Shown here one piece after another: positions 1 to 64,000 of a stretch of DNA of 64,000 bases. The DNA lies in NCBI GenBank assembly GCA_036003865.1, contig DASYRZ010000158.1:29175-93174 (forward strand), in the 5' to 3' direction. The translations under genes and the position numbers were made by a program. Every line of letters starts with the position of its first letter. The first letter of the stretch is position 1. The notes beneath the pieces were generated by a model. That model made no database searches. It was not told the DNA's origin and saw only the letters and a list, made by a program, of their open reading frames with translations. This stretch comes from Gemmatimonadales bacterium (GTDB taxonomy: Bacteria > Gemmatimonadota > Gemmatimonadetes > Gemmatimonadales > GWC2-71-9).

Positions 1-1
1 G

Positions 2-1201
2 CTAGACAACGCGTTCGACGGCGTGGAAGCGGTCGGACGAGACTTCACATATCGGGTGCGATTCCCCGATGCCGGGATCTACTGGTATCACCCGCACATC
101 CGCGAAGACATCGGCCAGGAGCTTGGCCTGTACGGCAACCTGCTGGTGCGGACCGATTACGGCCCGGTGAATCGCGAGGAAGTCTTGATGCTCGACGATC
201 TTCTCGTTGGCGAGTCGGGACTCATTCCGCTCGGCAGGGATTCGCCGACGCACGCGCTCATGGGGCGGTTCGGCAATCTGTTCCTCGTGAACGGGGAGCC
301 TAACTATCGGCTGAACGTCCAGCGCGGCGAAGTCGTGCGGTTCTATCTCACCAACGCGTCGAACACGCGCACGCTCAACCTCTCATTTCCGGGCGCGCGC
401 ATGAAGCTCGTGGCGACGGATGCGGGACCGTTCGAGCGCGAAGCGTGGGTCGAGAGCGTCGTGATCGCCCCCGCCGAGCGCTACGTCGTGGATGTGCGCT
501 TCTACCGGCCCGGAGAGGTCGCGCTGGTGAACAAGGTCATCGGGCTCGACCATCTCTTCGGTCGCTTCTTCCCGATCGTGGATACCTTCGGCGTCGTCAC
601 TGTGGATCCGCAACGCGTGAATCGCGACCTGGGCGCCTCCTTCACCAACCTTCACCGTCCTGCACCGACCTCCACCAACACCCTCGGTACATTCCGGCGT
701 TTTCTCGACAAGGCGCCCGACCAGACCCTCGTCCTCACACTCGAGACGCACGGCCTTCCATACATCACGGAGCGTCTGATGCAGCTGGACTCGATCTACT
801 TCGCGCCGGTCGAGTGGGGCGGCACGATGCCGATGATGAACTGGGCGTCGACGGGCCGGCAGGTCCGCTGGGTGCTGAAGGACCCGGCGACCGGCCGCGA
901 GAACATGGACATTCACTGGCGCTTCAGGCGGGGCGAGCCGGCCAAGATCCGCCTGGTCAACGAGCGGCGCGCGTTTCACGGCATGCAACATCCGATTCAC
1001 CTGCACGGCCAGCGCTTCCTGGTGCTGGCGGTGAATGGAGTGCCGAACGACAACCTGGCGTGGAAGGACACCGTGCTGGTGCCTGCCGGTGCGGTGGTGG
1101 ATATTCTGCTCGATACGGCAAATCCCGGCGACTGGATGCTCCATTGCCACATCGCCGAGCATCTCTCGACCGGGATGATGACGCATTTCACAGTGAATTA
1201 G
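2..1201 (+). CDS. multicopper oxidase family protein (5' end cut by window edge)
   Basis: Frame is open from nt 2. Copper-ligand motifs HPIHLHG and HCHIAEHLSTGMM near the C-terminus. Confidence 0.8.
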   Translation, partial: LDNAFDGVEAVGRDFTYRVRFPDAGIYWYHPHIREDIGQELGLYGNLLVRTDYGPVNREEVLMLDDLLVGESGLIPLGRDSPTHALMGRFGNLFLVNGEPNYRLNVQRGEVVRFYLTNASNTRTLNLSFPGARMKLVATDAGPFEREAWVESVVIAPAERYVVDVRFYRPGEVALVNKVIGLDHLFGRFFPIVDTFGVVTVDPQRVNRDLGASFTNLHRPAPTSTNTLGTFRRFLDKAPDQTLVLTLETHGLPYITERLMQLDSIYFAPVEWGGTMPMMNWASTGRQVRWVLKDPATGRENMDIHWRFRRGEPAKIRLVNERRAFHGMQHPIHLHGQRFLVLAVNGVPNDNLAWKDTVLVPAGAVVDILLDTANPGDWMLHCHIAEHLSTGMMTHFTVN

Positions 1202-1211
1202 CGAGGCGCCT

Positions 1212-2612
1212 ATGCACGTGATTCCCTTGCTCCTAGCGCTCATTGCACAACGGCCAGACTCCTTCGCGGCCGGTGTGCGTGAGTACATCGCCGTCGACAC
1301 CTCCCTTGTCGCGTTGACTCATGTCCTGCTCGTCGATGGCACCGGCGCCGCCCCGAAGCGCGATCAGACGGTCGTGATTCGCGCCGGGAAGATCGCCGCG
1401 GTGGGACCCGCCGGCACGGTCCAGATCCCCGCGGGCGCGCGGGTGATGGATATGAACGGGTCGACGGTGATTCCCGGCATCATCGGGATGCACGACCATC
1501 TCTTCTACACGGCCGCCGGCGGCCGCGCCGTGCAAATGGGCTACACGGGCCCGCGCCTCTACCTCGGCTCCGGCGTGACGACGATTCGCACGACGGGGAG
1601 TCGCGCGCCGTATGCCGAGATCAACTTGAAGGACGCGATCGATCACGGCTTTGTGCCGGGACCACGGATTCACCTGACCGCGCCGTACATCACGGGCGAG
1701 CAGGGCGGCGGCGCCATGGCGATCCTGAATTCTCCCGAGGCCGCGCGCCGGTTCGTCGATTACTGGGCGTCGGAGGGCGCGACTTGGATCAAGGCGTACA
1801 CCGACATTCGCCGCGCGGAGCTGGGCGCCGCGATTCAGGAGGCCCACCGGCGCGGCATCAAGGTCACGGGCCATCTCTGCTCGGTGAGCTTCCAGGAAGC
1901 GGTGGCCCTCGGCATCGACAACCTCGAGCACGGAATGCTCACCGCCTCCGATTTCACGACGGGGAAGCAGGCCGACGTCTGCCCCGTGAATCTGATGACG
2001 CAGATCAGCGGGTCCGACCCCAAGGGGGATGCGGGACAGGCGACGATTCGGTCGCTCGTCCAGCATCACGTGTCCATGACGTCGACGCTCGCCGTGTACG
2101 AGCCGTTCGTGGCGAATCGTCCGACAAAAGACGAGCGCACCCTCCAGGCGATGGATCCCGAGGTGCGCGACAGCTATCTGAAGCAGCGCGCGCAGATCGA
2201 TTCGAGCGGCACCGGTTGGGTCTCGCCGCAGGCGTTCAAGAACGCGATGGCGTTCGAGCGCGCCTTCGTGGACGCGGGAGGATTGCTGGCGGCTGGCGTC
2301 GATCCCACCGGCATCGGGGGAGCCCTCGCGGGGTTCGGTGATCAACGCAACTACGAGCTGTTCATCGAGGCGGGCTTCACGCCGGCCCAGGCGATCCAGA
2401 TCATGACCGCGAACGGCGCGAAGATTCTCGGCGTGGCGCAGACGCTCGGGACCGTCGAGCAGGGGAAGCTCGCCGACCTCGTCGTCCTGCGCGGCGACCT
2501 CACCGCCGATCCGTCGGTGATTCGCAGCCCCACGATTGTGTTTAAGGACGGGGTCGGCTACGATTCTGCGAAGTTGATCGCCTCAGTGCAGGGCAGGGTG
2601 GGCGTCAACTGA
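1212..2612 (+). CDS. amidohydrolase family protein, probably secreted
   Basis: 466 aa ORF. Hydrophobic N-terminus. Metal-binding GMHDHLF motif and overall amidohydrolase/imidazolonepropionase-like layout. Confidence 0.75.
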   Translation: MHVIPLLLALIAQRPDSFAAGVREYIAVDTSLVALTHVLLVDGTGAAPKRDQTVVIRAGKIAAVGPAGTVQIPAGARVMDMNGSTVIPGIIGMHDHLFYTAAGGRAVQMGYTGPRLYLGSGVTTIRTTGSRAPYAEINLKDAIDHGFVPGPRIHLTAPYITGEQGGGAMAILNSPEAARRFVDYWASEGATWIKAYTDIRRAELGAAIQEAHRRGIKVTGHLCSVSFQEAVALGIDNLEHGMLTASDFTTGKQADVCPVNLMTQISGSDPKGDAGQATIRSLVQHHVSMTSTLAVYEPFVANRPTKDERTLQAMDPEVRDSYLKQRAQIDSSGTGWVSPQAFKNAMAFERAFVDAGGLLAAGVDPTGIGGALAGFGDQRNYELFIEAGFTPAQAIQIMTANGAKILGVAQTLGTVEQGKLADLVVLRGDLTADPSVIRSPTIVFKDGVGYDSAKLIASVQGRVGVN

Positions 2613-2624
2613 CACACACGTCGT

Positions 2625-2699
2625 GGCAGGGTAGCTCAGCCTGGTGAGAGCACGGCACTCATAATGCCGGGGTCGTGGGTTCGAATCCCACCCCTGCTA
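2625..2699 (+). tRNA. tRNA with CAT anticodon (elongator Met, or Ile2 if lysidinylated)
   Basis: Hand-folded 75 nt cloverleaf: acceptor GGCAGGG/CCCTGCT (G1-U72 wobble), D arm GCTC..GAGC, anticodon arm CGGCA-CTCATAA-TGCCG, T arm GTGGG-TTCGAAT-CCCAC. Confidence 0.85.
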
Positions 2700-2710
2700 T
2701 TGAACGGCAA

Positions 2711-2944
2711 CGACGGCGGTCAGGCGGTCAAACTGCGAATGCGGCGGTCGATCCATCCTGACCGCCGCATTTGGTTTTTGACCGTCGCCTCGTCCATTGA
2801 CCGCCGCATTTGGTTTTTGACCGTCGCCTCGTCCATTGACCGCCGCATTTGGTTTTTGACCGTCGCCGCGTCCATTGACCGCCGCATTTGGTTCTTGACC
2901 GTCGCCTCGTCCATCGACCGCCGCATCTGCCTCTTGACCGCCGG
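2711..2944. repeat. iteron-like array: 3 inverted plus 10 direct copies of TTGACCG(C/T)CGC (39 bp super-unit, about 19.5 bp sub-period)
   Basis: 39-mer GACCGCCGCATTTGGTTTTTGACCGTCGCCTCGTCCATT repeats at 2759, 2798, 2837 and 2876, with a degenerate copy at 2915. Reverse-complement boxes at 2711-2750. Confidence 0.9.
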
Positions 2945-3011
2945 CGACTCTACCGTCATTTCAATTCGGGTACCAAATTGGGAACCTCATTCACCCCCAA
3001 AGGGGGCCGTC

Positions 3012-3533
3012 ATGACGTTCCGTGTCCTATTGCTGGTTGTCGGAGCCGCGTGTACCGCCGCACTCCCCGCCCGAGCCCAAAAGGGCGGCTCGTTCGAGAT
3101 CGGCGGGTTCGCGGCCTATCTCAACGCCGACAACTCTCTCGCTATCGGCAATGCACTCGGGTTCGGTGGACGGGTGGGCGTGAATGCGCTCCCCTACCTC
3201 TCGCTCGAGGTCGACATCGCTCACGCCTCGAAGGATGGCGCGACCCATCGGCCGCTGCATGTGTGGCTCGTCTACGACGTGCCGCCCGTAAGCCGCGCCG
3301 AAATCTTCGCGGGGATCGGCTACGTGAAGAACACCTACACCGGCAGCTACAAGGCGAATGACAGCGGCATTGCCGGGCAGGTGGGCGTGCGACGGCGGCT
3401 CGGCAAGATGTTCGCCATCCGCCTCGACGGCCACGCGGATTTCATGCCGAGCTCGGCGAACAAGTCGTACCTCGTCAGCTACAACGGCAATTGGGGGGTG
3501 GGGATCGGGTTCAGCGCGTTGTTGAATCGGTAA
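3012..3533 (+). CDS. outer-membrane beta-barrel (OmpA-N/porin-like) protein
   Basis: ATG at 3012 preceded by a GGGGG Shine-Dalgarno. Signal peptide MTFRVLLLVVGAACTAALPARAQ. Alternating beta-strand pattern. The terminal aromatic residue is slightly internal (..GIGFSALLNR). Confidence 0.7.
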   Translation: MTFRVLLLVVGAACTAALPARAQKGGSFEIGGFAAYLNADNSLAIGNALGFGGRVGVNALPYLSLEVDIAHASKDGATHRPLHVWLVYDVPPVSRAEIFAGIGYVKNTYTGSYKANDSGIAGQVGVRRRLGKMFAIRLDGHADFMPSSANKSYLVSYNGNWGVGIGFSALLNR

Positions 3534-3558
3534 TCGAAAACGTGGGAAACGTAGGGTT

Positions 3559-3580
3559 GGGGCGCAGCATGCTGCGCCCC
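3559..3580. terminator. bidirectional hairpin between convergent genes
   Basis: Perfect 22 nt palindrome GGGGCGCAGCATGCTGCGCCCC between the OMP stop (3533) and the minus-strand stop (3599). Confidence 0.55.
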
Positions 3581-3598
3581 TACTCGTTTCCGGCCTGT

Positions 3599-4072
3599 CT
3601 ATCGCCGCCCCGGTGCAGCCGGCGCCGGCGCCGGCATATCCGAGTTGAACATGTCCAACGTCGTGAGCCAGCGTCCGTCGGACTGATAGCGCCGGATCTC
3701 GAGGAATTTCCCGAAATCGGTCGCTCCCGATTCGAAGGTCATCTGGTACGAGCCGCGCACGTACGCCAGGTCCCCACGCCCCTCGATCTCGATGGCCGAC
3801 GCCGTGAAATGCTTGAGCGGTGGAAACTCCTTGATGAACGCGCGAATCGCGGCGCGGCCCTTGACGGGCGCGTGGTTGGGCGGCATCAACGTCGCAGTCT
3901 CCGTGTACTGGCCCGCGGCGAGCGAGTCGCGGTGCGTGACCACGTAGGCGGCGAAACTATCGGTCGTGGCTCGCATCAGGGTCCGTTCGCTGTCCATCAG
4001 GGTTTGCGAGACCGGGCTCGCGTTGCAGGCGATGGCGACGACTGCCAGGAAACCTCCGAGCATGGCGCGCAT
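3599..4072 (-). CDS. SnoaL/DUF4440-like (NTF2 fold) secreted protein
   Basis: Start chosen at MRAMLGGFLAVVAIAC with a GGAGG SD upstream. The longer ORF-track version (to 4321) overlaps the next gene. Confidence 0.6.
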   Translation of the reverse strand: MRAMLGGFLAVVAIACNASPVSQTLMDSERTLMRATTDSFAAYVVTHRDSLAAGQYTETATLMPPNHAPVKGRAAIRAFIKEFPPLKHFTASAIEIEGRGDLAYVRGSYQMTFESGATDFGKFLEIRRYQSDGRWLTTLDMFNSDMPAPAPAAPGRR

Positions 4073-4074
4073 GG

Positions 4075-4659
4075 CTACCTCCGTTTCCAAACAACGGGTT
4101 TGATTTCCCGCGACCGCGCTTCCGCGAATCCTTGTGCCTCCTTGAGCTTGGCTTCGTACTCCGTCCGCCACTCCGCAGGCATGTTCGTGCGGAAGTAGCT
4201 CGCTGTCAGCAGCTCGCCGCGCGGCTCGACGCTCCCGACCTCCACGACATCGCCCAGGAACAGCGTCGAGCTGCCGGTATCCATCACGTTGGCGACGTGG
4301 CACTCGAAATGTGCGAAGCACTCGTTCAGCACTGGGACGCCCGTCTTTCCTTTATGGTGCGGAATCCCCGCCAGCTTGTCCTGGTCTCGACCGCTGAAAA
4401 ACCCGAGACGTCGCACCACGTCGAATTGCTTCGTGTGCAGCAGGTGGAGGGCGAAGCGCCCCGTCTGGAAAACCATGTCATGACTGTAATTGAACTTGTG
4501 GATGTAGACCGACAGCCGCGGCACCGTCGGCACGATCGATGCGCGGACCGCGGCATCGGAGATCATCCCGTTCTCCTTGCCGTTGCGCTCCGCCGTGATC
4601 GCGACGACCGGCGAGGTCAGGTTGCGCAGGAGTTGGTACGTGAGGCCGGGCTCAAGCAT
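4075..4659 (-). CDS. flavin reductase-like FMN-binding protein
   Basis: 194 aa; layout of the flavin reductase split-barrel family (SPVVAITAERNGKENGM...). Confidence 0.7.
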   Translation of the reverse strand: MLEPGLTYQLLRNLTSPVVAITAERNGKENGMISDAAVRASIVPTVPRLSVYIHKFNYSHDMVFQTGRFALHLLHTKQFDVVRRLGFFSGRDQDKLAGIPHHKGKTGVPVLNECFAHFECHVANVMDTGSSTLFLGDVVEVGSVEPRGELLTASYFRTNMPAEWRTEYEAKLKEAQGFAEARSREIKPVVWKRR

Positions 4660-4671
4660 ACTTCAAGATAT

Positions 4672-6027
4672 ATGTCCATCGTTTCGTCGCTGCAGACGCA
4701 GGTGCACGCGCACATCAGGGCGGCAGCGCTGTTTCGTGAGCCCGGGGAGGCACTCGTTGCGGTCTCGGGGGGCCCGGACTCGGTCGCATTGCTCGATGTG
4801 CTCAACGCGCTTGCGAAAGATCTCGAGCTCCAGCTCGTGGTCGCACATGTCGATCACGGCATTCATGCGGAGAGCGGGAAGGTCGCGGCAGCGGTACGAG
4901 ACCTCGCGCTGCGTTACGCATTGCCATTCGAGCTGGGAGAGTTGCGTCTCGGTCCCGACGCGACCGAAACGGAGGCGCGCGCTGCCCGCTATGAGTGGTT
5001 GCGCGACGTCCAGCGACGCCGCGGTGCGAAGTACCTCGTCACCGCGCATCACGAGGACGATCAGCTCGAAACGATCGTGCTGCGCGCGCTGCGTGGCAGC
5101 GCGACCGCAGGTTTGGCCGGGATTCCCCGGCGCGCGCGCGGCGGGCTGGTCCGGCCGCTCCTGCCGTTCACCCGTCGCGACCTGCTCGCGTATATCGCCG
5201 AACGCGGGCTTCCCGTCCACGACGATCCCGCCAACCGCGATCCGCGCCATCTGCGCTCGTGGGTCCGCACGACGCTCCTGCCGTTACTGACCGAGCGGCT
5301 CGGCCCGCGATTACGGAGTGACCTGCTCGCGCAGGCGCGGCACGCGGCGAGCGATCGCCGCGCGTGGGACGAAATTCTGGATCTCGTCCCGGCATTAGCG
5401 TTTACGGTGGACAGCAACGGCTTTACCGTTGCCCGCGAAGTGCTGGGGGGCTATGATAACGCATTGTCTGTCGCGCTCTTGCGTAGCGCGGCCCGCAGAG
5501 TGGGACTGGTACTCGGCCCGGCGCGTGCTCGCCGCCTGGTGGCGCTGGCAAAGCGCCCATCGGGCCGGCGCCTGTCCCTTGGTGGCGGCTGGTCGGCCGA
5601 AGTGGCGTTCGATCGGTTGCGAGTCGGTCGCGTGCCGGCGGGTGACGTCGAATGCGTGCTGGAGCACGTATACCCGGCGGGGGAGCGGGGCTCGGCCCTG
5701 TTTGGCGAGTTCGCGATCACCTGGTCGCCGGCGGCGGCCCCGGCCCAGATCGAGCGCGCGACGTGGACGACGTGGCTGGACAGTGCGGCGTGGGAGGTAC
5801 GCCGGCCCGCTCGCGGCGATTCGCTGGTGCCGTTGGGCGGCGTAGGGCACAGGCCGGTGCGCCGGTTATTAATGGAAGCACGGGTGCCGCGTAGCGCGCG
5901 GGCGGGTTACCCGGTCGTGTCGAGAGGCGAAACCATTCTCTGGGTCCCGGGCATCTGCCGCAGTGCGGATGGCGTGCCGGCACCCGGAACTCGTGCGGTG
6001 AGGCTGGATGTTATCGAGTATCGCTGA
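4672..6027 (+). CDS. tilS: tRNA(Ile)-lysidine synthase
   Basis: PP-loop VAVSGGPDSVALL. Start taken at ATG 4672 (MSIVSSLQ), because the upstream part of ORF 4132.. is antisense to the flavin reductase gene. Conserved tilS-hpt-ftsH order. Confidence 0.85.
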   Translation: MSIVSSLQTQVHAHIRAAALFREPGEALVAVSGGPDSVALLDVLNALAKDLELQLVVAHVDHGIHAESGKVAAAVRDLALRYALPFELGELRLGPDATETEARAARYEWLRDVQRRRGAKYLVTAHHEDDQLETIVLRALRGSATAGLAGIPRRARGGLVRPLLPFTRRDLLAYIAERGLPVHDDPANRDPRHLRSWVRTTLLPLLTERLGPRLRSDLLAQARHAASDRRAWDEILDLVPALAFTVDSNGFTVAREVLGGYDNALSVALLRSAARRVGLVLGPARARRLVALAKRPSGRRLSLGGGWSAEVAFDRLRVGRVPAGDVECVLEHVYPAGERGSALFGEFAITWSPAAAPAQIERATWTTWLDSAAWEVRRPARGDSLVPLGGVGHRPVRRLLMEARVPRSARAGYPVVSRGETILWVPGICRSADGVPAPGTRAVRLDVIEYR

Positions 6028-6538
6028 GCTGAAGCGCGTCGTGTTTGACGAAGAGACCATTGCCGAGCGGGTGCGGGAGCTGGGACAGGAGATCACCGCA
6101 GCCTACCCCGGCGGCGAGCTCCTCGTGCTCGGGTTGCTCAAAGGCAGCTTCATCTTTCTCAGTGATTTGGTACGGAAGATCGATCGTCCCCTGCAGGTCG
6201 ATTTTCTCGTCGCATCGAGCTACGGCGAAGGAACGGTGTCGAGTGGGAACGTGCGGCTGGTGTATGACCCGGAAACGGAGCTCGCCGGGAAGCACATCCT
6301 GCTGGTGGAAGACATCATCGACACCGGCAAGACGTTGAACAAGCTGGTCGCGCTGCTCCGGCAGCGGCGGCCGCGCAGCCTGGAGATTTGTGCGCTGTTG
6401 CACAAACATGTGGCCGAACACTTGGAGCTGGAGGCGAGATTCCTGGGATTCGACGCCCCGACGCTGTTCCTGGTCGGCTATGGCCTCGATCACGCGGAAA
6501 ACTTCCGGCACCTTCCCTATATAGCGAGTCTGACATAG
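6008..6538 (+). CDS. hpt: hypoxanthine phosphoribosyltransferase
   Basis: PRPP-binding motif ILLVEDIIDTGKTL; 176 aa; sits between tilS and ftsH. Confidence 0.9.
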   Translation: MLSSIAELKRVVFDEETIAERVRELGQEITAAYPGGELLVLGLLKGSFIFLSDLVRKIDRPLQVDFLVASSYGEGTVSSGNVRLVYDPETELAGKHILLVEDIIDTGKTLNKLVALLRQRRPRSLEICALLHKHVAEHLELEARFLGFDAPTLFLVGYGLDHAENFRHLPYIASLT

Positions 6539-8523
<1,985 letters not shown>

Positions 8524-8527
<4 letters not shown>

Positions 8528-9789
8528 GCGCTCCCACCGCAGACCTCTCTAAACTCCGGATCAATCGCGACGACCCGCCGCCCGCGGTCAAGCGGGCGCT
8601 GGGTCGCGTGCTCTGGCTGGTCGCGGCCGCGGTGGTCATCGTCGCCGTTGTCGTGGTGATTGGGCGGCGCGGAGGTGGCGTGCCAGTGCAGGTGGTGACG
8701 GTAGCGACAACAACGGGCGGTACAGGGGCGGTAGGGGGCGGTAGCGGATCGGTTGCCGTTGTCGCGAACGGTTACGTCGTCGCCCGTACGAAAGCTGCTG
8801 TCTCCGCGAAGATTCCCGGGCGGCTCGCCGTCCTGAGCGTCAGCGAAGGATCTGTTGTTCAGAAGGGTCAGATCATCGCGCGGCTCGACAACGCGGACTA
8901 CGCCGCGGCGGTCGGGCAGGCGGAGGCCGGTCTCGCGAGCGCGAAAGCTACGTTGATCGAAGCCCAGTCAGACCGGGACCAGATGCAGCGCGACTACGTG
9001 CGCGTGCGGGACATCCACGCCCAGAATCCCAATCTCGTGTCACCGCAGGACGTCGAGAACGCCGACAGCCGCGCTCGCCAGGCCGACGCGCGCTTCGGCG
9101 CGCAGTCGGCGCGCGTGGATGCCGCCGCTGCGTCGCTGCGCATGGCGCAGGCCAATCTCGAGAACACCTACATCCGCGCGCCGTTCAGCGGCACCGTCCT
9201 GCGGAAGGAAGCCGAGGTCGGCGAGGTGGTCGCGCCGTCGGTCGGCGGCGGGTTGACGCGCGGGGCCGTCGTGACGATGGCCGACCTGGCGACGCTCGAA
9301 GTCGAGGTCGACGTGAACGAAGCCTACATCGCCCGCATTAGCGGCGGGCAGCAGGCGCGCATCACGCTCGACGCGTATCCCGACACCTCGTTCCGCGGCA
9401 CGGTCCGACAGGTGGTGCCGACGGCCGATCGCCAGCGGGCGACGGTGCAGGTGAAGGTGTCGATCGTGGATCGCGATCCGCGCATTCTCACCGAGATGGG
9501 AGCGAAGGTTGAGTTTCTCGAGGCGCCCGCTCGCGCCGCTGCCGGCGCGTCGCCCGAGGTGGCTCGGCGGCGGATCATGGTGCCGGCCGCCGCGGTGCGG
9601 TCCGAGGAGGGGCGTTCCGTCGTCTGGCTCGTCCGCGACGGGAAGTTACAGAAACGTGACGTTGACGCAGGTCCGGTCAGCGGTAGCTTCCGCGAGATTC
9701 GTTCCGGCCTATCGGGTGGAGAGCAGCTGCTGGTTGGTGGCGTCGACAACCCGCGCGACGGTCAGCGCGTAAAGCCGAATAATCAATGA
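8524..9789 (+). CDS. efflux periplasmic adaptor (HlyD/MacA family)
   Basis: N-terminal TM segment, coiled-coil hairpin region, beta-barrel C-terminus. GTGA overlap with the ftsH stop. Confidence 0.85.
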
Positions 9790-9850
9790 TCAATGATCAT
9801 TGATCATTGATCATTGATCATTGATCACTCAACATTCAACATTGGACATT
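9784..9850. repeat. heptamer tandem arrays: 2x CAATGAT + 4x CATTGAT (perfect 26 nt palindrome, six GATC sites), then 2x CAACATT + GGACATT
   Basis: Read directly from the sequence. The array overlaps the adaptor stop codon and fills the AT-rich gap before the ABC ATPase gene. Confidence 0.9.
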
Positions 9851-9857
9851 CTTTAGC

Positions 9858-10535
9858 ATGGCCCTCGTCGAAGTCCGCCACGTCCACAAGTCATTTACGC
9901 GTGATACGCAGACGATCGAGGTGTTCGAGGATCTCACCCTCGACTTCGCGCAGGGCAGCTTCACGGCGCTGATGGGCCCGTCCGGCAGCGGCAAATCCAC
10001 GCTGCTCAACCTGATCGCGGGTCTCGACAAGCCGACCAGCGGCACCATCACGGTAGGTGGCGCGGCCGTGAGCGCGATGAGTCCGTCCGAGCTGGCCGCC
10101 TGGCGCGCGCGGAACATCGGCTTCGTCTTTCAGTCGTTCAACCTGCTGCCGGTGCTCACGGCGTTTCAGAATGTCGAGCTGCCGCTCCTGCTCACGAATC
10201 TGTCGCGCAAGGAGCGCGATGAACGGGTGCGCATCGCGCTCGACGTCGTCGCCCTCTCCGACCGCCTGGACCACTATCCGCGGCAGCTGTCGGGCGGTCA
10301 GGAGCAGCGCGTCGCGATCGCCCGCGCCATTGTCGCCGATCCGACGCTGATTCTGCTCGACGAGCCGACCGGCCAGCTCGATGCCAAGAGCTCGCACGAA
10401 GTCCTGGCGCTGCTCGGCCGGCTGAACAGCGAATTCGGCAAGACCGTACTCATCGTGACCCACGATGCCCACGCCGCCGAGCGCGCGAAGGCGACGTTGC
10501 ACCTCGACAAGGGCGTGCTGGAGAAGGCCGGATGA
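9858..10535 (+). CDS. ABC transporter ATP-binding protein (MacB/LolD type)
   Basis: Walker A GPSGSGKST, signature LSGGQEQRVAIARA, Walker B LILLDEPTG. Confidence 0.92.
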   Translation: MALVEVRHVHKSFTRDTQTIEVFEDLTLDFAQGSFTALMGPSGSGKSTLLNLIAGLDKPTSGTITVGGAAVSAMSPSELAAWRARNIGFVFQSFNLLPVLTAFQNVELPLLLTNLSRKERDERVRIALDVVALSDRLDHYPRQLSGGQEQRVAIARAIVADPTLILLDEPTGQLDAKSSHEVLALLGRLNSEFGKTVLIVTHDAHAAERAKATLHLDKGVLEKAG

Positions 10536-11674
10536 AATTCCTTCCGATCGTTCTCGCCAACCTTGGCCGGCACAAGATCCGCACGACGCTCACGATCCTG
10601 AGCGTCATTGCAGCGCTCTTCCTGTTTGCTTCGCTCCGATCGGTGCTGACGACGCTGCACCAAAACGCCCAGTTCGGCGGTGCGCACCGCCTCATCACCC
10701 TGAATGCGACGGGCCTCGTCTTCACGATGCCGGTCTCGTACGGGACCAAGATCCGGAGCGTGCCCGGCGTCCGCAGCGTCAGCTGGGCAAACTGGTTCGG
10801 CGGGAAGTACGGTGACAACAAGAGCTTCTTCGGCCAGTTTGGGATCGACCCCGAGTCCTATTTCGCCATGTATCCCGAACTCGTGATGCCGACGGATCAG
10901 AAAGAGGCGTTCCTCCGGGAACGCAGCGCGGCCGTCATCGGGGAACGGCTAGCGAACGACTTCGGCTGGAAAGTCGGTCAGGACGTGACGTTGCAGGGCA
11001 CGATCTTTCCCGGCGACTGGACGTTCACGGTTCGCGGTATCTACAAGCCGAGCGACCCGGCGATCGGCGATAACATGATGTTGTTTCATTGGCAGTATCT
11101 CGATGAGCGCGTCGGACGCTGGGGCCAGGCCGGCTGGTTCATCGTGGAGATTGACAGCACGGCGAACGCGGCGACCGTCGCGAAAGCGATTGACGACCAG
11201 TTCCGCAATTCGAGCACGGCCACCAAGACGTCGACCGAAAGGGCGTTTCAAGCGAGCTTCGCCGGAATGCTCGGAAATCTGAGCTTGCTCCTCGGGGTCA
11301 TCGGGACGGCAGTGGTATTCGCGATTCTCCTCGTCACGGCCAACGCCATGATGATGAGCGCGAATGAGCGCGCCGGAGAGATCGCGGTGCTGAAGACGAT
11401 CGGCTATTCGAATCGCACATTGTTCGGACTCGTCCTCGCCGAGGCCGGACTGATTGCGATCGTTGGGTCGGCCCTGGGTTTGGGGATGGCCAAGCTGCTG
11501 TATGCCAAAGCCAATTTCAACGGCGGAGGGTTTCTTCCGGGGTTCCACGTGACATCGGCGACCATCGCGTGGGGTGCGTTGCTCGCAATCGTGCTGATCC
11601 TCGGGAGCGGGTTAGTCCCGGCGTTGCGGGCCGCTGGCATGCCCATCGTCCAAGCGCTGCGGAAGGTCGAATGA
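10532..11674 (+). CDS. ABC transporter permease (MacB periplasmic domain + FtsX domain)
   Basis: 380 aa; one N-terminal TM segment, large periplasmic loop, three C-terminal TM segments; ATGA overlap with the ATPase gene. Confidence 0.85.
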   Translation: MKFLPIVLANLGRHKIRTTLTILSVIAALFLFASLRSVLTTLHQNAQFGGAHRLITLNATGLVFTMPVSYGTKIRSVPGVRSVSWANWFGGKYGDNKSFFGQFGIDPESYFAMYPELVMPTDQKEAFLRERSAAVIGERLANDFGWKVGQDVTLQGTIFPGDWTFTVRGIYKPSDPAIGDNMMLFHWQYLDERVGRWGQAGWFIVEIDSTANAATVAKAIDDQFRNSSTATKTSTERAFQASFAGMLGNLSLLLGVIGTAVVFAILLVTANAMMMSANERAGEIAVLKTIGYSNRTLFGLVLAEAGLIAIVGSALGLGMAKLLYAKANFNGGGFLPGFHVTSATIAWGALLAIVLILGSGLVPALRAAGMPIVQALRKVE

Positions 11675-12831
11675 TCCCGATCGTTTACAACGCCCGCAGC
11701 ATGCTGCAGCGGCCCGTGTCGACCACGTTCACCGCGGTGGGGATTGCACTGGTGGTGGCCGTGTTCATCGCGATGCTCGCCCTGGGGCAGGGCCTCCGCG
11801 CGGCGCTGGCGCGCACCGGGTCGGATCGCAATGTGGTCGTGGTGCGCAAGGGCGCCGATTCGGAGCTGACGAGCGGTCTGTCGCGTGAGACCGCCCGGAT
11901 CCTCGCGGCGTCGCCGCATGTCGCCACGGGCGCCGACGGCCGCCCCATGGTGAGTCCGGAAGTCTATGTGCTCATCCCGCTGCCCCGTCCGCGCGATACC
12001 GCATCGGTGGCCAACGTGGTCGTGCGGGGCGTCAGCGAACAAGCCTGGGCTGTCCGCAACAACCTGCAGGTGATTGCCGGCAACAAGCCGCAATCCGGCC
12101 GCGCCGAAGTCTGCGTGGGCCGCAAGCTGCTTGGCCGCTTCGAGCATCTCGAAATCGGCGCGACACTCCGGTTTGCGGGCCGCGACTGGAACGTGGTCTG
12201 TCATTTTTCGGCCGGTGGCTCCGCCTTCGAGTCCGAGATTTGGGCCGAAAACGAACAGGTCATGCCGGTGTTCCGCGGCGACTTTTTCCAGTCCGTGACA
12301 TTCCGGCTCAAGGACCCGGCAGCGTTCGCCGAGGCGAAGCGCGCGATCGAAAGCGATCCACAGACTGTCGTCGATGTGCACCGGGAATCGACGTTCTACG
12401 CGGCGCAAACCGGCGTGGCGGGGCAATTGCTGCGCGTGCTCGCCATTGCTGTCACGGCCATCATGTCGATCGGCGCGATCTTCGGGGCCGTGAACACCAT
12501 GTACGCCGCCGTCGGGTCGCGGACGCCGGAGATCGCCGTGCTGCTCACGCTCGGCTTTCGCCCGTGGCAGGTGCTGTTCAGCTTTCTGGCCGAGGCGGTG
12601 CTCATCGCCGGCCTCGGCGCGATCCTGGGCGCCCTGCTCGCACTCCCCGTGAACGGCGTCGTCACCAGCACGACCAACTGGACGAGCTTCAGCGAAATCG
12701 CGTTCAGCTTCCGCATCACGCCCCTGTTGCTCGGGATCGGGATCGCGTTCGGCGTGGTGATGGGCTTCATCGGCGGCTTCTTCCCCGCGTGGCGGGCGGC
12801 CCGGCTGCGCGTCGTGCAAGCCCTGCGGTAG
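11671..12831 (+). CDS. ABC transporter permease (FtsX-like), second copy
   Basis: Start at ATG 11671 (MIPIVYNARSML) overlapping the previous stop; same architecture as the first permease. Confidence 0.85.
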   Translation: MIPIVYNARSMLQRPVSTTFTAVGIALVVAVFIAMLALGQGLRAALARTGSDRNVVVVRKGADSELTSGLSRETARILAASPHVATGADGRPMVSPEVYVLIPLPRPRDTASVANVVVRGVSEQAWAVRNNLQVIAGNKPQSGRAEVCVGRKLLGRFEHLEIGATLRFAGRDWNVVCHFSAGGSAFESEIWAENEQVMPVFRGDFFQSVTFRLKDPAAFAEAKRAIESDPQTVVDVHRESTFYAAQTGVAGQLLRVLAIAVTAIMSIGAIFGAVNTMYAAVGSRTPEIAVLLTLGFRPWQVLFSFLAEAVLIAGLGAILGALLALPVNGVVTSTTNWTSFSEIAFSFRITPLLLGIGIAFGVVMGFIGGFFPAWRAARLRVVQALR

Positions 12832-12838
12832 CCCGCGC

Positions 12839-14005
12839 ATGAACGTCACCGCGCTCGCCGCGCACACGCCGGAAGCGGTGCGCGCGGCGCTCGCTGCGCG
12901 GGGATGGGAAGCACAGCCGGCGTGGTTCGCCGCTACCGGCATTCACCCGCTCGTCGTGCTCTTCGAAGAGATCACCGAGGCCGAGCGCGAAGCGCTCGTG
13001 CACTGGGGCACGAAGTCGGGCGCCGATGTGCTGACCGGCGACGGCTGGGCCCTGGTCGCCGGCGCGGCTAGCCGCCTCGCGCCGTTGGCGCGCTACGACC
13101 GCGCGCCCGCCGAGCTCGCGCGCCTCGCCCCGGCGCTGGGCCGGCTCCTCGCCGCGCGGGCCGAGCCACCGCGCTCGTGGGCGATTCGGGGCGCCGAGCT
13201 GTCGCTCGAGAAGCCCGTGATTATTGGCATTATCAACGTCACGCCGGATTCGTTTTCCGATGGTGGCCATCTGCCATCTGTAGAGGCAGCCATCGCGCAC
13301 GCCGAACAGTTGATTGCTGACGGCAGTCGGCTCATCGACGTCGGCGGCGAGTCGACGCGTCCCGGCGCCCAACCGGTGCCGGCAGATGAGGAGATCGCTC
13401 GCGTGGTGCCGGTGATCGCCGGGTTGATCAAGCGGGGCTTCGGCGCGGTATCGGTCGATACCCGGAAGGCCGACGTCGCGCGGGCCGCGCTCGACGCCGG
13501 TGCCGCCGTGGTGAACGACGTCTCCGCACTGCAGTACGACCCCGGTCTCGCCGCGGTCGTGGCGCACGCGGAGGCCGGCATCATCCTCATGCACATGCGG
13601 GGAACCCCGGCCACGATGGACGACCTGGCGAAATACGACCACGTGGCGAGCGAGGTTGCTGCGGAACTGGCGGCAGGGGCGGCAAGGGCGGAACAGGGCG
13701 GCATCGCGGGGGAACGGATCGCACTCGATCCGGGGTTCGGTTTTGCGAAGACCGCGACCCACAACTTCCGGCTGCTCGACGAACTGGCAACGATCGTCGC
13801 GCTGGGCTATCCTGTAGCGGTCGGCCTGTCGCGCAAACGGTTTCTCGGCGCGGCGACCGGCCGGCCCGTGGAAGACCGCGATCGCGCGACGGCGGTCGCC
13901 TGCGCCCTCGCCTGGGAGCGAGGGGCCCGGCTGTTCCGGGTGCACAACGTCCCGTTGACACGCGAAGCCCTGGCCATCGCGAGCGCTACGACGAACCCAA
14001 CGTGA
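12839..14005 (+). CDS. folP: dihydropteroate synthase with an N-terminal extension of about 115 aa
   Basis: Motifs INVTPDSFSDGG and DVGGESTRPG. The DHPS core starts near aa 120. Confidence 0.9.
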   Translation: MNVTALAAHTPEAVRAALAARGWEAQPAWFAATGIHPLVVLFEEITEAEREALVHWGTKSGADVLTGDGWALVAGAASRLAPLARYDRAPAELARLAPALGRLLAARAEPPRSWAIRGAELSLEKPVIIGIINVTPDSFSDGGHLPSVEAAIAHAEQLIADGSRLIDVGGESTRPGAQPVPADEEIARVVPVIAGLIKRGFGAVSVDTRKADVARAALDAGAAVVNDVSALQYDPGLAAVVAHAEAGIILMHMRGTPATMDDLAKYDHVASEVAAELAAGAARAEQGGIAGERIALDPGFGFAKTATHNFRLLDELATIVALGYPVAVGLSRKRFLGAATGRPVEDRDRATAVACALAWERGARLFRVHNVPLTREALAIASATTNPT

Positions 14006-14802
14006 ACGTAGACGCCTTCAAGTTCCTGTCCCCCAAACTGTGGCCGGATCTCTTCGAGATCCTGCTCGTGTCGTTCGTCATCTACCGCTTCCTGCTCTTT
14101 CTGGTGGGGACTCGGGCGCTGCAGATCGTCATCGGGATCGTGATCCTGTCGCTCACGTACTTCACGGCGGTGTTTGCCAAGTTCACGATGATTTCCGAGC
14201 TCCTGGGCGTCGTGTTCACCTACGGCGCGTTCGCGCTCATCGTCGTGTTCCACCCCGAGCTCCGCAACGCGCTGGCGCGGCTCGGCCAGTCGCGCTACAT
14301 GCGAGTGTTCTCGCGGGGCGACCGGCAATCGGTGGCGGAAGAGATCGCGGAGGCGCTCGATCGCCTGTCGCGCGCCGGCACCGGCGCGATCATCGCCGTC
14401 GAGGGAGATATCGGGCTCGAGGAATTCATCACGACGGGTGTGCCGATGGAAGCCAAAGTCTCGGCCGACCTCGTGACCACGATCTTCACACCCTATTCAC
14501 CCCTGCACGACGGCGCCGTCCTGATTCGCGGAGACCAGATCATCGGGGCGGGCTGCGTGTTGCCGCTCACGCAGTTCAAGGTGGCCGACAAGTCGCTCGG
14601 CACACGGCACCGCGCGGCGCTGGGCTTGTCGGAAGAAACCGATGCGACTGTCCTCGTGGTGTCGGAGGAGACGTCCACCATCTCGGTCGCGAGCCACGGG
14701 CTCCTGTACCGTCACCTCACCCCGCCGCAGGTGCGCGACCTGCTCTCTGGTGCCGTCTCTCACCTCGAGGGCGGCGAGCGCGTGACTCAGCCTGCCACCT
14801 AA
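14002..14802 (+). CDS. cdaA: diadenylate cyclase (c-di-AMP synthase), membrane-anchored
   Basis: Three N-terminal TM segments. DAC-domain motifs PLHDGAVLI and GTRHRAALGLSEETDA. Confidence 0.9.
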   Translation: MNVDAFKFLSPKLWPDLFEILLVSFVIYRFLLFLVGTRALQIVIGIVILSLTYFTAVFAKFTMISELLGVVFTYGAFALIVVFHPELRNALARLGQSRYMRVFSRGDRQSVAEEIAEALDRLSRAGTGAIIAVEGDIGLEEFITTGVPMEAKVSADLVTTIFTPYSPLHDGAVLIRGDQIIGAGCVLPLTQFKVADKSLGTRHRAALGLSEETDATVLVVSEETSTISVASHGLLYRHLTPPQVRDLLSGAVSHLEGGERVTQPAT

Positions 14803-14854
14803 ACCGCCCTACCGGGAGGCGGCCGCTGTCGCACTCCTGGTCCTCATCGGATAT

Positions 14855-17095
14855 GTGATCACGCTCGCCCCCACAGTCACCCTGTGGGATGCGGGCGAAT
14901 TCATCACCGCCGCCAAGGTGCTGGGCGTTCCGCATCCGCCCGGCACGCCACTCTTTGTCTTGCTCGGCCACGTCTGGGCCGGCATCCTGGCGCTCGGCGG
15001 GTACGCCTGGCGGCTCAACTTGATGAGCGCCTGCTTCTCCGCGGCGGGCGCGGGTTGCCTGTTTCTCGCCGCGCACCGACTCCTGGTGGGTGAGGTCCCG
15101 TGGCTCCGCATCGGGGGCGCCGCCGCGGCGGCGATCCTGTCGGCATTCACGTTCACGGGCTGGCAAAACAGCAACGAGACGGAAGTCTACACCGTGGCGA
15201 CGTTCAGCATCGCCGCGGTCTGCTGGTTGTGTCTGCGCTGGCGCGACGTCCGCGGGACGGCGCGTGCCTCTCACACCCTGCTGCTCATCGTCTACATCGC
15301 CGCCCTCTCGATCGGCAACCACCTGCTCGCCCTGCTCGTCGGCCCGGCCGTCTCGCTGTTCATGGCGCACACGCTGCGTACTCTCCCCGCCCCCGATCCC
15401 GCCGAGCGACGCATGGAATGGGCGGAATGGGCCGCGCTCAGCGCGCTCTGGGTAGTGCTCGTGGGCGTGGGGCTCGGCAGCACGACGCTGCTGGTCGTCG
15501 GTGGCGTGTTGTTCCTCGTCGCGGCGGGCGCGTGCATCCTGAGCGGGTCGCACGCCTTTCCGTTCGTGGCCGTCGCGATCGCCGCCGTGGGGATTTCGAT
15601 CTACGCGTATCTCTACATTCGCTCCGGCCTGCAGCCGTTGCTCGACGAAGCGAACCCTGAAACGTGGAAGAACCTGTTAGCCGTCATTCGGCGCGAGCAG
15701 TTCGGCAGCCGCGGCATTTTTGACAATCCGATGGTGCCGGGTAGTCCCCGCTCGCTGACCGTCTTCGGGCAGCAGCTCGCCAATTATCTCGTGTACTGCT
15801 CGTGGCAGTGGGCCCGCTCTCTGCCGCTGGTCAGCATGCTGGCCGTCACAGGCGTCTACGTGACCCTCGGCGTCTTCGGCTTCGCCTTCGCGTACCGGCG
15901 TGATGCCGGCATTGCCTATCTCCTCGGCGCGTTGTGGCTGGTGACAGGGCTCGGGCTCGTCGTGTACATGAATTTCAGGGCGGGCAATTCGATGTTGTGG
16001 GACGTCTACCGGTCGATCGACCAGCACGAGGTTCGGGAGCGGGACTACTTCTTCGTCGTCAGCTTTCAGGTCTGGGGCGTCTTTGCGGGACTTGGCCTGG
16101 CGGCCCTCGTGGGCAGGTTGTCGCGCGTCGAGCGGTCGGCGCGGCTGGGGATCGGCGCGGCCGCGCTGATCACGGTGCTGCCGTTCGCGGCCAACTTCAA
16201 AGCGGCGTCGCGCCGCCATGGCGCGGATGTGACGGCAGCACGCGACTTCGCCTACAACCTGCTGCAGTCGGTCGAGCCCTACGGCGTGCTGTTTGGGTTC
16301 GGCGACAATGACACGTTCCCCGTGTGGTATCTGCAGGAAGTCGAGGGTGTGCGACAAGACGTCACGCAAATCAACCTTTCCCTCGCCAACCTCGACTGGT
16401 ATCTGCACCAGCTCGCGACCCGACCGATCCGGCCATTCGATCCGGCGGGTGCGCCGGCTTCGTATCGAGCGCTGGCTGCGGCCCCCCCCCAGCCGGCCGG
16501 CCCGGCGTTGCGTCTGACGGACGAAGAGATCGCGGGGATGATGCAGCCGTTGCCGGTGCGCACCGACGGCGTCGTCCGCGCGAACGCGTTTGAGCTGCGG
16601 GTCCGAAAGGGACAGGTGTTCATCACCGCCGACCTGGTGATTCTGTACACGATCGCTGCCTATCTTCCCTCGCGATCGGTGACATTCGCCGTGGGGTCGG
16701 GCCGCGGCTCCTGGTTGGGACTCGATCCGCAGCTCGCGTTCCAGGGACTCGTCTACAAGGTCGTGCCGCGCGCCGACACGGTACGCCGGTTCGTGCCCGG
16801 TCTGCAGGGAACCATGGTGGATTCGGCGCGCACGCGATTCCTCGTGGATTCGGTGTTTCGCTGGGGCAGGTTCTTCCAGCCGGATTCGCTCGAGGTCGAG
16901 CCCGCCGCGGAGCAGGTGGCCGCATCGTTCTCGGTGCCGTTCCTGGAGCTCGGGAACGCCGCGGCCCTCCGCGGCGACCAGCGGCAGGCCCTCGCCTACT
17001 TCGGGCGGGCCTACCATCTCAATCCCAACAAGGCGCTCGCCGACTTGATCCGTCGCATCGAAACCGAGGGCCTGCAAGCTCTGTTTCGGCGCTAA
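14855..17095 (+). CDS. DUF2723 (GT-C / TMEM260-like) polytopic membrane glycosyltransferase-like protein with a TPR-like C-terminus
   Basis: Signature LAPTVTLWDAGEFITAAKVLGVPHPPGTPLF. The 5' end is uncertain: the frame is open from 14786, but only CTG codons lie upstream of GTG 14855. Confidence 0.75.
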   Translation: MITLAPTVTLWDAGEFITAAKVLGVPHPPGTPLFVLLGHVWAGILALGGYAWRLNLMSACFSAAGAGCLFLAAHRLLVGEVPWLRIGGAAAAAILSAFTFTGWQNSNETEVYTVATFSIAAVCWLCLRWRDVRGTARASHTLLLIVYIAALSIGNHLLALLVGPAVSLFMAHTLRTLPAPDPAERRMEWAEWAALSALWVVLVGVGLGSTTLLVVGGVLFLVAAGACILSGSHAFPFVAVAIAAVGISIYAYLYIRSGLQPLLDEANPETWKNLLAVIRREQFGSRGIFDNPMVPGSPRSLTVFGQQLANYLVYCSWQWARSLPLVSMLAVTGVYVTLGVFGFAFAYRRDAGIAYLLGALWLVTGLGLVVYMNFRAGNSMLWDVYRSIDQHEVRERDYFFVVSFQVWGVFAGLGLAALVGRLSRVERSARLGIGAAALITVLPFAANFKAASRRHGADVTAARDFAYNLLQSVEPYGVLFGFGDNDTFPVWYLQEVEGVRQDVTQINLSLANLDWYLHQLATRPIRPFDPAGAPASYRALAAAPPQPAGPALRLTDEEIAGMMQPLPVRTDGVVRANAFELRVRKGQVFITADLVILYTIAAYLPSRSVTFAVGSGRGSWLGLDPQLAFQGLVYKVVPRADTVRRFVPGLQGTMVDSARTRFLVDSVFRWGRFFQPDSLEVEPAAEQVAASFSVPFLELGNAAALRGDQRQALAYFGRAYHLNPNKALADLIRRIETEGLQALFRR

Positions 17096-17106
17096 ATCGT
17101 GGCCAC

Positions 17107-17136
17107 TTAGACCCTTAGCGCCCGAGCGTCTATATT
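17107..17136 (+). promoter_or_regulatory. candidate promoter (TTAGAC - 18 nt - TATATT), possibly giving a leaderless yggS mRNA
   Basis: TATATT ends 8 nt before ATG 17145, and no SD is visible. This is a weak call made by eye. Confidence 0.25.
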
Positions 17137-17144
17137 CACAGGCT

Positions 17145-17819
17145 ATGAGTTTCGCGGCCCTCCCGGAGCGTTTGGCGCAGGTGAGGGCCGAGATTGCGCG
17201 ACGGGCCGCGCACTCCGTCACGATCGTCGCAGTCACGAAGGGATTCGGCACCGACGCGATCCGCGCGGCACGCGACGCCGGGATCGCCGACATCGGTGAG
17301 AACCGCGTTCAGGAGGCGGTCCAGAAGCAGGACGAATTACGCGAGCTCGGCGGTGTCCGCTGGCACCTGATCGGGCATCTGCAACGCAACAAGGCTCGCG
17401 CGGTCGCCGGACGTTTCGAGCTGATCCATTCGCTCGACTCGCTCGCATTGGCGCAGGAGCTGGACCGGCGGCTGACGGCGCCGCAGCGCGTGCTCTTGCA
17501 GGTGAATGTCGCGGGCGAGGAACAGAAGAGCGGCTGCGCGTCCGCCGACGCGCCCGGGTTGGTGCGGCAGATCACCGCGTTGCCGCAGCTGCGGTTGGAA
17601 GGGTTGATGACGTTGGCCCCGTTCACGGATGACGAAGACGTGCAGCGCCGGACCTTCCGGGGACTGCGCCTCTTGCGCGATAGGATCAAGGAGGAGGAAG
17701 GGGTATGGCTACCGACCCTCTCGATGGGGATGTCCGCCGATTACGCTTCAGCAGTCCAAGAGGGAGCAACGGTGATCCGCTTGGGTACCGCACTGTTCGG
17801 CCCGAGGGAGAACCCATGA
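17145..17819 (+). CDS. yggS: YggS/YlmE family pyridoxal-phosphate homeostasis protein
   Basis: AVTKGFG PLP-lysine motif; 224 aa; alanine-racemase N-terminal-like fold family. Confidence 0.9.
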   Translation: MSFAALPERLAQVRAEIARRAAHSVTIVAVTKGFGTDAIRAARDAGIADIGENRVQEAVQKQDELRELGGVRWHLIGHLQRNKARAVAGRFELIHSLDSLALAQELDRRLTAPQRVLLQVNVAGEEQKSGCASADAPGLVRQITALPQLRLEGLMTLAPFTDDEDVQRRTFRGLRLLRDRIKEEEGVWLPTLSMGMSADYASAVQEGATVIRLGTALFGPRENP

Positions 17820-18283
17820 ACGACGACGCCTTCACGCTGACGCCGCTCGATATCCGCAAGCAGGAATTCCGCAAGAGCCTGCGCGGCTACGACACGCTGG
17901 GCGTGGACGATTTCCGGATCCGTGTCGCGGATGCGCTGGAGCGCGCGATTCGCGAGCGCCAGGTGCTCGAGGAGCGCCTCGCCGCGCTGACCGAGCAGCT
18001 GCGCGTCTTTCGCGAGCGCGAAAAAGCGATGAACGAAGCGCTGGTCGCGGCGCAGCAGCTGCGCCAAGACACTCGCGCGGCGGCGGAGCGGGAAGGGCAG
18101 GTCATCCTGCGCGAGGCCGAGGCCGCGGCGAAGCGGGTGCTCGACGAAGCGAAGCAGGCCGAGCGTGCCGTGCGGGCGCGCATGGCCGAAACCGAGCGCC
18201 AGTTCCAGCAATACGTCGGCGGCTTCCGCGCCCTGCTCGAACGCCATCTCGCCGAGCTGCGCGCTCTCGACGGCCAGAAGTGA
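17816..18283 (+). CDS. DivIVA domain protein
   Basis: Start at ATG 17816 (ATGA overlap). N-terminus LTPLDIRKQEFRKSLRGYDTLGVDDF is the DivIVA lipid-binding domain signature, followed by a coiled coil. Confidence 0.8.
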   Translation: MNDDAFTLTPLDIRKQEFRKSLRGYDTLGVDDFRIRVADALERAIRERQVLEERLAALTEQLRVFREREKAMNEALVAAQQLRQDTRAAAEREGQVILREAEAAAKRVLDEAKQAERAVRARMAETERQFQQYVGGFRALLERHLAELRALDGQK

Positions 18284-19098
18284 CGGGAGTCTCCGTTGCC
18301 GAGGCGGTCCGCGTCGTACAGTCGCGGACCGCGATCGTTCCAGAGGTCGCCGTGATCCTGGGGACGGGCCTCGGCGCGCTCGCCGACGAGATGAAGGCGG
18401 ACGCGACGCTCCCGTATCCCGAGATCCCCGGGTTTCCGACGCCGACCGTCGAAACGCACGCGGGGCGCCTGCTGTTCGGGACGATCGCTAAGCGCCGCGT
18501 CGCGATCATGCAGGGCCGCTTCCATCGCTACGAAGGCTACACGCTGCAGCAGGTGGCGTTTCCAGTGCGCGTGCTGCGCGCGTTGGGCGCCAAGACGCTG
18601 ATCGTCTCCAACGTCTCGGGTGGAATGCATCCCCTCTGGTCCACCGGCGATCTGGTGCTCCTCGCCGATCACATCAATCTCCTCGGCGATAATCCGCTGG
18701 CGGGACCGAATGTCGACGCGGAGGGCCCGCGCTTTCCGGATATGTCGGCGGCGTACGACCCCGCGCTGCGCAAACTCGCGCGCGCCGTCGCGATCGAGCA
18801 CCAGATCGTGTTGCGCGAAGGCGTGTATGTCGCGGTGCCGGGCCCGAACCTCGAGACGCGCGCCGAGTACCGCATGCTGCGGGCAATGGGCGCCGACCTC
18901 GTCGGCATGAGCACGGTGCCCGAAGTGATCACGGCGGTCCATCAGGGCATGCGCGTCCTGGGGCTCTCGATCATCACCGACAACTGTCTACCCGACGCGC
19001 TCGAGCCGACGTCGGTGGAGCAGATCATCGCCGTCGCGCGCGGGGCCGAGCCGAAGCTCGCGACCGTCGTGCGCGGCGTGCTGGAGCGTTTGTCCTGA
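18280..19098 (+). CDS. punA: purine nucleoside phosphorylase (trimeric PNP/PunA type)
   Basis: GRLLFGTIAKRRVAIMQGRFHRYEGY and GMSTVPEV motifs. Confidence 0.88.
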   Translation: MTGVSVAEAVRVVQSRTAIVPEVAVILGTGLGALADEMKADATLPYPEIPGFPTPTVETHAGRLLFGTIAKRRVAIMQGRFHRYEGYTLQQVAFPVRVLRALGAKTLIVSNVSGGMHPLWSTGDLVLLADHINLLGDNPLAGPNVDAEGPRFPDMSAAYDPALRKLARAVAIEHQIVLREGVYVAVPGPNLETRAEYRMLRAMGADLVGMSTVPEVITAVHQGMRVLGLSIITDNCLPDALEPTSVEQIIAVARGAEPKLATVVRGVLERLS

Positions 19099-22000
19099 TG
19101 TCCTACCCGCCCTCCGATTTGACGCAGTCGATCGACGAGCTGGAGCGGCAGCTGCTGGCGACGTGGAAGCACGAGCGGCTGTTCACGCGCGTGAGCGACG
19201 CAACGCGCTACGGGCCCCCCTTCATCTTTTTTGAAGGCCCACCCACCGCCAATGGCCGTCCGGGCATCCATCACGTCTTCTCGCGCACGCTGAAGGACCT
19301 GATCTGCCGGTTTCACACCATGCTGGGACAGGGCGTCACGCGGATCGCGGGATGGGACACGCATGGCTTGCCCGTCGAGATCGAAGTCGAGAAGGCGCTG
19401 AACATCAACGGCAAGCGCGAGATCGAGGCATACGGCGTCGAGCGGTTCAACAAGCTCTGCCGCGAAAGCGTGTTCAAGTACAAGACCGATTGGGAATCGC
19501 TGTCGGACCGGATCGGATACTGGCTGGACTACGAGCACCCCTACATCACCTATAGCAACAACTACATCGAGACGGTGTGGTGGCTGCTGAAGCGGCTGCA
19601 CGAGAAGGCGCTGCTGTATCGCGGGCACAAGGTCCTCCCGTACTGCCCGCGCTGCGGCACGGCGCTGTCGTCACATGAAGTGGCACAAGGCTATGAGACC
19701 GTGCAGACCAATTCGGTCTACGTCACCTTCCCGCTCCTCGCCAGGAAGGGCGACAATCCCCGCGAGCTCGTGATCTGGACGACGACGCCGTGGACGCTGC
19801 TGTCCAACGTCGCGGTCGCCGTGCATCCCGATTTGGAATACGGCGAATACGCGCTCGCGGATCACACGACCGGCAAGATCACCAGCTACATCGCGGCGGT
19901 GGCGCGCGCCGCCGATGTGCACGTGCACGGCCGGCCGCTGATCCAGGGTGATCTGATCAAGACCTATGCCGGCCGCGACCTGGTCGGGAAGAAGTACGCG
20001 CGGCCCCTCGAGGTCGTGGAGCTGCCTCCGGAAGGCCAGCGCGCGGTGATCGTCGCGGGCTCCTTTGTCGGCGCGGATGAGGGCACCGGGCTCGTGCACC
20101 TGGCGCCGGCGTTCGGGGCCGACGACTATGCCGCGGGCCAACAGAACGGTCTCGCCTTCGTCAATCCGGTCGCCCCGGACGGCACGTTCCAGGGCACGAC
20201 TTGGGCCGAGATCGAAGGCAAGCTCGTCACCGACAAGGAAACGAATCGCCTGATCATCGAGCGCCTGAAACAGGATGGGCGCTGGCTCGAAACGAGGCCG
20301 TACTCGCACAGCTACCCGCACTGCTGGCGCTGCGACTCGCCGTTGATCTACTACGCCCGCAGCTCGTGGTTCGTGCGCACCACCGCGGTGAAATCGCGGA
20401 TGCTCGAGGTCAACGCCGAGGTCGATTGGCATCCGCCCGAGGTGGGGACGGGCCGCTTCGGCGAGTGGCTCGAGAACAACGTCGACTGGGCGCTGTCCCG
20501 CGACCGCTATTGGGGGACGCCGCTCAACATCTGGGAGTGCGATTCCGACCGCGAGCACCGCGAGGTCATCGGTTCGTACGACGAGCTGGCGCAGCGCTGG
20601 GGCAAGACGGTGCCCGAGGGCTTCGATCCGCACAAACCGTACATCGATTCGTACACCTGGCCCTGCCACGACTGCGGCGGCACGATGCGGCGCGTGCCAG
20701 AGGTGATCGACGCCTGGTTCGACTCGGGCTCGATGCCGTACGCGCAATGGCATTATCCGTTCGAGCATCAGGCCGATTTCAAGGCGCACTTCCCGGCCGA
20801 CTACATCTGCGAGGGCGTGGATCAGACCCGCGGCTGGTTCTACTCGCTGCTCGCGATCGGCGTCGCGGCGTTCGACTCGCCCGTGTACAAGCATGTCATC
20901 GTCAACGAGCACGTGCTCGACGTGCACGGCCAGAAGATGTCGAAGAGCCGCGGCAACGTCGTCGATCCGTGGAAGGTGATCGGCGAACACGGCGCCGATG
21001 CGGTGCGGCTCTACCTGCTCGGTCAGAGTCAGGTCTGGCTGCCGAAACGGTTCGACGAACGCCAGATCCCGGAGGTCGCGGACGGATTTCTCAACACGCT
21101 GCGCTCGACCTATGACTTCTTCCGCCGCTACGCGCAGGATTGGAATCCGCCGGCCGAGGAGGACGCGACGCCACCCGGCCAACGGCCGGCCGCCGACCGC
21201 TGGCTCCTCGCGCGACTCGATGAGGTCGTCAATGCCGTCCGCCAGGCCTGGGCGTCCTACGACGTCACCGCCGGCGTCCGGGCGATCATGGACTTCGTCG
21301 GGGAGGACCTGTCCCGCTGGTACATCCGGCGGAACCGGCCGCGCTTCTGGGCCCCCGATCGAGCGACCGACCCGGTGGCACTCGAGACGCTGCACGAGGC
21401 CCTGGTCGCCGCCGTGCGGCTGCTGGCCCCCGCGGCCCCCTTCATCTCCGACTGGGTGCACCGGGCCCTGACAGGGACCTCCGTGCACCTCGCCTCCTTC
21501 CCGGTGGACCGGGGGCACCGCGAGCCGGAGCTGCTTTCCGCGATGAGTACCGTCCGAAAGCTGGCCTCGCTTGCCCGGGCGGCACGGGAATCGCGTAACC
21601 TGCGGGTCCGCCAGCCGCTGGCCCGGATGCAGCTGGCCGTTCCGACCGCTGCCCAGGGCCCGGCCTTGTCAGACCTGTTAGATATTCTGGCTGCCGAAGT
21701 CAACGTAAAGGCGGTTCAGGTCGTGGCCTCGGACCATGATCTGGTGCGTCTGCGCGGGAAAGCGAATTTTCGGACCCTCGGAAAACGCTACGGCAAGGAC
21801 ACTCCGCGGGCCGCGGTCGCGGTCGGGGAGCTGGGTGCGGCGGAGCTGCAGATCCTGGAGCAGGGCGGGGTGGTGCGGTCGGGCGAGTGGGAATTCCGGC
21901 CCGAAGATGTGACCGTCACCCGTGAGGTCGCGAGCGAGTGGCTGGTACAGGCGGATGGGCCGTACGTCGTCGCGCTCGATCCCGAGCTGACCGATGACCT

Positions 22001-22289
22001 GGTGCAGGAAGGGTTGGCGCGCGAGGTGGTGAATCGCGTGCAACGTCTCCGCAAGGAGGCGGGATACGAATACACGACGCGGATCGAGTTGAGCATCACC
22101 GGCGCCGACGACGTGGTTGCCGCGACTCGCGCGTTCCAGGGATTTGTCGAAGGTGAAACGTTGGCGCGCCGGATGGTGCTGGGCGCGGCCCTCGACGAAC
22201 CCGACTTGCAGCGTGACGTAGACATCGAAGGACGCCAGACGACCATTGCGCTCCGGCGTCACGACGGAAGAAAGGGCGGAACCAGATAA
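19098..22289 (+). CDS. ileS: isoleucyl-tRNA synthetase
   Basis: 1063 aa; HIGH-type region PTANGRPGIHHV; KMSKS loop GQKMSKSRGN. Confidence 0.97.
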   Translation: MSYPPSDLTQSIDELERQLLATWKHERLFTRVSDATRYGPPFIFFEGPPTANGRPGIHHVFSRTLKDLICRFHTMLGQGVTRIAGWDTHGLPVEIEVEKALNINGKREIEAYGVERFNKLCRESVFKYKTDWESLSDRIGYWLDYEHPYITYSNNYIETVWWLLKRLHEKALLYRGHKVLPYCPRCGTALSSHEVAQGYETVQTNSVYVTFPLLARKGDNPRELVIWTTTPWTLLSNVAVAVHPDLEYGEYALADHTTGKITSYIAAVARAADVHVHGRPLIQGDLIKTYAGRDLVGKKYARPLEVVELPPEGQRAVIVAGSFVGADEGTGLVHLAPAFGADDYAAGQQNGLAFVNPVAPDGTFQGTTWAEIEGKLVTDKETNRLIIERLKQDGRWLETRPYSHSYPHCWRCDSPLIYYARSSWFVRTTAVKSRMLEVNAEVDWHPPEVGTGRFGEWLENNVDWALSRDRYWGTPLNIWECDSDREHREVIGSYDELAQRWGKTVPEGFDPHKPYIDSYTWPCHDCGGTMRRVPEVIDAWFDSGSMPYAQWHYPFEHQADFKAHFPADYICEGVDQTRGWFYSLLAIGVAAFDSPVYKHVIVNEHVLDVHGQKMSKSRGNVVDPWKVIGEHGADAVRLYLLGQSQVWLPKRFDERQIPEVADGFLNTLRSTYDFFRRYAQDWNPPAEEDATPPGQRPAADRWLLARLDEVVNAVRQAWASYDVTAGVRAIMDFVGEDLSRWYIRRNRPRFWAPDRATDPVALETLHEALVAAVRLLAPAAPFISDWVHRALTGTSVHLASFPVDRGHREPELLSAMSTVRKLASLARAARESRNLRVRQPLARMQLAVPTAAQGPALSDLLDILAAEVNVKAVQVVASDHDLVRLRGKANFRTLGKRYGKDTPRAAVAVGELGAAELQILEQGGVVRSGEWEFRPEDVTVTREVASEWLVQADGPYVVALDPELTDDLVQEGLAREVVNRVQRLRKEAGYEYTTRIELSITGADDVVAATRAFQGFVEGETLARRMVLGAALDEPDLQRDVDIEGRQTTIALRRHDGRKGGTR

Positions 22290-22711
22290 TGCCGACTAAG
22301 TCTACCAAGGTCAAAACTAAAGCTGGCCTGAACAAAAAGCAGTTGACCCATCTCGAAAAGCGGCTGCTCGAAGAGCGCGCCCGCGTCATCAAGGAGCTGG
22401 GGCACTACGGCGAGTCGTTCAACTCGAGTCTGCAGGCCTCCGACGGCGATCTCTCGAGCTACTCCTTCCACATGGCCGATCAGGGCACCGACGCGATGGA
22501 GCGCGAGAAGGCGTTTCTGTTCGCGTCGCAGGAAGGGCGCTACCTGTGGCACGTGAACGAGGCGCTGCGCCGGCTGTACAGCGCGCCGGAGCGCTTCGGC
22601 CGCTGCGAGCAGTGCGGTGATCCGATCGGTTTCGATCGTCTCGATGCTCTCCCCCACGCCCGCCTGTGCATCAAGTGCAAGGCCAGAGAGGAAGATGGTA
22701 AACGCCGCTGA
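22289..22711 (+). CDS. DksA/TraR family C4 zinc-finger protein (YlyA-like position)
   Basis: CEQCGDPI...CIKC zinc finger; coiled-coil N-terminus. Confidence 0.8.
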   Translation: MPTKSTKVKTKAGLNKKQLTHLEKRLLEERARVIKELGHYGESFNSSLQASDGDLSSYSFHMADQGTDAMEREKAFLFASQEGRYLWHVNEALRRLYSAPERFGRCEQCGDPIGFDRLDALPHARLCIKCKAREEDGKRR

Positions 22712-23210
22712 GCGTCGGTTGTTCTGGGGGACGGCGGTGGCTGTCGTCGTTTCCGATTTCGTCACGAAGCTGATCGCCGAGTCATTTTTGGCGCGGCGCC
22801 TGCCGCTTCAGATCATCGGCGATACCGTGCAGTTCCGGCTGGTCTACAACGAGGGCGCCGCCTTCGGCCTCCACGTGGGCGACAACTCGCGCTGGATCTT
22901 CCTCGGCCTCGCCATCGTCGCGCTGTTCGTGCTCGCCTCCCTGGTGCGCAGCACCAGGCCTGGCGACCACTTCCGGCTCGTCGCGCTGGCGCTCGTGTGC
23001 GGCGGCGCGGTCGGCAACCTGATCGACCGGATTCGCAGCGGGCAGGGCGTCGTCGATTTCGTGGACGTGGGCCTCGGGGCGTGGCGCTGGCCGACGTTCA
23101 ACGTCGCCGATTCGGCCATCACGATCGGCGCGATCGCACTCGGACTCTCTCTGTGGCAGGAAGGCCGCGCGCAGCAACGGGCAAAGGAGGCACGCGCGGC
23201 TGAGCCTTGA
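22695..23210 (+). CDS. lspA: lipoprotein signal peptidase II
   Basis: Start at ATG 22695. Motifs NLIDRIRSGQGVVDFVD and FNVADSAI. Confidence 0.85.
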   Translation: MVNAAERRLFWGTAVAVVVSDFVTKLIAESFLARRLPLQIIGDTVQFRLVYNEGAAFGLHVGDNSRWIFLGLAIVALFVLASLVRSTRPGDHFRLVALALVCGGAVGNLIDRIRSGQGVVDFVDVGLGAWRWPTFNVADSAITIGAIALGLSLWQEGRAQQRAKEARAAEP

Positions 23211-24217
23211 ACATCACGTTTTGCGTTGTTCGCACCACGGAACGTCTCGATCGTTTTCTCGCCGACCAGCTCGCTCTCTCCCGCACCCAGGCAGGACGTC
23301 TCATTGCCGAAAGCCGAGTGACCGCGCGCGGCAAGCCGTTGCGTGCGTCCGCGTTGCTGGAGCGGGGGACGGAGGTCACGGTCGCGCTGCCCGAAGACGA
23401 ACCGCCGCGTACTTATGCCCCGGCGCACGCGGAGCTGCATTTCGTCTACGAGGACGAGCATCTCGCGGTGCTCGACAAGCCGGCGGGACTGGTCGTGCAT
23501 CCCGGACCCGGCCACTGGAACGACACCCTCGTCAACGTCCTGGTCGGCCGCGGCACCGAGCTGTCTGGCGGCTCGACTGAAGGACGCCCGGGCATCGTCC
23601 ATCGCCTCGACCGTGACACGTCGGGGTTGCTCATGGTCGCGAAGAGCGATCTGGCGCATCGGCGCCTGGCCGGGGCCATCGAGCGTCGCACGGTGAAGCG
23701 CGTCTACGCCGCGATTGTGTGGGGACACCTGCGCAAGAGTCCGGTCGACATCGAGGCGCCGATCGCGCGGCATCCGAAGGAGCGCAAGCGCATGACGGTG
23801 GCCGAGGGCGGCCGCCACGCCGTCACGCACGCGAGCGTGGTCGCGCGGTTCGCGCACACCGACTTGCTGCGCGTGCGCCTGGGCACTGGCCGGACCCATC
23901 AGATTCGCGTCCACCTCGCGCACATCGGCTGTCCGATCGTCGGCGATCGCGAGTATACGTTTGGCGGGAGTCGTCGCGTCACGCCGTCGGCACGTCAAGA
24001 AGCGGAGCGACTCGAAACGCTGGCGCCGCGCCAGTTGTTGCACGCCGCCGCGCTGTCGTTCACACATCCCGTGACCGGTGTCACGCTGTCGCTCACGTCG
24101 GAATGGCCGAACGACTTGCGTCCCGCGCTGGCGGAAGCGGCAGGGGGGGATGCGGCGAATTTGCTTGCTCAGCCTAACCCCCTGCAGTATCTTGGCTTCT
24201 TCGCATCCGATGACTGA
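23207..24217 (+). CDS. rluD: 23S rRNA pseudouridine synthase, RluD family
   Basis: S4 domain at the N-terminus; catalytic HRLDRDTSGLLM. Confidence 0.88.
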   Translation: MNITFCVVRTTERLDRFLADQLALSRTQAGRLIAESRVTARGKPLRASALLERGTEVTVALPEDEPPRTYAPAHAELHFVYEDEHLAVLDKPAGLVVHPGPGHWNDTLVNVLVGRGTELSGGSTEGRPGIVHRLDRDTSGLLMVAKSDLAHRRLAGAIERRTVKRVYAAIVWGHLRKSPVDIEAPIARHPKERKRMTVAEGGRHAVTHASVVARFAHTDLLRVRLGTGRTHQIRVHLAHIGCPIVGDREYTFGGSRRVTPSARQEAERLETLAPRQLLHAAALSFTHPVTGVTLSLTSEWPNDLRPALAEAAGGDAANLLAQPNPLQYLGFFASDD

Positions 24218-24731
24218 CGGAAGCCTCGTCTCCGCTCGCCTCCTCGTGTTCCGCGTGGGAACACTGGCGTGCGCGGCCGAGGTGGATCAAGTGCGGGAGA
24301 TTCTCCCGCGCCTCCCAACGACGCGTATCCCGGGCGCGCCCCCGGTCGTGGCGGGGCTCGTGAATGTCCGCGGCACGCTGGTGACGGTCGTGGAAGGATG
24401 GCGTGCGCTGGGCCAGGCACAGCCCGGTCTGTCCGCCCCTCCCTCCGACGCCTCCCAGTCACAAGCGCCTGACGCCGCGGGTTCGACGCTCATCCTCGAA
24501 GTCGGCCAGGGTGGCGAAGTGGGAGCGGGGAATGGGTCGGGACGGAAGCTGATTGGCTTTACGGTGGACGAGGTCATGGACATGCTGGCGGTGGCCGACA
24601 CGACGCTGGAGGACCGGCGCAGTCTCCCCGGCGTCGACCCCACCCTGGTCCGCGCCGTCGGCCGCCGGAATGGAGAACTGTTCATCGTACTGGACGTCGC
24701 GGCGCTGTTGGGCCCGATTCTGACTTCTTAA
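24210..24731 (+). CDS. cheW: CheW-like coupling protein (with a low-complexity insert)
   Basis: Start at ATG 24210, overlapping the rluD end by 8 nt. CheW fold signature VFRVG..ACAAEVDQVREILP...VNVRGTLVTVV. Confidence 0.8.
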   Translation: MTDGSLVSARLLVFRVGTLACAAEVDQVREILPRLPTTRIPGAPPVVAGLVNVRGTLVTVVEGWRALGQAQPGLSAPPSDASQSQAPDAAGSTLILEVGQGGEVGAGNGSGRKLIGFTVDEVMDMLAVADTTLEDRRSLPGVDPTLVRAVGRRNGELFIVLDVAALLGPILTS

Positions 24732-24741
24732 GGAGCGCGCA

Positions 24742-25104
24742 GTGAGCCACACGGTTCTCGTCTGTGACGACGCCATCTTCATGCGCACGATGATCACGGA
24801 CATCCTGGCGCAGGCCGGATTCGAGGTCGTCGGCGAGGCGGAAACCGGCACCCAGGCGGTCGAGAAATACCGGCAGCTCAAGCCGGATCTGGTCACGATG
24901 GATATCGTGATGCCCGACATGGGCGGCATCGACGCCGTCCGGGAGATCGTGAAGCACGATCCCGACGCCAAGATCCTGATGTGCAGTGCGATGGGGCAGC
25001 AGGCGTTGGTGGTCGAAGCGATCCAGGCCGGCGCCAAGGACTTCGTCGTCAAACCGTTCCAGCCCTCCCGCGTCCTCGAAGCCGTGCAGCGCGTTCTGGG
25101 CTAG
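24742..25104 (+). CDS. cheY: chemotaxis response regulator CheY
   Basis: 120 aa single REC domain: DD pair, phospho-acceptor in LVTMDIVMPDMGG, conserved K in VVKPF. Confidence 0.92.
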   Translation: MSHTVLVCDDAIFMRTMITDILAQAGFEVVGEAETGTQAVEKYRQLKPDLVTMDIVMPDMGGIDAVREIVKHDPDAKILMCSAMGQQALVVEAIQAGAKDFVVKPFQPSRVLEAVQRVLG

Positions 25105-25106
25105 CC

Positions 25107-27053
25107 ATGGACCTGTCGCAGTACGCCGAGCTGTTCCTGGCCGAGAGCCGCGAGCACTTGAGCGCCTGCAACCAGTTATTGCTCGAGTGGGAGCGGAATC
25201 CGGCGTCGACCGAGCCGGTCGGTGGTCTGTTCCGCGCGGTCCACACGGTGAAGGGGATGGCGGCGACGATGGGCTATGGCCGCGTTGCCGATCTCTCGCA
25301 CCGGATGGAGAATCTCCTCGACAATCTGCGCCGCAGCGCGCGCGCGCCCGCCGAAGACCTGATTCAGCTGCTGTTTCGCGCCACCGATGCGCTCGAGAAG
25401 GCGGTCGAGCTCGCCGTCGCCGGGCGCGAGCGGGAAGCCGATCTCGCGATCCTCGCCGACATCGATCGCGCCGCGCAACAAACGAAACCTGCCGCGCAAC
25501 CAAGCGCGCTCGCGCGCGTGTTGGGTGAGTCCACTGAGTCCTCAGACGCGGACTCCTCGCCGAGCCTACCTGCTGCGTCTGCGGCGCCTGCCGCGTCTCG
25601 CGGATCCACCCGCCTCATCGGCGTCACCATCCGTGCCGAGGCACCGTTAAAGGGTGGTCGTGCGATGCTCGTCATTCGGAAGGTGCAGACCCTGGGCACC
25701 GTCCACCGCATACAGCCGCCTCCCGCCGCGTTCGAGTCGGACGACTTCGATGGCCGGTTCGCGTTCGAGCTCGAGACGGCGGCGGCCCGGGCCGACATCG
25801 AGGCCGCCGTCCGCGCCGTGGGAGACGTCGAGCGGGTGACGTTCGGCGGCGGGATCGATGAGGGGCAGGTCAGTCCGGCCGAAAGCGTGGCCGGCGGCGG
25901 GCGCAGCCGGCACATTCGCGTGGACCTGCGGCGGCTCGACACGCTGATGGATCTGATCGGCGAGCTCGTCACCGAGCGCGGCCGCCTGAATGAGCTGGCC
26001 GCGCGCTGGGTAGGGCGCGATCCCGAGATCGACGAGGTGGCGATTCACATCTCGCGGCTGTCGGCCGATCTCCAGAACGAGATCATTCAGGCGCGCATGA
26101 CGCCCGTGTGGCAGGTGTTCGATCGCTTTCCGCGGCTCGTGCGCGATGTCGCGCGGCAGCTCGGCAAGCAGATCTCGTTTCGCGTCGAAGGAAAAGAGAT
26201 CGAGCTCGATCGGGAAATCCTCGACGCGCTCGGCGATCCGCTGATGCACCTGCTCCGCAACGCCGTGGATCACGGCATCGAGCCGCCCGCCGAGCGCAAG
26301 CGCCACAAGAAGAACCCCGAAGGCGAAATCGTCCTGGCCGCGGTGCGCGAGCGCTCCAGCGTGGCGATCAGTATTTCGGACGACGGGCGCGGCATCGATC
26401 GCGGCGAGATCCTCGCGAAGGCGAAGAAAGAAGGCATCGTCGGGCCGCACGTCGAATCGCTCTCCGACGACCAGCTGCTCCGCGTGCTGGCGCGGCCGGG
26501 CTTCTCGACGGCGGAGTCGGTGACGAGCGTCTCGGGCCGCGGCGTGGGGATCGACGTCGCCATGACGCGCATTCGCGCGCTGGGCGGGTCGATCGAGATC
26601 CGCACCGAGCGCGGCAAGGGCACCGCCTTCGTGCTGCGGCTGCCGGTGACGCTGGCGATCGTGCGCGCCCTGATCGCCGCGGTGGGTCACGAGCGCTATG
26701 CGCTGCCCCTCACGTACGTCGCCGAGACGGTCGAATTTGGGACGACGCCGCTGACGACGATGGAAGGTCGCGACGCGATCGTGCTGCGTGATCGCGTGGT
26801 GCCGCTGGTTGATCTCCGGAAGCTTCTGGGAACGAATGGCGGCGCTCCCTCGCCGCCCCCTCGCCGCCCTGTGATCGTGCTCGAGATGGGCGAGCGGCGC
26901 GCCGGGATTGTCGTGGACGGCATGTTGAGCCAACAGGAAATCGTCGTGAAGGGATTCGACGCGCCGCAGGGGACGCTGCCGGTCTTCAGCGGCGCCACGA
27001 TCATGGGTGATGGCGTGCCCGCGTTGATCCTCGATGCGGCCGGTCTGGTCTAG
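25107..27053 (+). CDS. cheA: chemotaxis histidine kinase CheA
   Basis: Hpt HTVKGMAATMG, dimerisation region, N-box HLLRNAVDHGIE, G1 DDGRGID, G2 GRGVGID, C-terminal CheW-like P5 domain. Confidence 0.95.
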   Translation: MDLSQYAELFLAESREHLSACNQLLLEWERNPASTEPVGGLFRAVHTVKGMAATMGYGRVADLSHRMENLLDNLRRSARAPAEDLIQLLFRATDALEKAVELAVAGREREADLAILADIDRAAQQTKPAAQPSALARVLGESTESSDADSSPSLPAASAAPAASRGSTRLIGVTIRAEAPLKGGRAMLVIRKVQTLGTVHRIQPPPAAFESDDFDGRFAFELETAAARADIEAAVRAVGDVERVTFGGGIDEGQVSPAESVAGGGRSRHIRVDLRRLDTLMDLIGELVTERGRLNELAARWVGRDPEIDEVAIHISRLSADLQNEIIQARMTPVWQVFDRFPRLVRDVARQLGKQISFRVEGKEIELDREILDALGDPLMHLLRNAVDHGIEPPAERKRHKKNPEGEIVLAAVRERSSVAISISDDGRGIDRGEILAKAKKEGIVGPHVESLSDDQLLRVLARPGFSTAESVTSVSGRGVGIDVAMTRIRALGGSIEIRTERGKGTAFVLRLPVTLAIVRALIAAVGHERYALPLTYVAETVEFGTTPLTTMEGRDAIVLRDRVVPLVDLRKLLGTNGGAPSPPPRRPVIVLEMGERRAGIVVDGMLSQQEIVVKGFDAPQGTLPVFSGATIMGDGVPALILDAAGLV

Positions 27054-27057
27054 GTTT

Positions 27058-27132
27058 TCACACGCTAAAGCGTGCGCTCGGCCAGCGCTGCCCTTAAGGG
27101 CAATGTCTGCCGAGCACACCCTTCAGGGTGTG
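27058..27132 (+). repeat. structured intergenic element, copy A (three hairpins)
   Basis: CACGC-TAAA-GCGTG; GCTCGGC..TGCCCTTAAGGGCA..GCCGAGC; ACACCC-TTCA-GGGTGT. A paralogous copy lies at 39790-39866. Confidence 0.85.
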
Positions 27133-27147
27133 AACTAAGGGAGCGAC

Positions 27148-27765
27148 ATGGAAGACGTTCGCGATCTAAAAGCGCTGCAGCTCGACGCCCTCAAAGAGGT
27201 GGCGAACATTGGGGCCGGCCACGCGGCCACGGCGCTCTCGCAGCTCACGCACCGCCGCATCATGATCTCCGTGCCCGAGATCAACATCGCGCGACTGGAA
27301 GACGTGCCCGGGCTGATCGGCGATCCGCAGGAGGTCGTCGCCGCGGTGCTCATGCACATGCTCGGCGACCTGACCGGCCGGACGCTGTTGATCTTCCCGG
27401 AGCCCGTGGGCCGGCAGCTGTGCGACATGCTGCTCAAGCGGCCGCTCGGCACGACCAAAGCGTTCGAGACGATCGAGCAGTCGTGCCTCAAGGAAGCCGG
27501 CAACATTCTGTCGGGCGCCTACATGAACGCGCTGTCGGAGTTCATGGGGATGCTGCTGTTGCCGTCCGTGCCCAGCCTGGTGGTGGATCTCTCGGCCGCA
27601 GTCCTCACGACGACCTACCTGAACTTCGGGCACGATCGCGACTTCGTGTTTTGCGTCGAGACGGAGTTCAACATCGACGCTCAAGACGGGTTGCGCGGCC
27701 ACTTCCTGCTCCTGCCCGACCTGGCGTCGCTCAAGGCCATCTTCGACGCCATTCGGCTGACTTGA
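27148..27765 (+). CDS. cheC: CheC-family CheY-P phosphatase
   Basis: Two E-x2-N active-site repeats (LKEVANIGAGHAA and LKEAGNILSGAY). Confidence 0.85.
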   Translation: MEDVRDLKALQLDALKEVANIGAGHAATALSQLTHRRIMISVPEINIARLEDVPGLIGDPQEVVAAVLMHMLGDLTGRTLLIFPEPVGRQLCDMLLKRPLGTTKAFETIEQSCLKEAGNILSGAYMNALSEFMGMLLLPSVPSLVVDLSAAVLTTTYLNFGHDRDFVFCVETEFNIDAQDGLRGHFLLLPDLASLKAIFDAIRLT

Positions 27766-30461
27766 CGGTCTCAGAGCGTGACGTCGCCGTCCTGAGGTCC
27801 TTTGCCCGCCGGATCGACCCATCCGATGCGGGCGCGCACAACAATCTCGGTGTTCTCTACTATCAAAAGGGTCTCGTCCCCGAGGCCATCGAGCAGTTCA
27901 CCCGCGCGCTCGAGCTCGACCCGCGCATGCAGGTCGCGCAGCGCAATCTCGAGATCGCCTACCACAACACGGGCTATTACGACCGCCGCGTGGCCGAGCT
28001 GCAGGAGCGGCTGCGGCAGGCGCCCGATGAGCGGGACGCGCGTTGGGAGCTGGGCCGCACCTACGCGATCCTCGGCGCCTTCGACGAGGCGGTCGCCGAA
28101 TTCGAGGAGCTGCTCGGCCACAAGCCGGACGACGTCGCGGCGATCATCCAGCTGGGGCTCGCCGAGAAGGCGCGCGGCCGCCTCGAAGTCGCCACCGAAT
28201 GGTTCCTGCGTGCCGCCGAAGCCGAGCCCGACTCCTCGGTCGTCCACTTCTATCTGGGTGAGGTTTACTACAATCGCGGGCTGAACGAGCCGGCGCTGGG
28301 CGCCCTGGAGCGCTCGGTCGCGCTCAATCCGGACAACGCCAACGCGCACTACCTGATGGCCTTCGTGCTGGGCGACATGGGTCGCCATCAGGACGCGCGC
28401 GCGGCCTCCAAGCGCGCGATTCAGCTCAACCCGCCGCTCGCGCGCGCGCAGACGAATCTGTCGCTGGAACGCTACCGCGCCGAGCGGCAGTCGGCCGAGC
28501 ACCGGCTGCGCGCGCAGCCCGCGCCCGAGGTCGCCGAAGGCAGCGAGCTGGCGCACCACAACCTCGGCCTCGCGTTCCGGCAAAAGGGGTACTACGCGGA
28601 GGCGCTGCGCGAATATCGCCTCGCGCTCGAGCGCGGCGAGGACCGCCGGCTCGTGCGCCAGGCGATGGCGGAGGTCTATCTGCTCAAGCGCGACTTCACC
28701 GACGCGCTCGAGCTGTACGAGTCCCTGATCCACGAGATCCCCGATTCGCCCAAACTCTGGAACGAGCGGGGTGTCGTGCTCCATCAGGCGGGCCGGACGG
28801 CGGATGCCCTGGCCTCGTATCGCCAGGCCACCGACGTGGATCCGCGCTACGCGCTCGCCTGGAACAACGTCGGCGTGGTGCTCGCGCACCAAAGCGACGC
28901 GGAAGACGCGATCGAGGGGTTCCGCAAAGCGCTGCAGCTGTCGCCGGAATTCGTCGGCGCTCGCCTGAACCTGGCGCTGCTGTTGACGCATCTGCGGCGC
29001 TTCCAGCTCGCGCTCGAAGCCTACCGCCAGGTGCTCGCCGACCAGCCGGCCTCCGCGGCCGCGTGGAACGGCGTCGGCCTGGTGCTGGTCGAGCTGAAGC
29101 GCTTTCCCGACGCCCGCAACGCCTTCGTGCGCGCGGTCGAGGCCGATCCACAGAACGCCGGCGCGCACTACAACCTGAGCTTCACGCTCTCGAACCTCGG
29201 CGACTACGACGGCGCCCTGCGGGCGACCAAACGCGCGCTGGAGCTCGATCCCTACTACGTCTCCCAGAAGTTCGCGCTGGCGATCGACCTGCAGTACGAG
29301 ACGGTGGCCATCGGCGTCGTGCCCGAGATTTCCGCCGACGTCAGCGCCGAGAACCTCGGCGGCGAGTTTGCGTTCGACCAGCGCCTGCTCGACAACATCT
29401 TCCAGGAGCTCGAGCCGGCGGCCACCGCGCCGCAGCCCGCGCCCGCCGGGCTCGCCAGGAAGGCGGACGATCCGCTCGGGCTCGCGCGCGACTACGTGAG
29501 CAAGGGCATGATGGACCTCGCCGTCGCGGAGGCGATGCGCGCCGTGCAGCGCGGGGCGGACCGCGGCCAGGCGGCGACGCTGGTGGGTGAGATCTACGCG
29601 CGGCGCGGCCTGCATGGCGAGGCGCTCGAGCGCTATCGCGAGGCGCGCACCCTCGACGGTACGAATGCCGCGGCCGCGCTGGGCGAGGTCAAGAGCCTGC
29701 TGGCGCTGCACCGCGCGGCGGAGGCACTGCCGCTCACCGAAGAGCTGGTTGGCAAGGCGCCCGAAGATGTCGAAGTGCTGGTCGCGGCGGCGAAGGCGCG
29801 CGCGGCGACGGGCGACGCCGCCGGCGCGCTCACCGCCTTGCGGCGGGCGCAGACGCGGGCCCCCGACCGCGCCGATTTGCACAAGCTCCAGGGCGATATC
29901 GCCCTCAAGGTCGGCGACCGGCAGGGCGCGCGGACGGCGTACCGCGCGGCGCTCGACTTGGATGAGGGGTTCGTGCAGGTCTGGCTCGACCTCGGGCGGC
30001 TGCACGAGCAGGACGAGGAATGGATGGACGCGCAGCGAGCCTATGAAGCGGCGCTCGACGCGCTGCCGACGTTCCATGAAGCGGCGCTCGCGCTCGCGGA
30101 TCTGCTGCGGCGCAGCGGCAGCCTGCGCCGCGCGGTGGTGCGGCTCGCCGAAATGCTGGAGCAGGATCCGTACGACATGGACGCGCTGCTGCTGCTCGGC
30201 CGCGCCCTGCTCGACGACAAGCGCAATACCGAAGCGCTGGAGGCGTTCCGGCGCGCGCTGAAATTCGATCCCGAGCACACCGCCGCGCTGTTCTACCTGG
30301 GCGCGACGCTCGCGCGGCTGCAGCGCTACGCCGAGGCCGTGGCTGCCTGGGACCGCGTGACGCGGATCGATCCCGGCGGACCGTTCGCGCAACGCGCGCG
30401 CATGCACGCGCGCACCGCGGTCGACTTGCAGCACATTTTCTCCACCCCGGACGCGGCCTGA
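27762..30461 (+). CDS. large TPR-repeat protein (about 899 aa)
   Basis: TTG start overlapping the cheC stop (TTGA). Continuous TPR consensus (..AHNNLGVLYYQKG...A..F..AL.L.P). Confidence 0.8.
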   Translation: MTVSERDVAVLRSFARRIDPSDAGAHNNLGVLYYQKGLVPEAIEQFTRALELDPRMQVAQRNLEIAYHNTGYYDRRVAELQERLRQAPDERDARWELGRTYAILGAFDEAVAEFEELLGHKPDDVAAIIQLGLAEKARGRLEVATEWFLRAAEAEPDSSVVHFYLGEVYYNRGLNEPALGALERSVALNPDNANAHYLMAFVLGDMGRHQDARAASKRAIQLNPPLARAQTNLSLERYRAERQSAEHRLRAQPAPEVAEGSELAHHNLGLAFRQKGYYAEALREYRLALERGEDRRLVRQAMAEVYLLKRDFTDALELYESLIHEIPDSPKLWNERGVVLHQAGRTADALASYRQATDVDPRYALAWNNVGVVLAHQSDAEDAIEGFRKALQLSPEFVGARLNLALLLTHLRRFQLALEAYRQVLADQPASAAAWNGVGLVLVELKRFPDARNAFVRAVEADPQNAGAHYNLSFTLSNLGDYDGALRATKRALELDPYYVSQKFALAIDLQYETVAIGVVPEISADVSAENLGGEFAFDQRLLDNIFQELEPAATAPQPAPAGLARKADDPLGLARDYVSKGMMDLAVAEAMRAVQRGADRGQAATLVGEIYARRGLHGEALERYREARTLDGTNAAAALGEVKSLLALHRAAEALPLTEELVGKAPEDVEVLVAAAKARAATGDAAGALTALRRAQTRAPDRADLHKLQGDIALKVGDRQGARTAYRAALDLDEGFVQVWLDLGRLHEQDEEWMDAQRAYEAALDALPTFHEAALALADLLRRSGSLRRAVVRLAEMLEQDPYDMDALLLLGRALLDDKRNTEALEAFRRALKFDPEHTAALFYLGATLARLQRYAEAVAAWDRVTRIDPGGPFAQRARMHARTAVDLQHIFSTPDAA

Positions 30462-30464
30462 CGC

Positions 30465-31601
30465 ATGGCGATCGAAGGACCGCTTCGCGAGCTCGGCATC
30501 CACGACGTCTTCCAGCTGCTCGACCTGAGCCGGAAGACGGGCGCGCTGCGCGTCACCTCGGACCTGCGGCACAACGAAGGGAAGATCTACTTCGACAACG
30601 GCGTCGTGGTGTCGGCGGAAATCCGCAGCAATCCGCATCCGCTCGGCGCCCTGCTGCTCCGCACCGGCAAGATCGCCGAGGCCGACCTCGAGCGCGCGCG
30701 GGACATGCAGCAGCGCCAGGGCGACAAGCGCCGCCTCGGGGAGATCCTCGTGGCGCTCGGCGTCATCACGCAGCGCGAGGTCGAGCGCCAAATTCACTTC
30801 CAGATCGAAGAGGTCGTCTTCGAGGTCATGAGCTGGAACGAGGGCTACTTCTCGTTTGTGGAAGAAGCCGAGAGCAAGGTCCCCACCGAGGTGACGGTGC
30901 GCATTCCGGTGGAGGCACTGCTGATGGAAGGCGCGCGGCGCATCGACGAGTGGTCGCGGATCGAGAACCGCATTCCGCACGTCGGCGTCGTGCCGTCGCT
31001 CGCGCCCCCTCCCGAAGGCGGCGGCGGTGAGCTGGACCTGTTGCCGCCGGAGTGGGAAGTGCTCGCGCTCATCGATGGCGAGCGCTCGGTCCGCGGGCTC
31101 GCGACGGAGCTGGGGCGCTCCGATTTCGAAGTCGCCAAGACGCTGTTCGGCCTCGAGAGCGCCGGCGTGATCGTGCTGGTCGATCCGGGAACGGCGCGGC
31201 GCGGGAGGCCGAGTGCCGCCTCCGACCTGGCGGAGCTCGTCGCGAAGGCCGAGCGCGCGCTCGTCGCCAAGGATCTCGATGCCGCGCGGGCGGCGGCGGA
31301 GCAGGCCAGCAGCATGCAGCCGCACGACGGGACGATTCATATCCTGCTCGGCCGCATTCAGCTGGCGCAGGGTCACGCCTCCGCGGCCGCCGAGGAGCTG
31401 CGGCGCGCACTCCGCCTCGATCCGCTCCTCGCCGCGGCGCATCGCCAGCTCGGATTTGCACTGGTCGCGATGGGGCGGTTTGGTGAGGCCGTGCAGAGCT
31501 GGGATCAGTGGGAGCGCCTGGCCCGGACCCCAGAGGAAGAAGCGCAGAAGGCCGACGTCCAGCGCGCCCGCGAAGCCGCGCGAGTGTTCACGCATGGCTG
31601 A
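30465..31601 (+). CDS. PATAN/DUF4388 domain protein with MshEN-like helical insert and C-terminal TPRs
   Basis: N-terminus GPLRELGIHDVFQLLDLSRKTGALRV; tandem RLGxxLVxxGxI...Q motifs; TPRs at the C-terminus. Confidence 0.75.
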   Translation: MAIEGPLRELGIHDVFQLLDLSRKTGALRVTSDLRHNEGKIYFDNGVVVSAEIRSNPHPLGALLLRTGKIAEADLERARDMQQRQGDKRRLGEILVALGVITQREVERQIHFQIEEVVFEVMSWNEGYFSFVEEAESKVPTEVTVRIPVEALLMEGARRIDEWSRIENRIPHVGVVPSLAPPPEGGGGELDLLPPEWEVLALIDGERSVRGLATELGRSDFEVAKTLFGLESAGVIVLVDPGTARRGRPSAASDLAELVAKAERALVAKDLDAARAAAEQASSMQPHDGTIHILLGRIQLAQGHASAAAEELRRALRLDPLLAAAHRQLGFALVAMGRFGEAVQSWDQWERLARTPEEEAQKADVQRAREAARVFTHG

Positions 31602-32439
31602 CGACATCCGCGCGCTGTCCGCGCAGCTCGCCCAGGATCCGCAGAGCCTCGTGTTCCTGCGGCTCGGCGAAGCGCTGCGGCGCAAAGGACAGCTCGACGC
31701 CGCGCTGCGTGTCGCCATGAACGGACTGGAGCGGCATCCGCACCTCGCCGATGCGCACGATTTGTACGCGCGTATCCTCACTGATAAGCACGATTACGAG
31801 CATGCGTTCGACGAGTGGGACATGGCGGTGCGGATCGCACCACACCACACGGGGGCGCTGAAGGGGCTCGCCTTCCTCTATTTCAAGGTGGGAGACATCG
31901 AGCAGGCCGAGGCCCATCTCGCGGCTGCGAAGCGCGTCGAGCCCGACGACCCCACCATCGAGCAAGCATTCGAGATGATGCGCGGCGGCCGCAGACCGTC
32001 GTTGCCCGAACCGACTCCTGCCCCCGAGCCGGCAGCGACCGCCGCCGCATCTACCGCCGCCGTGTCGAGCAGTGGCTTTGATGAGGCACGCGTGTTCGCC
32101 GGCCTCGAGGGCGCCAACGAAGGCCTGCTGCTGATCGACGGCGCAGGACGGGTGCTGGGCGGAGCGTTACGAGATCGCTCCGGTACGGATGTCACGGACA
32201 GCGTCGCAGCGTACCTTGCCGGTGTGTCTCAGGAAGCGGCGCGTACCGCTAAGCTGTTGGGCCTCGGCGCCTGGAACGGGCTGTCGGCGGAAGGGCAGCA
32301 CGGCAACGTGCATCTCGCCCATCCGACGCCAGAAGCCTTGTTGCTGGTCGTGCGCGAACGGGGCATGCCGCTCGGCCGCCTCGCGATCCTCGCGCAGCGC
32401 GCCACGATCATGGCGCAGCGCTGGCTGGAACGGCAATGA
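31594..32439 (+). CDS. TPR + Roadblock/LC7-like fusion protein
   Basis: Start at ATG 31594. N-terminal TPRs, Pro/Ala linker, C-terminal ~110 aa resembling a Roadblock domain (GLLLIDGAGRVLGG..). Confidence 0.6.
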   Translation: MADDIRALSAQLAQDPQSLVFLRLGEALRRKGQLDAALRVAMNGLERHPHLADAHDLYARILTDKHDYEHAFDEWDMAVRIAPHHTGALKGLAFLYFKVGDIEQAEAHLAAAKRVEPDDPTIEQAFEMMRGGRRPSLPEPTPAPEPAATAAASTAAVSSSGFDEARVFAGLEGANEGLLLIDGAGRVLGGALRDRSGTDVTDSVAAYLAGVSQEAARTAKLLGLGAWNGLSAEGQHGNVHLAHPTPEALLLVVRERGMPLGRLAILAQRATIMAQRWLERQ

Positions 32440-32783
32440 GCAAGGCGCTCGATATGATCACACGGGTGCGCGGCGTCCGCGGGGCGATGCTCGTTTCCGC
32501 GGAAGACGGGCTCGTGGTCGCCGAGCAGCTGATGGAGGGGATCAAGGGCGGCGCCGTCGCGGCGCTTGCCGCGAGCCTTGCCGGTCGCCTGCGGCGCGCG
32601 ATGGAGGCCGCGGGCACCGGAGCCAGCGTCTTTTGGCATCTTCAGGCGGAGCAGGGCGCGCTGCTCGTCGTCCCGGGAGGTGACCCCGTCGGCAGTATCC
32701 TGGTCGTCGCGGTGGCAGAGCCGGACGTGAACATCGGCCTCGTGCGGCTGGAGCTGCTGCGCGCCGCGGGGGCCGTCGTATGA
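32436..32783 (+). CDS. Roadblock/LC7 domain protein (MglC-like size)
   Basis: 115 aa; VRGVRGAMLVSAEDGLVVAE...GGAVAALAASL pattern; ATGA coupling. Confidence 0.75.
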   Translation: MSKALDMITRVRGVRGAMLVSAEDGLVVAEQLMEGIKGGAVAALAASLAGRLRRAMEAAGTGASVFWHLQAEQGALLVVPGGDPVGSILVVAVAEPDVNIGLVRLELLRAAGAVV

Positions 32784-33256
32784 GTCCGCAGACACGCGCG
32801 GTCGAAAACTGGACGCTGCAGCCGTTGACGGACTTCGTGCGCGAAGCGTCGGCCCGCCTGGTGCTGGTGCTCACGCCGGCCGGCCAGGTCCTCGCGCAAT
32901 CGGGATTCTCGCGCGCGGTCGATGTGATGTCGGCCGCGGCCCTCGCGGCGGCGATTGTCGCGTCCACGGCGGAGCTCGCGCGCCAAATGCGGCAACCGCC
33001 GTTCGGCGCGCTCAGCCATCAGGGACCCAAGACCGGTTTCTTCCTCGCGACGTTCATGACCGAACGCGGGACGCTCGCCGTCCTCGCCGTGTACGACCTC
33101 GATGTTTCATCGCTCGGCTTGGTGCAGTTATTCTATGAGCAACTTGCGGCGGAGTTGAAGGCGGCGAGCCCCAAAGGGGGGGTCCAGAAGCAGGTGCTGG
33201 CCGCGGATTTCGAGCGCGAGCTGACGGACAGCCTCAACACGCTGTTTGGGAGATAG
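32780..33256 (+). CDS. mglB: MglB-like GTPase-activating protein (Roadblock/LC7)
   Basis: Aligns by eye with M. xanthus MglB: ARLVLVLTPAGQVLAQSG vs AKVVFLVDKNGQLISSAG; SSLGLVQLFYEQLAAEL vs TSLGLVRLRIKKASDEL; C-terminal ..LNTLFGR vs ..DNLFSE. Lies directly upstream of mglA. Confidence 0.8.
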   Translation: MSPQTRAVENWTLQPLTDFVREASARLVLVLTPAGQVLAQSGFSRAVDVMSAAALAAAIVASTAELARQMRQPPFGALSHQGPKTGFFLATFMTERGTLAVLAVYDLDVSSLGLVQLFYEQLAAELKAASPKGGVQKQVLAADFERELTDSLNTLFGR

Positions 33257-33259
33257 GCC

Positions 33260-33862
33260 GTGTCCTTGGTCAACTTCACGACCCGCGAGATCACGTGCAA
33301 AATCGTCTACTACGGACCGGGACGGTCCGGAAAGACGACCAATCTCCATTACATCTATGGGCGGGTGCCGGAGACGCGCCGCGGGCGCATGGTCTCGTTG
33401 GCCACGCAGACCGACCGCACCTTGTTCTTCGACTTCCTGCCGATCGACCTTGGACAGATTTCCGGGTTCTCGACGCGCTTCCAGCTCTACACCGTCCCCG
33501 GGCAGGTCTACTACAACGCCACGCGGCGCCTCGTGCTCCAAGGCGCTGATGGCGTCGTCTTCGTCGGCGACAGCCAGGCGCGGCAGCTCGATGAGAACAT
33601 CGAAAGCCTACAGAACCTCCAGAGCAATCTGCTCGAGCATGGCGTCGATGTGCGCACCATGCCCCTGGTGATGCAATACAACAAGCAGGACTTGCCGCGC
33701 GAGCTGATTCTCACGACGGCCGACCTCGATGACGCACTCAACTTTCGCAGCGTTCCGAGCTTTGGGGCGGACGCGCTCCATGGCAGAGGGGTGTTCGAGA
33801 CGCTGAAGGCGGTCTCCGAGCTTGTTCTGAAGAAGCTCGCGGCGGGAAGCCCCGCAGCATGA
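33260..33862 (+). CDS. mglA: MglA-family Ras-like GTPase
   Basis: P-loop [19 protein letters not shown], MglA-specific TVPGQ (in place of DxxGQ), NKQDL. High similarity to M. xanthus MglA along the whole length. Confidence 0.92.
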
Positions 33863-35808
33863 CCAGCTCCCTCAATCCCCGTTTCACGTTCGAGACCTTC
33901 GTGGTGGGCGCCGCGAACCGTCTGGCCGTCACGGCCGGCCGCACCGTCGCGGAGAATCCGGGTTCGGCCTACAACCCGCTCTTCATTTATAGTGGCTCCG
34001 GACTGGGAAAGACCCACCTGCTGATGGCCATCGGCCACGCCGCCAAGGCCATCGCGGCGCAGCTCAACATCGAGTACCTCACGCTGGACGAGTACGTCGA
34101 GTCGTTCCATGCCGCGATTGCGGCGGGGCAGGGCGACGCGTTCCGCCGCCGCTTCCAGAACGTGGCTGTCCTGCTGGTGGACGACGTCCAGTTCCTCACG
34201 AATCGCAAAGAGATGCAGGCCGAGCTGCTGCGCCTCACCGAAGCGCTGCAGCAATCGGGGCATCAGATCGTGCTCGCGAGCGATCGACCGCCGGCGGAAA
34301 TCGCGGATTTGGACGAACGGCTCATCTCGCGGTTCTCGGGTGGGCTCGTGGTGGACATGGGCATCCCCGACTACGAAACCCGGGTCGCGATTCTGCGGCG
34401 CAAGGCCGAGGAGCGCGGCTCGTCGTTCCAGCCGGGCGTGCTCGAGACGGTCGCGAAGGTGGAGTACCCGAACGTGCGCGAGCTGATGGGTGCGCTCAAT
34501 CGCTTGATCGCGTTTCAGGCGGTCAACGACATGCCGATCAACGCCGAAGCGGCCAGCAAAGTCCTCGGGATCCCGACCAGGCCATCGACCGCCGCTGCAT
34601 CGACCGCCGCCTCATCGACCGCCGCCTCATCAGATGAGTTCTCGCAGTTCTTGACCGACGTCACGACGACCGTGGGCAAAGCCGTCGAGGCGTGGCGCGC
34701 GCGCGTGACCGAGGCGATCATGCGCTGGGAAGGTGAAGGCTACCGCACCGGGAGGCTCGAGAAGCTGCTCGATCAGGAGAGTCCCGCCGCGGTGGACGAG
34801 GTGATCGCCGCCTACGTGCAGGATGTCGAGCGGCTCAAGGCGCTGGAGGCGGAAGTCGCGGTGCTGGATCCGCAGGCCGCCGGCGGGAAGGTGTTCCGCG
34901 ATCCCGACCAGATGGAGGCGGCCGAAGCCGCCGCGGCGAAGGTGCGCGACGGCGCCGCGCCGCCGCCCGCGCCATCGGGGGCGTTTCCGCTCGAGAGCTA
35001 CCTCGCCGGTCCGTCCAATGAGGTGGCGCTGAACGCCGCGCGCGATGTGCTGGCCAAGCCCGGCAAGAAATACAATCCGCTCGTGATCGTGGGACGCAGC
35101 GGGCTCGGCAAGACGCATCTGCTGAATGCCATCGGCCTCGAGCTCGCAAAAAAGAAGAACGCGGTCGTCGCCTGTCTCTCGACCCAACAGTTCGTGGACG
35201 AGCTGATCGCGGCCATCGACGGCAATCGGGTCGATTGGTGGCGCGCCCGCTACCGCCGCGCGACGGCGCTGCTCCTGGACGACATCCACCTGCTGGCCGG
35301 CAAGGAACGCACGCAGGAAGAGCTGTTCAATCTGTTCAATCAGCTCGTCGACGCCGACCGCCAGCTTATCTTCACGGCGCCCGCGCATCCCAACACGCTG
35401 GAAGGACTCGAGGAACGGATCATCTCGCGGCTCGAGGGCGGGTTGGTTGCGCAGATCGCCGAGCCGGACAAGGAGCTCCGCCGCAGCGTGCTCGAGCGGC
35501 TGCTCACGCAGCAGGGGATACCGGTCGAGCCGGCGCTGCTCGATTATCTGGCGGACCGGCCCATCGACTCGATCCGCAATCTGAACGGCATCGTGCAGCG
35601 CGTGGTGGAGGCGGCGGCGGCGCAGGATGCGTCCGTGAGCGCCGGCCTGGCGCGCGAAGTCTTGGAAGGCGCGCCCCCGCCCCGGCGCACGGTGGGGCTG
35701 CGCACCAGCGGGATCGTGGTGTCGAGTGCCGGGGGCGTGCGGAGCCGGGAGAAGATGGTCTGGGATTGGCCCGCCGCCGCCGATCGTGTCATCGAGGATT
35801 TGCGCTAA
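33859..35808 (+). CDS. protein with two tandem DnaA-type AAA+ modules and no DnaA domain IV
   Basis: Module 1: [50 protein letters not shown]. Module 2: [54 protein letters not shown] overlap with mglA. Confidence 0.88.
34584..34628 (+). repeat. 3x 15-mer CATCGACCGCCGC(C/T)(T/G) tandem repeat (encodes [16 protein letters not shown] linker)
   Basis: Read directly from the sequence; lies in the linker after the first DnaA-like module. Confidence 0.85.
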
Positions 35809-37424
35809 TGGCGATCAAGGGCTCGCTCAAGGAAGCATCGCTCCCCGACGTGCTGCAGCTGCTGGCACTGGGGCAGAAGACCGGCTGCCTGTCGATCGCC
35901 GACCGCTCCAACTTCGGCTACATCTACTTCGACAGGGGCCGCATCTGCTACGCGTCCATCGTCAACCGCCGCGACCGCCTCGGCGACATTCTCGTCAAGC
36001 ACGAGAAGATCACCCAGGATCAGCTCGACGCCGCGATACACCGCCAATCGAAAGAGCGCACCAAGAAGCTGGGTGAGATTCTCGTCATCCAGAACGTGCT
36101 GACGCAGCAAGAGCTCGAGCGGTACATGCGCATGCAGATCGAGGAGTCAGTCTACTACCTGTTCACGTGGACGCAGGGGACGTTCAATTTCGAGGCCGAC
36201 GTCCGGCCGGAGCAGCAGGACTTCCTCGTCTCGATCAACCCGGAGTCGCTGCTGCTCGAAGGCGCGCGCCGGGTGGACGAGTGGGGACTGATCGAGAAGA
36301 AGATCCCGTCGTTCGATCTGATCTTTCTCGTGGACCGCGACCGCCTCGAGATCAGCGACGCCAAGCTGACGGAGATTCAGGACCGGCTCCTGCCCCTGCT
36401 CGACGGATCGCGCGACGTGAACGGGGTCATCGAGGACTCGGGGTTAGGCGAGTTCGAGGTCGGGAAAGCGCTCTACGGCCTGGTGACCGCCGGGTTCCTG
36501 CATCGGGCGGGCCGTACCGCCAGCGCCGAAGACCTGAAGATGACCGACGCCCGGGTGGAGGAGCATCGCAATCTGGGCATCGCCTTCTACAAGACGGGCA
36601 TGCTGGACGAAGCGGCACGCGAGTTCCGCCGCGTCGCCGAGCTGCGCGCGACCGACGGCAATGCCCATTTCTTCATCGGCCTGGTCGCGCTCAAACAGGC
36701 GCGCTGGCGCGAGGCCATGGAGGCGCTGCGGCTCGCCGCCGAAAAGGGCGGCTCGCGGCCGGCCGTGCTCCACAATCTCGGCCTTGCCTACGAGCAGCTC
36801 GGCCGGCTCGAGGACGCGGATGCCGCGTATTCCGAGGCGGCGACGCGCGCGCGCACCGACCCGCGCGTGTACGTGGGGTGGGGCATCGTCGCGCTGAAGC
36901 AGGGCGATCACGCGAGCGCCGCCGGCCGGCTCGACCGCGCCAAGGAGCTGTTCGCCGCCAAGGTGCCGCCCATCTGGTACTGGGCGCGCGCGCTCGCCGC
37001 GGCGGCCGCCGGCGATTTCGACACCGCCGAACAGGTGGCCACGCAGGCGGTCGAGGCGCATCCGCACAGCGGCGTGCTGCGCAACAATCTGGCCGTACTG
37101 CACGAGCTGGCCGGGGCGCTGCCGCAAGCCGAGGAGCTGGCCCGCGCGGCGCTGCACGACGAGCCGTCGCTGCCGCAGCTCTCCAAGAACCTCGGCGATC
37201 TCGCCTACCGCGGTTCGCGCTACGACGAGGCGTGGGCGCTCTATCAGCGGGCGATCGAGCTGGCCCCCGAGCTGGGCGACGACGTCTACTTCAAGCTCGG
37301 CAACATCGCGTACAAGCGAAACGACCGCCAACAGGCGAGCGACTTGTGGCGTCGCGCGCTCGAGCTGAATCCCAAACACGAGCTCGTCAAGGCGAATCTG
37401 GACACGTTGAGCAGTTTGTCGTGA
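35808..37424 (+). CDS. PATAN/DUF4388 domain protein with MshEN-like insert and long TPR region
   Basis: Start at ATG 35808 (TAATG). GSLKEASLPDVLQLLALGQKTGCLSI; RLGDILVKHEKITQDQLDAAIHRQ and KLGEILVIQNVLTQQELERYMRMQ; at least 8 TPRs. Confidence 0.8.
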   Translation: MAIKGSLKEASLPDVLQLLALGQKTGCLSIADRSNFGYIYFDRGRICYASIVNRRDRLGDILVKHEKITQDQLDAAIHRQSKERTKKLGEILVIQNVLTQQELERYMRMQIEESVYYLFTWTQGTFNFEADVRPEQQDFLVSINPESLLLEGARRVDEWGLIEKKIPSFDLIFLVDRDRLEISDAKLTEIQDRLLPLLDGSRDVNGVIEDSGLGEFEVGKALYGLVTAGFLHRAGRTASAEDLKMTDARVEEHRNLGIAFYKTGMLDEAAREFRRVAELRATDGNAHFFIGLVALKQARWREAMEALRLAAEKGGSRPAVLHNLGLAYEQLGRLEDADAAYSEAATRARTDPRVYVGWGIVALKQGDHASAAGRLDRAKELFAAKVPPIWYWARALAAAAAGDFDTAEQVATQAVEAHPHSGVLRNNLAVLHELAGALPQAEELARAALHDEPSLPQLSKNLGDLAYRGSRYDEAWALYQRAIELAPELGDDVYFKLGNIAYKRNDRQQASDLWRRALELNPKHELVKANLDTLSSLS

Positions 37425-38218
37425 CCAGGGGGGGGACTCCTCAGGAGCGGGCGTTCGAAGCGCTGACAGAAAAGATCTCTCGCGAACGGGGAGTGAGCTG
37501 CGGGTCGTACAAGGGGCGATGCCTGAAACGCCGCATCGCGGTGCGCATGCGCGCCCGCGGCGTCCATACCTACGAAGACTACGCCAAAATTCTCGATCTC
37601 GACGCGCACGAGTACCAGGAGCTGCTCGACGCGCTCACGATCAACGTCACCAAGTTCTTCCGTAACGCCGAAACGTGGAATGCGCTGCGGCCCTATCTGG
37701 AAGCGCTCGCCCGCTCGCGCGCCAGGCTCCGCGTCTGGTCGGCGGGCTGCGCCTCGGGTGAGGAGCCGTACACGATCGCCGTGCTGCTCGCCGAAGCGCG
37801 CGCGCCAGGCACGATCGATGCGACCGACATCGACCGTCTCAGCCTGGAGCGCACGCGGCAGGCGACCTACCCGGACGCGGCATTCACCGAGATGCCGGAC
37901 CATCTCAAGCGGCGCTACTTCCAGGACGGGCAGCCGCTGCCCCAGGTGCGCGAGCTCGTGCACGTGCTCCAGCACGATTTGACGCGCGAGCGGCCGCCGC
38001 ATCCGCCGTACGATCTGATCGTCTGCCGGAACGTCGTGATTTACTTCGAGCGCGCGGCCCAGGAGCGGCTGTTTCAGGTGTTCGTCGACGCGCTCGTGCC
38101 GGGCGGCGTGCTGCTCCTCGGCAAGGTCGAGACGCTGTTCGGCCCGGCGCGCGAGCGCCTCACCCTCGCCGACCCCCGCGAGCGCATCTATACCAAGCCG
38201 AACGGGGAGCGGTCGTGA
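37421..38218 (+). CDS. cheR: chemotaxis protein methyltransferase CheR
   Basis: GTG start in a GTGA overlap. TKFFRN motif and SAM site VWSAGCASGEEPYTIA. Confidence 0.9.
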   Translation: MTRGGTPQERAFEALTEKISRERGVSCGSYKGRCLKRRIAVRMRARGVHTYEDYAKILDLDAHEYQELLDALTINVTKFFRNAETWNALRPYLEALARSRARLRVWSAGCASGEEPYTIAVLLAEARAPGTIDATDIDRLSLERTRQATYPDAAFTEMPDHLKRRYFQDGQPLPQVRELVHVLQHDLTRERPPHPPYDLIVCRNVVIYFERAAQERLFQVFVDALVPGGVLLLGKVETLFGPARERLTLADPRERIYTKPNGERS

Positions 38219-38697
38219 AGGAAGTCATCGTCAAGGTCGCTGACTGGGCGGCCGACCGTGGCGACGGCGTGCTGGTCACGCTGGGACTCGGCTCCTGCGT
38301 GGCGATCATGCTGCATGACCCCGAGACGCGCGCCGGCGCCATGGCCCACGTCCTCCTGCCCTCCACCAGCCTGGCACGCGACATCACCAACAAAGCCAAG
38401 TTCCCCGAAACCGCCGTCCCGCTGTTGATCGAGCGGCTGAAGGCGCTCGGCGCCGACCCGCGGCGCCTCGTCGCCAAACTGGCCGGCGGCGCCAGCATGT
38501 TCAGCCAGCTCGTCACGCCGGGCACCATTCAGATGGGCGAGCGCAACATCATGGCCTCGCGTAACGCGCTGCGGGCCGCCGCGATTCCGATCATCCGCGA
38601 GTCGGTCGGCGGCGAGCGCGGGCGCAGCGTGCGCTTTCACCTGAAAGACGGCCGCGTGGAGATCCGGTCGGTCGGAGCCGATGCCGCGGTCATCTGA
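38215..38697 (+). CDS. cheD: chemoreceptor glutamine deamidase CheD
   Basis: [12 protein letters not shown]...AMAHVLLP motif set; 160 aa. Confidence 0.9.
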
Positions 38698-39787
38698 CAC
38701 CGTCCGTCCGACGGTCGTGGTTGCGGACGACAGCGCACTCATGCGGCGCGTGCTGTCCGACGTCCTGGGTGGGGGGGATGCCGATACGGGCGAATTCCGC
38801 GTCGTCGCCACCGCGCGCGACGGGCTGGACGCGATTCGGAAGGTGCATCAGCACAAGCCCGACGTCGTGACGCTCGATCTCGAGATGCCGCAGCTCGATG
38901 GCCTCGGCGCCATCGGCTACATCATGTCGGAGTCGCCGCGGCCGATCGTCGTGGTCAGCGCGCACGCGGGACCGGGCACGCAGGGCGCGATTCGCGCGCT
39001 CGAGCTCGGCGCGGTCGAGATCGTCGCCAAACCGCCCCCCGAGGTCTTCGGTCATCCGCGCGCCGCGCTCGAAGCGCTCGCGCCGCAGCTCATCGCGGCC
39101 GTGCGCCGCGCGCTCGCCGCCGATGTCTCGCACGTCAAAGTGCTGGCGCGGCCACCGGCACCGGTGGTGCATCCGCCGGAGCTCGCGTTGCGCGGCCGCG
39201 CGGTGCTCGCCGTGGGCGTCGCCGCGTCGACCGGTGGCCCGCGCGCACTCGCCGACGTCATCCCGCGCCTCCCGACCGGCCGCGGCGCCGCGATCCTCAT
39301 CGTGCAGCACATGCCGCCGAAGTTCACGCGGAGTCTCGCGGAGCGGCTCGATTCGATGAGCCGCTTGCGTGTCGTCGAGGCGGCTGAGGGTGCACCAATC
39401 GTCGCGGATACGGCATTCGTGGCCCCCGGCGATTATCATATGCGAGTGCGTCTTGCTCCCGATGGACCGGTCATCGCGCTCGATCAATCCGCCCCCCTGT
39501 GGGGCGTTCGCCCCGCGGCCGATCACCTGTTCCGTTCCATCGCCGAGGTGTACGGCGGCCGTGGTGTGGGGATCGTCCTCACGGGGATGGGCCGCGACGG
39601 GGCCGGCGGGCTGCGCGCGATCCATGATGCCGGCGGGACCGGCCTCGCCCAGGATCGCGAGACCGCGGTGATTCCGGGGATGCCGGTTGCGGCGGTGCAG
39701 GCGGGCGGCGTCGATGCCGTGCTGCCGCTGGGTCAGATCGCCGACCGCGTCGCGGCCGAGCTGATGCGAAAGGGATCGCGGTCGTGA
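38681..39787 (+). CDS. cheB: protein-glutamate methylesterase CheB (REC + esterase)
   Basis: REC domain ([21 protein letters not shown]); catalytic region [10 protein letters not shown] and [10 protein letters not shown]. Confidence 0.93.
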
Positions 39788-39789
39788 TT

Positions 39790-39866
39790 CGACACGCTAA
39801 AGCGTGCGCTCGGCGGGGCATTGTCCTTAAGGACAATGGTGTGCCGAGCCCACCCTTTAGGGTGGG
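39790..39866 (+). repeat. structured intergenic element, copy B (three hairpins)
   Basis: CACGC-TAAA-GCGTG; GCTCGGC..ATTGTCCTTAAGGACAAT..GCCGAGC; CCACCC-TTTA-GGGTGG. Paralog of 27058-27132. Confidence 0.85.
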
Positions 39867-39875
39867 AATGCCGCG

Positions 39876-40298
39876 ATGAAAGGGTATTTGTTGGTCCGTT
39901 CCGAGGGAAAATCGTACGGCCTGCCGGTCGGCCGGGTGCTCGAGGTCGGTGATGCCTCCGAGGTGCTGAGCATTCCGCGCACGCTCCCGGCGATGCGCGG
40001 CCTGACGCCGCTGCGCGGCCGGCTCGTGCCGTTGATTCACCTCGGCGCATTCCTCACGGGCAGCGAAGCGCCGGCCGCGACTCCCGCGAATCAGGTCCGC
40101 ACCGTCGTGCTGGTGGAGCTGGGTGCCGGCGGCCGGCAGGTGGCGTTCGAGGTGGATGACGCCGCCGCGGTGGTCCGGGAGCAACCGCTGCCGGTTCCTC
40201 GCGGCCAGACGTTGCCCTGGGCGGCCGGCGTGGCGGAGCAGGACGGGGGGCTCGTGCCGATCCTCGATCTGGACGCGTTGGGGGACCGGATCGTATGA
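39876..40298 (+). CDS. cheW: CheW coupling protein
   Basis: 140 aa CheW fold (YGLPVGRVLEV...MRGLTPLRGRLVPLIHL). Confidence 0.85.
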   Translation: MKGYLLVRSEGKSYGLPVGRVLEVGDASEVLSIPRTLPAMRGLTPLRGRLVPLIHLGAFLTGSEAPAATPANQVRTVVLVELGAGGRQVAFEVDDAAAVVREQPLPVPRGQTLPWAAGVAEQDGGLVPILDLDALGDRIV

Positions 40299-40762
40299 CG
40301 ATGAGCGGCGGCGGCGACGACGTCCAGCTGGTTACGTTCAAGGTGGCCGGCCAGGACTTCGCGTTCAACATCTTTCAAGTCGAGCGCATCCTGCGCTACG
40401 AAGCGCCGGCGCCGTTGCCGAAGGCGCCGGAGTTTCTCGAAGGGGTGTTGCAGTACCAGGGCACCGCGGTTCCGCTCGTCGATCTCCGCAAACGGCTGGG
40501 CACGGCCGCGCCGCTGCGCGAGGACACGCGCACCGTCATCCTCGAATTCGACGGCGGGAAAATCGGCGTCATCGTCGATGCCGTGACCGAAGTGATGCAG
40601 GTGCCCGCGCAGGCCGTGACCCCACCGCCGGGCATCGTCCGCGGGCTCGCGGCGGAATACATCGCCGGTCTCGTCGTGCAGAATGGCCGCACCATCGTCG
40701 TCTTGAACACGAACAAGCTCCTCAATTCGAAAGAGAAACTGGCTTTGCAGGGAGCGACATGA
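40295..40762 (+). CDS. cheW: CheW coupling protein
   Basis: 155 aa; LVTFKVAGQDFAFNIFQVERIL...GVLQYQGTAVPLVDLR; ATGA coupling. Confidence 0.88.
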   Translation: MTMSGGGDDVQLVTFKVAGQDFAFNIFQVERILRYEAPAPLPKAPEFLEGVLQYQGTAVPLVDLRKRLGTAAPLREDTRTVILEFDGGKIGVIVDAVTEVMQVPAQAVTPPPGIVRGLAAEYIAGLVVQNGRTIVVLNTNKLLNSKEKLALQGAT

Positions 40763-41631
40763 TGGCAGAGACACCAGTCGCGGCGCTGCGTCGCGAATAC
40801 GATGCCATCGCTCGGCAGCTCGAGGGGGGAGGCCCGGCGGGCAGCGCCGAGCGTGAAGCGGCGAAGCGCGAGATCATCGCGTTCTTCAAGAAGGTCGACG
40901 GCATGTTGGGAGAGATGACGCAGCTCAAGGACGACATCCGCCAGCTCGTCGATCGCTACAAGCAGCTCGCGGCCGATACAAAGCAGGCGGCGGCTCCGGA
41001 GTTCACCGGCCAGCGCCCCGTCGTGCACGCCGATCACATCGGCGCGACGACGTTCATCGAAAAGGGGTGGAGCCTGATCTCGCTGGGCGATCACGCCGGC
41101 GCGATTCAGGCGCTGACCAAGGCGCTGCAGCTCTCGCCCGGCGAGACACAGGCCGAGTCGCTGCTCGGCTGGGCGCAGATGCTGCACGAAGACTACGACG
41201 ACGCGCTCGGCACTTTCCAGAAAGTGCTCATGAAGGAGCCCGCCAATTCCCTGGCGCGCATCAATGTCGGCTACATCTGTTTGAAAAAACGGATCTTCGG
41301 CGAAGCCATCGAACACCTGTCGAAGGCCATCCGGTTGGACAACGACAAGAAGGCGACGCTCTACGCGCACTTCTACCTCGGCCTCGTGTACTTGCAGCGG
41401 GAGATGTTCGAGGATGCCGAGACGTTTTTCGAGAAGACGATCAAGCTCGGCCCCAACCTGATCGAGGCGTATTACGAGCTGGGACGCGCGCATTGGTTCG
41501 CCGGCGATCAGGCGAAAGCCAAGTCCACCTGGGAAGACGGATTCAAGGCGAACAAGTTCAATCCCTGGGGCAAGCGGTGTCAGGAAATGCTGGACCTGGT
41601 CGCCAGGGGCGAGGAGCCGCCGCGAGAATAA
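40759..41631 (+). CDS. coiled-coil + TPR protein
   Basis: Start at ATG 40759 overlapping the cheW stop. TPR consensus from about aa 100 (GDHAGAIQALTKALQLSP...). Confidence 0.8.
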   Translation: MMAETPVAALRREYDAIARQLEGGGPAGSAEREAAKREIIAFFKKVDGMLGEMTQLKDDIRQLVDRYKQLAADTKQAAAPEFTGQRPVVHADHIGATTFIEKGWSLISLGDHAGAIQALTKALQLSPGETQAESLLGWAQMLHEDYDDALGTFQKVLMKEPANSLARINVGYICLKKRIFGEAIEHLSKAIRLDNDKKATLYAHFYLGLVYLQREMFEDAETFFEKTIKLGPNLIEAYYELGRAHWFAGDQAKAKSTWEDGFKANKFNPWGKRCQEMLDLVARGEEPPRE

Positions 41632-42500
41632 CGCTGCTTGTCCTGCTGTTGCAGGATCCGACTCAACCGTCACTCCCCGTCGCTGTCACCGTTGGGCGCG
41701 TCACCGCGGTCGCCTGGCCGAGCCAGGAGGGACTCGCCACGTCCCTCGCGGAGCTCGCCGATCGTGCGCGCGGCTTTCCCGGCATCGGTCCCTTACCCGA
41801 CCGCCCGATTCGGCTGATCCTCGCGCCGACCCGCGAGCAGTATGATTCGCTCACACGTAGCCGCCTGCCGCTGTGGAGCGAGGGCGCCGCGTTCCCAGAT
41901 GCTGGGACCATCGTGCTGTTGACCGTCCGACCGTCCGACCGTCCGACCGCCCTCAGGCACGAGCTCGCCCATCTCGCCCTGCGCTGGCATGTCGGCCGCC
42001 ACCAGGTCCCGCTGTGGTTCGAAGAAGGGTACGCGGCGGTCGCGGCCCAGGAATGGGACCGGCTCGACGCGCTGCGGCTCAACTGGCAGCTCGCGCGCGG
42101 CGTGCGGATGGATCTCGACGACGTCGATCGCGCGTTGCGGGGCGTCCGCGGCGACGCGGAAACGGGGTACGCCCTCGCCGCGACTGCCGTCTTGCTGCTC
42201 CAGCGGTGGGGCGGGGACCGCGGACTGGGGCCCTTGCTGGCCAACGTGCCGCAGGCCGAGTCGTTCGACGCGGCGCTGCGCGCGACCTACCACGTCACCG
42301 AGGGCGATTTCGAGCTGCGCTGGCAGCGCGACGTCGCCTCCCGCTACGGCTGGCTCTCGTGGCTCGCCGCCATGGGATTCTTTTGGCTGGCGATCGGGGC
42401 GTTTCTCGTCGCGCTCCTGGTGTTCCGGCGCAAGCGCGACCGCCGCAAGCGCGCGGCGCTCGAAGCGGAACTGCTTGACGAGCTTGAGATTACCGAATAG
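41577..42500 (+). CDS. peptidase MA-like (HExxH) protein with a C-terminal TM anchor
   Basis: RHELAHLALRW...LWFEEGYAAVAA resembles Peptidase_MA_2. C-terminal TM segment plus an RKRDRRKR tail. Start uncertain: GTG 41577 (gives an N-terminal hydrophobic segment) or TTG 41649. Confidence 0.5.
   Translation: MSGNAGPGRQGRGAAARITLLVLLLQDPTQPSLPVAVTVGRVTAVAWPSQEGLATSLAELADRARGFPGIGPLPDRPIRLILAPTREQYDSLTRSRLPLWSEGAAFPDAGTIVLLTVRPSDRPTALRHELAHLALRWHVGRHQVPLWFEEGYAAVAAQEWDRLDALRLNWQLARGVRMDLDDVDRALRGVRGDAETGYALAATAVLLLQRWGGDRGLGPLLANVPQAESFDAALRATYHVTEGDFELRWQRDVASRYGWLSWLAAMGFFWLAIGAFLVALLVFRRKRDRRKRAALEAELLDELEITE
41921..41952 (+). repeat. 4x octamer GACCGTCC tandem repeat inside the CDS
   Basis: gaccgtcc gaccgtcc gaccgtcc gaccgccc, encoding VRPSDRPTAL. 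Confidence 0.85.
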
Positions 42501-42515
42501 ACTCCAGCCCCCAGA

Positions 42516-42701
42516 ATGGCCGACCAAACTCTTGCACGTTCGCGCCTGCGTTTTGGACCGAAGAACTACATCGTTCTGGGCGGAGCGCTCGTGTCGCTCG
42601 TGTTGGGCTACTGGTTGTTGTCGAAGGGATCCACGACGCTCGCGCCGGTGCTGCTGGTCCTTGGCTACTGCGTGTTGTTTCCAGTAGGCCTGGCTCTTTA
42701 G
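42516..42701 (+). CDS. small two-TM membrane protein, DUF3098-like
   Basis: 61 aa; FGPKNYIVLGGALVSLVLGYWLL...LAPVLLVLGYCVLFPVGL matches my recollection of the DUF3098 pattern found beside dcw clusters in FCB-group bacteria. Confidence 0.55.
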   Translation: MADQTLARSRLRFGPKNYIVLGGALVSLVLGYWLLSKGSTTLAPVLLVLGYCVLFPVGLAL

Positions 42702-42720
42702 CCCTCGCTCCCCATGGCAC

Positions 42721-42794
42721 GGGCGAATAGCTCAGCGGTTCAGAGCGCCTGCCTTACACGCAGGATGTCGGGGGTTCGAATCCCTCTTCGCCCA
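42721..42794 (+). tRNA. tRNA-Val (anticodon TAC)
   Basis: 74 nt cloverleaf: acceptor GGGCGAA/TTCGCCC, anticodon arm CCTGC-CTTACAC-GCAGG, T loop TTCGAAT. Confidence 0.85.
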
Positions 42795-42829
42795 TTGGTG
42801 TAGCAGCCTGTAACGGAGGAACGAACACG

Positions 42830-44647
42830 GTGAGAGCGCTTCAAGTTGCCTTGGCTGTGACGATCGGTGTCGCGCTGCCGGCCCGCGCGCAACAGTTGGC
42901 TGCGCCGCAACAGCCGAGCGTGAGACTCCTCATCCTGCCGCTCATGTGGAGCTCGTCGGCCGACTCGGCCGGCGCGATCGCGGTGTCGGATGCCGTGCGT
43001 GATCGCGTGACGCAGCTGGTCCGCAGCAAAGTCCTGGTGGTTCCCAAAGCGAAGCTGTGCGAAGCGCTCGGGCAGTCGGGATTTGCGTGCAACGGGCTGC
43101 TCGACGAACAACAGGCTCGGCAGCTCGCGCGCTTCCTGCAAGTGCACGCGTACATCACCGGGTCGTATGCGAAGAGTGGCACGGCGCTGACCGCCGATGT
43201 CCAGATGATCGATATCTCCAGCTCCGGCATCGCCGGCCGTTTTACCGCGACGAACGGGAACCCGGGCACCGCGGCGGCGCTCGCCGAGAGCATCGCCCAG
43301 CGCGTCGCGACGACGGTGCGCATCAGCGAGGGCATCCGCAATTGCAATGAAGCGCGCCGGACGGGACAGTTTGGGCGCGCGCGCGCGGAGGCGCAGAAGG
43401 CCCTCGCCATCGACCCGAATTCCCCGGGCGCGTGGCTATGTATCGCCACGATTTACGAGGCGCAGCGGATGCCGCCCGACAGCATCATCGCGGCGTCACA
43501 GCGCGCGCTCAAGGGCGACTCCTGCAACGGCACGGCATGGGAAAAGATCGCCAGCGGCTATCAGCAAAAGGGTGACAGCGCGCAGGCCGCCGAGGCGTAC
43601 ATCAGCCAGCTCTGCGGTGAGCCACGCAACGTGCAGAAGCGGCTTCAGGTCGCGCAGCTGCTGCGACAAATGAAGAAAGCCGATCGCGCGGTGCAGGTGC
43701 TGAACACCGGACTCGAGCACGTGGCCGGCGATGCGCAGCTGCTCGAGATGAAGCTGACGATCTGCACCGAGGCCTCGAATTTCCGCTGCGCGCTCGATGT
43801 CTGGATTGCAAAGGCGGACCACGATACGGCGCTGTTCGGGGACACGACATTCCTCAAGCCCGCGCTCGGCGCCGCGCAGCAGGTCGGCGACACGCAGGCG
43901 CTGCTCAAGTTCACGAAGGGCGCGTATCAACACTTCCCCAACAACCCCGTCTACGTTCGGGCGCGCGCCGGAGCCTTCGAGCTGGCGGGCCACACCGACT
44001 CGGCGCTGGCGTATTACAAGAAGGCGCTCGCCATCGAGCCCAACGACGTAAACACGAGTCTGCTGATCGGCAAGGCGATCGTTGATCGGGCGCAATACGA
44101 CACGGCCGCCGCGCACCGCTTCGAGGCAGCCAAGGACACCGTCTCACTGAAGGCGCTGCGGGAGCAGTTCGCCGACCGGCTTGATTCCGCGCGGACGTAC
44201 CTCAACGCCGGCGTCATGTCGCGCGATTCCGGTATTCAGCTCAACGCCGCGGCGATCATGCGCAGTGCGGGCGAGAAACTGGTCCGCGCGAACGCGGGGG
44301 AGCGTGCGGTGCCGTGGGTCGACAAGACGCTGGAGCTGACGGGATTCGACCGCGCGACCCCGAGCGATACCGCGGGGGGACGAGCCGCAATCCGCCGGAA
44401 CGCCGCGTTCTGGTACGGGCTGGCATCAGTGGGGACGCTGTCCCGCGACTTTTCGATCATGGCCAAGTCGAAGAAGTGCGATCAGGCGAAGCTGTTCAAC
44501 GATCGCTTGGAGCGGGTCAAGCGGGCGCTGCAGCTGGGGCGCTCCGTGCATCCCCCAACCGTCGACAATCTGCTGGTCAACGTGTTGCCGAAGTTCGACC
44601 AGCCCATGGAGTCGGTGAAGCGCGCCTATAAGTGTCGCAACTTCTAG
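42830..44647 (+). CDS. secreted TPR protein with an LpoB/TolB-N-like N-terminal module
   Basis: GTG start after a GGAGG SD. Signal peptide MRALQVALAVTIGVALPARAQ. TPRs through the C-terminal two thirds. Confidence 0.7.
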   Translation: MRALQVALAVTIGVALPARAQQLAAPQQPSVRLLILPLMWSSSADSAGAIAVSDAVRDRVTQLVRSKVLVVPKAKLCEALGQSGFACNGLLDEQQARQLARFLQVHAYITGSYAKSGTALTADVQMIDISSSGIAGRFTATNGNPGTAAALAESIAQRVATTVRISEGIRNCNEARRTGQFGRARAEAQKALAIDPNSPGAWLCIATIYEAQRMPPDSIIAASQRALKGDSCNGTAWEKIASGYQQKGDSAQAAEAYISQLCGEPRNVQKRLQVAQLLRQMKKADRAVQVLNTGLEHVAGDAQLLEMKLTICTEASNFRCALDVWIAKADHDTALFGDTTFLKPALGAAQQVGDTQALLKFTKGAYQHFPNNPVYVRARAGAFELAGHTDSALAYYKKALAIEPNDVNTSLLIGKAIVDRAQYDTAAAHRFEAAKDTVSLKALREQFADRLDSARTYLNAGVMSRDSGIQLNAAAIMRSAGEKLVRANAGERAVPWVDKTLELTGFDRATPSDTAGGRAAIRRNAAFWYGLASVGTLSRDFSIMAKSKKCDQAKLFNDRLERVKRALQLGRSVHPPTVDNLLVNVLPKFDQPMESVKRAYKCRNF

Positions 44648-44653
44648 GCGCCG

Positions 44654-44682
44654 TTGAATTGACCTACCGGCGGGTCTATATT
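44654..44682 (+). promoter_or_regulatory. candidate sigma70-type promoter for tRNA-Asp (TTGAAT - 17 nt - TATATT)
   Basis: -35 at 44654-44659 and -10 at 44677-44682, about 22 nt upstream of the tRNA 5' end. Confidence 0.45.
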
Positions 44683-44704
44683 CCGGCGCTCCGTAAGGGG
44701 GCTT

Positions 44705-44778
44705 GGGGCTGTAGCTCAGCTGGTTAGAGTGCCGGTCTGTCACACCGGAGGTCGCGGGTTCGAGCCCCGTCAGCCCCG
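44705..44778 (+). tRNA. tRNA-Asp (anticodon GTC)
   Basis: 74 nt cloverleaf: acceptor GGGGCTG/CAGCCCC, anticodon arm CCGGT-CTGTCAC-ACCGG, T loop TTCGAGC. Confidence 0.88.
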
Positions 44779-44803
44779 CCTGAACGTCCCGATTCGTATC
44801 CCA

Positions 44804-44838
44804 CCCCCGCCCCTCGATGGCGGGGGTTTTCGTATTTT
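44804..44838 (+). terminator. rho-independent terminator after tRNA-Asp
   Basis: Stem CCCCCGCC / GGCGGGGG, loop CCTCGAT, followed by TTTTCGTATTTT. Confidence 0.6.
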
Positions 44839-45803
44839 GGAGGGTGCCCACGGCTGCCTCAGGCTCCCCCTCGATTTCCTACCACACGCCGGTTCTCGCC
44901 GCGCCCGTACGGGAGTGGGCGCGCGGCAGCCACCGCGCCGTCGACGGCACGCTCGGCGGCGGCGGTCATGCGGCGATCCTGCGGGAGGCCGGGGCAACGG
45001 TCCTCGGCATCGATCGAGACCCTGATGCGATCACCGCCTCTCGCGAGCGGCTCGGGTCGAGCGCCATGCAATACCTCGAGGCATCCTTTGCCGCCCCTGC
45101 CGCCCTTGCTGCCATTCAAGGATTTCAGCCCGACCGCATTCTGCTCGACCTCGGCGTCAGCTCGCATCAAATCGATTCGCTGGAGCGAGGTTTTACATTC
45201 CGCCCAGGCGCGCCGCTCGATATGCGGATGGGTGGAGGTGGGACGGGGGAAAGGGGAAGGGGGCTGAGCGCCCGAGACGTGCTGAATACGTGGCCCGTGG
45301 AGCGCCTCGGCGCGGTATTCACCGAATACGCCGACGAACGGCGGGGACGTGCGCTTGCGAGAGAAATCATCCGACGCAGACTGTCCGCTCCATTTGCCAT
45401 CAGTGATGACTTCGTCAACGCGATCCGCGCCGTGCTCGGTCCCCGCTCGGGGCCGCCCGATTTCGCGCGACTGTTCCAGGCCCTTCGTATTGCCGTGAAC
45501 GAGGAGCTCGAGGTACTCGCCGCGGCGTTGCCCGCCTTCAGGGATGCCCTGGTCCCCGGTGGTCGGCTAGGCGTCATCACCTACCATTCCGGCGAAGACC
45601 GCATCGTGAAGCACGCCTTTCGGGAATGGAGCCGCGACTGCATCTGTCCGCCGCGCCAGCCGATCTGCACCTGCCGGGGGCGGGCCCTGGGTCGCGTGCT
45701 GACGAAGAAGCCGATCGTTCCCGAGCCGGGCGAAATCGCGTCCAATCCGCGCGCCCGCTCGGCGCAGTTCCGCGTATTCGAGAAGGCTCCGGGTGACGTT
45801 TAG
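44817..45803 (+). CDS. rsmH: 16S rRNA (cytosine1402-N4)-methyltransferase
   Basis: YHTPVL and DGTLGGGGH motifs. ATG 44817 lies inside the terminator stem, so GTG 44844 is an alternative start. Confidence 0.88.
   Translation: MAGVFVFWRVPTAASGSPSISYHTPVLAAPVREWARGSHRAVDGTLGGGGHAAILREAGATVLGIDRDPDAITASRERLGSSAMQYLEASFAAPAALAAIQGFQPDRILLDLGVSSHQIDSLERGFTFRPGAPLDMRMGGGGTGERGRGLSARDVLNTWPVERLGAVFTEYADERRGRALAREIIRRRLSAPFAISDDFVNAIRAVLGPRSGPPDFARLFQALRIAVNEELEVLAAALPAFRDALVPGGRLGVITYHSGEDRIVKHAFREWSRDCICPPRQPICTCRGRALGRVLTKKPIVPEPGEIASNPRARSAQFRVFEKAPGDV
45231..45265 (+). repeat. G-rich degenerate heptamer array (canonical G-quadruplex motif) inside rsmH
   Basis: ggtggag gtgggac gggggaa aggggaa gggggct, encoding GGGGTGERGRG after the LDMRM motif. 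Confidence 0.8.
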
Positions 45804-46119
45804 AGGCCGGCACTGGATCGCCATCTGGCTCGTCGCGCTCCTCGCGGCGCTCTGGGCCGTGATCGCCCGGCAGACCGCCGCGCTCAACTCGGCCCGCGCG
45901 CTCGCGGACCTGCGAGCGGAGCGCGCCTCGCTGGAGGGGCGTCGCGCCGAGCTCGAGCGCCGAGTGCGGACGGCGCAGAGCCGGTCGGTCTTGCTGCCGC
46001 GCGCCCGAAAGCTGGGACTCCGGTTGCCCGCTGATACAGAAATCATCTTGATTCCAGCTCCCTCAGCACCTCCACTGTCCTCCACCAACCTCCACCAGCC
46101 TCCAGAACGGCCTCATTGA
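45793..46119 (+). CDS. ftsL: FtsL-like cell division protein
   Basis: 108 aa; single TM segment (WIAIWLVALLAALWAVI) then a coiled coil; position between rsmH and ftsI. Confidence 0.65.
   Translation: MTFRGRHWIAIWLVALLAALWAVIARQTAALNSARALADLRAERASLEGRRAELERRVRTAQSRSVLLPRARKLGLRLPADTEIILIPAPSAPPLSSTNLHQPPERPH
46069..46108 (+). repeat. 4x decamer CCTCCACNNN tandem repeat at the ftsL 3' end
   Basis: cctccactgt cctccaccaa cctccaccag cctccagaac. Confidence 0.8.
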
Positions 46120-48104
46120 TGGCCAAGCCTCTCGTCCGGCTGCGCGTCGTGGAAATCGGTCTCGGCACCGCCTTGCTCGCGCTGGTGCTGCGGGCCGGGC
46201 AGGTGCAGCTGCTGGAGGGACGCAAATACGCCGCCGCCGCAAAGGCGCAGCGCACCGAGCACGTCGTGCTCGAGGCCCGCCGCGGGACGCTGTTCGACCG
46301 CCACGGTCTCGGGCTGGCGCTCACACAGGAGACCTATCACGTCGGGGTCGCCCCCAATGAGCTGCGCGACCCGACACGCGACGCCGCGGCGATCGCGCGG
46401 CAGCTGCGGCTCGCCCCGCGCGATGTGGAGCGCGGCCTGCGCCGCCGCTACGCCTGGTTCGCGGGCCCGTTCACCACCGCGGAAGTGCAGCCGCTGCGCG
46501 CGATGCGCGGCATCCATCTCGAGCCCGTGCTGCGGCGTTTCTATCCATCGTCAGAATTCGCGCGGGCGGTAATAGGGAGGGTGGGGGACGATGGTCGAGG
46601 AGGTGGAGGTGGTGGAGGCGGATTGGAGCGACTGCTCGACAGCTTGCTCGCCGGGACCCCCGGCGCAGCCGTCGTCCTCAAGGACCGCGAAGGGCGGGAG
46701 TACGAATCGCCAGCGCGCGTGATCGCCGAGCCGGTGGCCGGCAACGACATCGTCCTCACGCTCGATGCCGAGCTGCAGGAGATCGCGCAGCGTGCCCTCG
46801 ATGACGCGATCGACAACATGCAGGCGGACGGCGGCGACGTCGTGATGCTCGATCCGGCGACGGGCGAGGTCCTCGCGGTGGCGTCCCGCCGCGCCGATGG
46901 CAGTATGCGACCCAGCGCGTTTACCGAAACCTTCGAGCCGGGGTCGCTCGCCAAGATCTTTGCCGCGGCGGCGCTCATCACGTTCGATCGAATACGGCCG
47001 GGTGAGCGCGTTTCAGGCGAGGGGGGGCGTTACCGGCTGCCCGATCGGGTCGTCACGGATGAGCACCCGATGCCTTCGCTGACCCTGGCGGACGCAATCC
47101 GCGTGTCGAGCAACATCGCCCTGGTGAAATTCTCGGCGCGGCTGCGTCCCGAGGAACAGTACGACGTGCTCCGGGCGTTCGGCTTCGGCTCGCCGACCGG
47201 CGTCGAGTTTCCGGCGGAATCGCCAGGGCGGCTGCGGCCGCCGCGCGAGTGGTCGCGACCCAGCTCCGCGAGTCTCGCGATCGGATACGAGCTGGCCGTC
47301 ACACCGATGCAGCTGGCCGCGGCATACGGCGCCATCGCGAACGACGGCGTCCTGCTCGAGCCCACGCTGATTCGCGAGATTCGAGCGCCCAACGGCGCGG
47401 TGCGCTACCGCCATCATCCCCAGCCGGTCCGGAGAGTCGTGACGCCCGCTGTGGCCGCCAAGCTGCGCGATCTGCTGCGCGGGGTGGTCGCGGCCGGCGG
47501 TACGGCGGAGAAAGCGGCGCTGGCCAATTTTCAGCTCGCTGCCAAGACCGGGACCGCGCGGCGCGTGGTCGGCGGGCGCTACGCCGCGGGCCAGTACACC
47601 GCGTCGTTTGCGGCGCTGTTTCCCGCCGATGCGCCCCAGCTCGTGGTCGTGATGAAGATCGACAATCCCCAGAAGGGCAGTTACTTCGCGGCACAGACCG
47701 CCGCGCCGGTGACCCGCTCGATGCTCGAGCAGGCGCTTGCCGCGCGCACCGTCGCGCTCGATCGGGCGCGCCTCTCCAACGTCGCGACCACGACCGATCG
47801 TGCGCCGCTCGATGAGCCGGATGGGGTCGTGCCCTATGTCGTCCCATGGCCCTATGTCCCGGACACCGCCGCGACGCAACCCGACCGCACCGTCCCCAAT
47901 GTGACGAATCGCCCGCTGCGAGAAGCCGTCCGCACGCTGCACGCCCGCGGCTTCCACGTCGTGGTCAAGGGATCGGGTGTCATTCACCACACCTGGCCGG
48001 CCGCCGGTGAGCGACGGCCGCCGGGCACGACCGTCACCGTGTTCGCCGACCCCCCCCCTCCCCCTCCCCCTCCCCCTCCCCCGGCTTCCGCATCGAAGCA
48101 ATGA
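46119..48104 (+). CDS. ftsI: penicillin-binding protein FtsI (PBP3-type transpeptidase) with PASTA-like C-terminus and poly-Pro tail
   Basis: SxxK (GSLAKIF), SSN, KTGTA motifs. ATG 46119 in a TGATG overlap (the ORF track starts at TTG 46116). Confidence 0.92.
   Translation: MAKPLVRLRVVEIGLGTALLALVLRAGQVQLLEGRKYAAAAKAQRTEHVVLEARRGTLFDRHGLGLALTQETYHVGVAPNELRDPTRDAAAIARQLRLAPRDVERGLRRRYAWFAGPFTTAEVQPLRAMRGIHLEPVLRRFYPSSEFARAVIGRVGDDGRGGGGGGGGLERLLDSLLAGTPGAAVVLKDREGREYESPARVIAEPVAGNDIVLTLDAELQEIAQRALDDAIDNMQADGGDVVMLDPATGEVLAVASRRADGSMRPSAFTETFEPGSLAKIFAAAALITFDRIRPGERVSGEGGRYRLPDRVVTDEHPMPSLTLADAIRVSSNIALVKFSARLRPEEQYDVLRAFGFGSPTGVEFPAESPGRLRPPREWSRPSSASLAIGYELAVTPMQLAAAYGAIANDGVLLEPTLIREIRAPNGAVRYRHHPQPVRRVVTPAVAAKLRDLLRGVVAAGGTAEKAALANFQLAAKTGTARRVVGGRYAAGQYTASFAALFPADAPQLVVVMKIDNPQKGSYFAAQTAAPVTRSMLEQALAARTVALDRARLSNVATTTDRAPLDEPDGVVPYVVPWPYVPDTAATQPDRTVPNVTNRPLREAVRTLHARGFHVVVKGSGVIHHTWPAAGERRPPGTTVTVFADPPPPPPPPPPPASASKQ
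48050..48082 (+). repeat. C-rich hexamer (CCCCCT)n tract encoding a poly-proline tail
   Basis: T residues at 48059, 48065, 48071 and 48077 within a C run. Encodes 11-12 consecutive Pro. Confidence 0.9.
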
Positions 48105-49576
48105 GCAGATCGCTACAAGAGGTTGTCGATGCGCTGGCGCGCGCCGGCGTCCTGGTCGACCCACCCGATCCGACGGCCGGCCCGCTGCCGCCGATCACGG
48201 GGCTCACCGCCGATGAGCGGCGGCTCGAGCGCGGCATGCTCTTTTGTGCCGTGCGCGGCGCGGTGTTGGACGGCCACAACTTCGTCGCCGCTGCCGCGGC
48301 GCGTGGCGCCGCCGCGGCGCTGGTCGAGTCGCGCCAGGCCGTCGCAATCCCGCAGATTCTGGTCCGCAACGGGCGGCGTGCCGCGGCCATCGCCGCCGAG
48401 GCGTGGTATCGCCGGCCGGCGGCTCGGCTGCAGCTGATCGGCGTCACCGGCACGAACGGCAAGACCACCTCGGTCATCCTCTCCCGCCACGTGCTGAGCG
48501 CGCTCTGGCCCATGGGCGCGATCGGCACGCTCGGTGCCTACGACCCGGCGGGCGCGTCCGTCGAAAGTGAGGCGGGAAATCTCACGACCCCGGGTCCGAT
48601 CGACCTGCAGGCGACGCTTGCCGCCATGGTCGAACGCGGCGCCGGCGGCGTCGCGATGGAGGTTTCTTCGCACAGTCTCGACCAGGGCCGCGTGGATGGA
48701 CTCCTGTTTCGGGCGGCGATTTTCACCAACCTCACGCGCGATCACCTCGATTATCACGAGACATTCGACGCCTATTTCGCCGCCAAAGCCAGACTCGTCG
48801 GGTACCTGGCGGACGCGGGCCTGGCCGTGATCAACGCGGACGACGCCGCCTGGGCCCGCCTGCCGCAGACGCCGCGCCGCATCACGTTCTCCGCGACCAC
48901 TCAGCCGGCCGACGTCACCGCCCGCGACGTGCGAGTCGACGCCAAGGGCGCGCGCTTCACCCTGGTGACGACGCGGGGAAGCCAGCCGGTCGCGCTGCCC
49001 CTGCTCGGACGATTCAACATCGCCAATGCGCTGGGTGTGGCGGCGTGCGCCGTGGGACTGAACGTGGACCCGCGGGTCGTGGCCGAGCGCCTCTCGACCG
49101 CGCCGCAGGTCCCGGGGCGCATGGAGCGGATCGCCGTCGATCCGTGTGTCGTGCTGCGCGATTACGCCCACACGCCCGACGCGTTGGAACGTGCCCTGGA
49201 GACGGTACGAGAAGTCACCTCCGCGGCGGGAAGGGTCATCCTCGTGTTCGGGGCGGGCGGTGACCGCGACCGCGGCAAACGCGCGCCGATGGGCGAGATC
49301 GCGGTGCGGCTCGCCGATATCGCGATTGCGACATCGGATAATCCGCGCACCGAGGACCCCGAACACATTCTGGACGATGTGGAAGCGGGGATGACCGGGC
49401 GACAGCACTATCGCGTGGTGGATCGGCGCGCCGCGATCGGGCAGGCGCTCGAGCTGGCGCGCCAGGGCGACACCATCCTCCTCGCGGGGAAGGGCCACGA
49501 GACGTATCAGATCGTGGGCACGACGAAGGAACCGTTTGACGAGCGCGAGGTCGTGCGCAGCCTGGGAGCGAACTAA
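48101..49576 (+). CDS. murE: UDP-MurNAc-L-Ala-D-Glu:meso-DAP ligase
   Basis: GVTGTNGKTT P-loop and the DNPR motif (TSDNPRTEDP). Confidence 0.95.
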   Translation: MSRSLQEVVDALARAGVLVDPPDPTAGPLPPITGLTADERRLERGMLFCAVRGAVLDGHNFVAAAAARGAAAALVESRQAVAIPQILVRNGRRAAAIAAEAWYRRPAARLQLIGVTGTNGKTTSVILSRHVLSALWPMGAIGTLGAYDPAGASVESEAGNLTTPGPIDLQATLAAMVERGAGGVAMEVSSHSLDQGRVDGLLFRAAIFTNLTRDHLDYHETFDAYFAAKARLVGYLADAGLAVINADDAAWARLPQTPRRITFSATTQPADVTARDVRVDAKGARFTLVTTRGSQPVALPLLGRFNIANALGVAACAVGLNVDPRVVAERLSTAPQVPGRMERIAVDPCVVLRDYAHTPDALERALETVREVTSAAGRVILVFGAGGDRDRGKRAPMGEIAVRLADIAIATSDNPRTEDPEHILDDVEAGMTGRQHYRVVDRRAAIGQALELARQGDTILLAGKGHETYQIVGTTKEPFDEREVVRSLGAN

Positions 49577-50952
49577 TGGGAGGACGGACTGACGGCCTGA
49601 CGGCCGGACGGCCTTGGACGAGTGACGAAGTTGCTGCCGCGCTCGGCGTGCCCGCTCCCGCGAGACTCACGTTCAAGTCCATCACTACCGATAGCCGACA
49701 GCCGATAGCCGATAGCCTGTTTGTTGCGCTCAAAGGCGACAGGTTCGACGCCCACGACTTCCTCGACAAAGCCAGGGCGGGGGGTGCGACGGCCGCCGTC
49801 GTGCGGCGCGGCACGCCCACGGTGGCCGGACTCTCATTCTTCGACGTCGAGGACACGCTCGCGGCGCTCGGCCTGCTGGCGCGCGCGCGCCGCCGCATGC
49901 TACCCGAGGGCACGCCGGTCGTGGCCATTACCGGGTCGAGCGGCAAGACGAGCACCAAGGAAATGGTCCGGGCGGCGCTCAGCGCGCGCTACCGCGTCCA
50001 CGCCACGTCGGCCAACCTCAACAATCTCATTGGCGTCCCGCTCACGATTCTGAGCGCGCCGGAGGATACCGAGGCGTTAGTGGTGGAGGCGGGCGCCAGT
50101 GTGCCGGGTGAGATCGCGCGCCTGCGCGACATCATCGAGCCTACGATCGCCGTAATCACGAACATCGGCTACGCGCACGTCGAAGGCTTCGGGTCGCTGG
50201 AACGGGTGATGGCGGAGAAGCTGTCGCTGCTGGACGGCGCGCCGGTGGCGGTCCTCGGCTCCGGGCCGGAGGTGATGTGGCCCGAGGCCCGGCGCCGCAC
50301 GCAGGTCATCCCGGCCGCGCTGGCGGGGAAGAGCGGCGACGACGCCTTGCTCGATCGCTACCTCGACAAGGACGGGCACCCCCGGTTGGCGCTCGATACT
50401 GGGGAGAAGGTCACGCTGCCGGCGCTCGGCATCCACCAGCTCGAGAACGCCCAGATCGCCCTCGCCGTGGCGCAGCGGGCCGGCGTGGACCACGATGCGG
50501 CGGTGCGCGCGCTCGCCGGCATCCACCTCCCGGCGGGCCGCGGCGACGTGCGCGAGGTCGGCAACATGGTCGTGATCGACGATACCTACAACGCCAACCC
50601 GTCGTCGCTGCGCCGGGCGGTGCAGACGGGGGCCTGGCTGGCTAAGCGGCAGCGGCGGCCGTTCGTGGTGGTGGTCGGCACGATGTTGGAGTTGGGGCCG
50701 GAAAGTGCAAGATTGCACGCCGAAGCGGCGCGCGAAATCGCCCAGCGCAAGCCCGCGCTCGTGGCGGCGGTCGGAACGTTTGCGCGGGTGTTCGAGTCGC
50801 TGCGCGAGGCGCTGGGCGGGCGACTGATCACCGCGTCCGATCCGGAAGCCCTCGGGCCAAAGTTGCGGTCCGCGCTGCGCGGCAACGAGCTCGTGTTACT
50901 CAAAGCGTCACGTGGAGTGGCCTTGGAACGTGTCCTCAACTATCTGACCTGA
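49576..50952 (+). CDS. murF: UDP-MurNAc-tripeptide:D-Ala-D-Ala ligase
   Basis: ITGSSGKTSTKEM P-loop and TDSR motif; TAATG overlap with murE. Confidence 0.93.
   Translation: MGGRTDGLTAGRPWTSDEVAAALGVPAPARLTFKSITTDSRQPIADSLFVALKGDRFDAHDFLDKARAGGATAAVVRRGTPTVAGLSFFDVEDTLAALGLLARARRRMLPEGTPVVAITGSSGKTSTKEMVRAALSARYRVHATSANLNNLIGVPLTILSAPEDTEALVVEAGASVPGEIARLRDIIEPTIAVITNIGYAHVEGFGSLERVMAEKLSLLDGAPVAVLGSGPEVMWPEARRRTQVIPAALAGKSGDDALLDRYLDKDGHPRLALDTGEKVTLPALGIHQLENAQIALAVAQRAGVDHDAAVRALAGIHLPAGRGDVREVGNMVVIDDTYNANPSSLRRAVQTGAWLAKRQRRPFVVVVGTMLELGPESARLHAEAAREIAQRKPALVAAVGTFARVFESLREALGGRLITASDPEALGPKLRSALRGNELVLLKASRGVALERVLNYLT
49583..49614 (+). repeat. 4x octamer GACGGCCN tandem repeat at the murF 5' end
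   Basis: gacggact gacggcct gacggccg gacggcct. Confidence 0.8.
49688..49715 (+). repeat. 4x heptamer CCGATAG tandem repeat inside murF
   Basis: ccgatag ccgacag ccgatag ccgatag, covering the TDSRQPIADS codons. Confidence 0.8.
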
Positions 50953-52073
50953 TGCTCTATCACCTGCTCGCGCCGCTCGCACGCCAGCACATCTTTTTCA
51001 ATCTCTTCAACTACATCACGTTTCGTGCCGCGGGCGCGACCGTCACCGCGCTGCTGCTCGCCTTCATCGTCGGCCCCTGGATCGTCCGCAAGCTGCGCGA
51101 GCATCGCATCGGGCAGATCGTGCGCGCCGAAGGTCCGACGAGTCATCATGGCAAGCGCGGCACGCCTACGATGGGCGGCCTGATCATCATCCTCGCCACG
51201 ATCGTCCCGACGTTGCTGTGGGCGCGGCTCGACAGCCGCTACGTCCTTGTCGCGGTGGTCGCGACGCTGTGGATGGGACTCATCGGTTTTCTCGACGATT
51301 ACCTGAAGATCGTGCGGGGCCACTCCCAGGGACTCGTCGCGCGCTGGAAGCTCGCCGGGCAGATCTCGTTCGGCGTGGGACTGGGGGCCTACCTCCTGCT
51401 GTTTCCGCTCATCAGTACCGTCCAGCCGAACGCCACGCAGCTGCCGTTCTTCAAGTATCTCATCCTGCCGCTGTGGTGGCCGCTGTACCTCGCGTTCGTG
51501 ACGTTCGTGACGACGGCGAGCTCGAACGCCGTGAACCTGACCGACGGCCTGGACGGGCTCGCCGCGGGTCTGACGGTCATCGTCGCGGGAGCGTTCGCGG
51601 TCTTCTGCTATCTGTTTGGCCGCGTCGACGCGGCCCGGTACCTCGGCGTGCTCCACCTTCCGGGCGCCGGTGAGCTGACGATTTTCTGCGGCGCGCTGCT
51701 GGGGGGGTCGCTCGGATTCCTCTGGTTCAACGCGTACCCCGCGCAGGTCTTCATGGGCGATACCGGCGCCCTGGCGATCGGCGGCGCGCTCGGCACCGTC
51801 GCGATTCTCCTCAAGACCGAATTCCTGCTGCTGATCGCCGGGGCCGTATTTGCCGCTGAAACCCTGTCGGTGCTGATCCAGACGACCACGTACAAATGGC
51901 GCAAGCGGCGCTTCGGGAAAGAGTATGCCGACGCGCACAAGGTCTTTCGGATGGCCCCGCTGCATCACCATTTCGAAAAGCTGGGGTGGGCCGAGCCGCA
52001 GGTGGTCATGCGGTTTTATATCCTGGGCGTACTCTGCGCGATGATCGCGCTGGCGACGCTCAAAGTGCGATGA
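50952..52073 (+). CDS. mraY: phospho-N-acetylmuramoyl-pentapeptide transferase
   Basis: NAVNLTDGLDGLA motif; polytopic membrane protein; 373 aa. Confidence 0.97.
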   Translation: MLYHLLAPLARQHIFFNLFNYITFRAAGATVTALLLAFIVGPWIVRKLREHRIGQIVRAEGPTSHHGKRGTPTMGGLIIILATIVPTLLWARLDSRYVLVAVVATLWMGLIGFLDDYLKIVRGHSQGLVARWKLAGQISFGVGLGAYLLLFPLISTVQPNATQLPFFKYLILPLWWPLYLAFVTFVTTASSNAVNLTDGLDGLAAGLTVIVAGAFAVFCYLFGRVDAARYLGVLHLPGAGELTIFCGALLGGSLGFLWFNAYPAQVFMGDTGALAIGGALGTVAILLKTEFLLLIAGAVFAAETLSVLIQTTTYKWRKRRFGKEYADAHKVFRMAPLHHHFEKLGWAEPQVVMRFYILGVLCAMIALATLKVR

Positions 52074-53455
52074 TCGAGCAGGCGCGGGTGGCTCCGGAGG
52101 CCTGGCGACGCCCGGGCAGCGTCGTGGCGATCATCGGGCTCGGCAAGAGCGGCGTCGCGGCGGCGCGACTCCTGGCGCGGGAAGGCGTGCGGGTGTACGC
52201 CAGCGATGCCTCCGATCATCCCTATGCCGGCGAGGCCGTCGAGGCGCTGAAGAGCGTGCCGTGGGTCGATGTCGAGATCGGCCGCCACGATCTCAACAAG
52301 ATCCGTCTCGCCGTGGCGGTGGTCGTCTCGCCCGGCGTTCCTCCGGATGCGCCGGTGCTGGCGGCCGCGCGCCACGCCGGCGTCGAGATCGTCTCGGAGC
52401 TCGATCTCGGTTTCCGCGCCCTTGCCGCCTTCCAGCCCGGCACGCGCAGCATCGCGATCACGGGAACGAACGGGAAGACGACGACCACGGCCCTGGTCGC
52501 CCACTTGCTCCGCGCGGCGGGCCTGCAGTCGACGACGGCGGGAAACATCGGCCGGCCCGTGACCGACCTCGCGCTGGCCAACGAGCGCTACCAATGGCTG
52601 AGTCTCGAGGTGTCGTCGTTCCAGCTGCACGACAGCCCGAATTTCGCGCCGGAAGTCGGGGTCCTGACGAACCTCGCGCCCGATCATCTCGACCGCTATC
52701 CCTCGGCGGAAGCGTATTACGCGGATAAGCGGCTGCTGTTTCGCAATGCCGTCGAAGGCGATGTGTGGGTCCTCAACGGCGACGATAAACTCGTGCTCGA
52801 TCTCGCGCGTGGCGTCGCGGGACGCCAGGTGCTGTTCTCACTGGTCAAGTCGACCGATGCGTGGTACGACGCGAAGCAGCGCATCCTGCGCCTGGACGGC
52901 GAGGTGTTGCTCAAGCGCGAAGCGCTGCATCTCTTGGGCGACCACAACGTCGCCAATGCGCTCGCCGCGGCGTTGGCGGTACACGAGGCCGGGGTGCCCG
53001 CGCCGCTGATCGGTGAGGGGTTGCGCTCCTTCCGCGCGCTGCCGCACCGCCTCGAGCCCCTGGGCGAAGTGAACGGTGTGTTGTGGATCAACGACTCCAA
53101 AGCGACGAACATCGCGGCGACAACGGTGGCGGTGATCGCGATGCAGCGGCCCTTTGTGCTGCTGTTGGGCGGCCGGCATAAAGGCGAGCCGTACACGAGT
53201 CTCGCGCCGCTGCTCGAGGGCCGCTGCCGGCTCGTGATCGCGTACGGGGAAGCCGGCCCGCTCGTGGAGCAGGATCTCAAGGGCAAAGTGCCGCTCGAGC
53301 GCGGTACGACATTCGAGGACGTCGTCGCGCGTGCGCGGCGCGCCGCGAATCCCGGGGACGTCGTGCTGCTGTCTCCGGCGTGCTCGAGCTACGACATGTT
53401 CAAGAACTACGAGGAGCGGGGGGCGACATTCCGGCGACTAGTCGAAGCGCAGTGA
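52070..53455 (+). CDS. murD: UDP-MurNAc-L-Ala:D-Glu ligase
   Basis: Start at ATG 52070 (ATGA overlap). GLGKSG Rossmann motif and ITGTNGKTTT P-loop. Confidence 0.93.
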   Translation: MIEQARVAPEAWRRPGSVVAIIGLGKSGVAAARLLAREGVRVYASDASDHPYAGEAVEALKSVPWVDVEIGRHDLNKIRLAVAVVVSPGVPPDAPVLAAARHAGVEIVSELDLGFRALAAFQPGTRSIAITGTNGKTTTTALVAHLLRAAGLQSTTAGNIGRPVTDLALANERYQWLSLEVSSFQLHDSPNFAPEVGVLTNLAPDHLDRYPSAEAYYADKRLLFRNAVEGDVWVLNGDDKLVLDLARGVAGRQVLFSLVKSTDAWYDAKQRILRLDGEVLLKREALHLLGDHNVANALAAALAVHEAGVPAPLIGEGLRSFRALPHRLEPLGEVNGVLWINDSKATNIAATTVAVIAMQRPFVLLLGGRHKGEPYTSLAPLLEGRCRLVIAYGEAGPLVEQDLKGKVPLERGTTFEDVVARARRAANPGDVVLLSPACSSYDMFKNYEERGATFRRLVEAQ

Positions 53456-54552
53456 CCTGGGAAGGCCGGCTGCTCGCCGTCGTCACGGCGGTGCTGGTCG
53501 TGTTCGGGCTCGCGGCGGTGTACGGCGCGTCGAGTCTCGTGACGACGGCCGGCGGCCAGGTCGGCGCCGGCTTCGCGCTGCGCCAGGCGGTCGGCGCGGC
53601 GTTCGGCGGTCTCCTGGCGGTCGTGTTCGCGCGGACGGACTATCACCGCTGGCGGCGCTGGGCCTGGCCGCTGCTCGGCGTGACGGGGTTGCTGCTGCTC
53701 CTCCCGCTGCTGCCCTTCACCCATCCCATCACGCCCACGATCAACGGCGCGCGCCGCTGGGTGAACCTCGGGATCCTCACGCTCCAGCCCTCCGAGCTGG
53801 CCAAGTTCGCCGTCGTCGTGTGGTGCGCGATGCTCGCCGCCAAGAAGGGCGAGCAGCTGCGCGACTTCCAGCGCGGCGTGCTGCCGTTCGTCGTCATCCT
53901 CGTGCCCGTCATCGGATTGATCTTCCTCGAGCCGCATCTCTCGATGGCGCTGCTCGTCGCGCTGCTGGCGGGCAGCGTGCTGTTCACGGCCGGCGCGCGC
54001 ATCGGCCACTTCCTCGCGCTCGGCGTCGCGGCGGGACCGCTGCTGTTCGGCGCCGTCGCCACGGCGCAATACCGGCTCGCGCGCGTGCTCACGTTCCTGA
54101 ATCCCGGCGCCGCACCCACCGAGGCGACGTGGCAGGTCCAGCAGTCCCTCACCGGCATCGGGGCGGGGCAGCTGCTCGGCGCCGGATTCGGCCAGGGCCA
54201 ACAAAAGCTCGGCTACCTGCCGTACGCGTATTCCGATTTCATTTTCTCGACGATCGGCGAGGAATGGGGCTTCCTGGGCGTGCTCGCGATCGCGCTGCTG
54301 TTCGGGACATTCGTCTGGATCGGCTTTCGGATCGCGCGCCACGCGCAGGATCCGTTCGGGCAACTGCTCGCCACGGGCATCACCGTGATGATCGGTCTCA
54401 GCGTCGTGGTGCACGTCGGCGTGAGCCTGGCCGTCATTCCGGCAACCGGCGTGACCTTGCCGTTCATGTCCTATGGCAGATCGTCACTCATCGTTGCGCT
54501 CGCCGCCACTGGGGTACTGGCAAGTGTTGGGCGAGCCCGGAGAACCTCGTAA
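53452..54552 (+). CDS. ftsW: SEDS family lipid II flippase / peptidoglycan polymerase FtsW
   Basis: GTG 53452 (GTGA overlap). PSELAKFAVVVW motif; about 10 TM segments. Confidence 0.9.
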   Translation: MTWEGRLLAVVTAVLVVFGLAAVYGASSLVTTAGGQVGAGFALRQAVGAAFGGLLAVVFARTDYHRWRRWAWPLLGVTGLLLLLPLLPFTHPITPTINGARRWVNLGILTLQPSELAKFAVVVWCAMLAAKKGEQLRDFQRGVLPFVVILVPVIGLIFLEPHLSMALLVALLAGSVLFTAGARIGHFLALGVAAGPLLFGAVATAQYRLARVLTFLNPGAAPTEATWQVQQSLTGIGAGQLLGAGFGQGQQKLGYLPYAYSDFIFSTIGEEWGFLGVLAIALLFGTFVWIGFRIARHAQDPFGQLLATGITVMIGLSVVVHVGVSLAVIPATGVTLPFMSYGRSSLIVALAATGVLASVGRARRTS

Positions 54553-54553
54553 T

Positions 54554-54680
54554 GCGGATTGCGGATTTCGGATTTCCGCCATTGCGGATTTGCGATTGCG
54601 GATTGCGGATTCTAAAGGAAGGTGTCCACGCGAACGACCGTTCGCAGAGAATCCGCAATCCCCAATCCGCAATCCGCAAT
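54554..54680. repeat. inverted heptamer arrays: (GCGGATT)n left arm, (AATCCGC)n right arm, with a central hairpin
   Basis: Left arm 54554-54611 has eight heptamer slots, five of them perfect. Right arm 54650-54680. Apical hairpin GCGAAC/GTTCGC near 54630-54646. The element fills the ftsW-murG gap. Confidence 0.9.
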
Positions 54681-54688
54681 TGTCTTCA

Positions 54689-55774
54689 ATGAAGCTCCTC
54701 ATCGCCGGCGGCGGTACAGGCGGCCACCTGATGCCTGCTCTCGCCCTCGCCCGAGTGGCGGCCGATCAAGGCCACGACGTTGTGTTGGTAGGAGCAGAGC
54801 GCGGCATCGAAGCCCAGATCCTCCCGAATTATCCGTTTCGATTTCACCTGTTGCCGATGGAGCCGATCTATCGGCGCGCGTGGTGGCGCAATCTGCGTTG
54901 GCCGCTGATCGCCGTGCGAGCCTGGCGTGCGGCCGGGCAGGTGCTGCGCGATGAACGTCCGGCGATCGTCGTCGGCACCGGAGGCTACGCGGCGGGGCCG
55001 GTCGTGTGGCGCGCGCAGCACACGCGCATTCCGACCGCGCTGCAAGAGCAGAACGCATTCCCCGGACTGACGCAGCGATGGCTCGCCCGGCGCGCGCAAC
55101 AAGTGCACCTCGGGTTTCCGGAAGCCCGTCTCCGGTTATCACCGGGCCCCAAGACGCAAGTCTTCGTGTTCGGCAATCCGATCACACCGCCCGGGAACGT
55201 CGACGGGGACGCGGCGCGCGCCGAATTCCGCTTGAGCGCGGAGCGCCGCACCGTACTCGTGTTCGGCGGCAGTCAGGGCGCGCGCGCGGTGAACGAGACG
55301 GTCGCGCGCGCATTGCAGCGCGGTCTGCTCGGCGACGTCAATCTGCTCTGGGGCACCGGCACGATGCACTTCGATCGCTTCGCGCCGCTGGCGCAGCCGG
55401 GGCGCGTGGTGGTCCGCGGATTCTTCGATCCCATCGGCACGGCCTACGCCGCGGCGAACCTCGTGGTCGCGCGCGCGGGCGCGATGACCGTCTCGGAGCT
55501 CTGCGCGTGGGGGAAGCCGAGCATCCTCGTGCCGCTCCCCACCGCCGCCGCCGATCACCAGACGTTCAACGCGCGCGCGCTCGCGAATGCCGGGGCGAGC
55601 GTCTTGCTCCTCGAGCGCGAGTTCACGCCCGACGTATTCGCCAAGACCGTCACGGGGCTCGTCAAGGACGACAAACGGCTCGATGCCCTGGCCGGGAGCG
55701 CCCGGGGACGGGGTCACCCGAACGCTGCCCGAACCATCATGCAAAAGGTTTTAGAGCTTTCGCAAGTTGCGTAG
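54689..55774 (+). CDS. murG: UDP-GlcNAc:lipid I GlcNAc transferase
   Basis: Start at ATG 54689 (MKLLIAGGGTGGHLMPALA). Confidence 0.93.
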   Translation: MKLLIAGGGTGGHLMPALALARVAADQGHDVVLVGAERGIEAQILPNYPFRFHLLPMEPIYRRAWWRNLRWPLIAVRAWRAAGQVLRDERPAIVVGTGGYAAGPVVWRAQHTRIPTALQEQNAFPGLTQRWLARRAQQVHLGFPEARLRLSPGPKTQVFVFGNPITPPGNVDGDAARAEFRLSAERRTVLVFGGSQGARAVNETVARALQRGLLGDVNLLWGTGTMHFDRFAPLAQPGRVVVRGFFDPIGTAYAAANLVVARAGAMTVSELCAWGKPSILVPLPTAAADHQTFNARALANAGASVLLLEREFTPDVFAKTVTGLVKDDKRLDALAGSARGRGHPNAARTIMQKVLELSQVA

Positions 55775-55798
55775 ATTTCGTATATTAGCTGCCCACAG

Positions 55799-57208
55799 AT
55801 GACCTTGTTTCGAACCGGGGATCCCCGTCCCATTCACTTCATGGGCATAGCCGGGGCGGGGATGAGCGCCCTGGCGATGATTGCCAGGCACCGGGGAGTC
55901 GCCATAACTGGTTGTGATTCAGACACTTCTGGAGGCGGCGCCGAGGACCTATCCGCCCTGGGAGTTCCCGTTTGGCGGGGCCACGATCCGAGCCACGTGG
56001 AAGGGGCTCGGGCTGTTGTAGTTACGGCCGCGGTCCCGCGCGATCACCCGGAGCTCGAGCGGGCACGCGCCCTCGACCGGCGGGTGGTGCGTCGCGCCGA
56101 TGCGCTGGGAGAGCTGGTCGCCGGTGGCAGGGAGGGGCTCGTGGCGGTCGCCGGGACACACGGCAAGACGACCACCACGGTCATGGTGACGGAGGCCCTC
56201 ACGGCCGCCGGGCGAAATCCCACGGGACTCGCCGGCGGCCGTGTCGCTGCGTGGGGCGGCAACGCCCGCATCGGCGGCGACGATCTGTTCGTGGTCGAGG
56301 CCGACGAGTACGACAAGGCGTTTTTGTCGCTGCGGCCGACGATCGCCGTGGTGAACAACGTCGAAGCGGATCATCTCGAGTGCTACGGCAGCATGGCAGC
56401 GCTCGAGGAGGCGTTCGCGGAGTTCGCGTCGCGGGCGCAGCGCGTGATCGTCGGGGCGGATGATGCCGGCGCCGATCGCGTCGCGCTGAACATCGAAGTG
56501 CCGGTGTGGCGCGTGGGTCACGGCACGACGGCCGATGTGCGAATTCGCGCGGTGCGGCTCGAGCCGGGTGGCTCGCGCGCGACGATCTCGCTGCCGGGCG
56601 GCGACACGATCGACTTGGCGCTGGCGGTGCCGGGGTTGCATAACGTCCGCAATGCTGCCGCGGCGCTCGCGGTGGTGCACGCGCTCGGCGCGGATGTGCA
56701 GGCGGGCGCGGGCGCGTTGTCCGGATTCCACGGCGTCGGCCGGCGATTCGAGCGCCTGGGTGACGCGGGAGGCGTGACGGTGGTGGACGATTATGCGCAC
56801 CACCCCACCGAGGTTACGGCGACGCTCGCGGCCGCGCGGCAGGCGTTTCCCGGCCGCCGCGTGATCGCCGTGTTTCAGCCGCATCTGTTCTCGCGGACGG
56901 CGCTGCACGGCGAAGCGTTGGGCAAGGCGCTCGCGGCGGCGGACATGGTGGTGATCGCGCCGATCTATGCGGCGCGGGAGCAGCCGCAGGCGGGCGTGAC
57001 GCATCACCTGGTCGTGCGCGGCGCGACGCGGGCCGGGGCCGCGACGGTGGCGGTGCGCGAGCGCGCGGGACTGACGCGCCACGTCGCACGCGCGGTCCGC
57101 CAAGGCGACGTCGTGTTTACGCTGGGCGCGGGCGACATCACGCGCGTAGGGCCCGAGCTGCTGCACCTCCTGGAAGCGGGGAACGGGGAGCGGGGAGCAG
57201 TCGCGTGA
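55799..57208 (+). CDS. murC: UDP-MurNAc:L-Ala ligase
   Basis: HFMGIAGAGMSALA and AGTHGKTTTT motifs. Confidence 0.95.
   Translation: MTLFRTGDPRPIHFMGIAGAGMSALAMIARHRGVAITGCDSDTSGGGAEDLSALGVPVWRGHDPSHVEGARAVVVTAAVPRDHPELERARALDRRVVRRADALGELVAGGREGLVAVAGTHGKTTTTVMVTEALTAAGRNPTGLAGGRVAAWGGNARIGGDDLFVVEADEYDKAFLSLRPTIAVVNNVEADHLECYGSMAALEEAFAEFASRAQRVIVGADDAGADRVALNIEVPVWRVGHGTTADVRIRAVRLEPGGSRATISLPGGDTIDLALAVPGLHNVRNAAAALAVVHALGADVQAGAGALSGFHGVGRRFERLGDAGGVTVVDDYAHHPTEVTATLAAARQAFPGRRVIAVFQPHLFSRTALHGEALGKALAAADMVVIAPIYAAREQPQAGVTHHLVVRGATRAGAATVAVRERAGLTRHVARAVRQGDVVFTLGAGDITRVGPELLHLLEAGNGERGAVA
57177..57197 (+). repeat. 3x heptamer CGGGGA(A/G) tandem repeat at the murC 3' end
   Basis: cggggaa cggggag cggggag, encoding ..GNGERGA.. 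just before the stop. Confidence 0.85.
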
Positions 57209-57972
57209 ATTGGAAGTTCCGCGCCCCGCGATTTCCGCGCGTGTCGTGGCGCGTGTTGGCGTGGGCTGCCGCGGCGATGTGCGTCATGATCGTGTGGATG
57301 ACGGCGCCGCTGGGGTTGCGCCGCCTGCGGTTTTTCCGCGTGCGGCAGGTCGAAATCATCGGCATCCGGTATCTCGATGCCGAGCACATATTGGCGGCGC
57401 TGCGGCTGCACCCGAGCGCCAGCGTCTTCGACGACACGAACGTGCTCGTCGAGCGCTTGCGCGGAGTCGATGGTGTCGCCGATGCTTCGGTCAGCCGCCG
57501 CCCGCCGGCGTCGCTGAAAGTGGTCGTGCGCGAGATCGAGCCGGTCGCGCTGCTCGAGAACGCACGCGGCGCGCTCGCGGTGGTCGACGCCGACGCACGG
57601 CCGCTGCCGTTCGATCCCGCCAATTTGGGCGCGAACGGCAGCGGGCTCGATCTCCCGATCGTTCGCTCGGCGGGAGGAACAGGCGATTCAGAAGTCGTCG
57701 GGCTGCTGGCGCGGGTCCAGGCCGTCGATCCCGCGCTGTTTCAGACGATCGACGGAGCGCGCGGCGGACGGACCGGTTCGCCCCGCGCCGACGTGGTGCT
57801 CGAACTTGGCGCTCATCGCGTGCTGCTCAGCCACGATGCGGGGCCGGAGGTGATCCAGGCGGTGGTACTGGTGGCGAAAGATCTGGCCGCGAAAGCGCGC
57901 CCCTATGCCGAGCTCGACGCCCGCTTTGCGGGACAGGTCGTGGTGCGGCGCCGGAGCGGTGGACGCGTCTGA
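57205..57972 (+). CDS. ftsQ: cell division protein FtsQ (POTRA)
   Basis: N-terminal TM segment, FRVRQVEIIGIRYL POTRA start; position between murC and ftsA. Confidence 0.8.
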   Translation: MNWKFRAPRFPRVSWRVLAWAAAAMCVMIVWMTAPLGLRRLRFFRVRQVEIIGIRYLDAEHILAALRLHPSASVFDDTNVLVERLRGVDGVADASVSRRPPASLKVVVREIEPVALLENARGALAVVDADARPLPFDPANLGANGSGLDLPIVRSAGGTGDSEVVGLLARVQAVDPALFQTIDGARGGRTGSPRADVVLELGAHRVLLSHDAGPEVIQAVVLVAKDLAAKARPYAELDARFAGQVVVRRRSGGRV

Positions 57973-59237
57973 TGCCCGAGCGTCGCCTCGTCGCCGGACT
58001 CGATCTCGGCAGCACCAAGACGTGCGCCGTCATCGCCGAGCTCGCGGGAGACCTGCCGCGCGCGCCGATCGCCAAGATCCTCGGCGTGGGGCTCGCGAAA
58101 AACAGCGGCGTGCGCCGCGGCATGGTGCGCGACATCGACGAGACCACGCGGTCGGTGGCCGCGGCGCTCAAGGACGCCGAACGGATGGCGGGGGCGCGCG
58201 TCACCGACGTCACCTGCGGCATCGCGGGGGAGCACGTCTCGGCGCGCATCTCGACCGGCGTCGTCGCCGTCAGCGGTGACGAGATCGGCGCGCAGGACGT
58301 CGCGCGGGTGAACGAGGTCGCGCGTGCGGTGTCGCTGGGCCGGGACCACGAGCTGCTGCACGACATCCCGCAGGAGTACGTCGTCGACCAGCAGCATGGG
58401 ATTTCGGATCCTATCGGGATGACGGGGACGCGGCTCGAGGTGGAGATGTACCTGGTCACCGCGCAGTCGACGGCGGCCCAGAATCTCCGCAAGAGCGTGC
58501 AGCGCGCCGGCTATCGCGTCGCCGATCTCGTGCTCGAGCCGCTCGCCGCCTCGTACGCCGTGCTGACCGACGACGAAAAGGAGCTTGGCGTCGCGCTCGT
58601 GGAAGTGGGCGGGAGCTCGACCGGCGTCGCGATCTTTCATGAGGGAAAGATCCGGCACCTCGCGTCGCTCAAGTACGCGGGCTCGCACGTCACGAGCGAT
58701 CTCGTGCAGGGGCTCGGCGTGACCCAGGCGGACGCCGAACGCTTGAAGGAACGGCACGGCGCGGCGTACACGCCGCTCGTCGATTCGGCCGAAACGGTGA
58801 GCTTGCCGTCCACGCCGGGACAGGGCACGCGCACCGCGCCGCGCGAGCTGGTGGCGCACATCATCCACCAGCGCGTGGACGAGATCTTCCAGCTCGTGGG
58901 ACGCGAGTTCGAGCGCGCGGGCTTCGGCACGGGCCGGCTGCCCGCCGGCGTCGTGCTGTCGGGCGGGACGGCACATCTGCCCGGGATGGTGGAGCTGGCG
59001 CGCGAAGTCTTCGCGACACCGGTGCGGGCGGGCCATCCGGAGCTCGGCATCTCCGGACTCGTCGACAGCGTGCAGGCGCCGCGCTACGCGGTTCCCGTCG
59101 GTCTCGTGTTGTACGCGACGCGCAAAGCGGCGCACAGTGGAGGAGCGGGTGCGGGTTCGGCGGCGAGCGTGCTGCTCGGCGCGCGACCCGACAAGCTGTT
59201 TGCACCACTCAAGAGATGGCTGCAGGACTTCTTCTGA
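57972..59237 (+). CDS. ftsA: cell division protein FtsA
   Basis: Start at ATG 57972 (MPERRLVAGLDLGSTKTCAVIAE); actin-fold phosphate motifs. Confidence 0.95.
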   Translation: MPERRLVAGLDLGSTKTCAVIAELAGDLPRAPIAKILGVGLAKNSGVRRGMVRDIDETTRSVAAALKDAERMAGARVTDVTCGIAGEHVSARISTGVVAVSGDEIGAQDVARVNEVARAVSLGRDHELLHDIPQEYVVDQQHGISDPIGMTGTRLEVEMYLVTAQSTAAQNLRKSVQRAGYRVADLVLEPLAASYAVLTDDEKELGVALVEVGGSSTGVAIFHEGKIRHLASLKYAGSHVTSDLVQGLGVTQADAERLKERHGAAYTPLVDSAETVSLPSTPGQGTRTAPRELVAHIIHQRVDEIFQLVGREFERAGFGTGRLPAGVVLSGGTAHLPGMVELAREVFATPVRAGHPELGISGLVDSVQAPRYAVPVGLVLYATRKAAHSGGAGAGSAASVLLGARPDKLFAPLKRWLQDFF

Positions 59238-59253
59238 GCCCTAGGGGAGAACC

Positions 59254-60432
59254 ATGATCTTCGAACTCGAAGAAACCGTTACGCAGAACGCGCGGATGAA
59301 AGTCGTCGGCGTCGGGGGAGGCGGCGGCAACGCCCTGAACCGGATGGTCGACGAGCACGTGAGCGGGGTCGAGTTCATCTCGGTCAACACCGACGCCCAG
59401 GCGCTCCTCAACAACAAAGCCGACGTCAAAGTCCAGATCGGCAAGAAGCTGACCCGCGGCCTCGGCGCCGGCGCTCGACCCGAGATCGGCCGTCAGGCGA
59501 TCGAAGAAAATCGCGACGAGGTGCTGCATTCCCTCCAGGGTGCAGACCTCGTTTTCGTCACCTGCGGCATGGGGGGCGGGACCGGCACCGGCGCGGCCCC
59601 GATCATCTCGCAGGTTGCCCGCGATCTGGGCGCCCTCACCATCGGCATCGTGACCAAGCCCTTCCTGTTCGAGGGCCGCAAGCGCATGCGTCAGGCGGAG
59701 ATGGGAATCGCCGAGATGCGCAAGCATGTCGACACGATGATCGTCGTCCCGAACGAGCGGCTGCTGGCCGTGGTCGGGAAGGGGATTCCGTTCCAAGACG
59801 CGCTGAAGAAGGCCGACGAAGTGCTGTTGCACGCGACACAGGGCATCTCGGCGCTCATCTGCGTCACCGGTCTGGTCAACGTAGATTTCGCGGACGTGCG
59901 CACCGTCATGCAGAACGGCGGCGCGGCGTTGATGGGGACGGGCCAGGGGCGCGGCGAGAACCGCGCGATGGAAGCGGCGCAGCAGGCGATCTCGAGCCCG
60001 CTGCTCGACAACATCTCGATCGCCGGCGCGACGGGCGTCCTGATCAACATCACCGGGGGCGAAGACCTCACGCTCGGTGAAGTGACGCAAATCAGCGAGG
60101 CGATTCACGACGCCGCGGGCGACGAGGCGGAGATCATCTTCGGCGCGGTGAACGATCCGGCGATGCATGGTGAGGTCCGCATCACGGTCATCGCGACGGG
60201 GTTCGATAAGACCGGCGCCATGGCCGACGCGCTGGCCGGCATGCCGCGCGCGGGCGCTCCAGCGGCCGGCGTGCTGCCGTTCCGCGATCGTGGCGCCCGG
60301 CCGACGCCGGTGCCACCCCCGGGTTTCGCAAAGCCGGCAGATGCGCCCAAGCGTGGTCCGGCGCAGCTGCCTTTGAATCCTGAGCTGAATGAAATGGAAA
60401 TTCCGACTTTCATCCGGAGACAGATGGACTGA
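59254..60432 (+). CDS. ftsZ: cell division GTPase FtsZ
   Basis: GGGTGTGAAP tubulin signature and C-terminal peptide EIPTFIRRQ. Confidence 0.98.
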   Translation: MIFELEETVTQNARMKVVGVGGGGGNALNRMVDEHVSGVEFISVNTDAQALLNNKADVKVQIGKKLTRGLGAGARPEIGRQAIEENRDEVLHSLQGADLVFVTCGMGGGTGTGAAPIISQVARDLGALTIGIVTKPFLFEGRKRMRQAEMGIAEMRKHVDTMIVVPNERLLAVVGKGIPFQDALKKADEVLLHATQGISALICVTGLVNVDFADVRTVMQNGGAALMGTGQGRGENRAMEAAQQAISSPLLDNISIAGATGVLINITGGEDLTLGEVTQISEAIHDAAGDEAEIIFGAVNDPAMHGEVRITVIATGFDKTGAMADALAGMPRAGAPAAGVLPFRDRGARPTPVPPPGFAKPADAPKRGPAQLPLNPELNEMEIPTFIRRQMD

Positions 60433-61718
60433 TGGTGTGGCGAGCGAGTCATTACGTTGTCGCGGGCGCGCTCGCCGCGGGGATGCTGGGGTGGGCGGCG
60501 CACCAAGCGTGGTCATCGCGTGAGATTCTGGTTGCGCTGCCGATCGTGGTGACGAGCGCGTACGACGAGTGGGCGGACACGCTGCGGCGCCGCGAGATAT
60601 TGTCCGATGTGCTGACGCGGGCCGGCATCACGGGCCGAGAGTACGTCGGGTTCATGAAGGCCACGCAGGTGCTGAATCCCCGACGGATGCAGCCGGGACT
60701 CATCTTCGAGCTGCGCAAGTTGAAGGGCGCGACCATCCCGAATCGGCTCGGCGTGCGGCTCGACCCCGAGAGACGCGTGTTCCTGTATCGCCGCGGGGGC
60801 GACTCCGGCTGGGTCGAGACCGTTGAGACGATCCCGTGGGCGACCGAGCGACTCCGTACCACCGCCGTCATTCAATCGAATCTGTACGACGCGCTCGATG
60901 CGGCGATTCCCGATTCGTTCCTGCCCGCCCCGCAGCGCGTCGCGCTAGCGTGGGCCATCGCCGACGTCTACGACTGGGAAGTCGACTTCACCAGAGACGT
61001 GAGGCCCGGAGACCGCGTCGACGTGCTGATCGAGCGCCTGCAGTCGCCGACTGGTGAGCGGCGGCTCGGCCGCATTCTCGCCGCCCGCGTGGATGTCGCG
61101 GGTTCCCCCAGCTTCGCGTTCGCGTTCGATCAGCCCACCGGCCACACCGCCTTCTACGACGATCGCGGCCGCTCGTTGCGCCGCGCGTTCCTGCTCGCGC
61201 CGCTCAGGTTCAGTCATATCTCGAGCCGCTTCGGCGGGCGGTTTCATCCGATTCTCAGGCGCTGGCGCTCGCACGAGGGGACCGATTACGCGGCCGCCTA
61301 CGGCACGCCGGTGCGCGCCACCGCCGACGGGATCGTCATGGAAGCCGGACGCAACGGCGGCTACGGCAACCTGGTCGAGCTGCGGCACGCCAACGGCATT
61401 CGCACCCGCTACGGGCATCTGTCGCGCTTCGCGCCGGGCTTGCACGTGGGACAGCGCGTCGCCCAGCAGCAGACGATCGGCTACGTGGGGTCGACGGGAC
61501 TCTCCACCGGTCCGCATCTGCATTACGAGTTCCTGGTCAACGGGCGGCCCACCAATCCGCAGCGCAAGGATGCGGGTGCCGGGGTGCCGGTCCCGGCGAA
61601 GTTGAAGTCGTTGTTCGACCAGACGCGCGCTCAGCTGCTGGCGGAGCTCGAGCCCGCGAATCTGCGTTCCGCGACGCCGGCGCTCGGCAGTGCCGCGGCC
61701 GCGGCTCGCGACGACTAG
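60432..61718 (+). CDS. M23 family metallopeptidase with an OapA/Csd3-like N-terminal region
   Basis: HEGTDYAA, GNLVELRH and TGPHLHYEF catalytic motifs are intact. TGATG overlap with the ftsZ stop. Confidence 0.85.
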   Translation: MVWRASHYVVAGALAAGMLGWAAHQAWSSREILVALPIVVTSAYDEWADTLRRREILSDVLTRAGITGREYVGFMKATQVLNPRRMQPGLIFELRKLKGATIPNRLGVRLDPERRVFLYRRGGDSGWVETVETIPWATERLRTTAVIQSNLYDALDAAIPDSFLPAPQRVALAWAIADVYDWEVDFTRDVRPGDRVDVLIERLQSPTGERRLGRILAARVDVAGSPSFAFAFDQPTGHTAFYDDRGRSLRRAFLLAPLRFSHISSRFGGRFHPILRRWRSHEGTDYAAAYGTPVRATADGIVMEAGRNGGYGNLVELRHANGIRTRYGHLSRFAPGLHVGQRVAQQQTIGYVGSTGLSTGPHLHYEFLVNGRPTNPQRKDAGAGVPVPAKLKSLFDQTRAQLLAELEPANLRSATPALGSAAAAARDD

Positions 61719-61741
61719 ACTCTCGCTCACAGATTTCGCTC

Positions 61742-62428
61742 GTGGAGCTCTATCCCGCCGTTGATATCGAAGGCGGGCGCGTCGCGCGCGCCCACGCCGC
61801 CCTGGCCGAGCCGCTGGCGGCACTGGACGCGTTCACGCGGGCAGGCGCCCGCTGGATTCATCTCGTCGACATGGATCGGGCCTACGGGCGACAAGACAAT
61901 CACGAGCTCATCAGCGCGGTGCTGCGCGCGGCGCAGGTGCGCGTGCAGGTGGGCGGCGGCCTGTTTCGCGAGGGCGACATCGATCAGATGTTCACGCTCG
62001 GCGCCACGCGCGTCGTGATCGGCCCGCGCGGCGCGGTGGACAGCGGGCTCGTCGAGCGCCTCGTGGCGCGCCACCGACCGACGCGCCTCGCGGTCGGCAT
62101 CGACGCGAAGGACGGTCAGGTCGCGCCGCGCGGTACGCGGGAGATCCTCGACCTGACGGCCCACGATCTCGCGCAGCGCGTCGCGCAGCTCGGGATCCGC
62201 ACCGTCATCTACAATGAGGTGACGCGCGACGGCCAGCTCCGCGGTCCCGATATCGAGGGCGCCCGGCGGCTCGCCGCGCTGGGCCTGGATGTGATCGTGT
62301 CGGGCGGCGTCGGTTCGCTCGACGATCTGCGCGAGGCCCGGGCGGCGGGACTCGCCGGCATCTGCGTAGGTCGAGCGTTGTACGACGGCCGCTTCTCCAT
62401 CGCGGAGGCCCTTGCGTGCCTCTCGTGA
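61742..62428 (+). CDS. hisA: HisA/PriA-family (beta/alpha)8 isomerase
   Basis: MELYPAVDIEGGRVAR and GGGL/SGGVGS phosphate-binding motifs. No other his genes are adjacent. Confidence 0.75.
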   Translation: MELYPAVDIEGGRVARAHAALAEPLAALDAFTRAGARWIHLVDMDRAYGRQDNHELISAVLRAAQVRVQVGGGLFREGDIDQMFTLGATRVVIGPRGAVDSGLVERLVARHRPTRLAVGIDAKDGQVAPRGTREILDLTAHDLAQRVAQLGIRTVIYNEVTRDGQLRGPDIEGARRLAALGLDVIVSGGVGSLDDLREARAAGLAGICVGRALYDGRFSIAEALACLS

Positions 62429-63999
62429 TGCTGCGCGTCATCGCGGTGCTCGCGCTGATTCTGCTGCTGTGGAATCCCGCCAGCTCGCGCCTGCTGCCCG
62501 CGGGCGATCAGCCGATCGTGCTGCTCGACGCGTCGTTGAGCATGTCCGGGACGCCGTGGCGCGCGGCGCTCGACAGCGCGCGCGGGTTTGCACGGCGTCG
62601 CGCGGTCGTGTGGCGGTTCGGGACCGGCGTTACGACCCTCGACACCGCGCCGCCCACCGCCGGCGCGAGCCACCTCGGCCCGGCACTCGAAGCGGCCGCC
62701 GCCAGAGCCGGCGAAGTCGTGGTCGTGACCGACGGTGAAGTGGACGACGTCGCGAGCATCCCCGCCGATCTGCTGCGACGGCCGCGTGTGATCGTCGAGC
62801 CACGACCGGCTTTCTTCGATGCGTACATCGCGGGCGTCGAAGGACTGCGACACCTGACGCGATCGGACACTGTCCGGCTCAGGGTGAGTTATGGAACGGC
62901 GGGGAAACGGGAAAGGGGAAACGGGAAACGGGAAACGTCGTTGACGGTAAGTGTCGGTGATCGACGCATCCTGTCGCAACGCGTGACGCTGCCCGACAGT
63001 GGCACGATCTCTACGGAGCTCACGTTTCCCGTTTCCCGCATCCCGTCTCCCGGTTGGTCGGTGCTCGAGGTACGGCTGGACGGTATCGGTGACGCCGAGC
63101 CTCGTGACGACAGCCGGTCGTTCGCAGTCGACGTCAGCCTCGAGCCTGCGGCCGTCATCTTCGCATCGCCGCCCGATTGGGAACCGCGGTTCCTCGCACG
63201 GACGCTCAGCGACGTGGCGCGGTTGCCCGTGAAAGTGTTCGTGGAGACCGAACCCGGACGGTGGCGGGATGGGGCGACACTTGTCCCGGTCGGGACCGCC
63301 GAACTCACGCGCGCCGCCGCGAGCGCCCGCCTGGTCATCGCGACTGGAGACCCCGAGCGCGCTCGCGCGTTTACCGGCGGCTCGCGGAGCGCATTGGTCC
63401 AGTGGTTCAGCAACGGCCAGGCGGGCGACTGGTACGTCGAGCGGCCGGCGTCCTCACCATTCACGGCAGCGCTCGCCGGCGTGCTGTGGGATTCGCTACC
63501 TCCGGCCACCGCGGTCGTCGCGCCGCCGCGCGACACCGCCCATGCCGCGACGGTCGTGCTGGCCGCCCGGCTCGCGCGCCGCGGTCCCGCGCGGCCGATT
63601 CTCACGCTCGGACAGCGCGGCAGCCAGCGGGTCGCGACCGTCACCGCCGCTGGACTGTGGCGCTGGGCGTTTCGCGGCGGCGCCGCCGAGGAAGCCTACC
63701 GCAGCGTGGTCGCGGCAACGGTCGACTGGCTGCTTGGGGAGCGGGGAGCGGACAGCAGGGAGCGGGCGATTCCCGAATCATTCGAGGTGGCGAACGGTCT
63801 GCCCACGGTCTGGCGCTGGGCGTCGCCCGATACCGCGCGCCCGCTCGCGGTGTCGGTACGGAGCGGCGCTACCACGCGCACCGATACGCTGCGCTTCGAT
63901 GCGGCCGGTCGCGCCGCGCTGCTGCTCCCCCCCGGGAGCTATCGCTACACGCTCGGCGGTGGACCGGAGCAGGGGGTCGTCGCCGTCGAGACGTACTCT
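62428..63999 (+). CDS. membrane-anchored VWA-like protein (3' end beyond window)
   Basis: Not in the ORF track because there is no stop in the window. I translated it by hand: MLRVIAVLALILLLWNP..IVLLDASLSMSG..VVVVTDGEVDD..GLWRWAF..; the frame stays open to nt 63999. TGATG overlap with hisA. Confidence 0.55.
   Translation, partial: MLRVIAVLALILLLWNPASSRLLPAGDQPIVLLDASLSMSGTPWRAALDSARGFARRRAVVWRFGTGVTTLDTAPPTAGASHLGPALEAAAARAGEVVVVTDGEVDDVASIPADLLRRPRVIVEPRPAFFDAYIAGVEGLRHLTRSDTVRLRVSYGTAGKRERGNGKRETSLTVSVGDRRILSQRVTLPDSGTISTELTFPVSRIPSPGWSVLEVRLDGIGDAEPRDDSRSFAVDVSLEPAAVIFASPPDWEPRFLARTLSDVARLPVKVFVETEPGRWRDGATLVPVGTAELTRAAASARLVIATGDPERARAFTGGSRSALVQWFSNGQAGDWYVERPASSPFTAALAGVLWDSLPPATAVVAPPRDTAHAATVVLAARLARRGPARPILTLGQRGSQRVATVTAAGLWRWAFRGGAAEEAYRSVVAATVDWLLGERGADSRERAIPESFEVANGLPTVWRWASPDTARPLAVSVRSGATTRTDTLRFDAAGRAALLLPPGSYRYTLGGGPEQGVVAVETYS
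62902..63051 (+). repeat. inverted heptamer arrays inside the CDS: 5x GGGAAAC (62902-62936) and 4x GTTTCCC-like (63024-63051), 87 nt apart
   Basis: Read directly from the sequence. The total span is 150 nt, which is 50 codons. Confidence 0.9.
63737..63764 (+). repeat. 4x heptamer GGGGAGC-type tandem repeat inside the CDS
   Basis: ggggagc ggggagc ggacagc agggagc. Same unit family as the murC tail array. Confidence 0.8.
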
Positions 64000-64000
64000 G

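Follow-up and report, generated by a model that had tools for sequence, protein, structure and literature searches.

A conserved gene array of Gemmatimonadales links chemotaxis, MglA/MglB and PATAN genes with a double DnaA-like ATPase

Organization of the gene array

In Gemmatimonadales, chemotaxis genes, an MglA/MglB module, TPR and PATAN genes and the gene of a DnaA-like ATPase form one conserved operon-like unit. In the sequence analyzed here (a window of 64,000 nucleotides), it comprises 18 tightly packed genes at positions 24210–41631, all on the forward strand, in the order cheW1-cheY-cheA-cheC-TPR899-PATAN1-TPR/Roadblock-Roadblock-mglB-mglA-2xDnaA-PATAN2-cheR-cheD-cheB-cheW2-cheW3-TPR290. 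The initial annotation had counted 19 proteins, but the two DnaA-type AAA+ domains listed there belong to a single 649-aa open reading frame (2xDnaA). Profile or structure searches back all domain calls, and annotation with Pfam and NCBIfam confirmed every component class: three CheW, CheY, CheA, CheC, CheR, CheD and CheB, three TPR proteins, two DUF4388/PATAN proteins with TPRs, three Roadblock-domain proteins and two Bac_DnaA ATPase domains. The array thus joins flagellar-type chemotaxis, the MglA/MglB polarity switch, TPR/PATAN adaptors and a non-replicative double DnaA-like ATPase. No description of a Che, MglAB, 2xDnaA and PATAN composition was found in the literature searched, in line with the earlier remark that no characterized system of this kind was known.

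The linkage of these component classes is real: their genes form one translationally coupled array. When coordinates and junctions were rechecked, all held: 11 of the 17 junctions overlap and four further ones measure at most 10 nt. The overlaps are of the ATGA type at 32436, 32780, 33859, 40295 and 40759, GTGA at 37421 and 38215, TTGA at 27762 and TAATG at 35808, and extend over 8 nt at 31594 and 17 nt at 38681; upstream, the rluD stop and the cheW1 start overlap by 8 nt. Start/stop overlaps also cross the module borders cheC/TPR899, mglA/2xDnaA and PATAN2/cheR. Furthermore, Che genes lie on either side of the Mgl, 2xDnaA and PATAN genes, and this interleaving is hard to reconcile with a chance juxtaposition. 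Neither the window, which had already been described as devoid of flagellar, pilus and gliding-motor genes, nor any fetched related locus contains motility-organelle genes (flagellar or pil) or an MCP gene.

Two intergenic gaps of 94 nt (27054–27147) and 88 nt (39788–39875) had been taken to divide the cluster into three blocks. Each is filled by one forward-strand copy of a palindromic, three-hairpin REP-like element of ~80 nt, copy 1 between cheA and cheC and copy 2 between cheB and cheW2. The copies have an exact 23-mer in common, and their predicted folds have MFEs of −46 kcal/mol (z −4.5) and −49.9 kcal/mol (z −6.5), respectively. In relatives, the same two junctions are only about 7–40 nt long (cheA/cheC: 7–20 nt in most), and the element is missing from the cheA/cheC junction in most of them; the ancestral array was therefore essentially gap-free. 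Both gaps go back to the recent insertion of a single type of REP-like element and are not ancestral operon boundaries, and the three blocks are a product of repeat insertion in this genome. Small palindromic repeats, together with faint Pfam nSTAND and AAA matches at the P-loop region of the second 2xDnaA module, might also point to a defence island or mobile-element cargo of STAND-like ATPases and TPR proteins. This reading is effectively excluded: throughout the order, the array keeps one chromosomal site flanked by housekeeping genes, GC content is uniform, the ATPase fold is that of DnaA domain III and not STAND, and PADLOC yields only generic P-loop and TPR matches.

Chemotaxis proteins

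The array encodes a Che core that is complete but receptor-less. CheA (25107–27053, 648 aa) has the domains P1 to P5 (Pfam Hpt, P2, H-kinase_dim, HATPase_c and CheW) and no receiver domain according to Pfam; its closest PDB relatives are T. maritima CheA, and its top NCBIfam model is CheA_Halo. It is accompanied by CheW1 (24210–24731, 173 aa; Pfam CheW 77 bits), CheW2 (39876–40298, 140 aa; 66.6 bits) and CheW3 (40295–40762, 155 aa; 115.7 bits). CheY (24742–25104; Response_reg 109 bits) consists of a single response-regulator domain and is of the F1/Thermotoga type, with ~73% identity to the CheY of T. maritima (1TMY, E 1.3e-51). Among 29 full-length related loci its identity is 87–98% in 28 and 69% in the remaining one (L042). 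CheC (27148–27765; Pfam CheC 78.6 bits, NCBIfam CheC_Thtogales 162 bits) belongs to the CheY-P phosphatase family, and the set is completed by the methyltransferase CheR (37421–38218; CheR 152.7 bits plus CheR_N), CheD (38215–38697; 98.6 bits) and CheB (38681–39787), which combines a REC with a methylesterase domain (Response_reg; CheB_methylest 210 bits). Because CheC and CheD are present, CheY is ~73% identical to its T. maritima counterpart and CheA is closest to that of T. maritima, the Che set looks like the F1, i.e., flagellar, class. A CheY of this type may act solely on the flagellar switch.

MglA and Roadblock proteins

MglA (33260–33862, 200 aa) is a group-1-type Ras-like GTPase that matches the M. 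xanthus MglA structures 5YMX and 6IZW with an E-value of 2e-73. With the motifs GPGRSGKT, R53, TLFFDF, TVPGQ and NKQD all present, two of which had been recognized by the initial annotation, it is predicted to be catalytically intact. The gene upstream (32780–33256) codes for a 158-aa Roadblock protein (Pfam Robl_LC7 23.5 bits), the predicted GAP of MglA. Its closest PDB relatives are the MglB proteins of M. xanthus and T. thermophilus, the former being the best match (E 7e-8), which agrees with the by-eye assignment as mglB. Two further Roadblock proteins precede it: a stand-alone Roadblock/LC7 protein (32436–32783, 115 aa; 36.7 bits), for which 7F8M, a Roadblock protein, is the top PDB match (E 1.9e-5), and a fusion of TPRs (Pfam TPR families) to a Roadblock/LC7 domain (31594–32439, 281 aa). 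In the fusion, Robl_LC7 is weak (20.4 bits; Pfam cutoff 23) and NCBIfam MglB scores an E-value of 4.9e-5, but the call is supported by a profile of 17 orthologues, whose top PDB matches are all Roadblock/MglB chains.

The double DnaA-like ATPase

The 2xDnaA protein (33859–35808, 649 aa) consists of two DnaA domain-III AAA+ modules (residues ~5–237 and 378–603), a helical linker that is conserved, and a disordered tail that closes with a conserved C-terminal motif. Of the 32 family sequences where this motif was found, 26 have it exactly 15 residues from the end. The assignment as DnaA-like withstood both profile and structure searches: Pfam Bac_DnaA scores 342.7 bits over two stretches, and in the AlphaFold2 model (pLDDT 81.8) module 1 superposes on B. 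subtilis DnaA domain III with a TM score of 0.95 and an rmsd of 1.4 Å, at ~45–49% identity. Both modules keep the Walker A GKT loop (GSGLGKT in module 1, GRSGLGKT in module 2), Walker B, the box VII arginines and sensor II. Judged by these motifs they are probably ATPase-competent, and the box VII arginines and sensor II would permit DnaA-type ATP-dependent subunit contacts.

Such closeness to DnaA, in a gene core located beside yggS-divIVA-ileS-lspA-rluD and 5′ of the dcw cluster, invites the idea that 2xDnaA co-assembles with, caps or sequesters DnaA, or binds ssDNA, and so ties replication initiation or chromosome position to pole identity, c-di-GMP and the chemosensory state. Division in Gemmatimonas, which is asymmetric or by budding, would suit such a coupler. 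We regard it as unlikely, since Pfam detects neither Bac_DnaA_C nor DnaA_N, leaving 2xDnaA without the DNA-binding domain IV and domain I, and an Hda-type clamp-binding motif is lacking as well. Moreover, the proteins that invariably accompany it are of the TPR and PATAN kinds and have no part in replication, its linkage to Che and Mgl genes suggests motility or polarity, and the synteny with divIVA may be mere inherited gene order.

Conservation of the array and its core

The linkage is not confined to this genome, the case in which the initial annotation would have regarded it as refuted. All 80 MglA-seeded loci (the best 80 of at least 534 relatives) are on Gemmatimonadales-type contigs, and the array is conserved across soil Gemmatimonadales. 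Colinearity holds for each of the 29 related Gemmatimonadales loci that span 20 kb or more, although many of the proteins are only 35–60% identical; the arrangement therefore exceeds chance. In these loci, 16 of the 18 array genes are present in at least 28, the exceptions being cheW3 (27/29) and cheW2, the least conserved member (16/29). The position between the divIVA block and the dcw cluster, noted at the outset for this genome, is the same across the related loci, where the array core is always found.

Parts of the array also occur alone. The rluD-2xDnaA-PATAN2 core was found by itself in 28 of 29 metagenome loci and in L167 and L119, and in Gemmatimonadota without Che and MglAB at this site, 2xDnaA and PATAN-TPR (with or without TPR290) follow divIVA-ileS-lspA-rluD. 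Two distant low-GC MAGs (L081, L165) combine Che genes with cheC-TPR-PATAN-2xDnaA and have no Mgl genes there, and one further MAG has both PATAN-2xDnaA and TPR-2xDnaA pairs. 2xDnaA and PATAN-TPR (with or without TPR290) are an older core and not an add-on; the ATPase, which had appeared as an unusual companion, belongs to the most widely conserved part. As this core exists without Che and MglAB, the modules can function separately. A possible associated gene (41640–42500, forward strand; start uncertain) is a conserved 3′ neighbor of the core in full and minimal loci (L164, L119, L167). Its product has an HExxH motif, a C-terminal TM helix and a Pfam Peptidase_MA_2 match of 29.6 bits, slightly under the cutoff of 32.4.

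These partial loci leave room for a different view, namely that an F1 chemotaxis operon, a PATAN-MglB-MglA unit and a functionally unrelated 2xDnaA/PATAN/TPR core accreted at a permissive locus and are co-transcribed without a joint function. Further arguments for it are that CheY and CheA stay near the canonical Thermotoga flagellar proteins, that some lineages can dispense with cheW2 and cheW3, and that PATAN-MglB-MglA neighborhoods exist in Chloroflexi, Chlorobi and Aquificae, for which the published table lists no Che genes (Wuichet and Sogaard-Andersen, 2015); the MglA-PATAN adjacency in Gemmatimonas aurantiaca is also tabulated there (Table S2). We nevertheless consider simple accretion rather unlikely in view of the overlaps that span module borders, the Che genes on both flanks of the core, the unchanged order over deep divergence and the second, independent association of Che with TPR-PATAN-2xDnaA in a distant lineage.

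PATAN and TPR proteins

Both PATAN proteins, PATAN1 (30465–31601; Pfam DUF4388 114.5 bits) and PATAN2 (35808–37424, 538 aa; 133.5 bits), combine TPRs, which are C-terminal in PATAN1 and number ~8 in PATAN2, with a DUF4388/PATAN domain that contains an MshEN-like helical insert. The NCBIfam c-di-GMP motif model NF053729 (cutoff 38) scores 40 and 49.9 bits, respectively, and the MshEN-like motif is conserved in 67 sequences, but compared to the published motif (PMC5013675) PATAN2 of this genome has no conserved Gly in either half-site. The proteins had been likened to PatA-type (PATAN-REC) regulators. Pfam finds no REC domain, which would be an obvious entry point for the phosphorelay, in either of them; they carry TPRs and the MshEN-like motif. 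In those Gemmatimonadota lineages where the genes following rluD were sampled, PATAN2 adjoins 2xDnaA, in the full array as well as in the minimal core. The two remaining TPR proteins match Pfam TPR families. TPR899 (27762–30461, 899 aa, TTG start) has orthologues in distant lineages (30% identity over 785 aa and E 7e-99 in L082, E 8e-66 in L081; also in L164 and L165), where the gene lies immediately 5′ of 2xDnaA or is separated from it by one PATAN gene. TPR290 (40759–41631, 290 aa) is present in 29 of 29 related loci, and Gemmatimonadota without Che have a similarly sized TPR gene after PATAN2 (296 aa in L167).

The characterized roles of MglA, SgmX and PATAN regulators all concern pili or gliding (PMC7519303; PMC3441718; bioRxiv 10.1101/2021.06.11.447907), PATAN proteins are close to SgmX in M. 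xanthus proximity labelling (PMC11580455), and MshEN-like motifs typically occur in the regulation of pilus ATPases (PMC5013675). Hence, the array might control reversals of type IV pilus twitching in a Frz-like manner, CheY-P switching MglA/MglB from pole to pole and MglA-GTP activating leading-pole pili together with the large TPR protein (SgmX-like) and the PATAN proteins (PilB-binding). This is quite improbable, because the hallmarks are F1 and not those of the Tfp or ACF/Frz design, with no CheA-REC, extra response regulators or cytoplasmic MCP in the cluster, and pil genes are absent from the window and the loci. Besides, the NCBIfam SgmX model matches PATAN2 only faintly (14.9 bits; cutoff 1800), TPR899 being outside that scan.

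Proposed function and comparison with known systems

We propose, with a probability of roughly 0.5 and based on gene context, that the array couples an F1-like chemosensory phosphorelay to a pole-specifying module. 2xDnaA would self-assemble using ATP, as DnaA domain III does via its arginine finger, and function as a platform or timer. On a disordered tether, its acidic and conserved C-terminal tail might dock in the TPR domain of a neighboring gene product. The PATAN domains, which may additionally sense c-di-GMP, would connect this platform with a polar machine, comparable to Synechocystis, where PATAN regulators are bound to PilB1, the pilus motor ATPase (bioRxiv 10.1101/2021.06.11.447907; PMC9090330). 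MglA-GTP could mark one pole through TPR/PATAN effectors, by analogy with the binding of the TPR effector SgmX by MglA (PMC7519303), while MglB and the TPR-Roadblock/Roadblock pair would turn MglA off or on. CheY-P, originating from receptor arrays encoded elsewhere, would then steer the motor and/or reset the polarity module. The outcome would be a single polar flagellum, a chemoreceptor array or pili placed and put to use at the correct pole and properly inherited at division; a single polar flagellum is known from Gemmatimonas (PMC9862903).

On the whole, the linkage, its conservation and the mglA, mglB and DnaA-like calls of the initial annotation stand, whereas its Frz, PatA, passenger-ATPase and three-block readings are unsupported or need revision. 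The Frz system acts on MglA/MglB (PMC3441718), but provides a loose analogy only: the Che set of the array looks F1-like and lacks a CheA-REC fusion, a FrzZ-like protein and a linked MCP. For positioning factors that cooperate with Che machinery, precedent comes from Vibrio, where ParC/ParP tether chemotaxis arrays to the cell pole (PMC5706961).

Gene content and organization of the array

The array consists of 18 genes, all on the plus strand (positions 24210–41631). Searches with Pfam and NCBIfam models assigned the first half, in this order, to CheW, CheY, CheA, CheC, a TPR protein of 899 aa (TPR899; 27762–30461), a PATAN (DUF4388) protein with TPR repeats (PATAN1; 30465–31601), a TPR-Roadblock protein, a Roadblock protein, an MglB-like protein and MglA. 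The second half encodes a 649-aa protein with two Bac_DnaA domains (2xDnaA; 33859–35808), a second PATAN-TPR protein (PATAN2; 35808–37424), CheR, CheD, CheB, two further CheW proteins and a TPR protein of 290 aa (TPR290; 40759–41631). The order of Che, TPR, PATAN, Roadblock, MglA and DnaA-like genes proposed in the initial annotation was thus confirmed, and every junction it listed was correct when the coordinates were re-checked. Its count of 19 proteins has to be lowered to 18, because the tandem DnaA-like gene is one ORF that had been counted twice. Of the 17 junctions, start/stop overlaps of 1–17 nt account for 11 and gaps of 2–10 nt for four; the remaining two gaps measure 94 and 88 nt. 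At the upstream edge, the start of cheW1 overlaps the stop codon of rluD by 8 nt.

The 64-kb window is almost wholly co-directional and has a uniform GC content of ~0.64–0.72. Its genes upstream of the array are ftsH, a MacAB-type ABC exporter, folP, a cdaA-type diadenylate cyclase gene (DAC domain; 14002–14802, plus strand), which in this housekeeping block lies beside folP and the gene of a TMEM260-like glycosyltransferase (O-mannosyltransferase), and then yggS, divIVA, purine nucleoside phosphorylase, ileS, dksA/traR, lspA and rluD. Downstream follow a Peptidase_MA_2-like gene (41640–42500, plus strand), a tRNA-Val with the anticodon TAC (42721–42794, plus strand), the gene of a 605-aa TPR protein and, according to the initial annotation, the dcw genes. 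The Peptidase_MA_2-like gene, which may be a member of the system, encodes a HELAH motif and a C-terminal TM helix and scores 29.6 bits, slightly below the cutoff. The same family also occurs 3′ of the cluster or of the minimal core in three of the related loci compared (L164, L119, and L167). MCP, flagellar or pilus genes were not found within the 64-kb window, in agreement with the absence of flagellar and pilus genes reported initially. A defence island was rejected, since the PADLOC matches were to generic P-loop and TPR models only and to no known defence protein model.

The two longer gaps had led to a division of the array into three blocks set apart by ~90 nt. These spacers (27054–27147 and 39788–39875) represent two copies of one palindromic element of ~80 nt. 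They have an exact 23-mer in common, ACACGCTAAAGCGTGCGCTCGGC, which is absent elsewhere in the window, and each copy folds as three hairpins (MFE −46 and −50 kcal/mol, z-scores −4.5 and −6.5). Among the relatives, the element was detected in just two close ones (L002 and L008), at one of the two sites in each; the remaining relatives have 7–49 nt (mostly 8–14 nt) between cheA and cheC and about 0–42 nt between cheB and cheW2. A conserved regulatory RNA in the gaps can be rejected, because the element has no match in Rfam, is restricted to two close relatives and is missing at the same junctions elsewhere. It resembles a small mobile repeat of the REP/MITE kind with operon junctions as its targets. 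Since the spacers are an inserted repeat and the junctions are short in relatives, the three blocks are an insertion artefact, and the ancestral state is a single gap-free array.

Conservation in Gemmatimonadales

A scan seeded with MglA, using one genome per GTDB species, yielded at least 534 relatives. The best 80 of these loci were examined and stem from MAGs of Gemmatimonadales or Gemmatimonadaceae, including a Gemmatimonas sp., and from two contigs binned to other phyla. In tblastn searches with the window proteins, every contig of sufficient length showed the same genes in the same order, and each of the 29 loci measuring 20 kb or more is colinear. The arrangement is thus not unique to this genome; uniqueness is what the initial annotation had named as speaking against its finding. 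Sixteen genes were each found in 28 or all 29 of these loci, the other two, cheW3 and cheW2, in 27 and 16. The array spans 16.1–18.5 kb. Identities to the window proteins are ~88–98% for CheY, 75–96% for MglA and 35–60% for most others, so that gene order has been kept through substantial divergence.

Two array contigs (L015 and L032; MglA 80–83% identical) belong to MAGs labelled Solirubrobacterales and Acidimicrobiia; these two cases are probably binning errors rather than signs of transfer. In one Gemmatimonadales sublineage (L039, L047, L060, L064, L067, L071, and L072), the identity of 2xDnaA is 35–38% as compared to ~50% in its neighbours, there are no cheW2 or cheW3 matches wherever the contig extends that far, and the matches of cheR and cheB are weak in three members (L067, L071, and L072). 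Coordinated accelerated evolution or partial decay may have occurred in this sublineage.

The tandem DnaA-like ATPase

2xDnaA contains two modules that correspond to domain III of DnaA (residues ~5–237 and 378–603). Module 1 shares ~45–49% identity with domain III of B. subtilis DnaA and, in an AlphaFold model of mean pLDDT 81.8, superimposes on it with a TM score of 0.95 and an rmsd of 1.4 Å. As in DnaA and Hda, both modules retain the Walker A and B motifs, two box VII arginines and sensor II, and across 34 family members most of these ATPase-motif residues are invariant and the rest nearly so. The DnaA-like call of the initial annotation therefore holds, with the domain III features present twice. 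Unlike DnaA and Hda, however, 2xDnaA carries two domain III modules in one chain, joined by a helical linker with family-specific conserved residues, ends in a conserved peptide and is always encoded beside TPR or PATAN genes. It gave no matches to domain I (DnaA_N, PF11638) or domain IV (Bac_DnaA_C, PF08299), whereas the real DnaA matches carry both; a function as replication initiator was thus rejected. Hda was rejected as well, as 2xDnaA has two modules and 649 aa, and a regex search found no clamp-binding motif of the QL[SP]LF type; its score with the Hda model TIGR03420 (184 bits) is under the cutoff of 194.8. An output of the array that is linked to DnaA and the cell cycle is possible, with the near-perfect domain III of module 1 in its favour and the missing domains I and IV against it.

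Residues 607–634 of 2xDnaA are predicted to be disordered and precede the C-terminal motif EK.VW.WP....R.[IV]E[ED].., which is present in most of the divergent representatives. The motif was found in 32 sequences, and in 26 of them its distance to the C-terminus is exactly 15 residues. The EEVD peptides of Hsp70 and Hsp90 dock to TPR domains. By analogy, the acidic conserved peptide, its flexible tether and the neighbouring TPR genes suggest that the tail of 2xDnaA might dock to a TPR domain in an EEVD-like manner.

When 1.84 billion cluster representatives were searched exhaustively with HMMER, several dozen full-length tandem relatives of ~650 aa with 31–57% identity were retrieved; the family comprises more than 40 clusters at 50% identity. 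All taxon names attached to its members are Gemmatimonadota, except for one MAG labelled Ca. Cloacimonetes. A profile of 22 distant representatives recovered nothing beyond consensus-like Gemmatimonadales proteins and added no further taxa; a search with the single sequence P0188 was more informative. One further locus (L166) is unrelated and encodes an archaeal single-module DnaA-ATPase/zinc-ribbon protein. Automated pipelines label the tandem proteins (database relatives P0002–P0120 and P0271–P0389) as “chromosomal replication initiator protein DnaA,” and 2xDnaA passes the TIGR00362 equivalog cutoff (507 vs. 343.9 bits) because it has two copies of domain III. As domains I and IV are missing, this label is a systematic mis-annotation. 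Within the 2xDnaA gene, a sub-threshold match to the Rfam family AsdA, an antisense RNA of dnaA mRNA, was obtained at 33988–34053 on the minus strand (37.4 bits; gathering score 52). An AsdA RNA was rejected, since the match is most simply explained by homology of the coding sequence to dnaA.

The PATAN-TPR proteins

Both PATAN proteins consist of an N-terminal DUF4388 domain (114.5 and 133.5 bits) and C-terminal TPR repeats. The initial annotation had likened them to PatA-type regulators. No Response_reg match was found by Pfam in PATAN1 or PATAN2, and PatA-type response regulators are thus ruled out. Their helical inserts match NCBIfam NF053729, a c-di-GMP motif related to MshE, with 40 bits (PATAN1) and 49.9 bits (PATAN2; cutoff 38). 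The published MshEN motif is a tandem of 24 residues each, RLGxx(L/V/I)(L/V/I)xxG(L/V/I)(L/V/I)xxxxLxxxLxxQ (PMC5013675), to which the consensus half-sites of the PATAN proteins correspond: alignments of the window proteins with 66 (PATAN1) and 97 (PATAN2) orthologues, i.e., 67 and 98 sequences, yielded two tandem half-sites RLGxxLVxxGxIxxxxLxxxxxxQ. PATAN1 fully matches the motif in its second half-site. In PATAN2 of the window, E and N occupy the conserved Gly positions of both half-sites, where the orthologue consensus has Gly, and c-di-GMP binding by this protein is uncertain for this reason.

In Synechocystis, the pilus ATPase PilB1 is a binding partner of PATAN-REC regulators (bioRxiv 10.1101/2021.06.11.447907; PMC9090330), and the proximity proteome of the TPR protein SgmX includes PATAN proteins (PMC11580455). 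Control of a pilus is a possible output of the array, to be set against the lack of pilus genes in the window.

The chemosensory and MglA modules

CheA has the domain set Hpt-P2-dimerization-HATPase-CheW (P1–P5) according to Pfam. The auxiliary proteins CheC and CheD, which a passage in PMC10746217 states to mark the F1 class of the Wuichet-Zhulin scheme, are both encoded (Pfam, 78.6 and 98.6 bits). CheY is ~73% identical to CheY of T. maritima (E 1.3e-51) and much nearer to it than to that of E. coli, the best solved relative of CheA is likewise from T. maritima, and the best NCBIfam models are haloarchaeal CheA and Thermotogales CheC. CheY and CheB are the only REC proteins of the array, and no CheA-REC fusion, FrzZ dual-REC protein or FrzCD cytoplasmic receptor is present in the cluster. 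A receptor (MCP) was found neither in the window nor in the fetched loci. Judged from composition and nearest relatives, the Che set appears to be of an F1-like, flagellar-class design, not Frz, Tfp or ACF. A Frz-like or Tfp-like system was rejected on composition (no CheA-REC, CheY and CheB as sole REC proteins, no MCP), and the analogy to Frz drawn in the initial annotation is a loose one.

MglA contains the motifs GPGRSGKT at position 19, TDR53T, TLFFDF, TVPGQ at 78–82 and NKQD at 141, and matches the crystal structures of M. xanthus MglA over its full length (E 2e-73). It displays the group 1 features, namely the P-loop, Thr for Asp in PM3 (TxxGQ), R53, Q82 and N/TKxD, as well as a cognate mglB, the mglB-like gene stopping 3 nt before mglA. 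The product of the latter gene is recognized by Pfam Robl_LC7 with 23.5 bits (cutoff 23), and all eight of its PDB matches are MglB (best E 7e-8); with the NCBIfam equivalog NF052242 for Thermus-type MglB, it reaches 26.5 bits, below the cutoff of 200. The mglA and mglB assignments made initially are thereby upheld, with the mglB-like product predicted to be a divergent MglB-like protein and putative GAP. The C-terminal Roadblock domain of the TPR-Roadblock protein scores under the Pfam cutoff, and the best PDB matches of a profile of 17 orthologues are Roadblock/MglB chains. The block of four genes running from TPR-Roadblock through Roadblock and mglB to mglA behaves like a cassette that has been inserted between PATAN1 and 2xDnaA.

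Four layouts of 2xDnaA loci

The full array (layout A) is found in Gemmatimonadales, in the Gemmatimonadota MAG L164 (without cheD) and in one metagenome contig (L159). Layout B contains the core only, in the order yggS-divIVA-PNP-ileS-dksA-lspA-rluD-2xDnaA-PATAN2/TPR-(TPR)-Peptidase_MA_2; Che and Mgl genes are missing from the locus. This layout is present in MAG GCA_036556205.1 and, within one high-GC lineage, in 28 of 29 metagenome contigs. Its flanks match those of the window, so it occupies the same chromosomal site, and in the full array the core has Che genes to its left and right; these flanking genes were either lost in layout B or gained in layout A.

Layout C combines Che genes with the core (cheW-cheY-cheA-AAA_22-cheW-cheC-TPR of ~820 aa-PATAN-2xDnaA) but has no Roadblock or MglA genes. 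It is present in two low-GC MAGs (L081 and L165), whose CheY and CheC are 69 and 54% identical to those of the window. Between cheA and cheC, these loci encode a P-loop protein of the AAA_22 family with 272 aa and a CheW that is unusually long at 284–310 aa (L081, 3743–5493; L165, 4339–6011), a pair that is missing from the window and is reminiscent of an ATPase/CheW-like positioning pair. Layout D consists of paralogous pairs: the low-GC Gemmatimonadetes MAG GCA_003697105.1 has two tandem-DnaA loci (L082 and L168). One contains a TPR899 orthologue and then 2xDnaA, with two bactofilin genes ~3 kb upstream; the other encodes, in this order, a PATAN protein containing a perfect MshEN half-site, a 241-aa protein of no known family and 2xDnaA. 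The genes 3′ of 2xDnaA in L082 were rejected as members of the system, as they have no Pfam domains or similarity to the array and their N-termini are hydrophobic and signal peptide-like. Taken together, the four layouts identify PATAN and/or TPR proteins as the invariant partners of 2xDnaA.

The main rival explanation is that the modules are merely co-located, and it draws continued support from the modularity of layouts B to D. In favour of a single functional unit are the parts themselves with their intact catalytic motifs, the translational coupling through start/stop overlaps, the order-wide colinearity, the way in which the modules interleave and a second, independent association of Che genes with the core. 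The best-supported reading of these observations is that an F1-type chemosensory pathway may be coupled to a module for pole specification whose foundation is an older 2xDnaA/PATAN/TPR core.

Proposed function and significance

All functional statements on the array rest on gene context. If the array acts as a single unit, 2xDnaA would assemble in an ATP-dependent manner and its tail would dock into a TPR domain, MglA-GTP would bind the TPR and PATAN proteins, the Roadblock pair would regulate MglA, and c-di-GMP would provide a further input. The favoured output would be the placement or use of a polar flagellum and/or chemoreceptor array, because of the F1 design and the single polar flagellum of cultured Gemmatimonas species (PMC9862903), with ParC and ParP as a loose precedent.

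A more far-reaching idea, which we consider rather unlikely (probability roughly 0.3), is that 2xDnaA, PATAN-TPR and TPR constitute an unrecognized, phylum-wide, ATP-driven polar or cell-cycle hub onto which Che and MglA/MglB/Roadblock were wired in Gemmatimonadales. The DnaA oligomerization engine would then have been exapted away from DNA, or would still communicate with DnaA. If true, this would be a natural case of chemosensory control of polarity in a single operon, outside Myxococcota and in a flagellate. The route from Che to MglA has so far been worked out in Myxococcus only, where its parts are scattered. The order-wide operon offers a compact parts list kept by evolution (Che, MglA/MglB, extra Roadblock proteins, TPR and PATAN adaptors), and the coupling of Che to MglA is testable in cultured Gemmatimonas. 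The tandem domain III family moreover bears on genome annotation and on the reuse of AAA+ initiator modules. Gemmatimonadota rank with the most abundant phyla of soils, and to our knowledge their cell biology is almost unknown.

Comparison with known systems

PATAN-MglB-MglA gene neighbourhoods have been described (Makarova et al., 2006; Wuichet and Sogaard-Andersen, 2015, Table S2), and some mglA genes of groups 1 and 5 are located near PATAN genes; in Myxococcus and Bdellovibrio, mglA is not near its signalling partners (Wuichet and Sogaard-Andersen, PMC4316618). For G. aurantiaca, Table S2 of PMC4316618 lists GAU_1409 as “PATAN>MglA>-PATAN>” and GAU_1115 as “MglB>MglA>.” As in the array, mglA has a PATAN gene on either side in the GAU_1409 neighbourhood, where a single gene left without a name separates it from the second PATAN gene; this gene is probably the 2xDnaA gene. 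In contrast to the present description, these tables name MglA, MglB and PATAN only, do not mention Che, TPR or DnaA-like genes, and no function beyond a possible interaction was proposed. The literature searched contained neither a Che-MglA-DnaA-like cluster nor tandem DnaA domain III proteins. The array is real, conserved and not described as such in that literature; it varies the known themes of chemosensory control of the MglA switch and of MglA-PATAN neighbourhoods, and its uncharacterized protein family may be new in kind.

The PatA-type PATAN-REC regulators of the cyanobacterial Tax/Pix systems resemble the array proteins in having a PATAN (DUF4388) domain with a helical insert and in being encoded beside Che-like genes. 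The array proteins differ by the absence of REC, by their C-terminal TPRs and by an insert that scores as an MshEN-type motif.

In Myxococcus xanthus, Frz acts upon MglA/MglB (PMC3441718; PMC4546325), and MglA-GTP acts via the TPR protein SgmX (PMC7519303). Compared with this system (Frz and MglA/MglB with RomR, MglC and RomY), the array contains a group 1-type MglA of ~60% identity with the equivalents of R53, T78 and Q82, an MglB-like GAP candidate, extra Roadblock paralogues, candidate TPR effectors and Che as candidate input. The Myxococcus genes are, however, found at separate loci instead of in one array, and the chemosensory genes of the array are F1-like: they include CheC, CheD and a CheY resembling that of Thermotoga, but not FrzE-type CheA-REC, FrzZ, FrzX or FrzCD. 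RomR/RomX were not seen in the array, which has two PATAN-TPR proteins and the tandem DnaA-like ATPase in addition. Like the F1 systems of Thermotoga, Bacillus and archaea, it encodes CheA (P1–P5), CheW, CheY, CheC, CheD, CheR and CheB, and its CheC scores best with the Thermotogales model; unlike them, it has nine non-Che genes between cheC and cheR and no linked MCP, CheV, CheX or flagellar gene.

A precedent for a possible role in positioning is the polar placement of chemotaxis arrays by ParC and ParP in Vibrio (PMC5706961). In this system of Vibrio and Pseudomonas, an NTPase and adaptors tether the arrays to the pole. The ATPase there is of the ParA/MinD type, whereas the array described here encodes a tandem DnaA-type AAA+ protein, has no ParP-like CheW fusion and includes a small GTPase switch.

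Follow-up and report, generated by a model that had tools for sequence, protein, structure and literature searches.

The chemotaxis (che) gene cluster of this Gemmatimonadales bacterium raises the question of why the only two sizeable gaps between its genes hold the same structured sequence, and whether that sequence serves chemotaxis at all. We analyzed a stretch of 64,000 nucleotides (64 kb), referred to here as the window. Within positions 18280–42500, our own gene calls, based on codon log-odds learned from the Pfam-verified genes of the window, leave only two gaps of sizeable length, one between cheA and cheC and one between cheB and cheW (the flanking genes are CheA, CheC, CheB, and CheW according to Pfam). 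Both are filled by elements of ~80 nt, located at 27057–27134 and 39788–39868. A preliminary description of this DNA had already placed the two copies there and recognized these as the only sizeable gaps of the cluster, with which both a rereading of the sequence and the gene calls agree.

Two Copies of One Element in the Chemotaxis Cluster

Copy A follows cheA (25107–27053, plus strand; Pfam Hpt, P2, H-kinase_dim, HATPase_c, and CheW; start according to our gene call), whose stop codon TAG (27051–27053) lies 3 nt ahead of the outer stem of the element, and precedes cheC (27148–27765, plus strand; Pfam CheC), which starts with an ATG at 27148. The whole insert covers 27054–27138 (~85 nt, with ends accurate to ±1–2 nt) and reaches from the cheA stop codon to the Shine-Dalgarno sequence of cheC. 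Its structured core (27057–27134) is framed by an outer TTC (27057–27059) and an outer GAA (27132–27134) and contains three hairpins: Hairpin 1 (27061–27074, CACGC-TAAA-GCGTG), a REP-like unit that we designate "Q"; a central hairpin (27076–27115), in which GCTCGGC (27076–27082) pairs with GCCGAGC (27109–27115) and encloses an inner hairpin (27089–27102, TGCCC-TTAA-GGGCA); and hairpin 3 (27116–27131, ACACCC-TTCA-GGGTGT), a REP-like unit of a "P" type that is inverted relative to hairpin 1. Copy B (39788–39868) has the same layout, with hairpin 1 at 39793–39806, the central hairpin at 39808–39849, and hairpin 3 at 39850–39865; it lies between the cheB stop codon (39785–39787) and the cheW ATG (39876).

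The two copies are the same element, as had been proposed: Besides the common layout, they share the 23-mer ACACGCTAAAGCGTGCGCTCGGC, which occurs exactly twice in the window with up to three mismatches allowed (chance expectation 0.01), and a covariance model built from 79 relatives (R1) matches both. Run over the 64 kb with filters off, R1 finds just these two, scoring copy A with 95.7 bits on the plus strand and 91.2 bits on the minus strand, and copy B with 85.5 bits on one strand and 82.7 bits on the other. The sole extra match with E < 0.1 in the window, at 4815–4879, was rejected as a third copy; it scores 18 bits and is plain coding sequence without the motifs.

Three Local Hairpins Are Conserved among Relatives

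The three-hairpin fold is well supported in an alignment of 79 copies, where 92.6% of the cells are paired, both sides of the stem have changed at 12 pairs, and the covariation score of 0.173 (compared with 0.077 in shuffles) was reached by none of 500 shuffles; the compensatory stem changes of the preliminary description are thus confirmed on a broader basis. Hairpins 1 and 3 are paired in 93.0% and 97.5% of cells, respectively, with both-side changes at 7 of their 12 pairs. For hairpin 1, which pairs alignment columns 10–14 with 20–24, pair 12–22 is GC in 57 copies, CG in 19, and UA in 2, and pair 13–21 is GC in 74 and CG in 5. The inner stem shows UA (59) and CG (19) at pair 42–51, and CG (37), UA (12), and UG (7) at pair 39–54; hairpin 3 shows AU (36), CG (29), and GU (10) at pair 68–84, CG (69) and GC (10) at pair 72–80, and CG (71), GC (5), and UA (2) at pair 71–81. 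It should be noted that the outer stem of the central hairpin was fixed by the pattern used to scan for copies; in copies found by the model only, it shows compensated changes (GCCCGG../..CCGGGC in L056 and L041).

The consensus of the Q unit is CA[G/C]GC-TRAA-G[C/G]CTG and that of the P unit is CACCC-TTYA-GGGTG; the spacer between them is conserved and palindromic (GCTCGGC...CCTTAAGG...GCCGAGC), every loop has the form C-TNNA-G, and the three hairpins are closed by the weak TTC/GAA stem. A second subfamily (subfamily 2) folds as a four-way junction. The consensus is identical to its reverse complement, and the R1 scores on the two strands differ by only a few bits. Because the two hairpins, which are unlike, face each other across a spacer that is itself palindromic, either DNA strand, or its transcript, can form the three hairpins.

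The proposal of three hairpins holds as a locally conserved fold across the 79 relatives. When either window copy is folded together with its surroundings, however, the structure of minimum free energy is one long imperfect hairpin, whichever strand is used, owing to the near reverse complementarity of hairpins 1 and 3. For the window copies the long hairpin is energetically favored or nearly tied (−46.1 kcal/mol for copy A, vs. −41.3 for the three hairpins), and copy B, when trimmed to the element, folds into the three hairpins. We nevertheless rejected the long hairpin as the conserved fold, as the pairs it requires (12–81, 13–80, 21–72, and 22–71) are unpaired in 61–70 of the 79 copies. The folds of the window copies are far more stable than those of shuffled sequence, with z values of −5 to −7.

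That this conservation reflects selection on structure in RNA, as had been suggested along with cruciform DNA, is not demonstrated. The stems are nearly all Watson–Crick, the sense strand has no excess of G:U (31) over A:C (24), and copies are seen in both orientations relative to transcription (29 vs. 16).

Filled and Empty Sites at the Chemotaxis Junctions

Orthologous junctions were compared in syntenic relatives. Six of them (L139–L142, L147, and L148), with CheC proteins 80–95% identical, have a cheA–cheC junction of 9–15 nt without the element, so that copy A represents a lineage-specific insertion of ~85 nt. In the window, the occupied junction has the sequence GTC TAG / GTTTTC...GTGAACTAA / GGGAGCGAC ATG, and the unoccupied junction of L147, the closest relative (CheC 95% identical), has GTC TAG / GGAGAGGGC ATG; comparison with the empty junctions shows that the cheC Shine-Dalgarno sequence AGGGAG (27138–27143) survives 3' of the insertion. 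The earlier view that the two copies do not stem from recent duplication is only half right, given that copy A is lineage specific and probably recent.

At the cheB–cheW junction, the genes overlap as ATGA without any element in L145 and L146, and the site is filled in five sequences (the window, L149, L143, L049, and L008). In L144, the central hairpin of the copy has been deleted, and the copy of L143, a 97%-identical relative, carries a stem-breaking T-to-A change. Compensation in situ is also found between orthologous copies, with a T-A pair in the window and a C-G pair in L008; together with the placement right after stop codons described below, this would also fit a function at the level of the host.

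Distribution and Genomic Position of the Element

A pattern scan of metagenomes, in which hairpins 1 and 3 were left unconstrained, revealed at least 138 copies on at least 120 contigs, adjoining unrelated genes and nearly all intergenic. The covariance model recovers extra copies without the scan pattern, and the true matches in genomes are all from metagenome-assembled genomes (MAGs) of Gemmatimonadota; the 19-mer GCTAAAGCGTGCGCTCGGC occurs at nine loci in such MAGs, with one or two per genome and in varied contexts. The window holds 2 copies in its 64 kb, and ~15 extra copies were found per 656 kb of flanks, compared with none in 82 kb (4 × 20 kb) of the che regions of relatives. Some copies are truncated (L004 and L012), and others are composite or nested (L090, L052, L020, and L133). 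The preliminary description had weighed its link to the che cluster against a generic REP scattered over many intergenic sites, and the latter is in substance what this distribution represents.

Of the 107 classifiable copies, 80 have codirectional neighbor genes, whereas the neighbors converge on 18 and diverge from 9, and at least one gene 3' end faces the element in 92% of them. In the 128 cases of a 3' end that faces an element, the gap between stop codon and element has a median of 4 nt, and at 20 of these 3' ends a TGA or TAA in a hairpin loop itself serves as the stop codon.

Copies of subfamily 2 adjoin tRNA-like genes in L105, L013, and L077. A tRNA-derived origin was set aside: The 4-nt loops are unlike tRNA arms, and the case in L105 is a tandem duplication.

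A Y1 Transposase Gene Is Bracketed by the Element

On three syntenic contigs (L082, L066, and L020), copies of the element bracket a gene of ~130 codons for a Y1 HUH protein on both sides; a fourth lineage (L133) has kept one copy, upstream of the gene only. The bracketed open reading frame matches Pfam Y1_Tnp (PF01797) over its full length (E 2e-18 to 3e-19), and the protein, of ~126–135 amino acids, comprises the core only. In 25 aligned homologs the HUH motif THVH and the tyrosine motif Y[LI]E.Q..HH (Y---Q--HH) are invariant, apart from the first H of the latter, which is sometimes R. Among proteins of solved structure, it is matched best by IS200-like transposases (2f4f, ISDra2 2xm3, and IS608 2a6m). 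The protein passes the NCBIfam IS200/IS605 model NF033573 (56.5–65.5 bits, cut-off 55) and stays well below the cut-off of 80 of the curated RayT model NF047646 (27–30 bits); some homologs have already been labeled "REP element-mobilizing transposase RayT" by JGI annotators.

The gene order gyrA–Y1–adh is common to L082, L020, L066, and L133, with proteins 65–73% identical. One homolog occupies the same locus on all 24 contigs read, and protein clusters are mostly found on one to five contigs. Several near-identical copies of a whole insertion sequence at different sites were not seen in the contigs compared, where the lineage occurs at one syntenic locus. More distant Y1 genes in L101 and L051 are each flanked by a hairpin-repeat type of their own. 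No transposase was recognized between the closely spaced copies of L017, L128, and L087, in which the open reading frames are prepilin-like or unrelated. The 64-kb window was found to contain no Y1 gene; for the genome of the window, the co-occurrence of enzyme and element is deduced from taxonomy and from the resemblance among the elements.

Alternative Explanations

The preliminary description had tied the structure to the che supercluster, where it was to set the expression of three blocks of genes as a cis-acting regulatory or processing RNA (an RNase site, a stabilizer, or a protein-binding RNA). The occupation of the only sizeable gaps of the cluster by the two copies and the stability of their folds relative to shuffled sequence are in line with this; however, the reading is already contradicted by the present evidence, and we consider it highly improbable. 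The same element adjoins unrelated genes on at least 120 contigs, cheA and cheC do without it in six syntenic relatives, and cheB and cheW overlap in two; where a cheB–cheW copy is present, its stem is broken in L143 and its central hairpin is gone in L144. Neither does the sense strand show the G:U excess of a selected RNA. The comparison with Rfam that had been proposed returned no family for the element, either at gathering thresholds or in a permissive E-value mode: Only three tRNAs pass the gathering thresholds in the window, and the families fall far short at the element, the best subthreshold match at copy A being a microRNA model with 20.4 bits against a threshold of 90.

A more general role for the host is somewhat less improbable, but still unlikely. 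The family would here be retained chiefly for its use to the host, as a generic RNA module placed after stop codons, acting as a barrier to 3' exonucleases or on operon polarity, with the spread by Y1 secondary or no longer active; it would work either way round because the element is symmetric. The median distance of 4 nt from stop codons, the gene 3' ends facing 92% of classifiable copies, the under-representation of divergent intergenic sites (9 of 107), and the retention of the cheB–cheW copy across lineages (the window, L049, and L008) with a compensatory change all agree with such a role. REPs of Escherichia coli stabilize mRNA and affect translation when located within ~15 nt of a stop codon, so that roles of this kind are established there. 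Nevertheless, the che genes evidently function without the element in close relatives whose orthologous sites are empty, copies decay at orthologous sites (L143 and L144), and the similar counts of G:U and A:C make selection on a single RNA strand less likely; copies would also be left near gene 3' ends if harmful insertions elsewhere were removed by purifying selection.

The remaining readings concern DNA. For a MITE of a DDE transposon, one would expect the outer ~23 nt to represent terminal inverted repeats and the insertion to duplicate the target site. The ends are indeed imperfect inverted repeats, and short direct repeats flank copy A (CTA(G/A)G), copy B (CCG(A)TGA), and the site common to L034, L044, and L058 (TCATTC). 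Over all, however, there is no consistent target-site duplication (the longest word shared between the flanks averages 3.82 nt, vs. 3.63 nt in mismatched controls), the supposed inverted repeats covary as local hairpins and not with each other, and the sole transposase gene found bracketed by copies encodes a Y1 HUH enzyme, which makes no such duplications; we regard this origin as highly improbable. Hardly more probable is a bidirectional terminator, or an array bound as double-stranded DNA by a dimeric protein or by a factor of the nucleoid or gyrase type. The strong symmetric conservation of GCTCGGC, CCTTAAGG, and C-TNNA-G in every loop would suit an array, and BIMEs of E. coli do bind gyrase and IHF; yet compensation on both arms is a signature of intrastrand pairing and not of half-site recognition. 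As for a terminator, the hairpins have no T-run behind them (after hairpin 3, copy A continues with GAACTAAGGGAG and copy B with GAATGCCGCG), and most copies lie inside strings of codirectional genes, where a strong terminator would be harmful. An integron attC site was also considered and dropped because the R''/R' core sites are absent and the neighboring genes are housekeeping genes.

A Dispersed Element of Soil Gemmatimonadales, Probably a REP Doublet

The copies are very probably dispersed REP-doublet elements (of the BIME/REPIN type) of soil Gemmatimonadales that are mobilized by the Y1 enzyme, which is the "REP-like element" among the roles listed by the preliminary description. Because the repeat is scattered across soil Gemmatimonadales and linked to a transposase gene, we interpret the window copies as inserted mobile DNA and not as che-specific control; the Y1 gene with its flanking copies is a REPtron-like arrangement. 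The Y1 enzyme would recognize the flanking hairpins in single-stranded DNA and may excise and reinsert the element, in the way that E. coli TnpA-REP and IS608 TnpA act with their hairpins. The intact stems would then reflect the need to stay a substrate, a selection on the element and not on the host. Copy A seems to have entered the 9–15-nt cheA–cheC spacer recently, and copy B probably entered the overlapping cheB–cheW junction at an earlier time. Any effects on che expression would be a by-product, possibly through a barrier to 3' exonucleases or the loss of translational coupling between cheB and cheW; interference with ribosomes is also conceivable, because a hairpin begins 4–7 nt past the stop codon.

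The element has much in common with the BIMEs of E. coli and the REPINs of Pseudomonas, in which short palindromic units likewise form inverted pairs separated by a spacer (PMC3116915, PMC3337134, PMC6006769, and PMC3733652). At the level of the family, the copies are also numerous and extragenic, as in REP doublets, and most are located immediately 3' of a gene. Doublets of two unlike units are represented by the heterodimers of E. coli and P. aeruginosa, and head-to-head dimers with structured, conserved spacers have been described (PMC3733652); the present element shares both the two unlike units and the structured, conserved spacer. The low-copy Y1 HUH gene with cognate flanking repeats, a stable locus, and vertical inheritance resembles the REPtrons of RAYT/TnpA-REP, and the association of each Y1 lineage with its own repeat type (L051 and L101) is also a feature of REP–RAYT systems. 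Several differences set it apart. REP feet carry a GT[AG]G or CGTC tag (PMC3733652 and PMC6006769), whereas the alignment shows no GTAG/CGTC tag, and the feet are TTC...GCTCGGC and GCCGAGC...GAA. In contrast to a REPIN, three local hairpins are conserved (a four-way junction in subfamily 2) and not one long hairpin; unlike in REP systems, all loops are C-TNNA-G and the spacer stem is the most conserved part, although this stem was fixed by the scan pattern. The Y1 protein also differs from class 2 RAYTs in having no Y---NP motif and in its low score against the RayT model.

IS200/IS605 insertion sequences and their non-coding derivatives (PATEs) show both similarities and differences. The family model is passed, the protein is core-only, the gene has hairpins on its flanks, and target-site duplications are not consistently seen; in the contigs compared, however, the gene is neither multicopy nor mobile and occupies the one gyrA–Y1–adh locus, both flanks bear the same complete element in place of distinct left and right ends, there is no tnpB, and solo elements vastly outnumber the gene. 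The closest counterpart is subclass 1.2 of TnpAY1 (Quentin et al. 2018, PMC6006769, Table 1), which is listed for Cyanobacteria and Bacteroidetes with "REP: no" and has DH[IV]H and WQ as its other motifs (PMC6006769). The Y---Q--HH motif, a short core close to IS200, low copy number, and the lack of IS-like behavior are shared with this subclass, but the protein described here has THVH and WA, and its gene is bracketed by a dispersed repeat. Among the papers searched, nothing relevant to the element in Gemmatimonadetes came to light. We tentatively suggest, at somewhat less than even confidence, that this is an undescribed REP–transposase partnership, in which a tagless, three-hairpin (four-way-junction) doublet is maintained by a domesticated, vertically inherited, IS200-like class 1 Y1 enzyme (Y---Q--HH) in Gemmatimonadales.

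Implications

For annotation, both che gaps are to be regarded as repeat insertions and not as che regulators, and R1 can flag further copies in MAGs of Gemmatimonadales that could be misread as small RNAs or riboswitch-like leaders. More generally, a host regulatory RNA should not be deduced from compensatory changes alone, because the requirement to remain a transposase substrate, with subfamilies derived from different master copies, would produce the same pattern. The insertion that presumably split the overlapping ATGA of cheB and cheW constitutes a natural experiment on translational coupling.

For the biology of mobile elements, the family is of value as a REP-like system from a soil phylum that has received little study, which offers clean filled, empty, and partly deleted orthologous sites as well as a compact enzyme of 130 amino acids at a fixed locus with an unusual, putatively branched substrate. 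If the partnership suggested above is real, REP-type systems of a replicator plus a single-copy enzyme must have had more than one origin among IS200-like ancestors, and the Y1 enzyme may read a branched DNA structure and not a single hairpin.

Two Elements in the che Gaps and Their Conserved Fold

Both three-hairpin elements of the window were found where the preliminary description had placed them, in two gaps of the che cluster. Copy A runs from 27057 (outer TTC) to 27134 (outer GAA), between the cheA stop codon (27051–27053) and the cheC start (27148), and copy B occupies 39788–39868, between the cheB stop codon (39785–39787) and the cheW start (39876); the identity of all four flanking genes is backed by Pfam. 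The statement that these are the only sizeable gaps also holds, as a codon-based gene call gives a plus-strand gene string at 18280–42500 without others. The shared 23-mer occurs twice in the window, against a chance expectation of 0.01, and a covariance model of 79 relatives, run with filters off, returned copies A and B as the sole copies in 64 kb. A weak match at 4815–4879, considered as a third copy, is ordinary coding sequence. Comparison with Rfam gave no family at the site of either copy.

Other features of the window were noted in passing. Weak matches in the covariance model scan also drew attention to an AT-rich patch at 9788–9872 (G+C 0.31–0.45 vs. ~70% G+C elsewhere), and a 39-nt tandem repeat at 2759–2940 (4.7 copies, 95% match, TGACCGCCGCATTTGGTTTTTGACCGTCGCCTCGTCCAT) starts ~60 nt after the tRNA gene at 2625–2699. 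Within the che cluster, ~30465–37424 encodes PatA_N/DUF4388-TPR proteins, two Roadblock/LC7 proteins, an Arf-like small GTPase, and a Bac_DnaA-domain ATPase; this MglA/MglB-like module, sitting between cheC and cheR, is kept in every Gemmatimonadales relative examined, with the same genes in contigs L139–L146.

Folded in wider context, each window copy forms one long imperfect hairpin on either strand, a result of the near reverse complementarity between hairpin 1 (CACGC-TAAA-GCGTG) and hairpin 3 (CACCC-TTYA-GGGTG). In copy A the energies are −46.1 kcal/mol for the long hairpin and −41.3 for the three hairpins; copy B, trimmed to the element, folds into three hairpins at −49.9. The two folds were compared on an alignment (A2) of 79 copies of the same subfamily. 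Under the three-hairpin model 92.6% of cells are paired (29–40% in slid controls) and 12 pairs have changed on both sides; covariation is 0.173 against 0.077 when shuffled, a value reached in none of 500 shuffles, although kinship among copies inflates these shuffle statistics. The outer TTC/GAA stem is only 68% paired, and the invariance of the central stem and loop is uninformative, as the scan that supplied the alignment fixed those parts. The single long hairpin was rejected as the conserved fold, its variable positions being unpaired in 61–70 of the 79 relatives. The minimum-energy fold of the two window copies is therefore misleading, and the relatives decide for three hairpins, upholding both the structure and the compensatory changes first proposed.

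A Dispersed Family

A conserved 19-mer at the left end of the element matched 12 genome loci. Nine lie in Gemmatimonadota MAGs, one or two per genome, in differing gene contexts and with two truncated; the remaining three, in other phyla, are chance matches. Metagenomes were scanned with the pattern GCTCGGC N6-14 CCTTAAGG N6-14 GCCGAGC, which constrains the central hairpin alone and leaves hairpins 1 and 3 free. This yielded at least 120 contigs (denoted by L-numbers), mostly from soil, from which at least 138 copies were extracted. The varied genes that these copies adjoin speak against a link specific to che. The covariance model recovers extra copies without the scan pattern; these carry compensatory changes in the "invariant" parts as well, GCCCGG../..CCGGGC in the stem and GCGCTTAAGCGC at the center. 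Loops are C-TNNA-G throughout the whole family. In composite copies (L090 673–986, L052 358–484, L020 313–444, and L133 9841–9970), the place of the central hairpin is taken by two, with loops of TGAA and TTYA type, in a nested repetition of the plan. Element densities between 0 per 82 kb and 1 per 32 kb were found.

Three copies at L017 2087–3740 and two at L128 2474–4112 lie between successive small genes whose products start with a prepilin-type GFTLIEV motif, so the element can accumulate within a single operon other than che.

Presence and Absence at Orthologous che Junctions

The cheA–cheC junction is empty in six relatives that share the gene order (CheC 80–95% identical, 9–15 nt spacer). 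The closest, L147, reads GTC TAG GGAGAGGGC ATG, and the filled site of the window reads GTC TAG [GTTTTC...GTGAACTAA] GGGAGCGAC ATG. Copy A thus represents ~85 nt inserted in the window's lineage alone, between the cheA stop codon and the ribosome-binding site of cheC. In two relatives (CheW 84–85% identical) cheB and cheW overlap as ATGA; the window, L149 (CheW identical), L143 (97%), L049, and L008 (86%) carry a copy there, a pattern that makes copy B the older. Its insertion would thus have broken a translationally coupled junction. An inner-stem pair is compensated at this site (T-A in the window, C-G in L008), and copies here can decay: the L143 copy has one change in a loop, a stem-breaking T-to-A, and a C-to-T, and at L144 9954–10001 (CheW 90% identical) exactly the central hairpin is gone, with hairpin 1 joined to hairpin 3, a loss suggestive of palindrome excision or replication slippage. 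No target-site duplication is consistent among copies, as expected for Y1 enzymes.

Symmetry, Strand, and Placement

The divergence with preserved pairing had been read as selection on structure in RNA or cruciform DNA. The consensus reads identically on both strands, and the scores that the covariance model assigns to them differ by only a few bits. In almost every copy the flanking hairpins are unlike, one "P" (CACCC, hairpin 3 in copy A) and one "Q" (CAGGC or CACGC, hairpin 1), a difference that prevents the long hairpin. Selection on RNA from one strand is expected to tolerate G:U and avoid A:C, but the sense-strand stems do not discriminate between them, with 31 G:U and 24 A:C beside ~1,250 Watson–Crick pairs among the matches listed; this counts against selection on a single RNA strand and fits a need for pairing on both DNA strands, or a symmetric substrate. 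Copies downstream of a gene run Q-to-P in 29 cases and P-to-Q in 16 (among the matches listed).

Gene calls in metagenome contigs, made with a codon log-odds caller trained on the window's verified genes, are approximate. Among the matches listed, the 107 classifiable copies have co-directional neighbors in 80 cases, convergent ones in 18, and divergent ones in 9; where the 3' end of a gene faces an element (128 cases), stop codon and hairpin are a median of 4 nt apart, and in 20 a hairpin-loop TGA or TAA is itself the stop codon. This placement is the classic distribution of REP elements.

A Y1 Transposase Gene Bracketed by Copies

In three contigs, two copies 400–550 nt apart bracket a ~130-aa ORF (L082 11942–12358, L066 411–821, and L020 475–867) with a full-length Pfam Y1_Tnp match (E 2e-18 to 3e-19), in the order gyrA, copy, Y1 gene, copy, alcohol-dehydrogenase-like gene (adh). 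No Y1 gene lies within the 64-kb window. A database search gave 437 homologues (E ≤ 1e-10), the named ones all from Gemmatimonadales or Gemmatimonadetes MAGs, labeled "IS200/IS605 family transposase" by NCBI and, for some, "REP element-mobilizing transposase RayT" by JGI. THVH, LRWA.EYS, and Y...Q..HHP are conserved among 25 aligned members. For one homologue, with 68% identity to the L082 protein, the gyrA–Y1–adh locus was present on all 24 contigs read, with a composite copy upstream and the downstream copy absent; two lineages have a composite copy in this position upstream of Y1. The term REPtron (PMC6006769) denotes a Y1 gene that is low-copy, vertically inherited, and bracketed by a repeat dispersed elsewhere, and the gene with its bracketing copies matches this definition.

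Two more distant Y1 genes each have a repeat type of their own on their flanks. At L051 690–1290 simple hairpins CCCCGCCCTGACGGGCGGGG lie on both sides of the gene (916–1257, 27% identical), three of them upstream and one downstream; together they make a second REP/RAYT pair, of classical appearance, on a contig that also carries the three-hairpin element. At L101 469–1210 the gene (728–1096, minus strand, 36% identical) sits among composite, truncated, and half copies of a second subfamily, whose outer stem CCGTG/CACGG closes a four-way junction. ARAGORN calls unusually long "tRNA-Glu(ttc)" and "tRNA-Val(cac)" genes beside subfamily-2 copies (L105, L013 2490–2577, and L077 1295–1382); at L105 2218–2962 a ~445-nt tandem duplication comprises element, spacer, and an 88-nt tRNA-like gene, and a tRNA 3' fragment directly abuts one element copy (GGTTCGAATCCCACCACCAGCACC).

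Relation to REP Systems and Consequences for the che Operon

The element appears to behave like a BIME or REPIN with its RAYT, and among REP systems there is precedent both for heterodimers built from unlike REPs and for conserved spacers that are structured (PMC3733652). It differs in having no GTAG or CGTC tag and in a conserved fold that is branched, not one hairpin. The Y1 protein passes the IS200 model (56–65 bits vs. 55) and fails the RayT model (27–30 vs. 80). Its tyrosine motif Y---Q--HH is that of TnpAY1 subclass 1.2, described in a 2018 survey as low-copy, in Cyanobacteria and Bacteroidetes, and without REPs (PMC6006769); as its remaining two signature motifs are different, the protein is a candidate member of that subclass at most. 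An incomplete literature search gave no description of this element or of any REP system in this phylum, and the element is probably novel. The che-specific regulatory reading is refuted by the empty junctions and the dispersal, and among the roles first listed the REP-like one is favored: the family consists of palindromic doublets whose local hairpins are conserved and whose presence varies at orthologous sites, it has a cognate Y1 gene, and the element is a mobile REP-type doublet of an apparently undescribed variety.

If it acts as TnpA-REP of E. coli and TnpA of IS608 do (PMC3479197, PMC6006769), the Y1 enzyme would bind the hairpins in single-stranded DNA and cut and rejoin beside them. 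Foldability would be kept because foldable copies alone get mobilized. In E. coli, REPs stabilize upstream mRNA, and those within ~15 nt of a stop codon lower translation of the upstream gene. Consequences for the che operon would be expected to be incidental: a stable structure 4–7 nt past the cheA and cheB stop codons, loss of cheB–cheW coupling, and possibly a barrier to 3'-exonucleases.

What the first reader, a model, noticed from the sequence alone, without database searches (positions are those of the whole stretch)
33859..35808. Orphan protein with two complete DnaA-type AAA+ modules and no DNA-binding domain, translationally coupled to mglA
Both halves contain the full DnaA domain III motif set. 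Walker A is [10 protein letters not shown] / [11 protein letters not shown]. Walker B is LLVDDVQF / LLLDDIHL. The box VII arginine region is [12 protein letters not shown] / [12 protein letters not shown]. The box VIII sensor II is [12 protein letters not shown] / [12 protein letters not shown]. The N-terminal [15 protein letters not shown] resembles FDNFVEGKSNQLA of E. coli DnaA. I cannot recognise a DnaA domain I or a domain IV helix-turn-helix (DnaA signature) after either module. No dnaN gene and no TTATCCACA boxes occur nearby. The modules are joined by a ~140 aa linker containing an STAAAS repeat and a coiled-coil-like stretch. A covalent DnaA-AAA+ pseudo-dimer, Hda-like in lacking DNA binding, sitting inside a GTPase/Che cluster suggests re-use of the ATP-dependent DnaA oligomerisation switch as a signalling scaffold or timer. 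Alternatively it could link polarity signalling to replication control, for example through Hda-like action on DnaA.
Basis: partly seen in the sequence, partly recalled or inferred. Interest (0 to 1): 0.87.

Follow-up and report, generated by a model that had tools for sequence, protein, structure and literature searches.

The report
Double DnaA-ATPase protein in polarity operon
A soil bacterium of the phylum Gemmatimonadota encodes a protein made of two copies of the ATP-binding core of the replication initiator DnaA but with no DNA-binding part; it is conserved across the phylum inside an operon for cell-polarity and chemosensory signalling, so an initiator ATPase appears to have been reused for a job other than starting replication.

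Summary
Window 33859-35808 (+) encodes a 649-aa protein with two complete DnaA-type AAA+ (domain III) modules. It has no domain I and no domain IV by HMM and profile-profile tests. Its ATG overlaps the mglA stop (ATGA).

It is not an orphan. It belongs to a Gemmatimonadota-wide family: at least 163 species genomes and dozens of 50%-identity clusters down to 31% identity.

- a conserved helical middle domain of about 105 aa with no sequence or fold relatives;
- a C-terminal EK-V-W-x-W-P...DR-IEE motif on a disordered tether.

The order CheW-CheY-CheA-CheC-TPR-PATAN/TPR-TPR/Roadblock-Roadblock-MglB-MglA-2xDnaA-PATAN/TPR-CheR-CheD-CheB-CheW is kept in all 78 close loci that include upstream DNA. 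It is also kept in Gemmatimonadaceae and Longimicrobiales. Deeper branches lose MglA/MglB or the Che genes, but all keep the large TPR protein.

Best reading: a non-replicative, ATP-switched scaffold of a TPR/PATAN/MglA polarity-chemosensory module. Its function is untested. Hda-like control of replication is a weaker rival. No paper describes the family.

The parts
33859..35808 (+). Gene for the 649-aa tandem DnaA-type AAA+ protein (stop included)
   Evidence: ORF; two PF00308 hits; full-length orthologues in 80 fetched genome loci
33868..34569 (+). Module 1 (aa 4-237): DnaA domain III AAA+ with Walker A, Walker B, sensor I, Arg finger and sensor II all present
   Evidence: PF00308 188.8 bits, TIGR00362 279.5 bits; 45% identical to B. 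subtilis DnaA domain III; pLDDT about 90 or more
34570..34635 (+). Low-complexity S/T/A-rich disordered linker (aa 238-259)
   Evidence: pLDDT below 50 for 240-260; mean pairwise identity 0.28 among close orthologues
34636..34956 (+). Family-specific helical middle domain (aa 260-366), signature DEF..FL..V...V...W
   Evidence: Predicted helices, isolated model pLDDT 84.7 and pTM 0.70; as conserved as the AAA+ modules; no PDB sequence hit (best E 0.078) and no fold hit (best E 6.4)
34957..34980 (+). Proline-rich hinge (aa 367-374, PPPAPS)
   Evidence: Conserved P-x-P at the end of alignment A2; identity 0.85 in the close set
34981..35676 (+). Module 2 (aa 375-606): DnaA domain III AAA+ with Walker A, Walker B, Arg finger and sensor II present; sensor-I Asp replaced (TAPAHP)
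   Evidence: PF00308 159 bits, TIGR00362 231.6 bits; 37% identical to B. subtilis DnaA domain III; motif table
35677..35742 (+). Disordered tether (aa 607-628)
   Evidence: pLDDT below 50 for 608-631
35743..35805 (+). Conserved C-terminal motif [21 protein letters not shown] (aa 629-649)
   Evidence: K632 and W637 at least 90% conserved in the deep alignment; best-conserved region in the deep set, 0.43; present at 31-33% overall identity
33260..33862 (+). mglA (Ras-like polarity GTPase); its stop overlaps the start of the tandem gene (ATGA)
   Evidence: E 2e-73 to M. xanthus MglA 5ymx; junction sequence; present in all 78 close loci that include upstream DNA
32780..33256 (+). mglB-like Roadblock/LC7 protein
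   Evidence: PDB MglB hits, E 7e-8; Robl_LC7; NF052242 MglB weak hit
32436..32783 (+). Second Roadblock/LC7 protein
   Evidence: PF03259, E 3.6e-9
31618..32439 (+). TPR-Roadblock fusion protein (start approximate)
   Evidence: TPR families plus Robl_LC7 at aa 168-245; conserved in loci
30465..31601 (+). PATAN (DUF4388)-TPR protein a
   Evidence: PF14332, E 4e-33, plus TPR
27771..30461 (+). Large TPR protein of about 896 aa (start approximate); the only neighbour found in every sampled branch of the family
   Evidence: TPR families; orthologue upstream of the tandem gene in L081, L083, L086, L087, L091 and L092, E 3e-70 to 0
35808..37424 (+). PATAN (DUF4388)-TPR protein b; its start overlaps the tandem gene's stop (TAATG)
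   Evidence: PF14332, E 5.3e-39, plus TPR; junction
24078..27765 (+). Upstream che genes: CheW (24078-24731), CheY (24742-25104), CheA (ORF 24981-27053; true start probably after the cheY stop), CheC-like (27148-27765)
   Evidence: CheW and CheA by Pfam. CheY and CheC were named from the ORFs, their translations and their position matching the Response_reg and CheC genes of L086 and L091; they were not scanned against Pfam here
37421..40762 (+). Downstream che genes: CheR, CheD, CheB, CheW, CheW
   Evidence: Pfam

Best explanation
The gene encodes a non-replicative descendant of DnaA found across the phylum Gemmatimonadota. It has two DnaA-type AAA+ ATP-binding modules in one chain and no origin-recognition or helicase-recruiting domains. 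It works as a nucleotide-dependent component of a conserved signalling module. That module is built from a large TPR protein and PATAN-TPR proteins, in most lineages also the MglA GTPase with its Roadblock/MglB partners, and it is usually nested in a che operon.

Proposed mechanism, with the status of each step:
1. Both modules bind ATP. Shown only as motif conservation: module 1 Walker A is kept in 51 of 51 non-redundant representatives.
2. As in DnaA, ATP licenses head-to-tail AAA+ contacts through arginine fingers, within the chain and/or between chains. The protein would therefore switch between a free state and an assembled, scaffold-like state, with hydrolysis resetting it. This is inferred from the established behaviour of the DnaA clade and from retention of the two-helix initiator-specific insertion.
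3. The family-specific helical middle domain, and the C-terminal W-x-W-P...DR-IEE peptide on its flexible tether, recruit partners, most likely the TPR proteins. This is inferred from co-occurrence and from the known habit of TPR domains of binding C-terminal peptides.
4. The assembly receives input from, or passes output to, the MglA and Che signalling genes that control cell polarity or motility. This is inferred from operon structure only.
For: Architecture: two PF00308 modules and nothing else known. No domain I or IV.

Clade: DnaA proper, not Hda or DnaC. Fold TM 0.95 to B. subtilis DnaA domain III. Helix pairs 76-88/92-100 and 442-454/458-466 lie between strands 2 and 3, where the initiator-specific motif sits.

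Conservation: at least 163 species genomes. About 650-aa full-length representatives reach down to 31% identity. The middle domain and C-terminal motif are as conserved as, or more conserved than, the ATPase modules.

ATP-site statistics on 51 non-redundant representatives: Walker A 51 (module 1) and 45 (module 2); Walker B 49 and 39; Arg finger 33 and 40.

Context: identical 12-gene order in the 80 close loci, with MglA in all 78 that include upstream DNA. The same cluster occurs in Gemmatimonadaceae and Longimicrobiales. The large TPR orthologue is present in all 6 deep branches. Overlapping stop and start codons on both sides of the gene.

Independent parallel: DnaA-AAA+ modules without a DNA-binding domain, fused to MshEN, lie in a type IV pilus locus of another lineage.

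Published background: MglA acts with TPR effectors on type IV pili (PMC7519303, PMC7668184, PMC3983030), and PATAN regulators bind the pilus motor (bioRxiv 10.1101/2021.06.11.447907).

No replication genes or excess of DnaA boxes nearby.
Against: There is no experimental datum for any family member, and no paper was found.

Operon membership is guilt by association. The cluster also lies directly upstream of the cell-division (dcw) cluster, so a cell-cycle role is not excluded.

The relative arrangement of the two modules is not predicted with confidence (pTM 0.46), so the pseudo-dimer idea is unproven.

The arginine fingers and module 2's P-loop are lost in many lineages, so hydrolysis-driven cycling cannot be universal.

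Module 1 remains 44-45% identical to real DnaAs. That leaves room for DnaA-like interactions such as ssDNA binding or co-assembly with DnaA.

TPR docking of the C-terminal motif is untested.
Confidence: 0.55

Rival explanations
1. Regulator of replication initiation. The DnaA-like modules co-assemble with, cap, or stimulate ATP hydrolysis on the cell's own DnaA (Hda-like or dominant-negative action). This would couple polarity or chemosensory state to the cell cycle.
For: Both modules are DnaA proper and keep arginine fingers in the window protein. Module 1 is 44-45% identical to E. coli and B. subtilis DnaA. The cluster is conserved directly upstream of the dcw division cluster. DnaA-related regulators exist as a class: Hda/HdaA and HdaB (PMC7049699, PMC5397184).
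Against: No clamp-binding motif. Hda model scores of 88 and 102 bits are far below the 194.8 cut-off. No dnaA, dnaN or DnaA-box cluster nearby. The constant neighbours are TPR and PATAN signalling proteins, not replication proteins. The arginine fingers are lost in many lineages. The parallel MshEN fusions sit in pilus loci.
Confidence: 0.15
2. Nucleic-acid anchor. The AAA+ modules keep DnaA's ATP-dependent single-stranded DNA binding through the initiator-specific helices, and so tether the chemosensory or polarity complex to the nucleoid or to DNA or RNA.
For: Both modules keep the helix pair at the position of the initiator-specific motif. Basic residues sit at the positions of the B. subtilis K222 and E. 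coli R245 DNA contacts: R116 in module 1, K482 and R484 in module 2. These were read from the alignments and assigned from my knowledge of DnaA, not tested here.
Against: Those basic positions vary widely across the family (Walker B-flanking columns). There is no double-strand-binding domain. DnaA's ssDNA binding normally depends on prior loading through domain IV.
Confidence: 0.1
3. Two-ring (type II) AAA+ remodelling machine, like p97, NSF or ClpB, that unfolds or disassembles a partner complex.
For: Two AAA+ modules in one chain. Foldseek lists p97-type chains.
Against: Those matches have rmsd above 20 Å and TM below 0.3, so they reflect domain count only. Both modules belong to the initiator clade, whose extra helices favour open spirals over flat rings (established knowledge). 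A 135-aa linker containing its own domain separates the modules, unlike stacked-ring ATPases.
Confidence: 0.05
4. Mis-called or decaying gene: a true dnaA with a frameshift, an assembly chimera, or an anti-phage defence gene.
For: Some sources name it 'chromosomal replication initiator protein DnaA'. One chimeric-looking database entry exists (P0269).
Against: The length and architecture are kept in 75 complete orthologues and in many independent assemblies. There is strong conservation along the whole length. Only trivial P-loop or TPR hits appear in the defence library. The chromosomal synteny is stable and housekeeping in character.
Confidence: 0.02

Closest known systems
DnaA, bacterial chromosomal replication initiator (domain III, PF00308; TIGR00362)
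   Same: Both modules have the DnaA-type AAA+ fold (IIIa plus lid IIIb) with Walker A, Walker B, box VII arginines and box VIII sensor II. They are 45% and 37% identical to B. subtilis DnaA domain III, and the fold TM is 0.95.
   Different: No domain I (self-association and helicase binding), no domain II and no domain IV (DnaA-box binding). Two ATPase modules per chain, an extra helical middle domain and a C-terminal motif. Encoded in a signalling operon rather than near dnaN and the origin.
Hda / HdaA (regulatory inactivator of DnaA, TIGR03420)
   Same: A DnaA-related AAA+ protein that lacks a DNA-binding domain and keeps an arginine finger.
   Different: Hda is a single module of about 230 aa with an N-terminal clamp-binding motif. 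Here the Hda model scores 88 and 102 bits against a cut-off of 194.8, no clamp motif is present, and E. coli Hda is only 22% identical to module 2.
MglA/MglB polarity module with TPR effectors (M. xanthus SgmX; Bdellovibrio Bd2492) and PATAN-domain regulators
   Same: The operon encodes a close MglA (E 2e-73), MglB-like Roadblock proteins, TPR proteins and PATAN proteins, next to che genes. This resembles the Frz-MglA logic in M. xanthus (PMC3441718, PMC7519303, PMC3983030).
   Different: The papers retrieved on the MglA systems and the full-text searches for MglA together with DnaA show no DnaA-type ATPase in those systems. RomR/RomX were not looked for. The output apparatus in Gemmatimonadota is unknown.
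MshEN-DnaA-AAA+ fusion proteins in a type IV pilus locus (L085; relatives labelled Candidatus Fermentibacteria)
   Same: DnaA-type AAA+ modules without a DNA-binding domain, including a 1990-aa protein with two such modules separated by a long helical spacer, in a motility-related locus.
   Different: They carry an N-terminal MshEN domain. The family middle domain and the W-x-W-P C-terminal motif are not evident in the two giant members read (P0211, P0221); the shorter fusions were not examined for them. They are uncharacterised too.

Membership tests
DnaA (replication initiator) | AAA+ domain III of the DnaA type (PF00308) | tested here: met
   Present twice: 188.8 and 159.0 bits. Fold TM 0.95 to 8bv3.
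DnaA (replication initiator) | C-terminal domain IV helix-turn-helix that binds DnaA boxes (PF08299) | tested here: not met
   No hit at E<=10. hhalign probability <=0.3% against 100% for the control.
DnaA (replication initiator) | N-terminal domain I (PF11638) | tested here: not met
   The protein starts directly at domain III, and the upstream DNA encodes MglA. No Pfam hit. hhalign probability <=0.2%.
DnaA (replication initiator) | Equivalog score for one initiator polypeptide (TIGR00362 cut-off 343.9) | tested here: not met
   The whole protein scores 507.5 only because two modules add up. Each alone scores 279.5 and 231.6, matching profile positions 101-336 of 437.
DnaA (replication initiator) | Location at the origin with dnaN and clustered DnaA boxes | tested here: not met
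   No dnaN or dnaA in the window. Two one-mismatch boxes against 2.2 expected.
Hda / HdaA | Single AAA+ module of about 230 aa that passes the Hda model cut-off | tested here: not met
   Two modules in 649 aa. TIGR03420 gives 88.4 and 101.7 bits against 194.8.
Hda / HdaA | N-terminal sliding-clamp-binding motif (QL[SD]LF / QLxLxL type) | tested here: not met
   A regular-expression search of the window protein found none.
Hda / HdaA | Arginine finger that can reach a neighbouring DnaA ATP site | tested here: inconclusive
   Box VII arginines are present in both modules. Action on DnaA is not testable here.
DnaC / DnaI / IstB helicase-loader ATPases | Family model score above the cut-off | tested here: not met
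   IstB about 50 bits against 200; DnaC 24 against 357; DnaI 19-47 against 228.
Type II (double-ring) AAA+ machines (p97, NSF, ClpB) | Two classic-clade AAA+ domains that superpose as a stacked pair | tested here: not met
   Foldseek rmsd 21-31 Å, TM 0.17-0.29. The modules belong to the initiator clade.
MglA/MglB polarity system (as operon partner) | Adjacent MglA GTPase and MglB Roadblock GAP | tested here: met
   MglA E 2e-73 and MglB E 7e-8 to solved structures. Linked in all 78 close loci with upstream DNA, but in only 3 of 6 deep branches.
MglA/MglB polarity system (as operon partner) | Physical or functional interaction of the tandem protein with MglA | not testable with these tools
   Only gene adjacency and the overlapping stop/start codons are shown.
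Anti-phage defence systems (PADLOC) | Match to a defence protein model beyond generic P-loop or TPR similarity | tested here: not met
   Only a 33-residue P-loop match (mad8, 30 bits) and generic TPR hits.

The most novel reading that the evidence does not exclude
The DnaA ATP-dependent self-assembly switch has been domesticated as a cytoplasmic polarity or signalling polymer. An initiator-clade AAA+ protein forms ATP-gated assemblies that are docked through its C-terminal peptide to TPR and PATAN proteins and are controlled by, or control, the MglA GTPase and a Che pathway. It would act as a landmark, scaffold or timer for cell polarity, motility or budding in Gemmatimonadota, with a convergent or related use in pilus loci of Fermentibacteria-like bacteria.
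Probability: 0.35. Interest if true: 0.85.

Novelty: new variant of a known kind. Interest (0 to 1): 0.7.

Why it matters
DnaA-type ATPases are known almost only as replication initiators or as regulators of initiators. A phylum-wide family that keeps two such ATPase cores, has lost all DNA-recognition parts and is fixed inside a GTPase/TPR/PATAN/chemosensory operon would be a clear case of an initiator motor reused for cell signalling or polarity.

It also gives the MglA polarity field a new conserved partner outside the myxobacteria. It offers a concrete entry point into cell biology in Gemmatimonadota, an abundant but poorly studied soil phylum that has cultured members.

There is a practical point too. 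Automated pipelines label these proteins 'chromosomal replication initiator protein DnaA' because two modules together exceed the model cut-off. That can mislead origin prediction and dnaA-based genome anchoring in this phylum.

Tried and rejected
- Cryptic domain IV or domain I. Pfam at E<=10 on the middle region and the tail found nothing. hhalign against alignments of canonical domain IV and I gave probability <=0.3%, against 100% for the control. Rejected.
- Hda membership. The score is below the cut-off and there is no clamp motif. Rejected.
- DnaC/IstB clade. Only weak scores. Rejected.
- Relatives of the middle domain. A profile search of PDB sequences gave a best E of 0.078, to a designed protein. 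Foldseek of a confident isolated model gave a best E of 6.4. Nothing was found.
- Inter-module geometry. The AlphaFold2 model has good domains but pTM 0.46, and no coordinates or error matrix were available. I could not test an arginine-finger-competent interface.
- Defence system. PADLOC gave only generic matches. Rejected.
- The 200-aa protein downstream of the gene in the P0168/P0294 branch was tested as a possible divergent MglA. It has hydrophobic N- and C-terminal segments that look membrane-spanning, no GTPase similarity and no relative in the window. Rejected.
- Literature. Searches for MglA+DnaA+Roadblock, DnaA-like+AAA++MglA, PATAN+DnaA, and DnaA paralogue or related protein found no description of this family. 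Wuichet and Sogaard-Andersen 2014 note PATAN neighbours of mglA but never mention DnaA.
- Canonical dnaA in the same genomes. It could not be checked.
- P0269 was considered as a possible Gemmatimonadota DnaA close to module 1. It looks like a chimeric assembly and was not used.
- My early by-eye estimate of 55% identity to B. subtilis DnaA was wrong. The computed value is 45%.
- The neighbour-joining tree of modules has no bootstrap support and is used only as an indication.
Full report
**1. The observation**

The + strand ORF 33859-35808 encodes 649 aa. Pfam finds the DnaA ATPase domain PF00308 twice (E 4.5e-103). The best stretch spans the whole profile, positions 1-162 of 162. Scanned separately, residues 1-242 score 188.8 bits and residues 373-607 score 159.0 bits.

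The two halves are 35% identical over 234 residues, E 2e-44.

The start codon overlaps the stop of the upstream gene (ATGA). The stop overlaps the start of the downstream gene (TAATG). The upstream gene is a true mglA, with E 2e-73 to the solved M. xanthus MglA. The gene before it is mglB-like.

**2. Which AAA+ clade, and is a DNA-binding domain hidden?**

| Model or reference | Module 1 | Module 2 | Source |
|---|---|---|---|
| DnaA model TIGR00362 (bits) | 279.5 | 231.6 | |
| Hda model TIGR03420 (bits) | 88 | 102 | |
| IstB helper model (bits) | about 50 | about 50 | |
| Identity to B. subtilis DnaA domain III | 45% | 37% | |
| Identity to E. coli DnaA | 44% | 36% | |
| E. coli Hda | no hit at 1e-3 | 22% | |

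The match to the DnaA model covers profile positions 101-336 of 437, which is domain III only.

A predicted structure (mean pLDDT 84.8) superposes on B. subtilis DnaA domain III with TM 0.95 and rmsd 1.4 Å. In both modules it shows the pair of helices between strands 2 and 3 that marks the initiator clade.

No Pfam model for DnaA domain I or IV matches the middle region or the tail, even at E<=10. Profile-profile comparison with alignments of real domain IV and domain I gives probability <=0.3%. A split-half control on domain IV gives 100%.

There is no Hda-type clamp-binding motif. The window holds no dnaA and no dnaN. DnaA boxes are at chance level: 2 one-mismatch sites against 2.2 expected, both about 20 kb away.

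**3.

The 135 residues between the modules are not a simple linker. After a disordered S/T/A-rich stretch (240-260, pLDDT below 50) comes a helical domain (260-366). Modelled alone, it reaches pLDDT 84.7 and pTM 0.70. It has no relative among solved structures by sequence profile (best E 0.078) or by fold (best E 6.4).

After module 2, a disordered tether (608-631) leads to the motif [21 protein letters not shown] at the very C-terminus.

Among 76 close orthologues the middle domain and the C-terminal motif are as conserved as module 2: 0.78, 0.78 and 0.77. In a deep alignment of 33 members the C-terminal motif is the best-conserved segment, at 0.43 against 0.36-0.37 for the ATPase modules. 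The motif can still be recognised at 31-33% overall identity.

**4. Distribution**

The protein is not an orphan.
- The word-indexed search returned 7993 proteins at E<=1e-10. The top 120 are all 645-656 aa, 89-100% identical to the query over its full length, and are labelled Gemmatimonadetes or Gemmatimonadales where a label exists.
- A scan of one genome per species found 163 genomes with a relative. The 80 best are Gemmatimonadales or Gemmatimonadota apart from three records with other or no taxon labels: Myxococcales, Thermoleophilaceae and 'uncultured bacterium'.
- The exhaustive search of 50%-identity representatives lists dozens of proteins of about 650 aa that align end to end at 31-57% identity.
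- Labelled members include Longimicrobiales and Gemmatimonadaceae. Even the most divergent branch (P0168) is labelled Gemmatimonadetes.

The family therefore looks phylum-wide and, on present evidence, restricted to this phylum. Sources name it 'DnaA/Hda family protein', 'AAA family ATPase' or, wrongly, 'chromosomal replication initiator protein DnaA'.

**5. Genomic context**

In the window the order is CheW, CheY, CheA, CheC, large TPR, PATAN-TPR, TPR-Roadblock, Roadblock, MglB, MglA, tandem DnaA, PATAN-TPR, CheR, CheD, CheB, CheW, CheW.

It is flanked upstream by ileS-lspA-rluD and downstream by a complete dcw division cluster from mraW to ftsZ.

All 12 query genes are found in the same order in the 80 close loci wherever the contig is long enough. 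MglA is present in all 78 loci that include upstream DNA.

The deep branches differ as follows.

| Locus | Branch | What surrounds the tandem gene |
|---|---|---|
| L091 | Gemmatimonadaceae | Full cluster, as in the window |
| L086 | Longimicrobiales | Full cluster, as in the window |
| L081 | 36% identity to the window protein | Roadblock-MglA-tandem-PATAN core with CheY and CheC, but no CheA/R/D/B |
| L083 | 33% identity | CheW-CheY-CheA-CheC-TPR-PATAN-tandem; no MglA or Roadblock genes |
| L087, L092 | P0168/P0294 branch | Large TPR protein directly upstream; no MglA and no Che genes; a PATAN response regulator and a PAS protein lie nearby in L092 |

A tblastn comparison shows the orthologue of the large TPR protein in all six deep branches (E 3e-70 to 0). 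MglA is in three of them and PATAN in five.

Linkage to mglA itself is not universal. Linkage to the TPR/PATAN signalling module is.

**6. State of the ATP sites**

These counts are over 51 non-redundant two-module representatives.

| Feature | Module 1 | Module 2 |
|---|---|---|
| Walker A | 51 | 45 |
| Walker B | 49 | 39 |
| Arginine finger | 33 | 40 |
| Sensor II | 46 | 36 (several entries are truncated) |

Twenty-one of the 51 keep both ATP sites and both fingers, and the window protein is one of them. The Longimicrobiales-type members have lost the P-loop of module 2 but keep its arginine finger.

The most constant combination is module 1's ATP site with module 2's finger. That pattern is what one would expect if module 2 completes or regulates the site of module 1, in the same chain or in a neighbouring chain. 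This is an inference from conservation only. The trend is modest, and the model's low pTM (0.46) gives no reliable inter-module geometry.

**7. Module history**

A neighbour-joining tree without support values places all modules with DnaA proper and places Hda outside on a long branch.

Within the main Gemmatimonadota group, module 1s cluster together and module 2s cluster together. This indicates one old duplication or fusion rather than repeated recent ones.

The modules of the divergent P0188/P0168/P0163 branch lie among canonical DnaAs and the MshEN fusions. Each module is at least as similar to real DnaAs (36-45%) as to its partner module (35%).

**8. A parallel elsewhere**

One contig (L085) carries a type IV pilus locus with prepilin peptidase, PilB-, PilT- and PilC-like genes and PilS/PilR-like regulators. 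It also has three proteins that join an MshEN domain to a DnaA-type AAA+ module.

One of these is 1990 aa, with two DnaA modules separated by about 1280 residues of helical repeat. Relatives of the 398-aa fusion number about 15, and one is labelled Candidatus Fermentibacteria.

DnaA modules without a DNA-binding domain thus occur in a second motility-related context.

**9. Interpretation**

Shown:
- the architecture;
- the clade assignment;
- the absence of DNA-recognition domains;
- conservation across the phylum;
- the gene neighbourhoods.

Established background:
- DnaA-clade ATPases assemble head to tail in the ATP state through a trans arginine finger.
- TPR domains commonly bind short C-terminal peptides.
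- MglA with MglB and TPR effectors sets front-rear polarity and activates type IV pili in M. xanthus and Bdellovibrio (PMC7519303, PMC7668184, PMC3983030, PMC3441718).
- PATAN regulators act on the pilus motor in Synechocystis (bioRxiv 10.1101/2021.06.11.447907).

Inferred: the tandem protein is an ATP-switched assembly or scaffold component of this signalling module. It would be recruited through its middle domain and C-terminal peptide, probably to the TPR proteins. I give this 0.55.

The main rival is control of replication by action on DnaA, at 0.15. The modules' closeness to DnaA and the neighbouring division cluster keep it alive. It lacks every Hda hallmark that was tested and has no replication genes as neighbours.

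DNA or nucleoid anchoring gets 0.1. A double-ring remodelling machine gets 0.05. An artefact or defence gene gets 0.02.

**10. Novelty and literature**

Full-text searches found no paper on a DnaA-type ATPase in mglA, PATAN or che clusters, and none on tandem DnaA ATPase proteins. The survey of prokaryotic small GTPases notes PATAN neighbours of mglA but does not mention DnaA. The known DnaA-related proteins are Hda/HdaA and HdaB (PMC7049699).

I class this as a new variant of a known kind: an uncharacterised, conserved family built from a well-known ATPase module in an unexpected functional setting.

**11. Limits**

- There is no experiment on any member.
- Whether a canonical dnaA is present in the same genome was not checked.
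- The module tree has no support values.
- Inter-module geometry and partner binding are unresolved.
- Taxon labels come from the depositors of metagenome bins.

Noticed in passing
window 33859-35808 and family members P0002, P0008, P0009 and others: Annotation pipelines name these proteins 'chromosomal replication initiator protein DnaA'. The whole-protein TIGR00362 score (507.5) passes the 343.9 cut-off only because two modules add up; each alone (279.5 and 231.6) fails. This is a systematic mis-annotation risk for origin and dnaA calling in Gemmatimonadota.
   Followed up: yes
L085:4309-15923 (GCA_030620115.1): A type IV pilus locus holds three MshEN-DnaA-AAA+ fusion proteins. One is 1990 aa (P0211): MshEN, a DnaA module, about 1280 aa of helical repeats, and a second DnaA module. 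About 15 relatives of the 398-aa fusion were found, one labelled Candidatus Fermentibacteria.
   Followed up: partly
P0199 (673 aa, from the representative search): A protein with two DnaA domain III modules in tandem that still ends in a normal DnaA domain IV, i.e. a duplicated-ATPase DnaA that keeps its DNA-binding domain. Its source organism is unknown.
   Followed up: no
window 19098-24217 and 44817-60432; L081; L091: The Che/Mgl/tandem-DnaA cluster always sits between ileS-(dksA-like)-lspA-rluD and the complete dcw division cluster (mraW, ftsL, ftsI, murE, murF, mraY, murD, ftsW, murG, murC, ftsA, ftsZ). This holds even in a branch only 36% identical. It may be conserved synteny only, or a hint of a link to cell division.
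   Followed up: partly
window 24078-40762: The cluster encodes CheR, CheB and CheD, which act on chemoreceptors, and three or four CheW proteins. I saw no chemoreceptor (MCP) gene among the ORFs I scanned in the cluster or elsewhere in the window.
   Followed up: partly
P0158 (L086:10001-11842), P0196, P0169, P0226, P0228, P0255: A Longimicrobiales-type subgroup has lost the Walker A loop of module 2 (for example FVWGPDDGPRGTL) while keeping that module's arginine finger and the C-terminal W-x-W-P motif. Some carry long low-complexity inserts before the motif.
   Followed up: partly
window 31618-33256: Three Roadblock/LC7-domain proteins lie in a row upstream of mglA: a TPR-Roadblock fusion, a 115-aa Roadblock protein and the MglB-like protein. 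The stop and start codons between the first two and between the last two overlap. This recalls the multi-Roadblock GAP complexes described in M. xanthus (PMC9481161).
   Followed up: no
L083:4035-4853: In the branch that lacks MglA and MglB, the che operon contains a 272-aa AAA_22/STAND-like ATPase between CheA and CheW.
   Followed up: no
L087:12099-12701 and L092:8592-9203: In the P0168/P0294 branch a conserved protein of about 200 aa follows the tandem gene, together with a TPR protein of about 730 aa. The 200-aa protein has hydrophobic N- and C-terminal segments, no Pfam match and 31% identity between the two loci.
   Followed up: partly
P0269 (357 aa): This database entry looks like an assembly chimera. 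An alphaproteobacterial-type DnaA N-terminus is joined at the GLGKTHL word to a family-type module 1 and then runs out of frame.
   Followed up: partly
window 2624-2700, 42721-42794, 44705-44780: tRNA-Met, tRNA-Val and tRNA-Asp genes. The last two lie between the Che/Mgl cluster and the dcw cluster.
   Followed up: no
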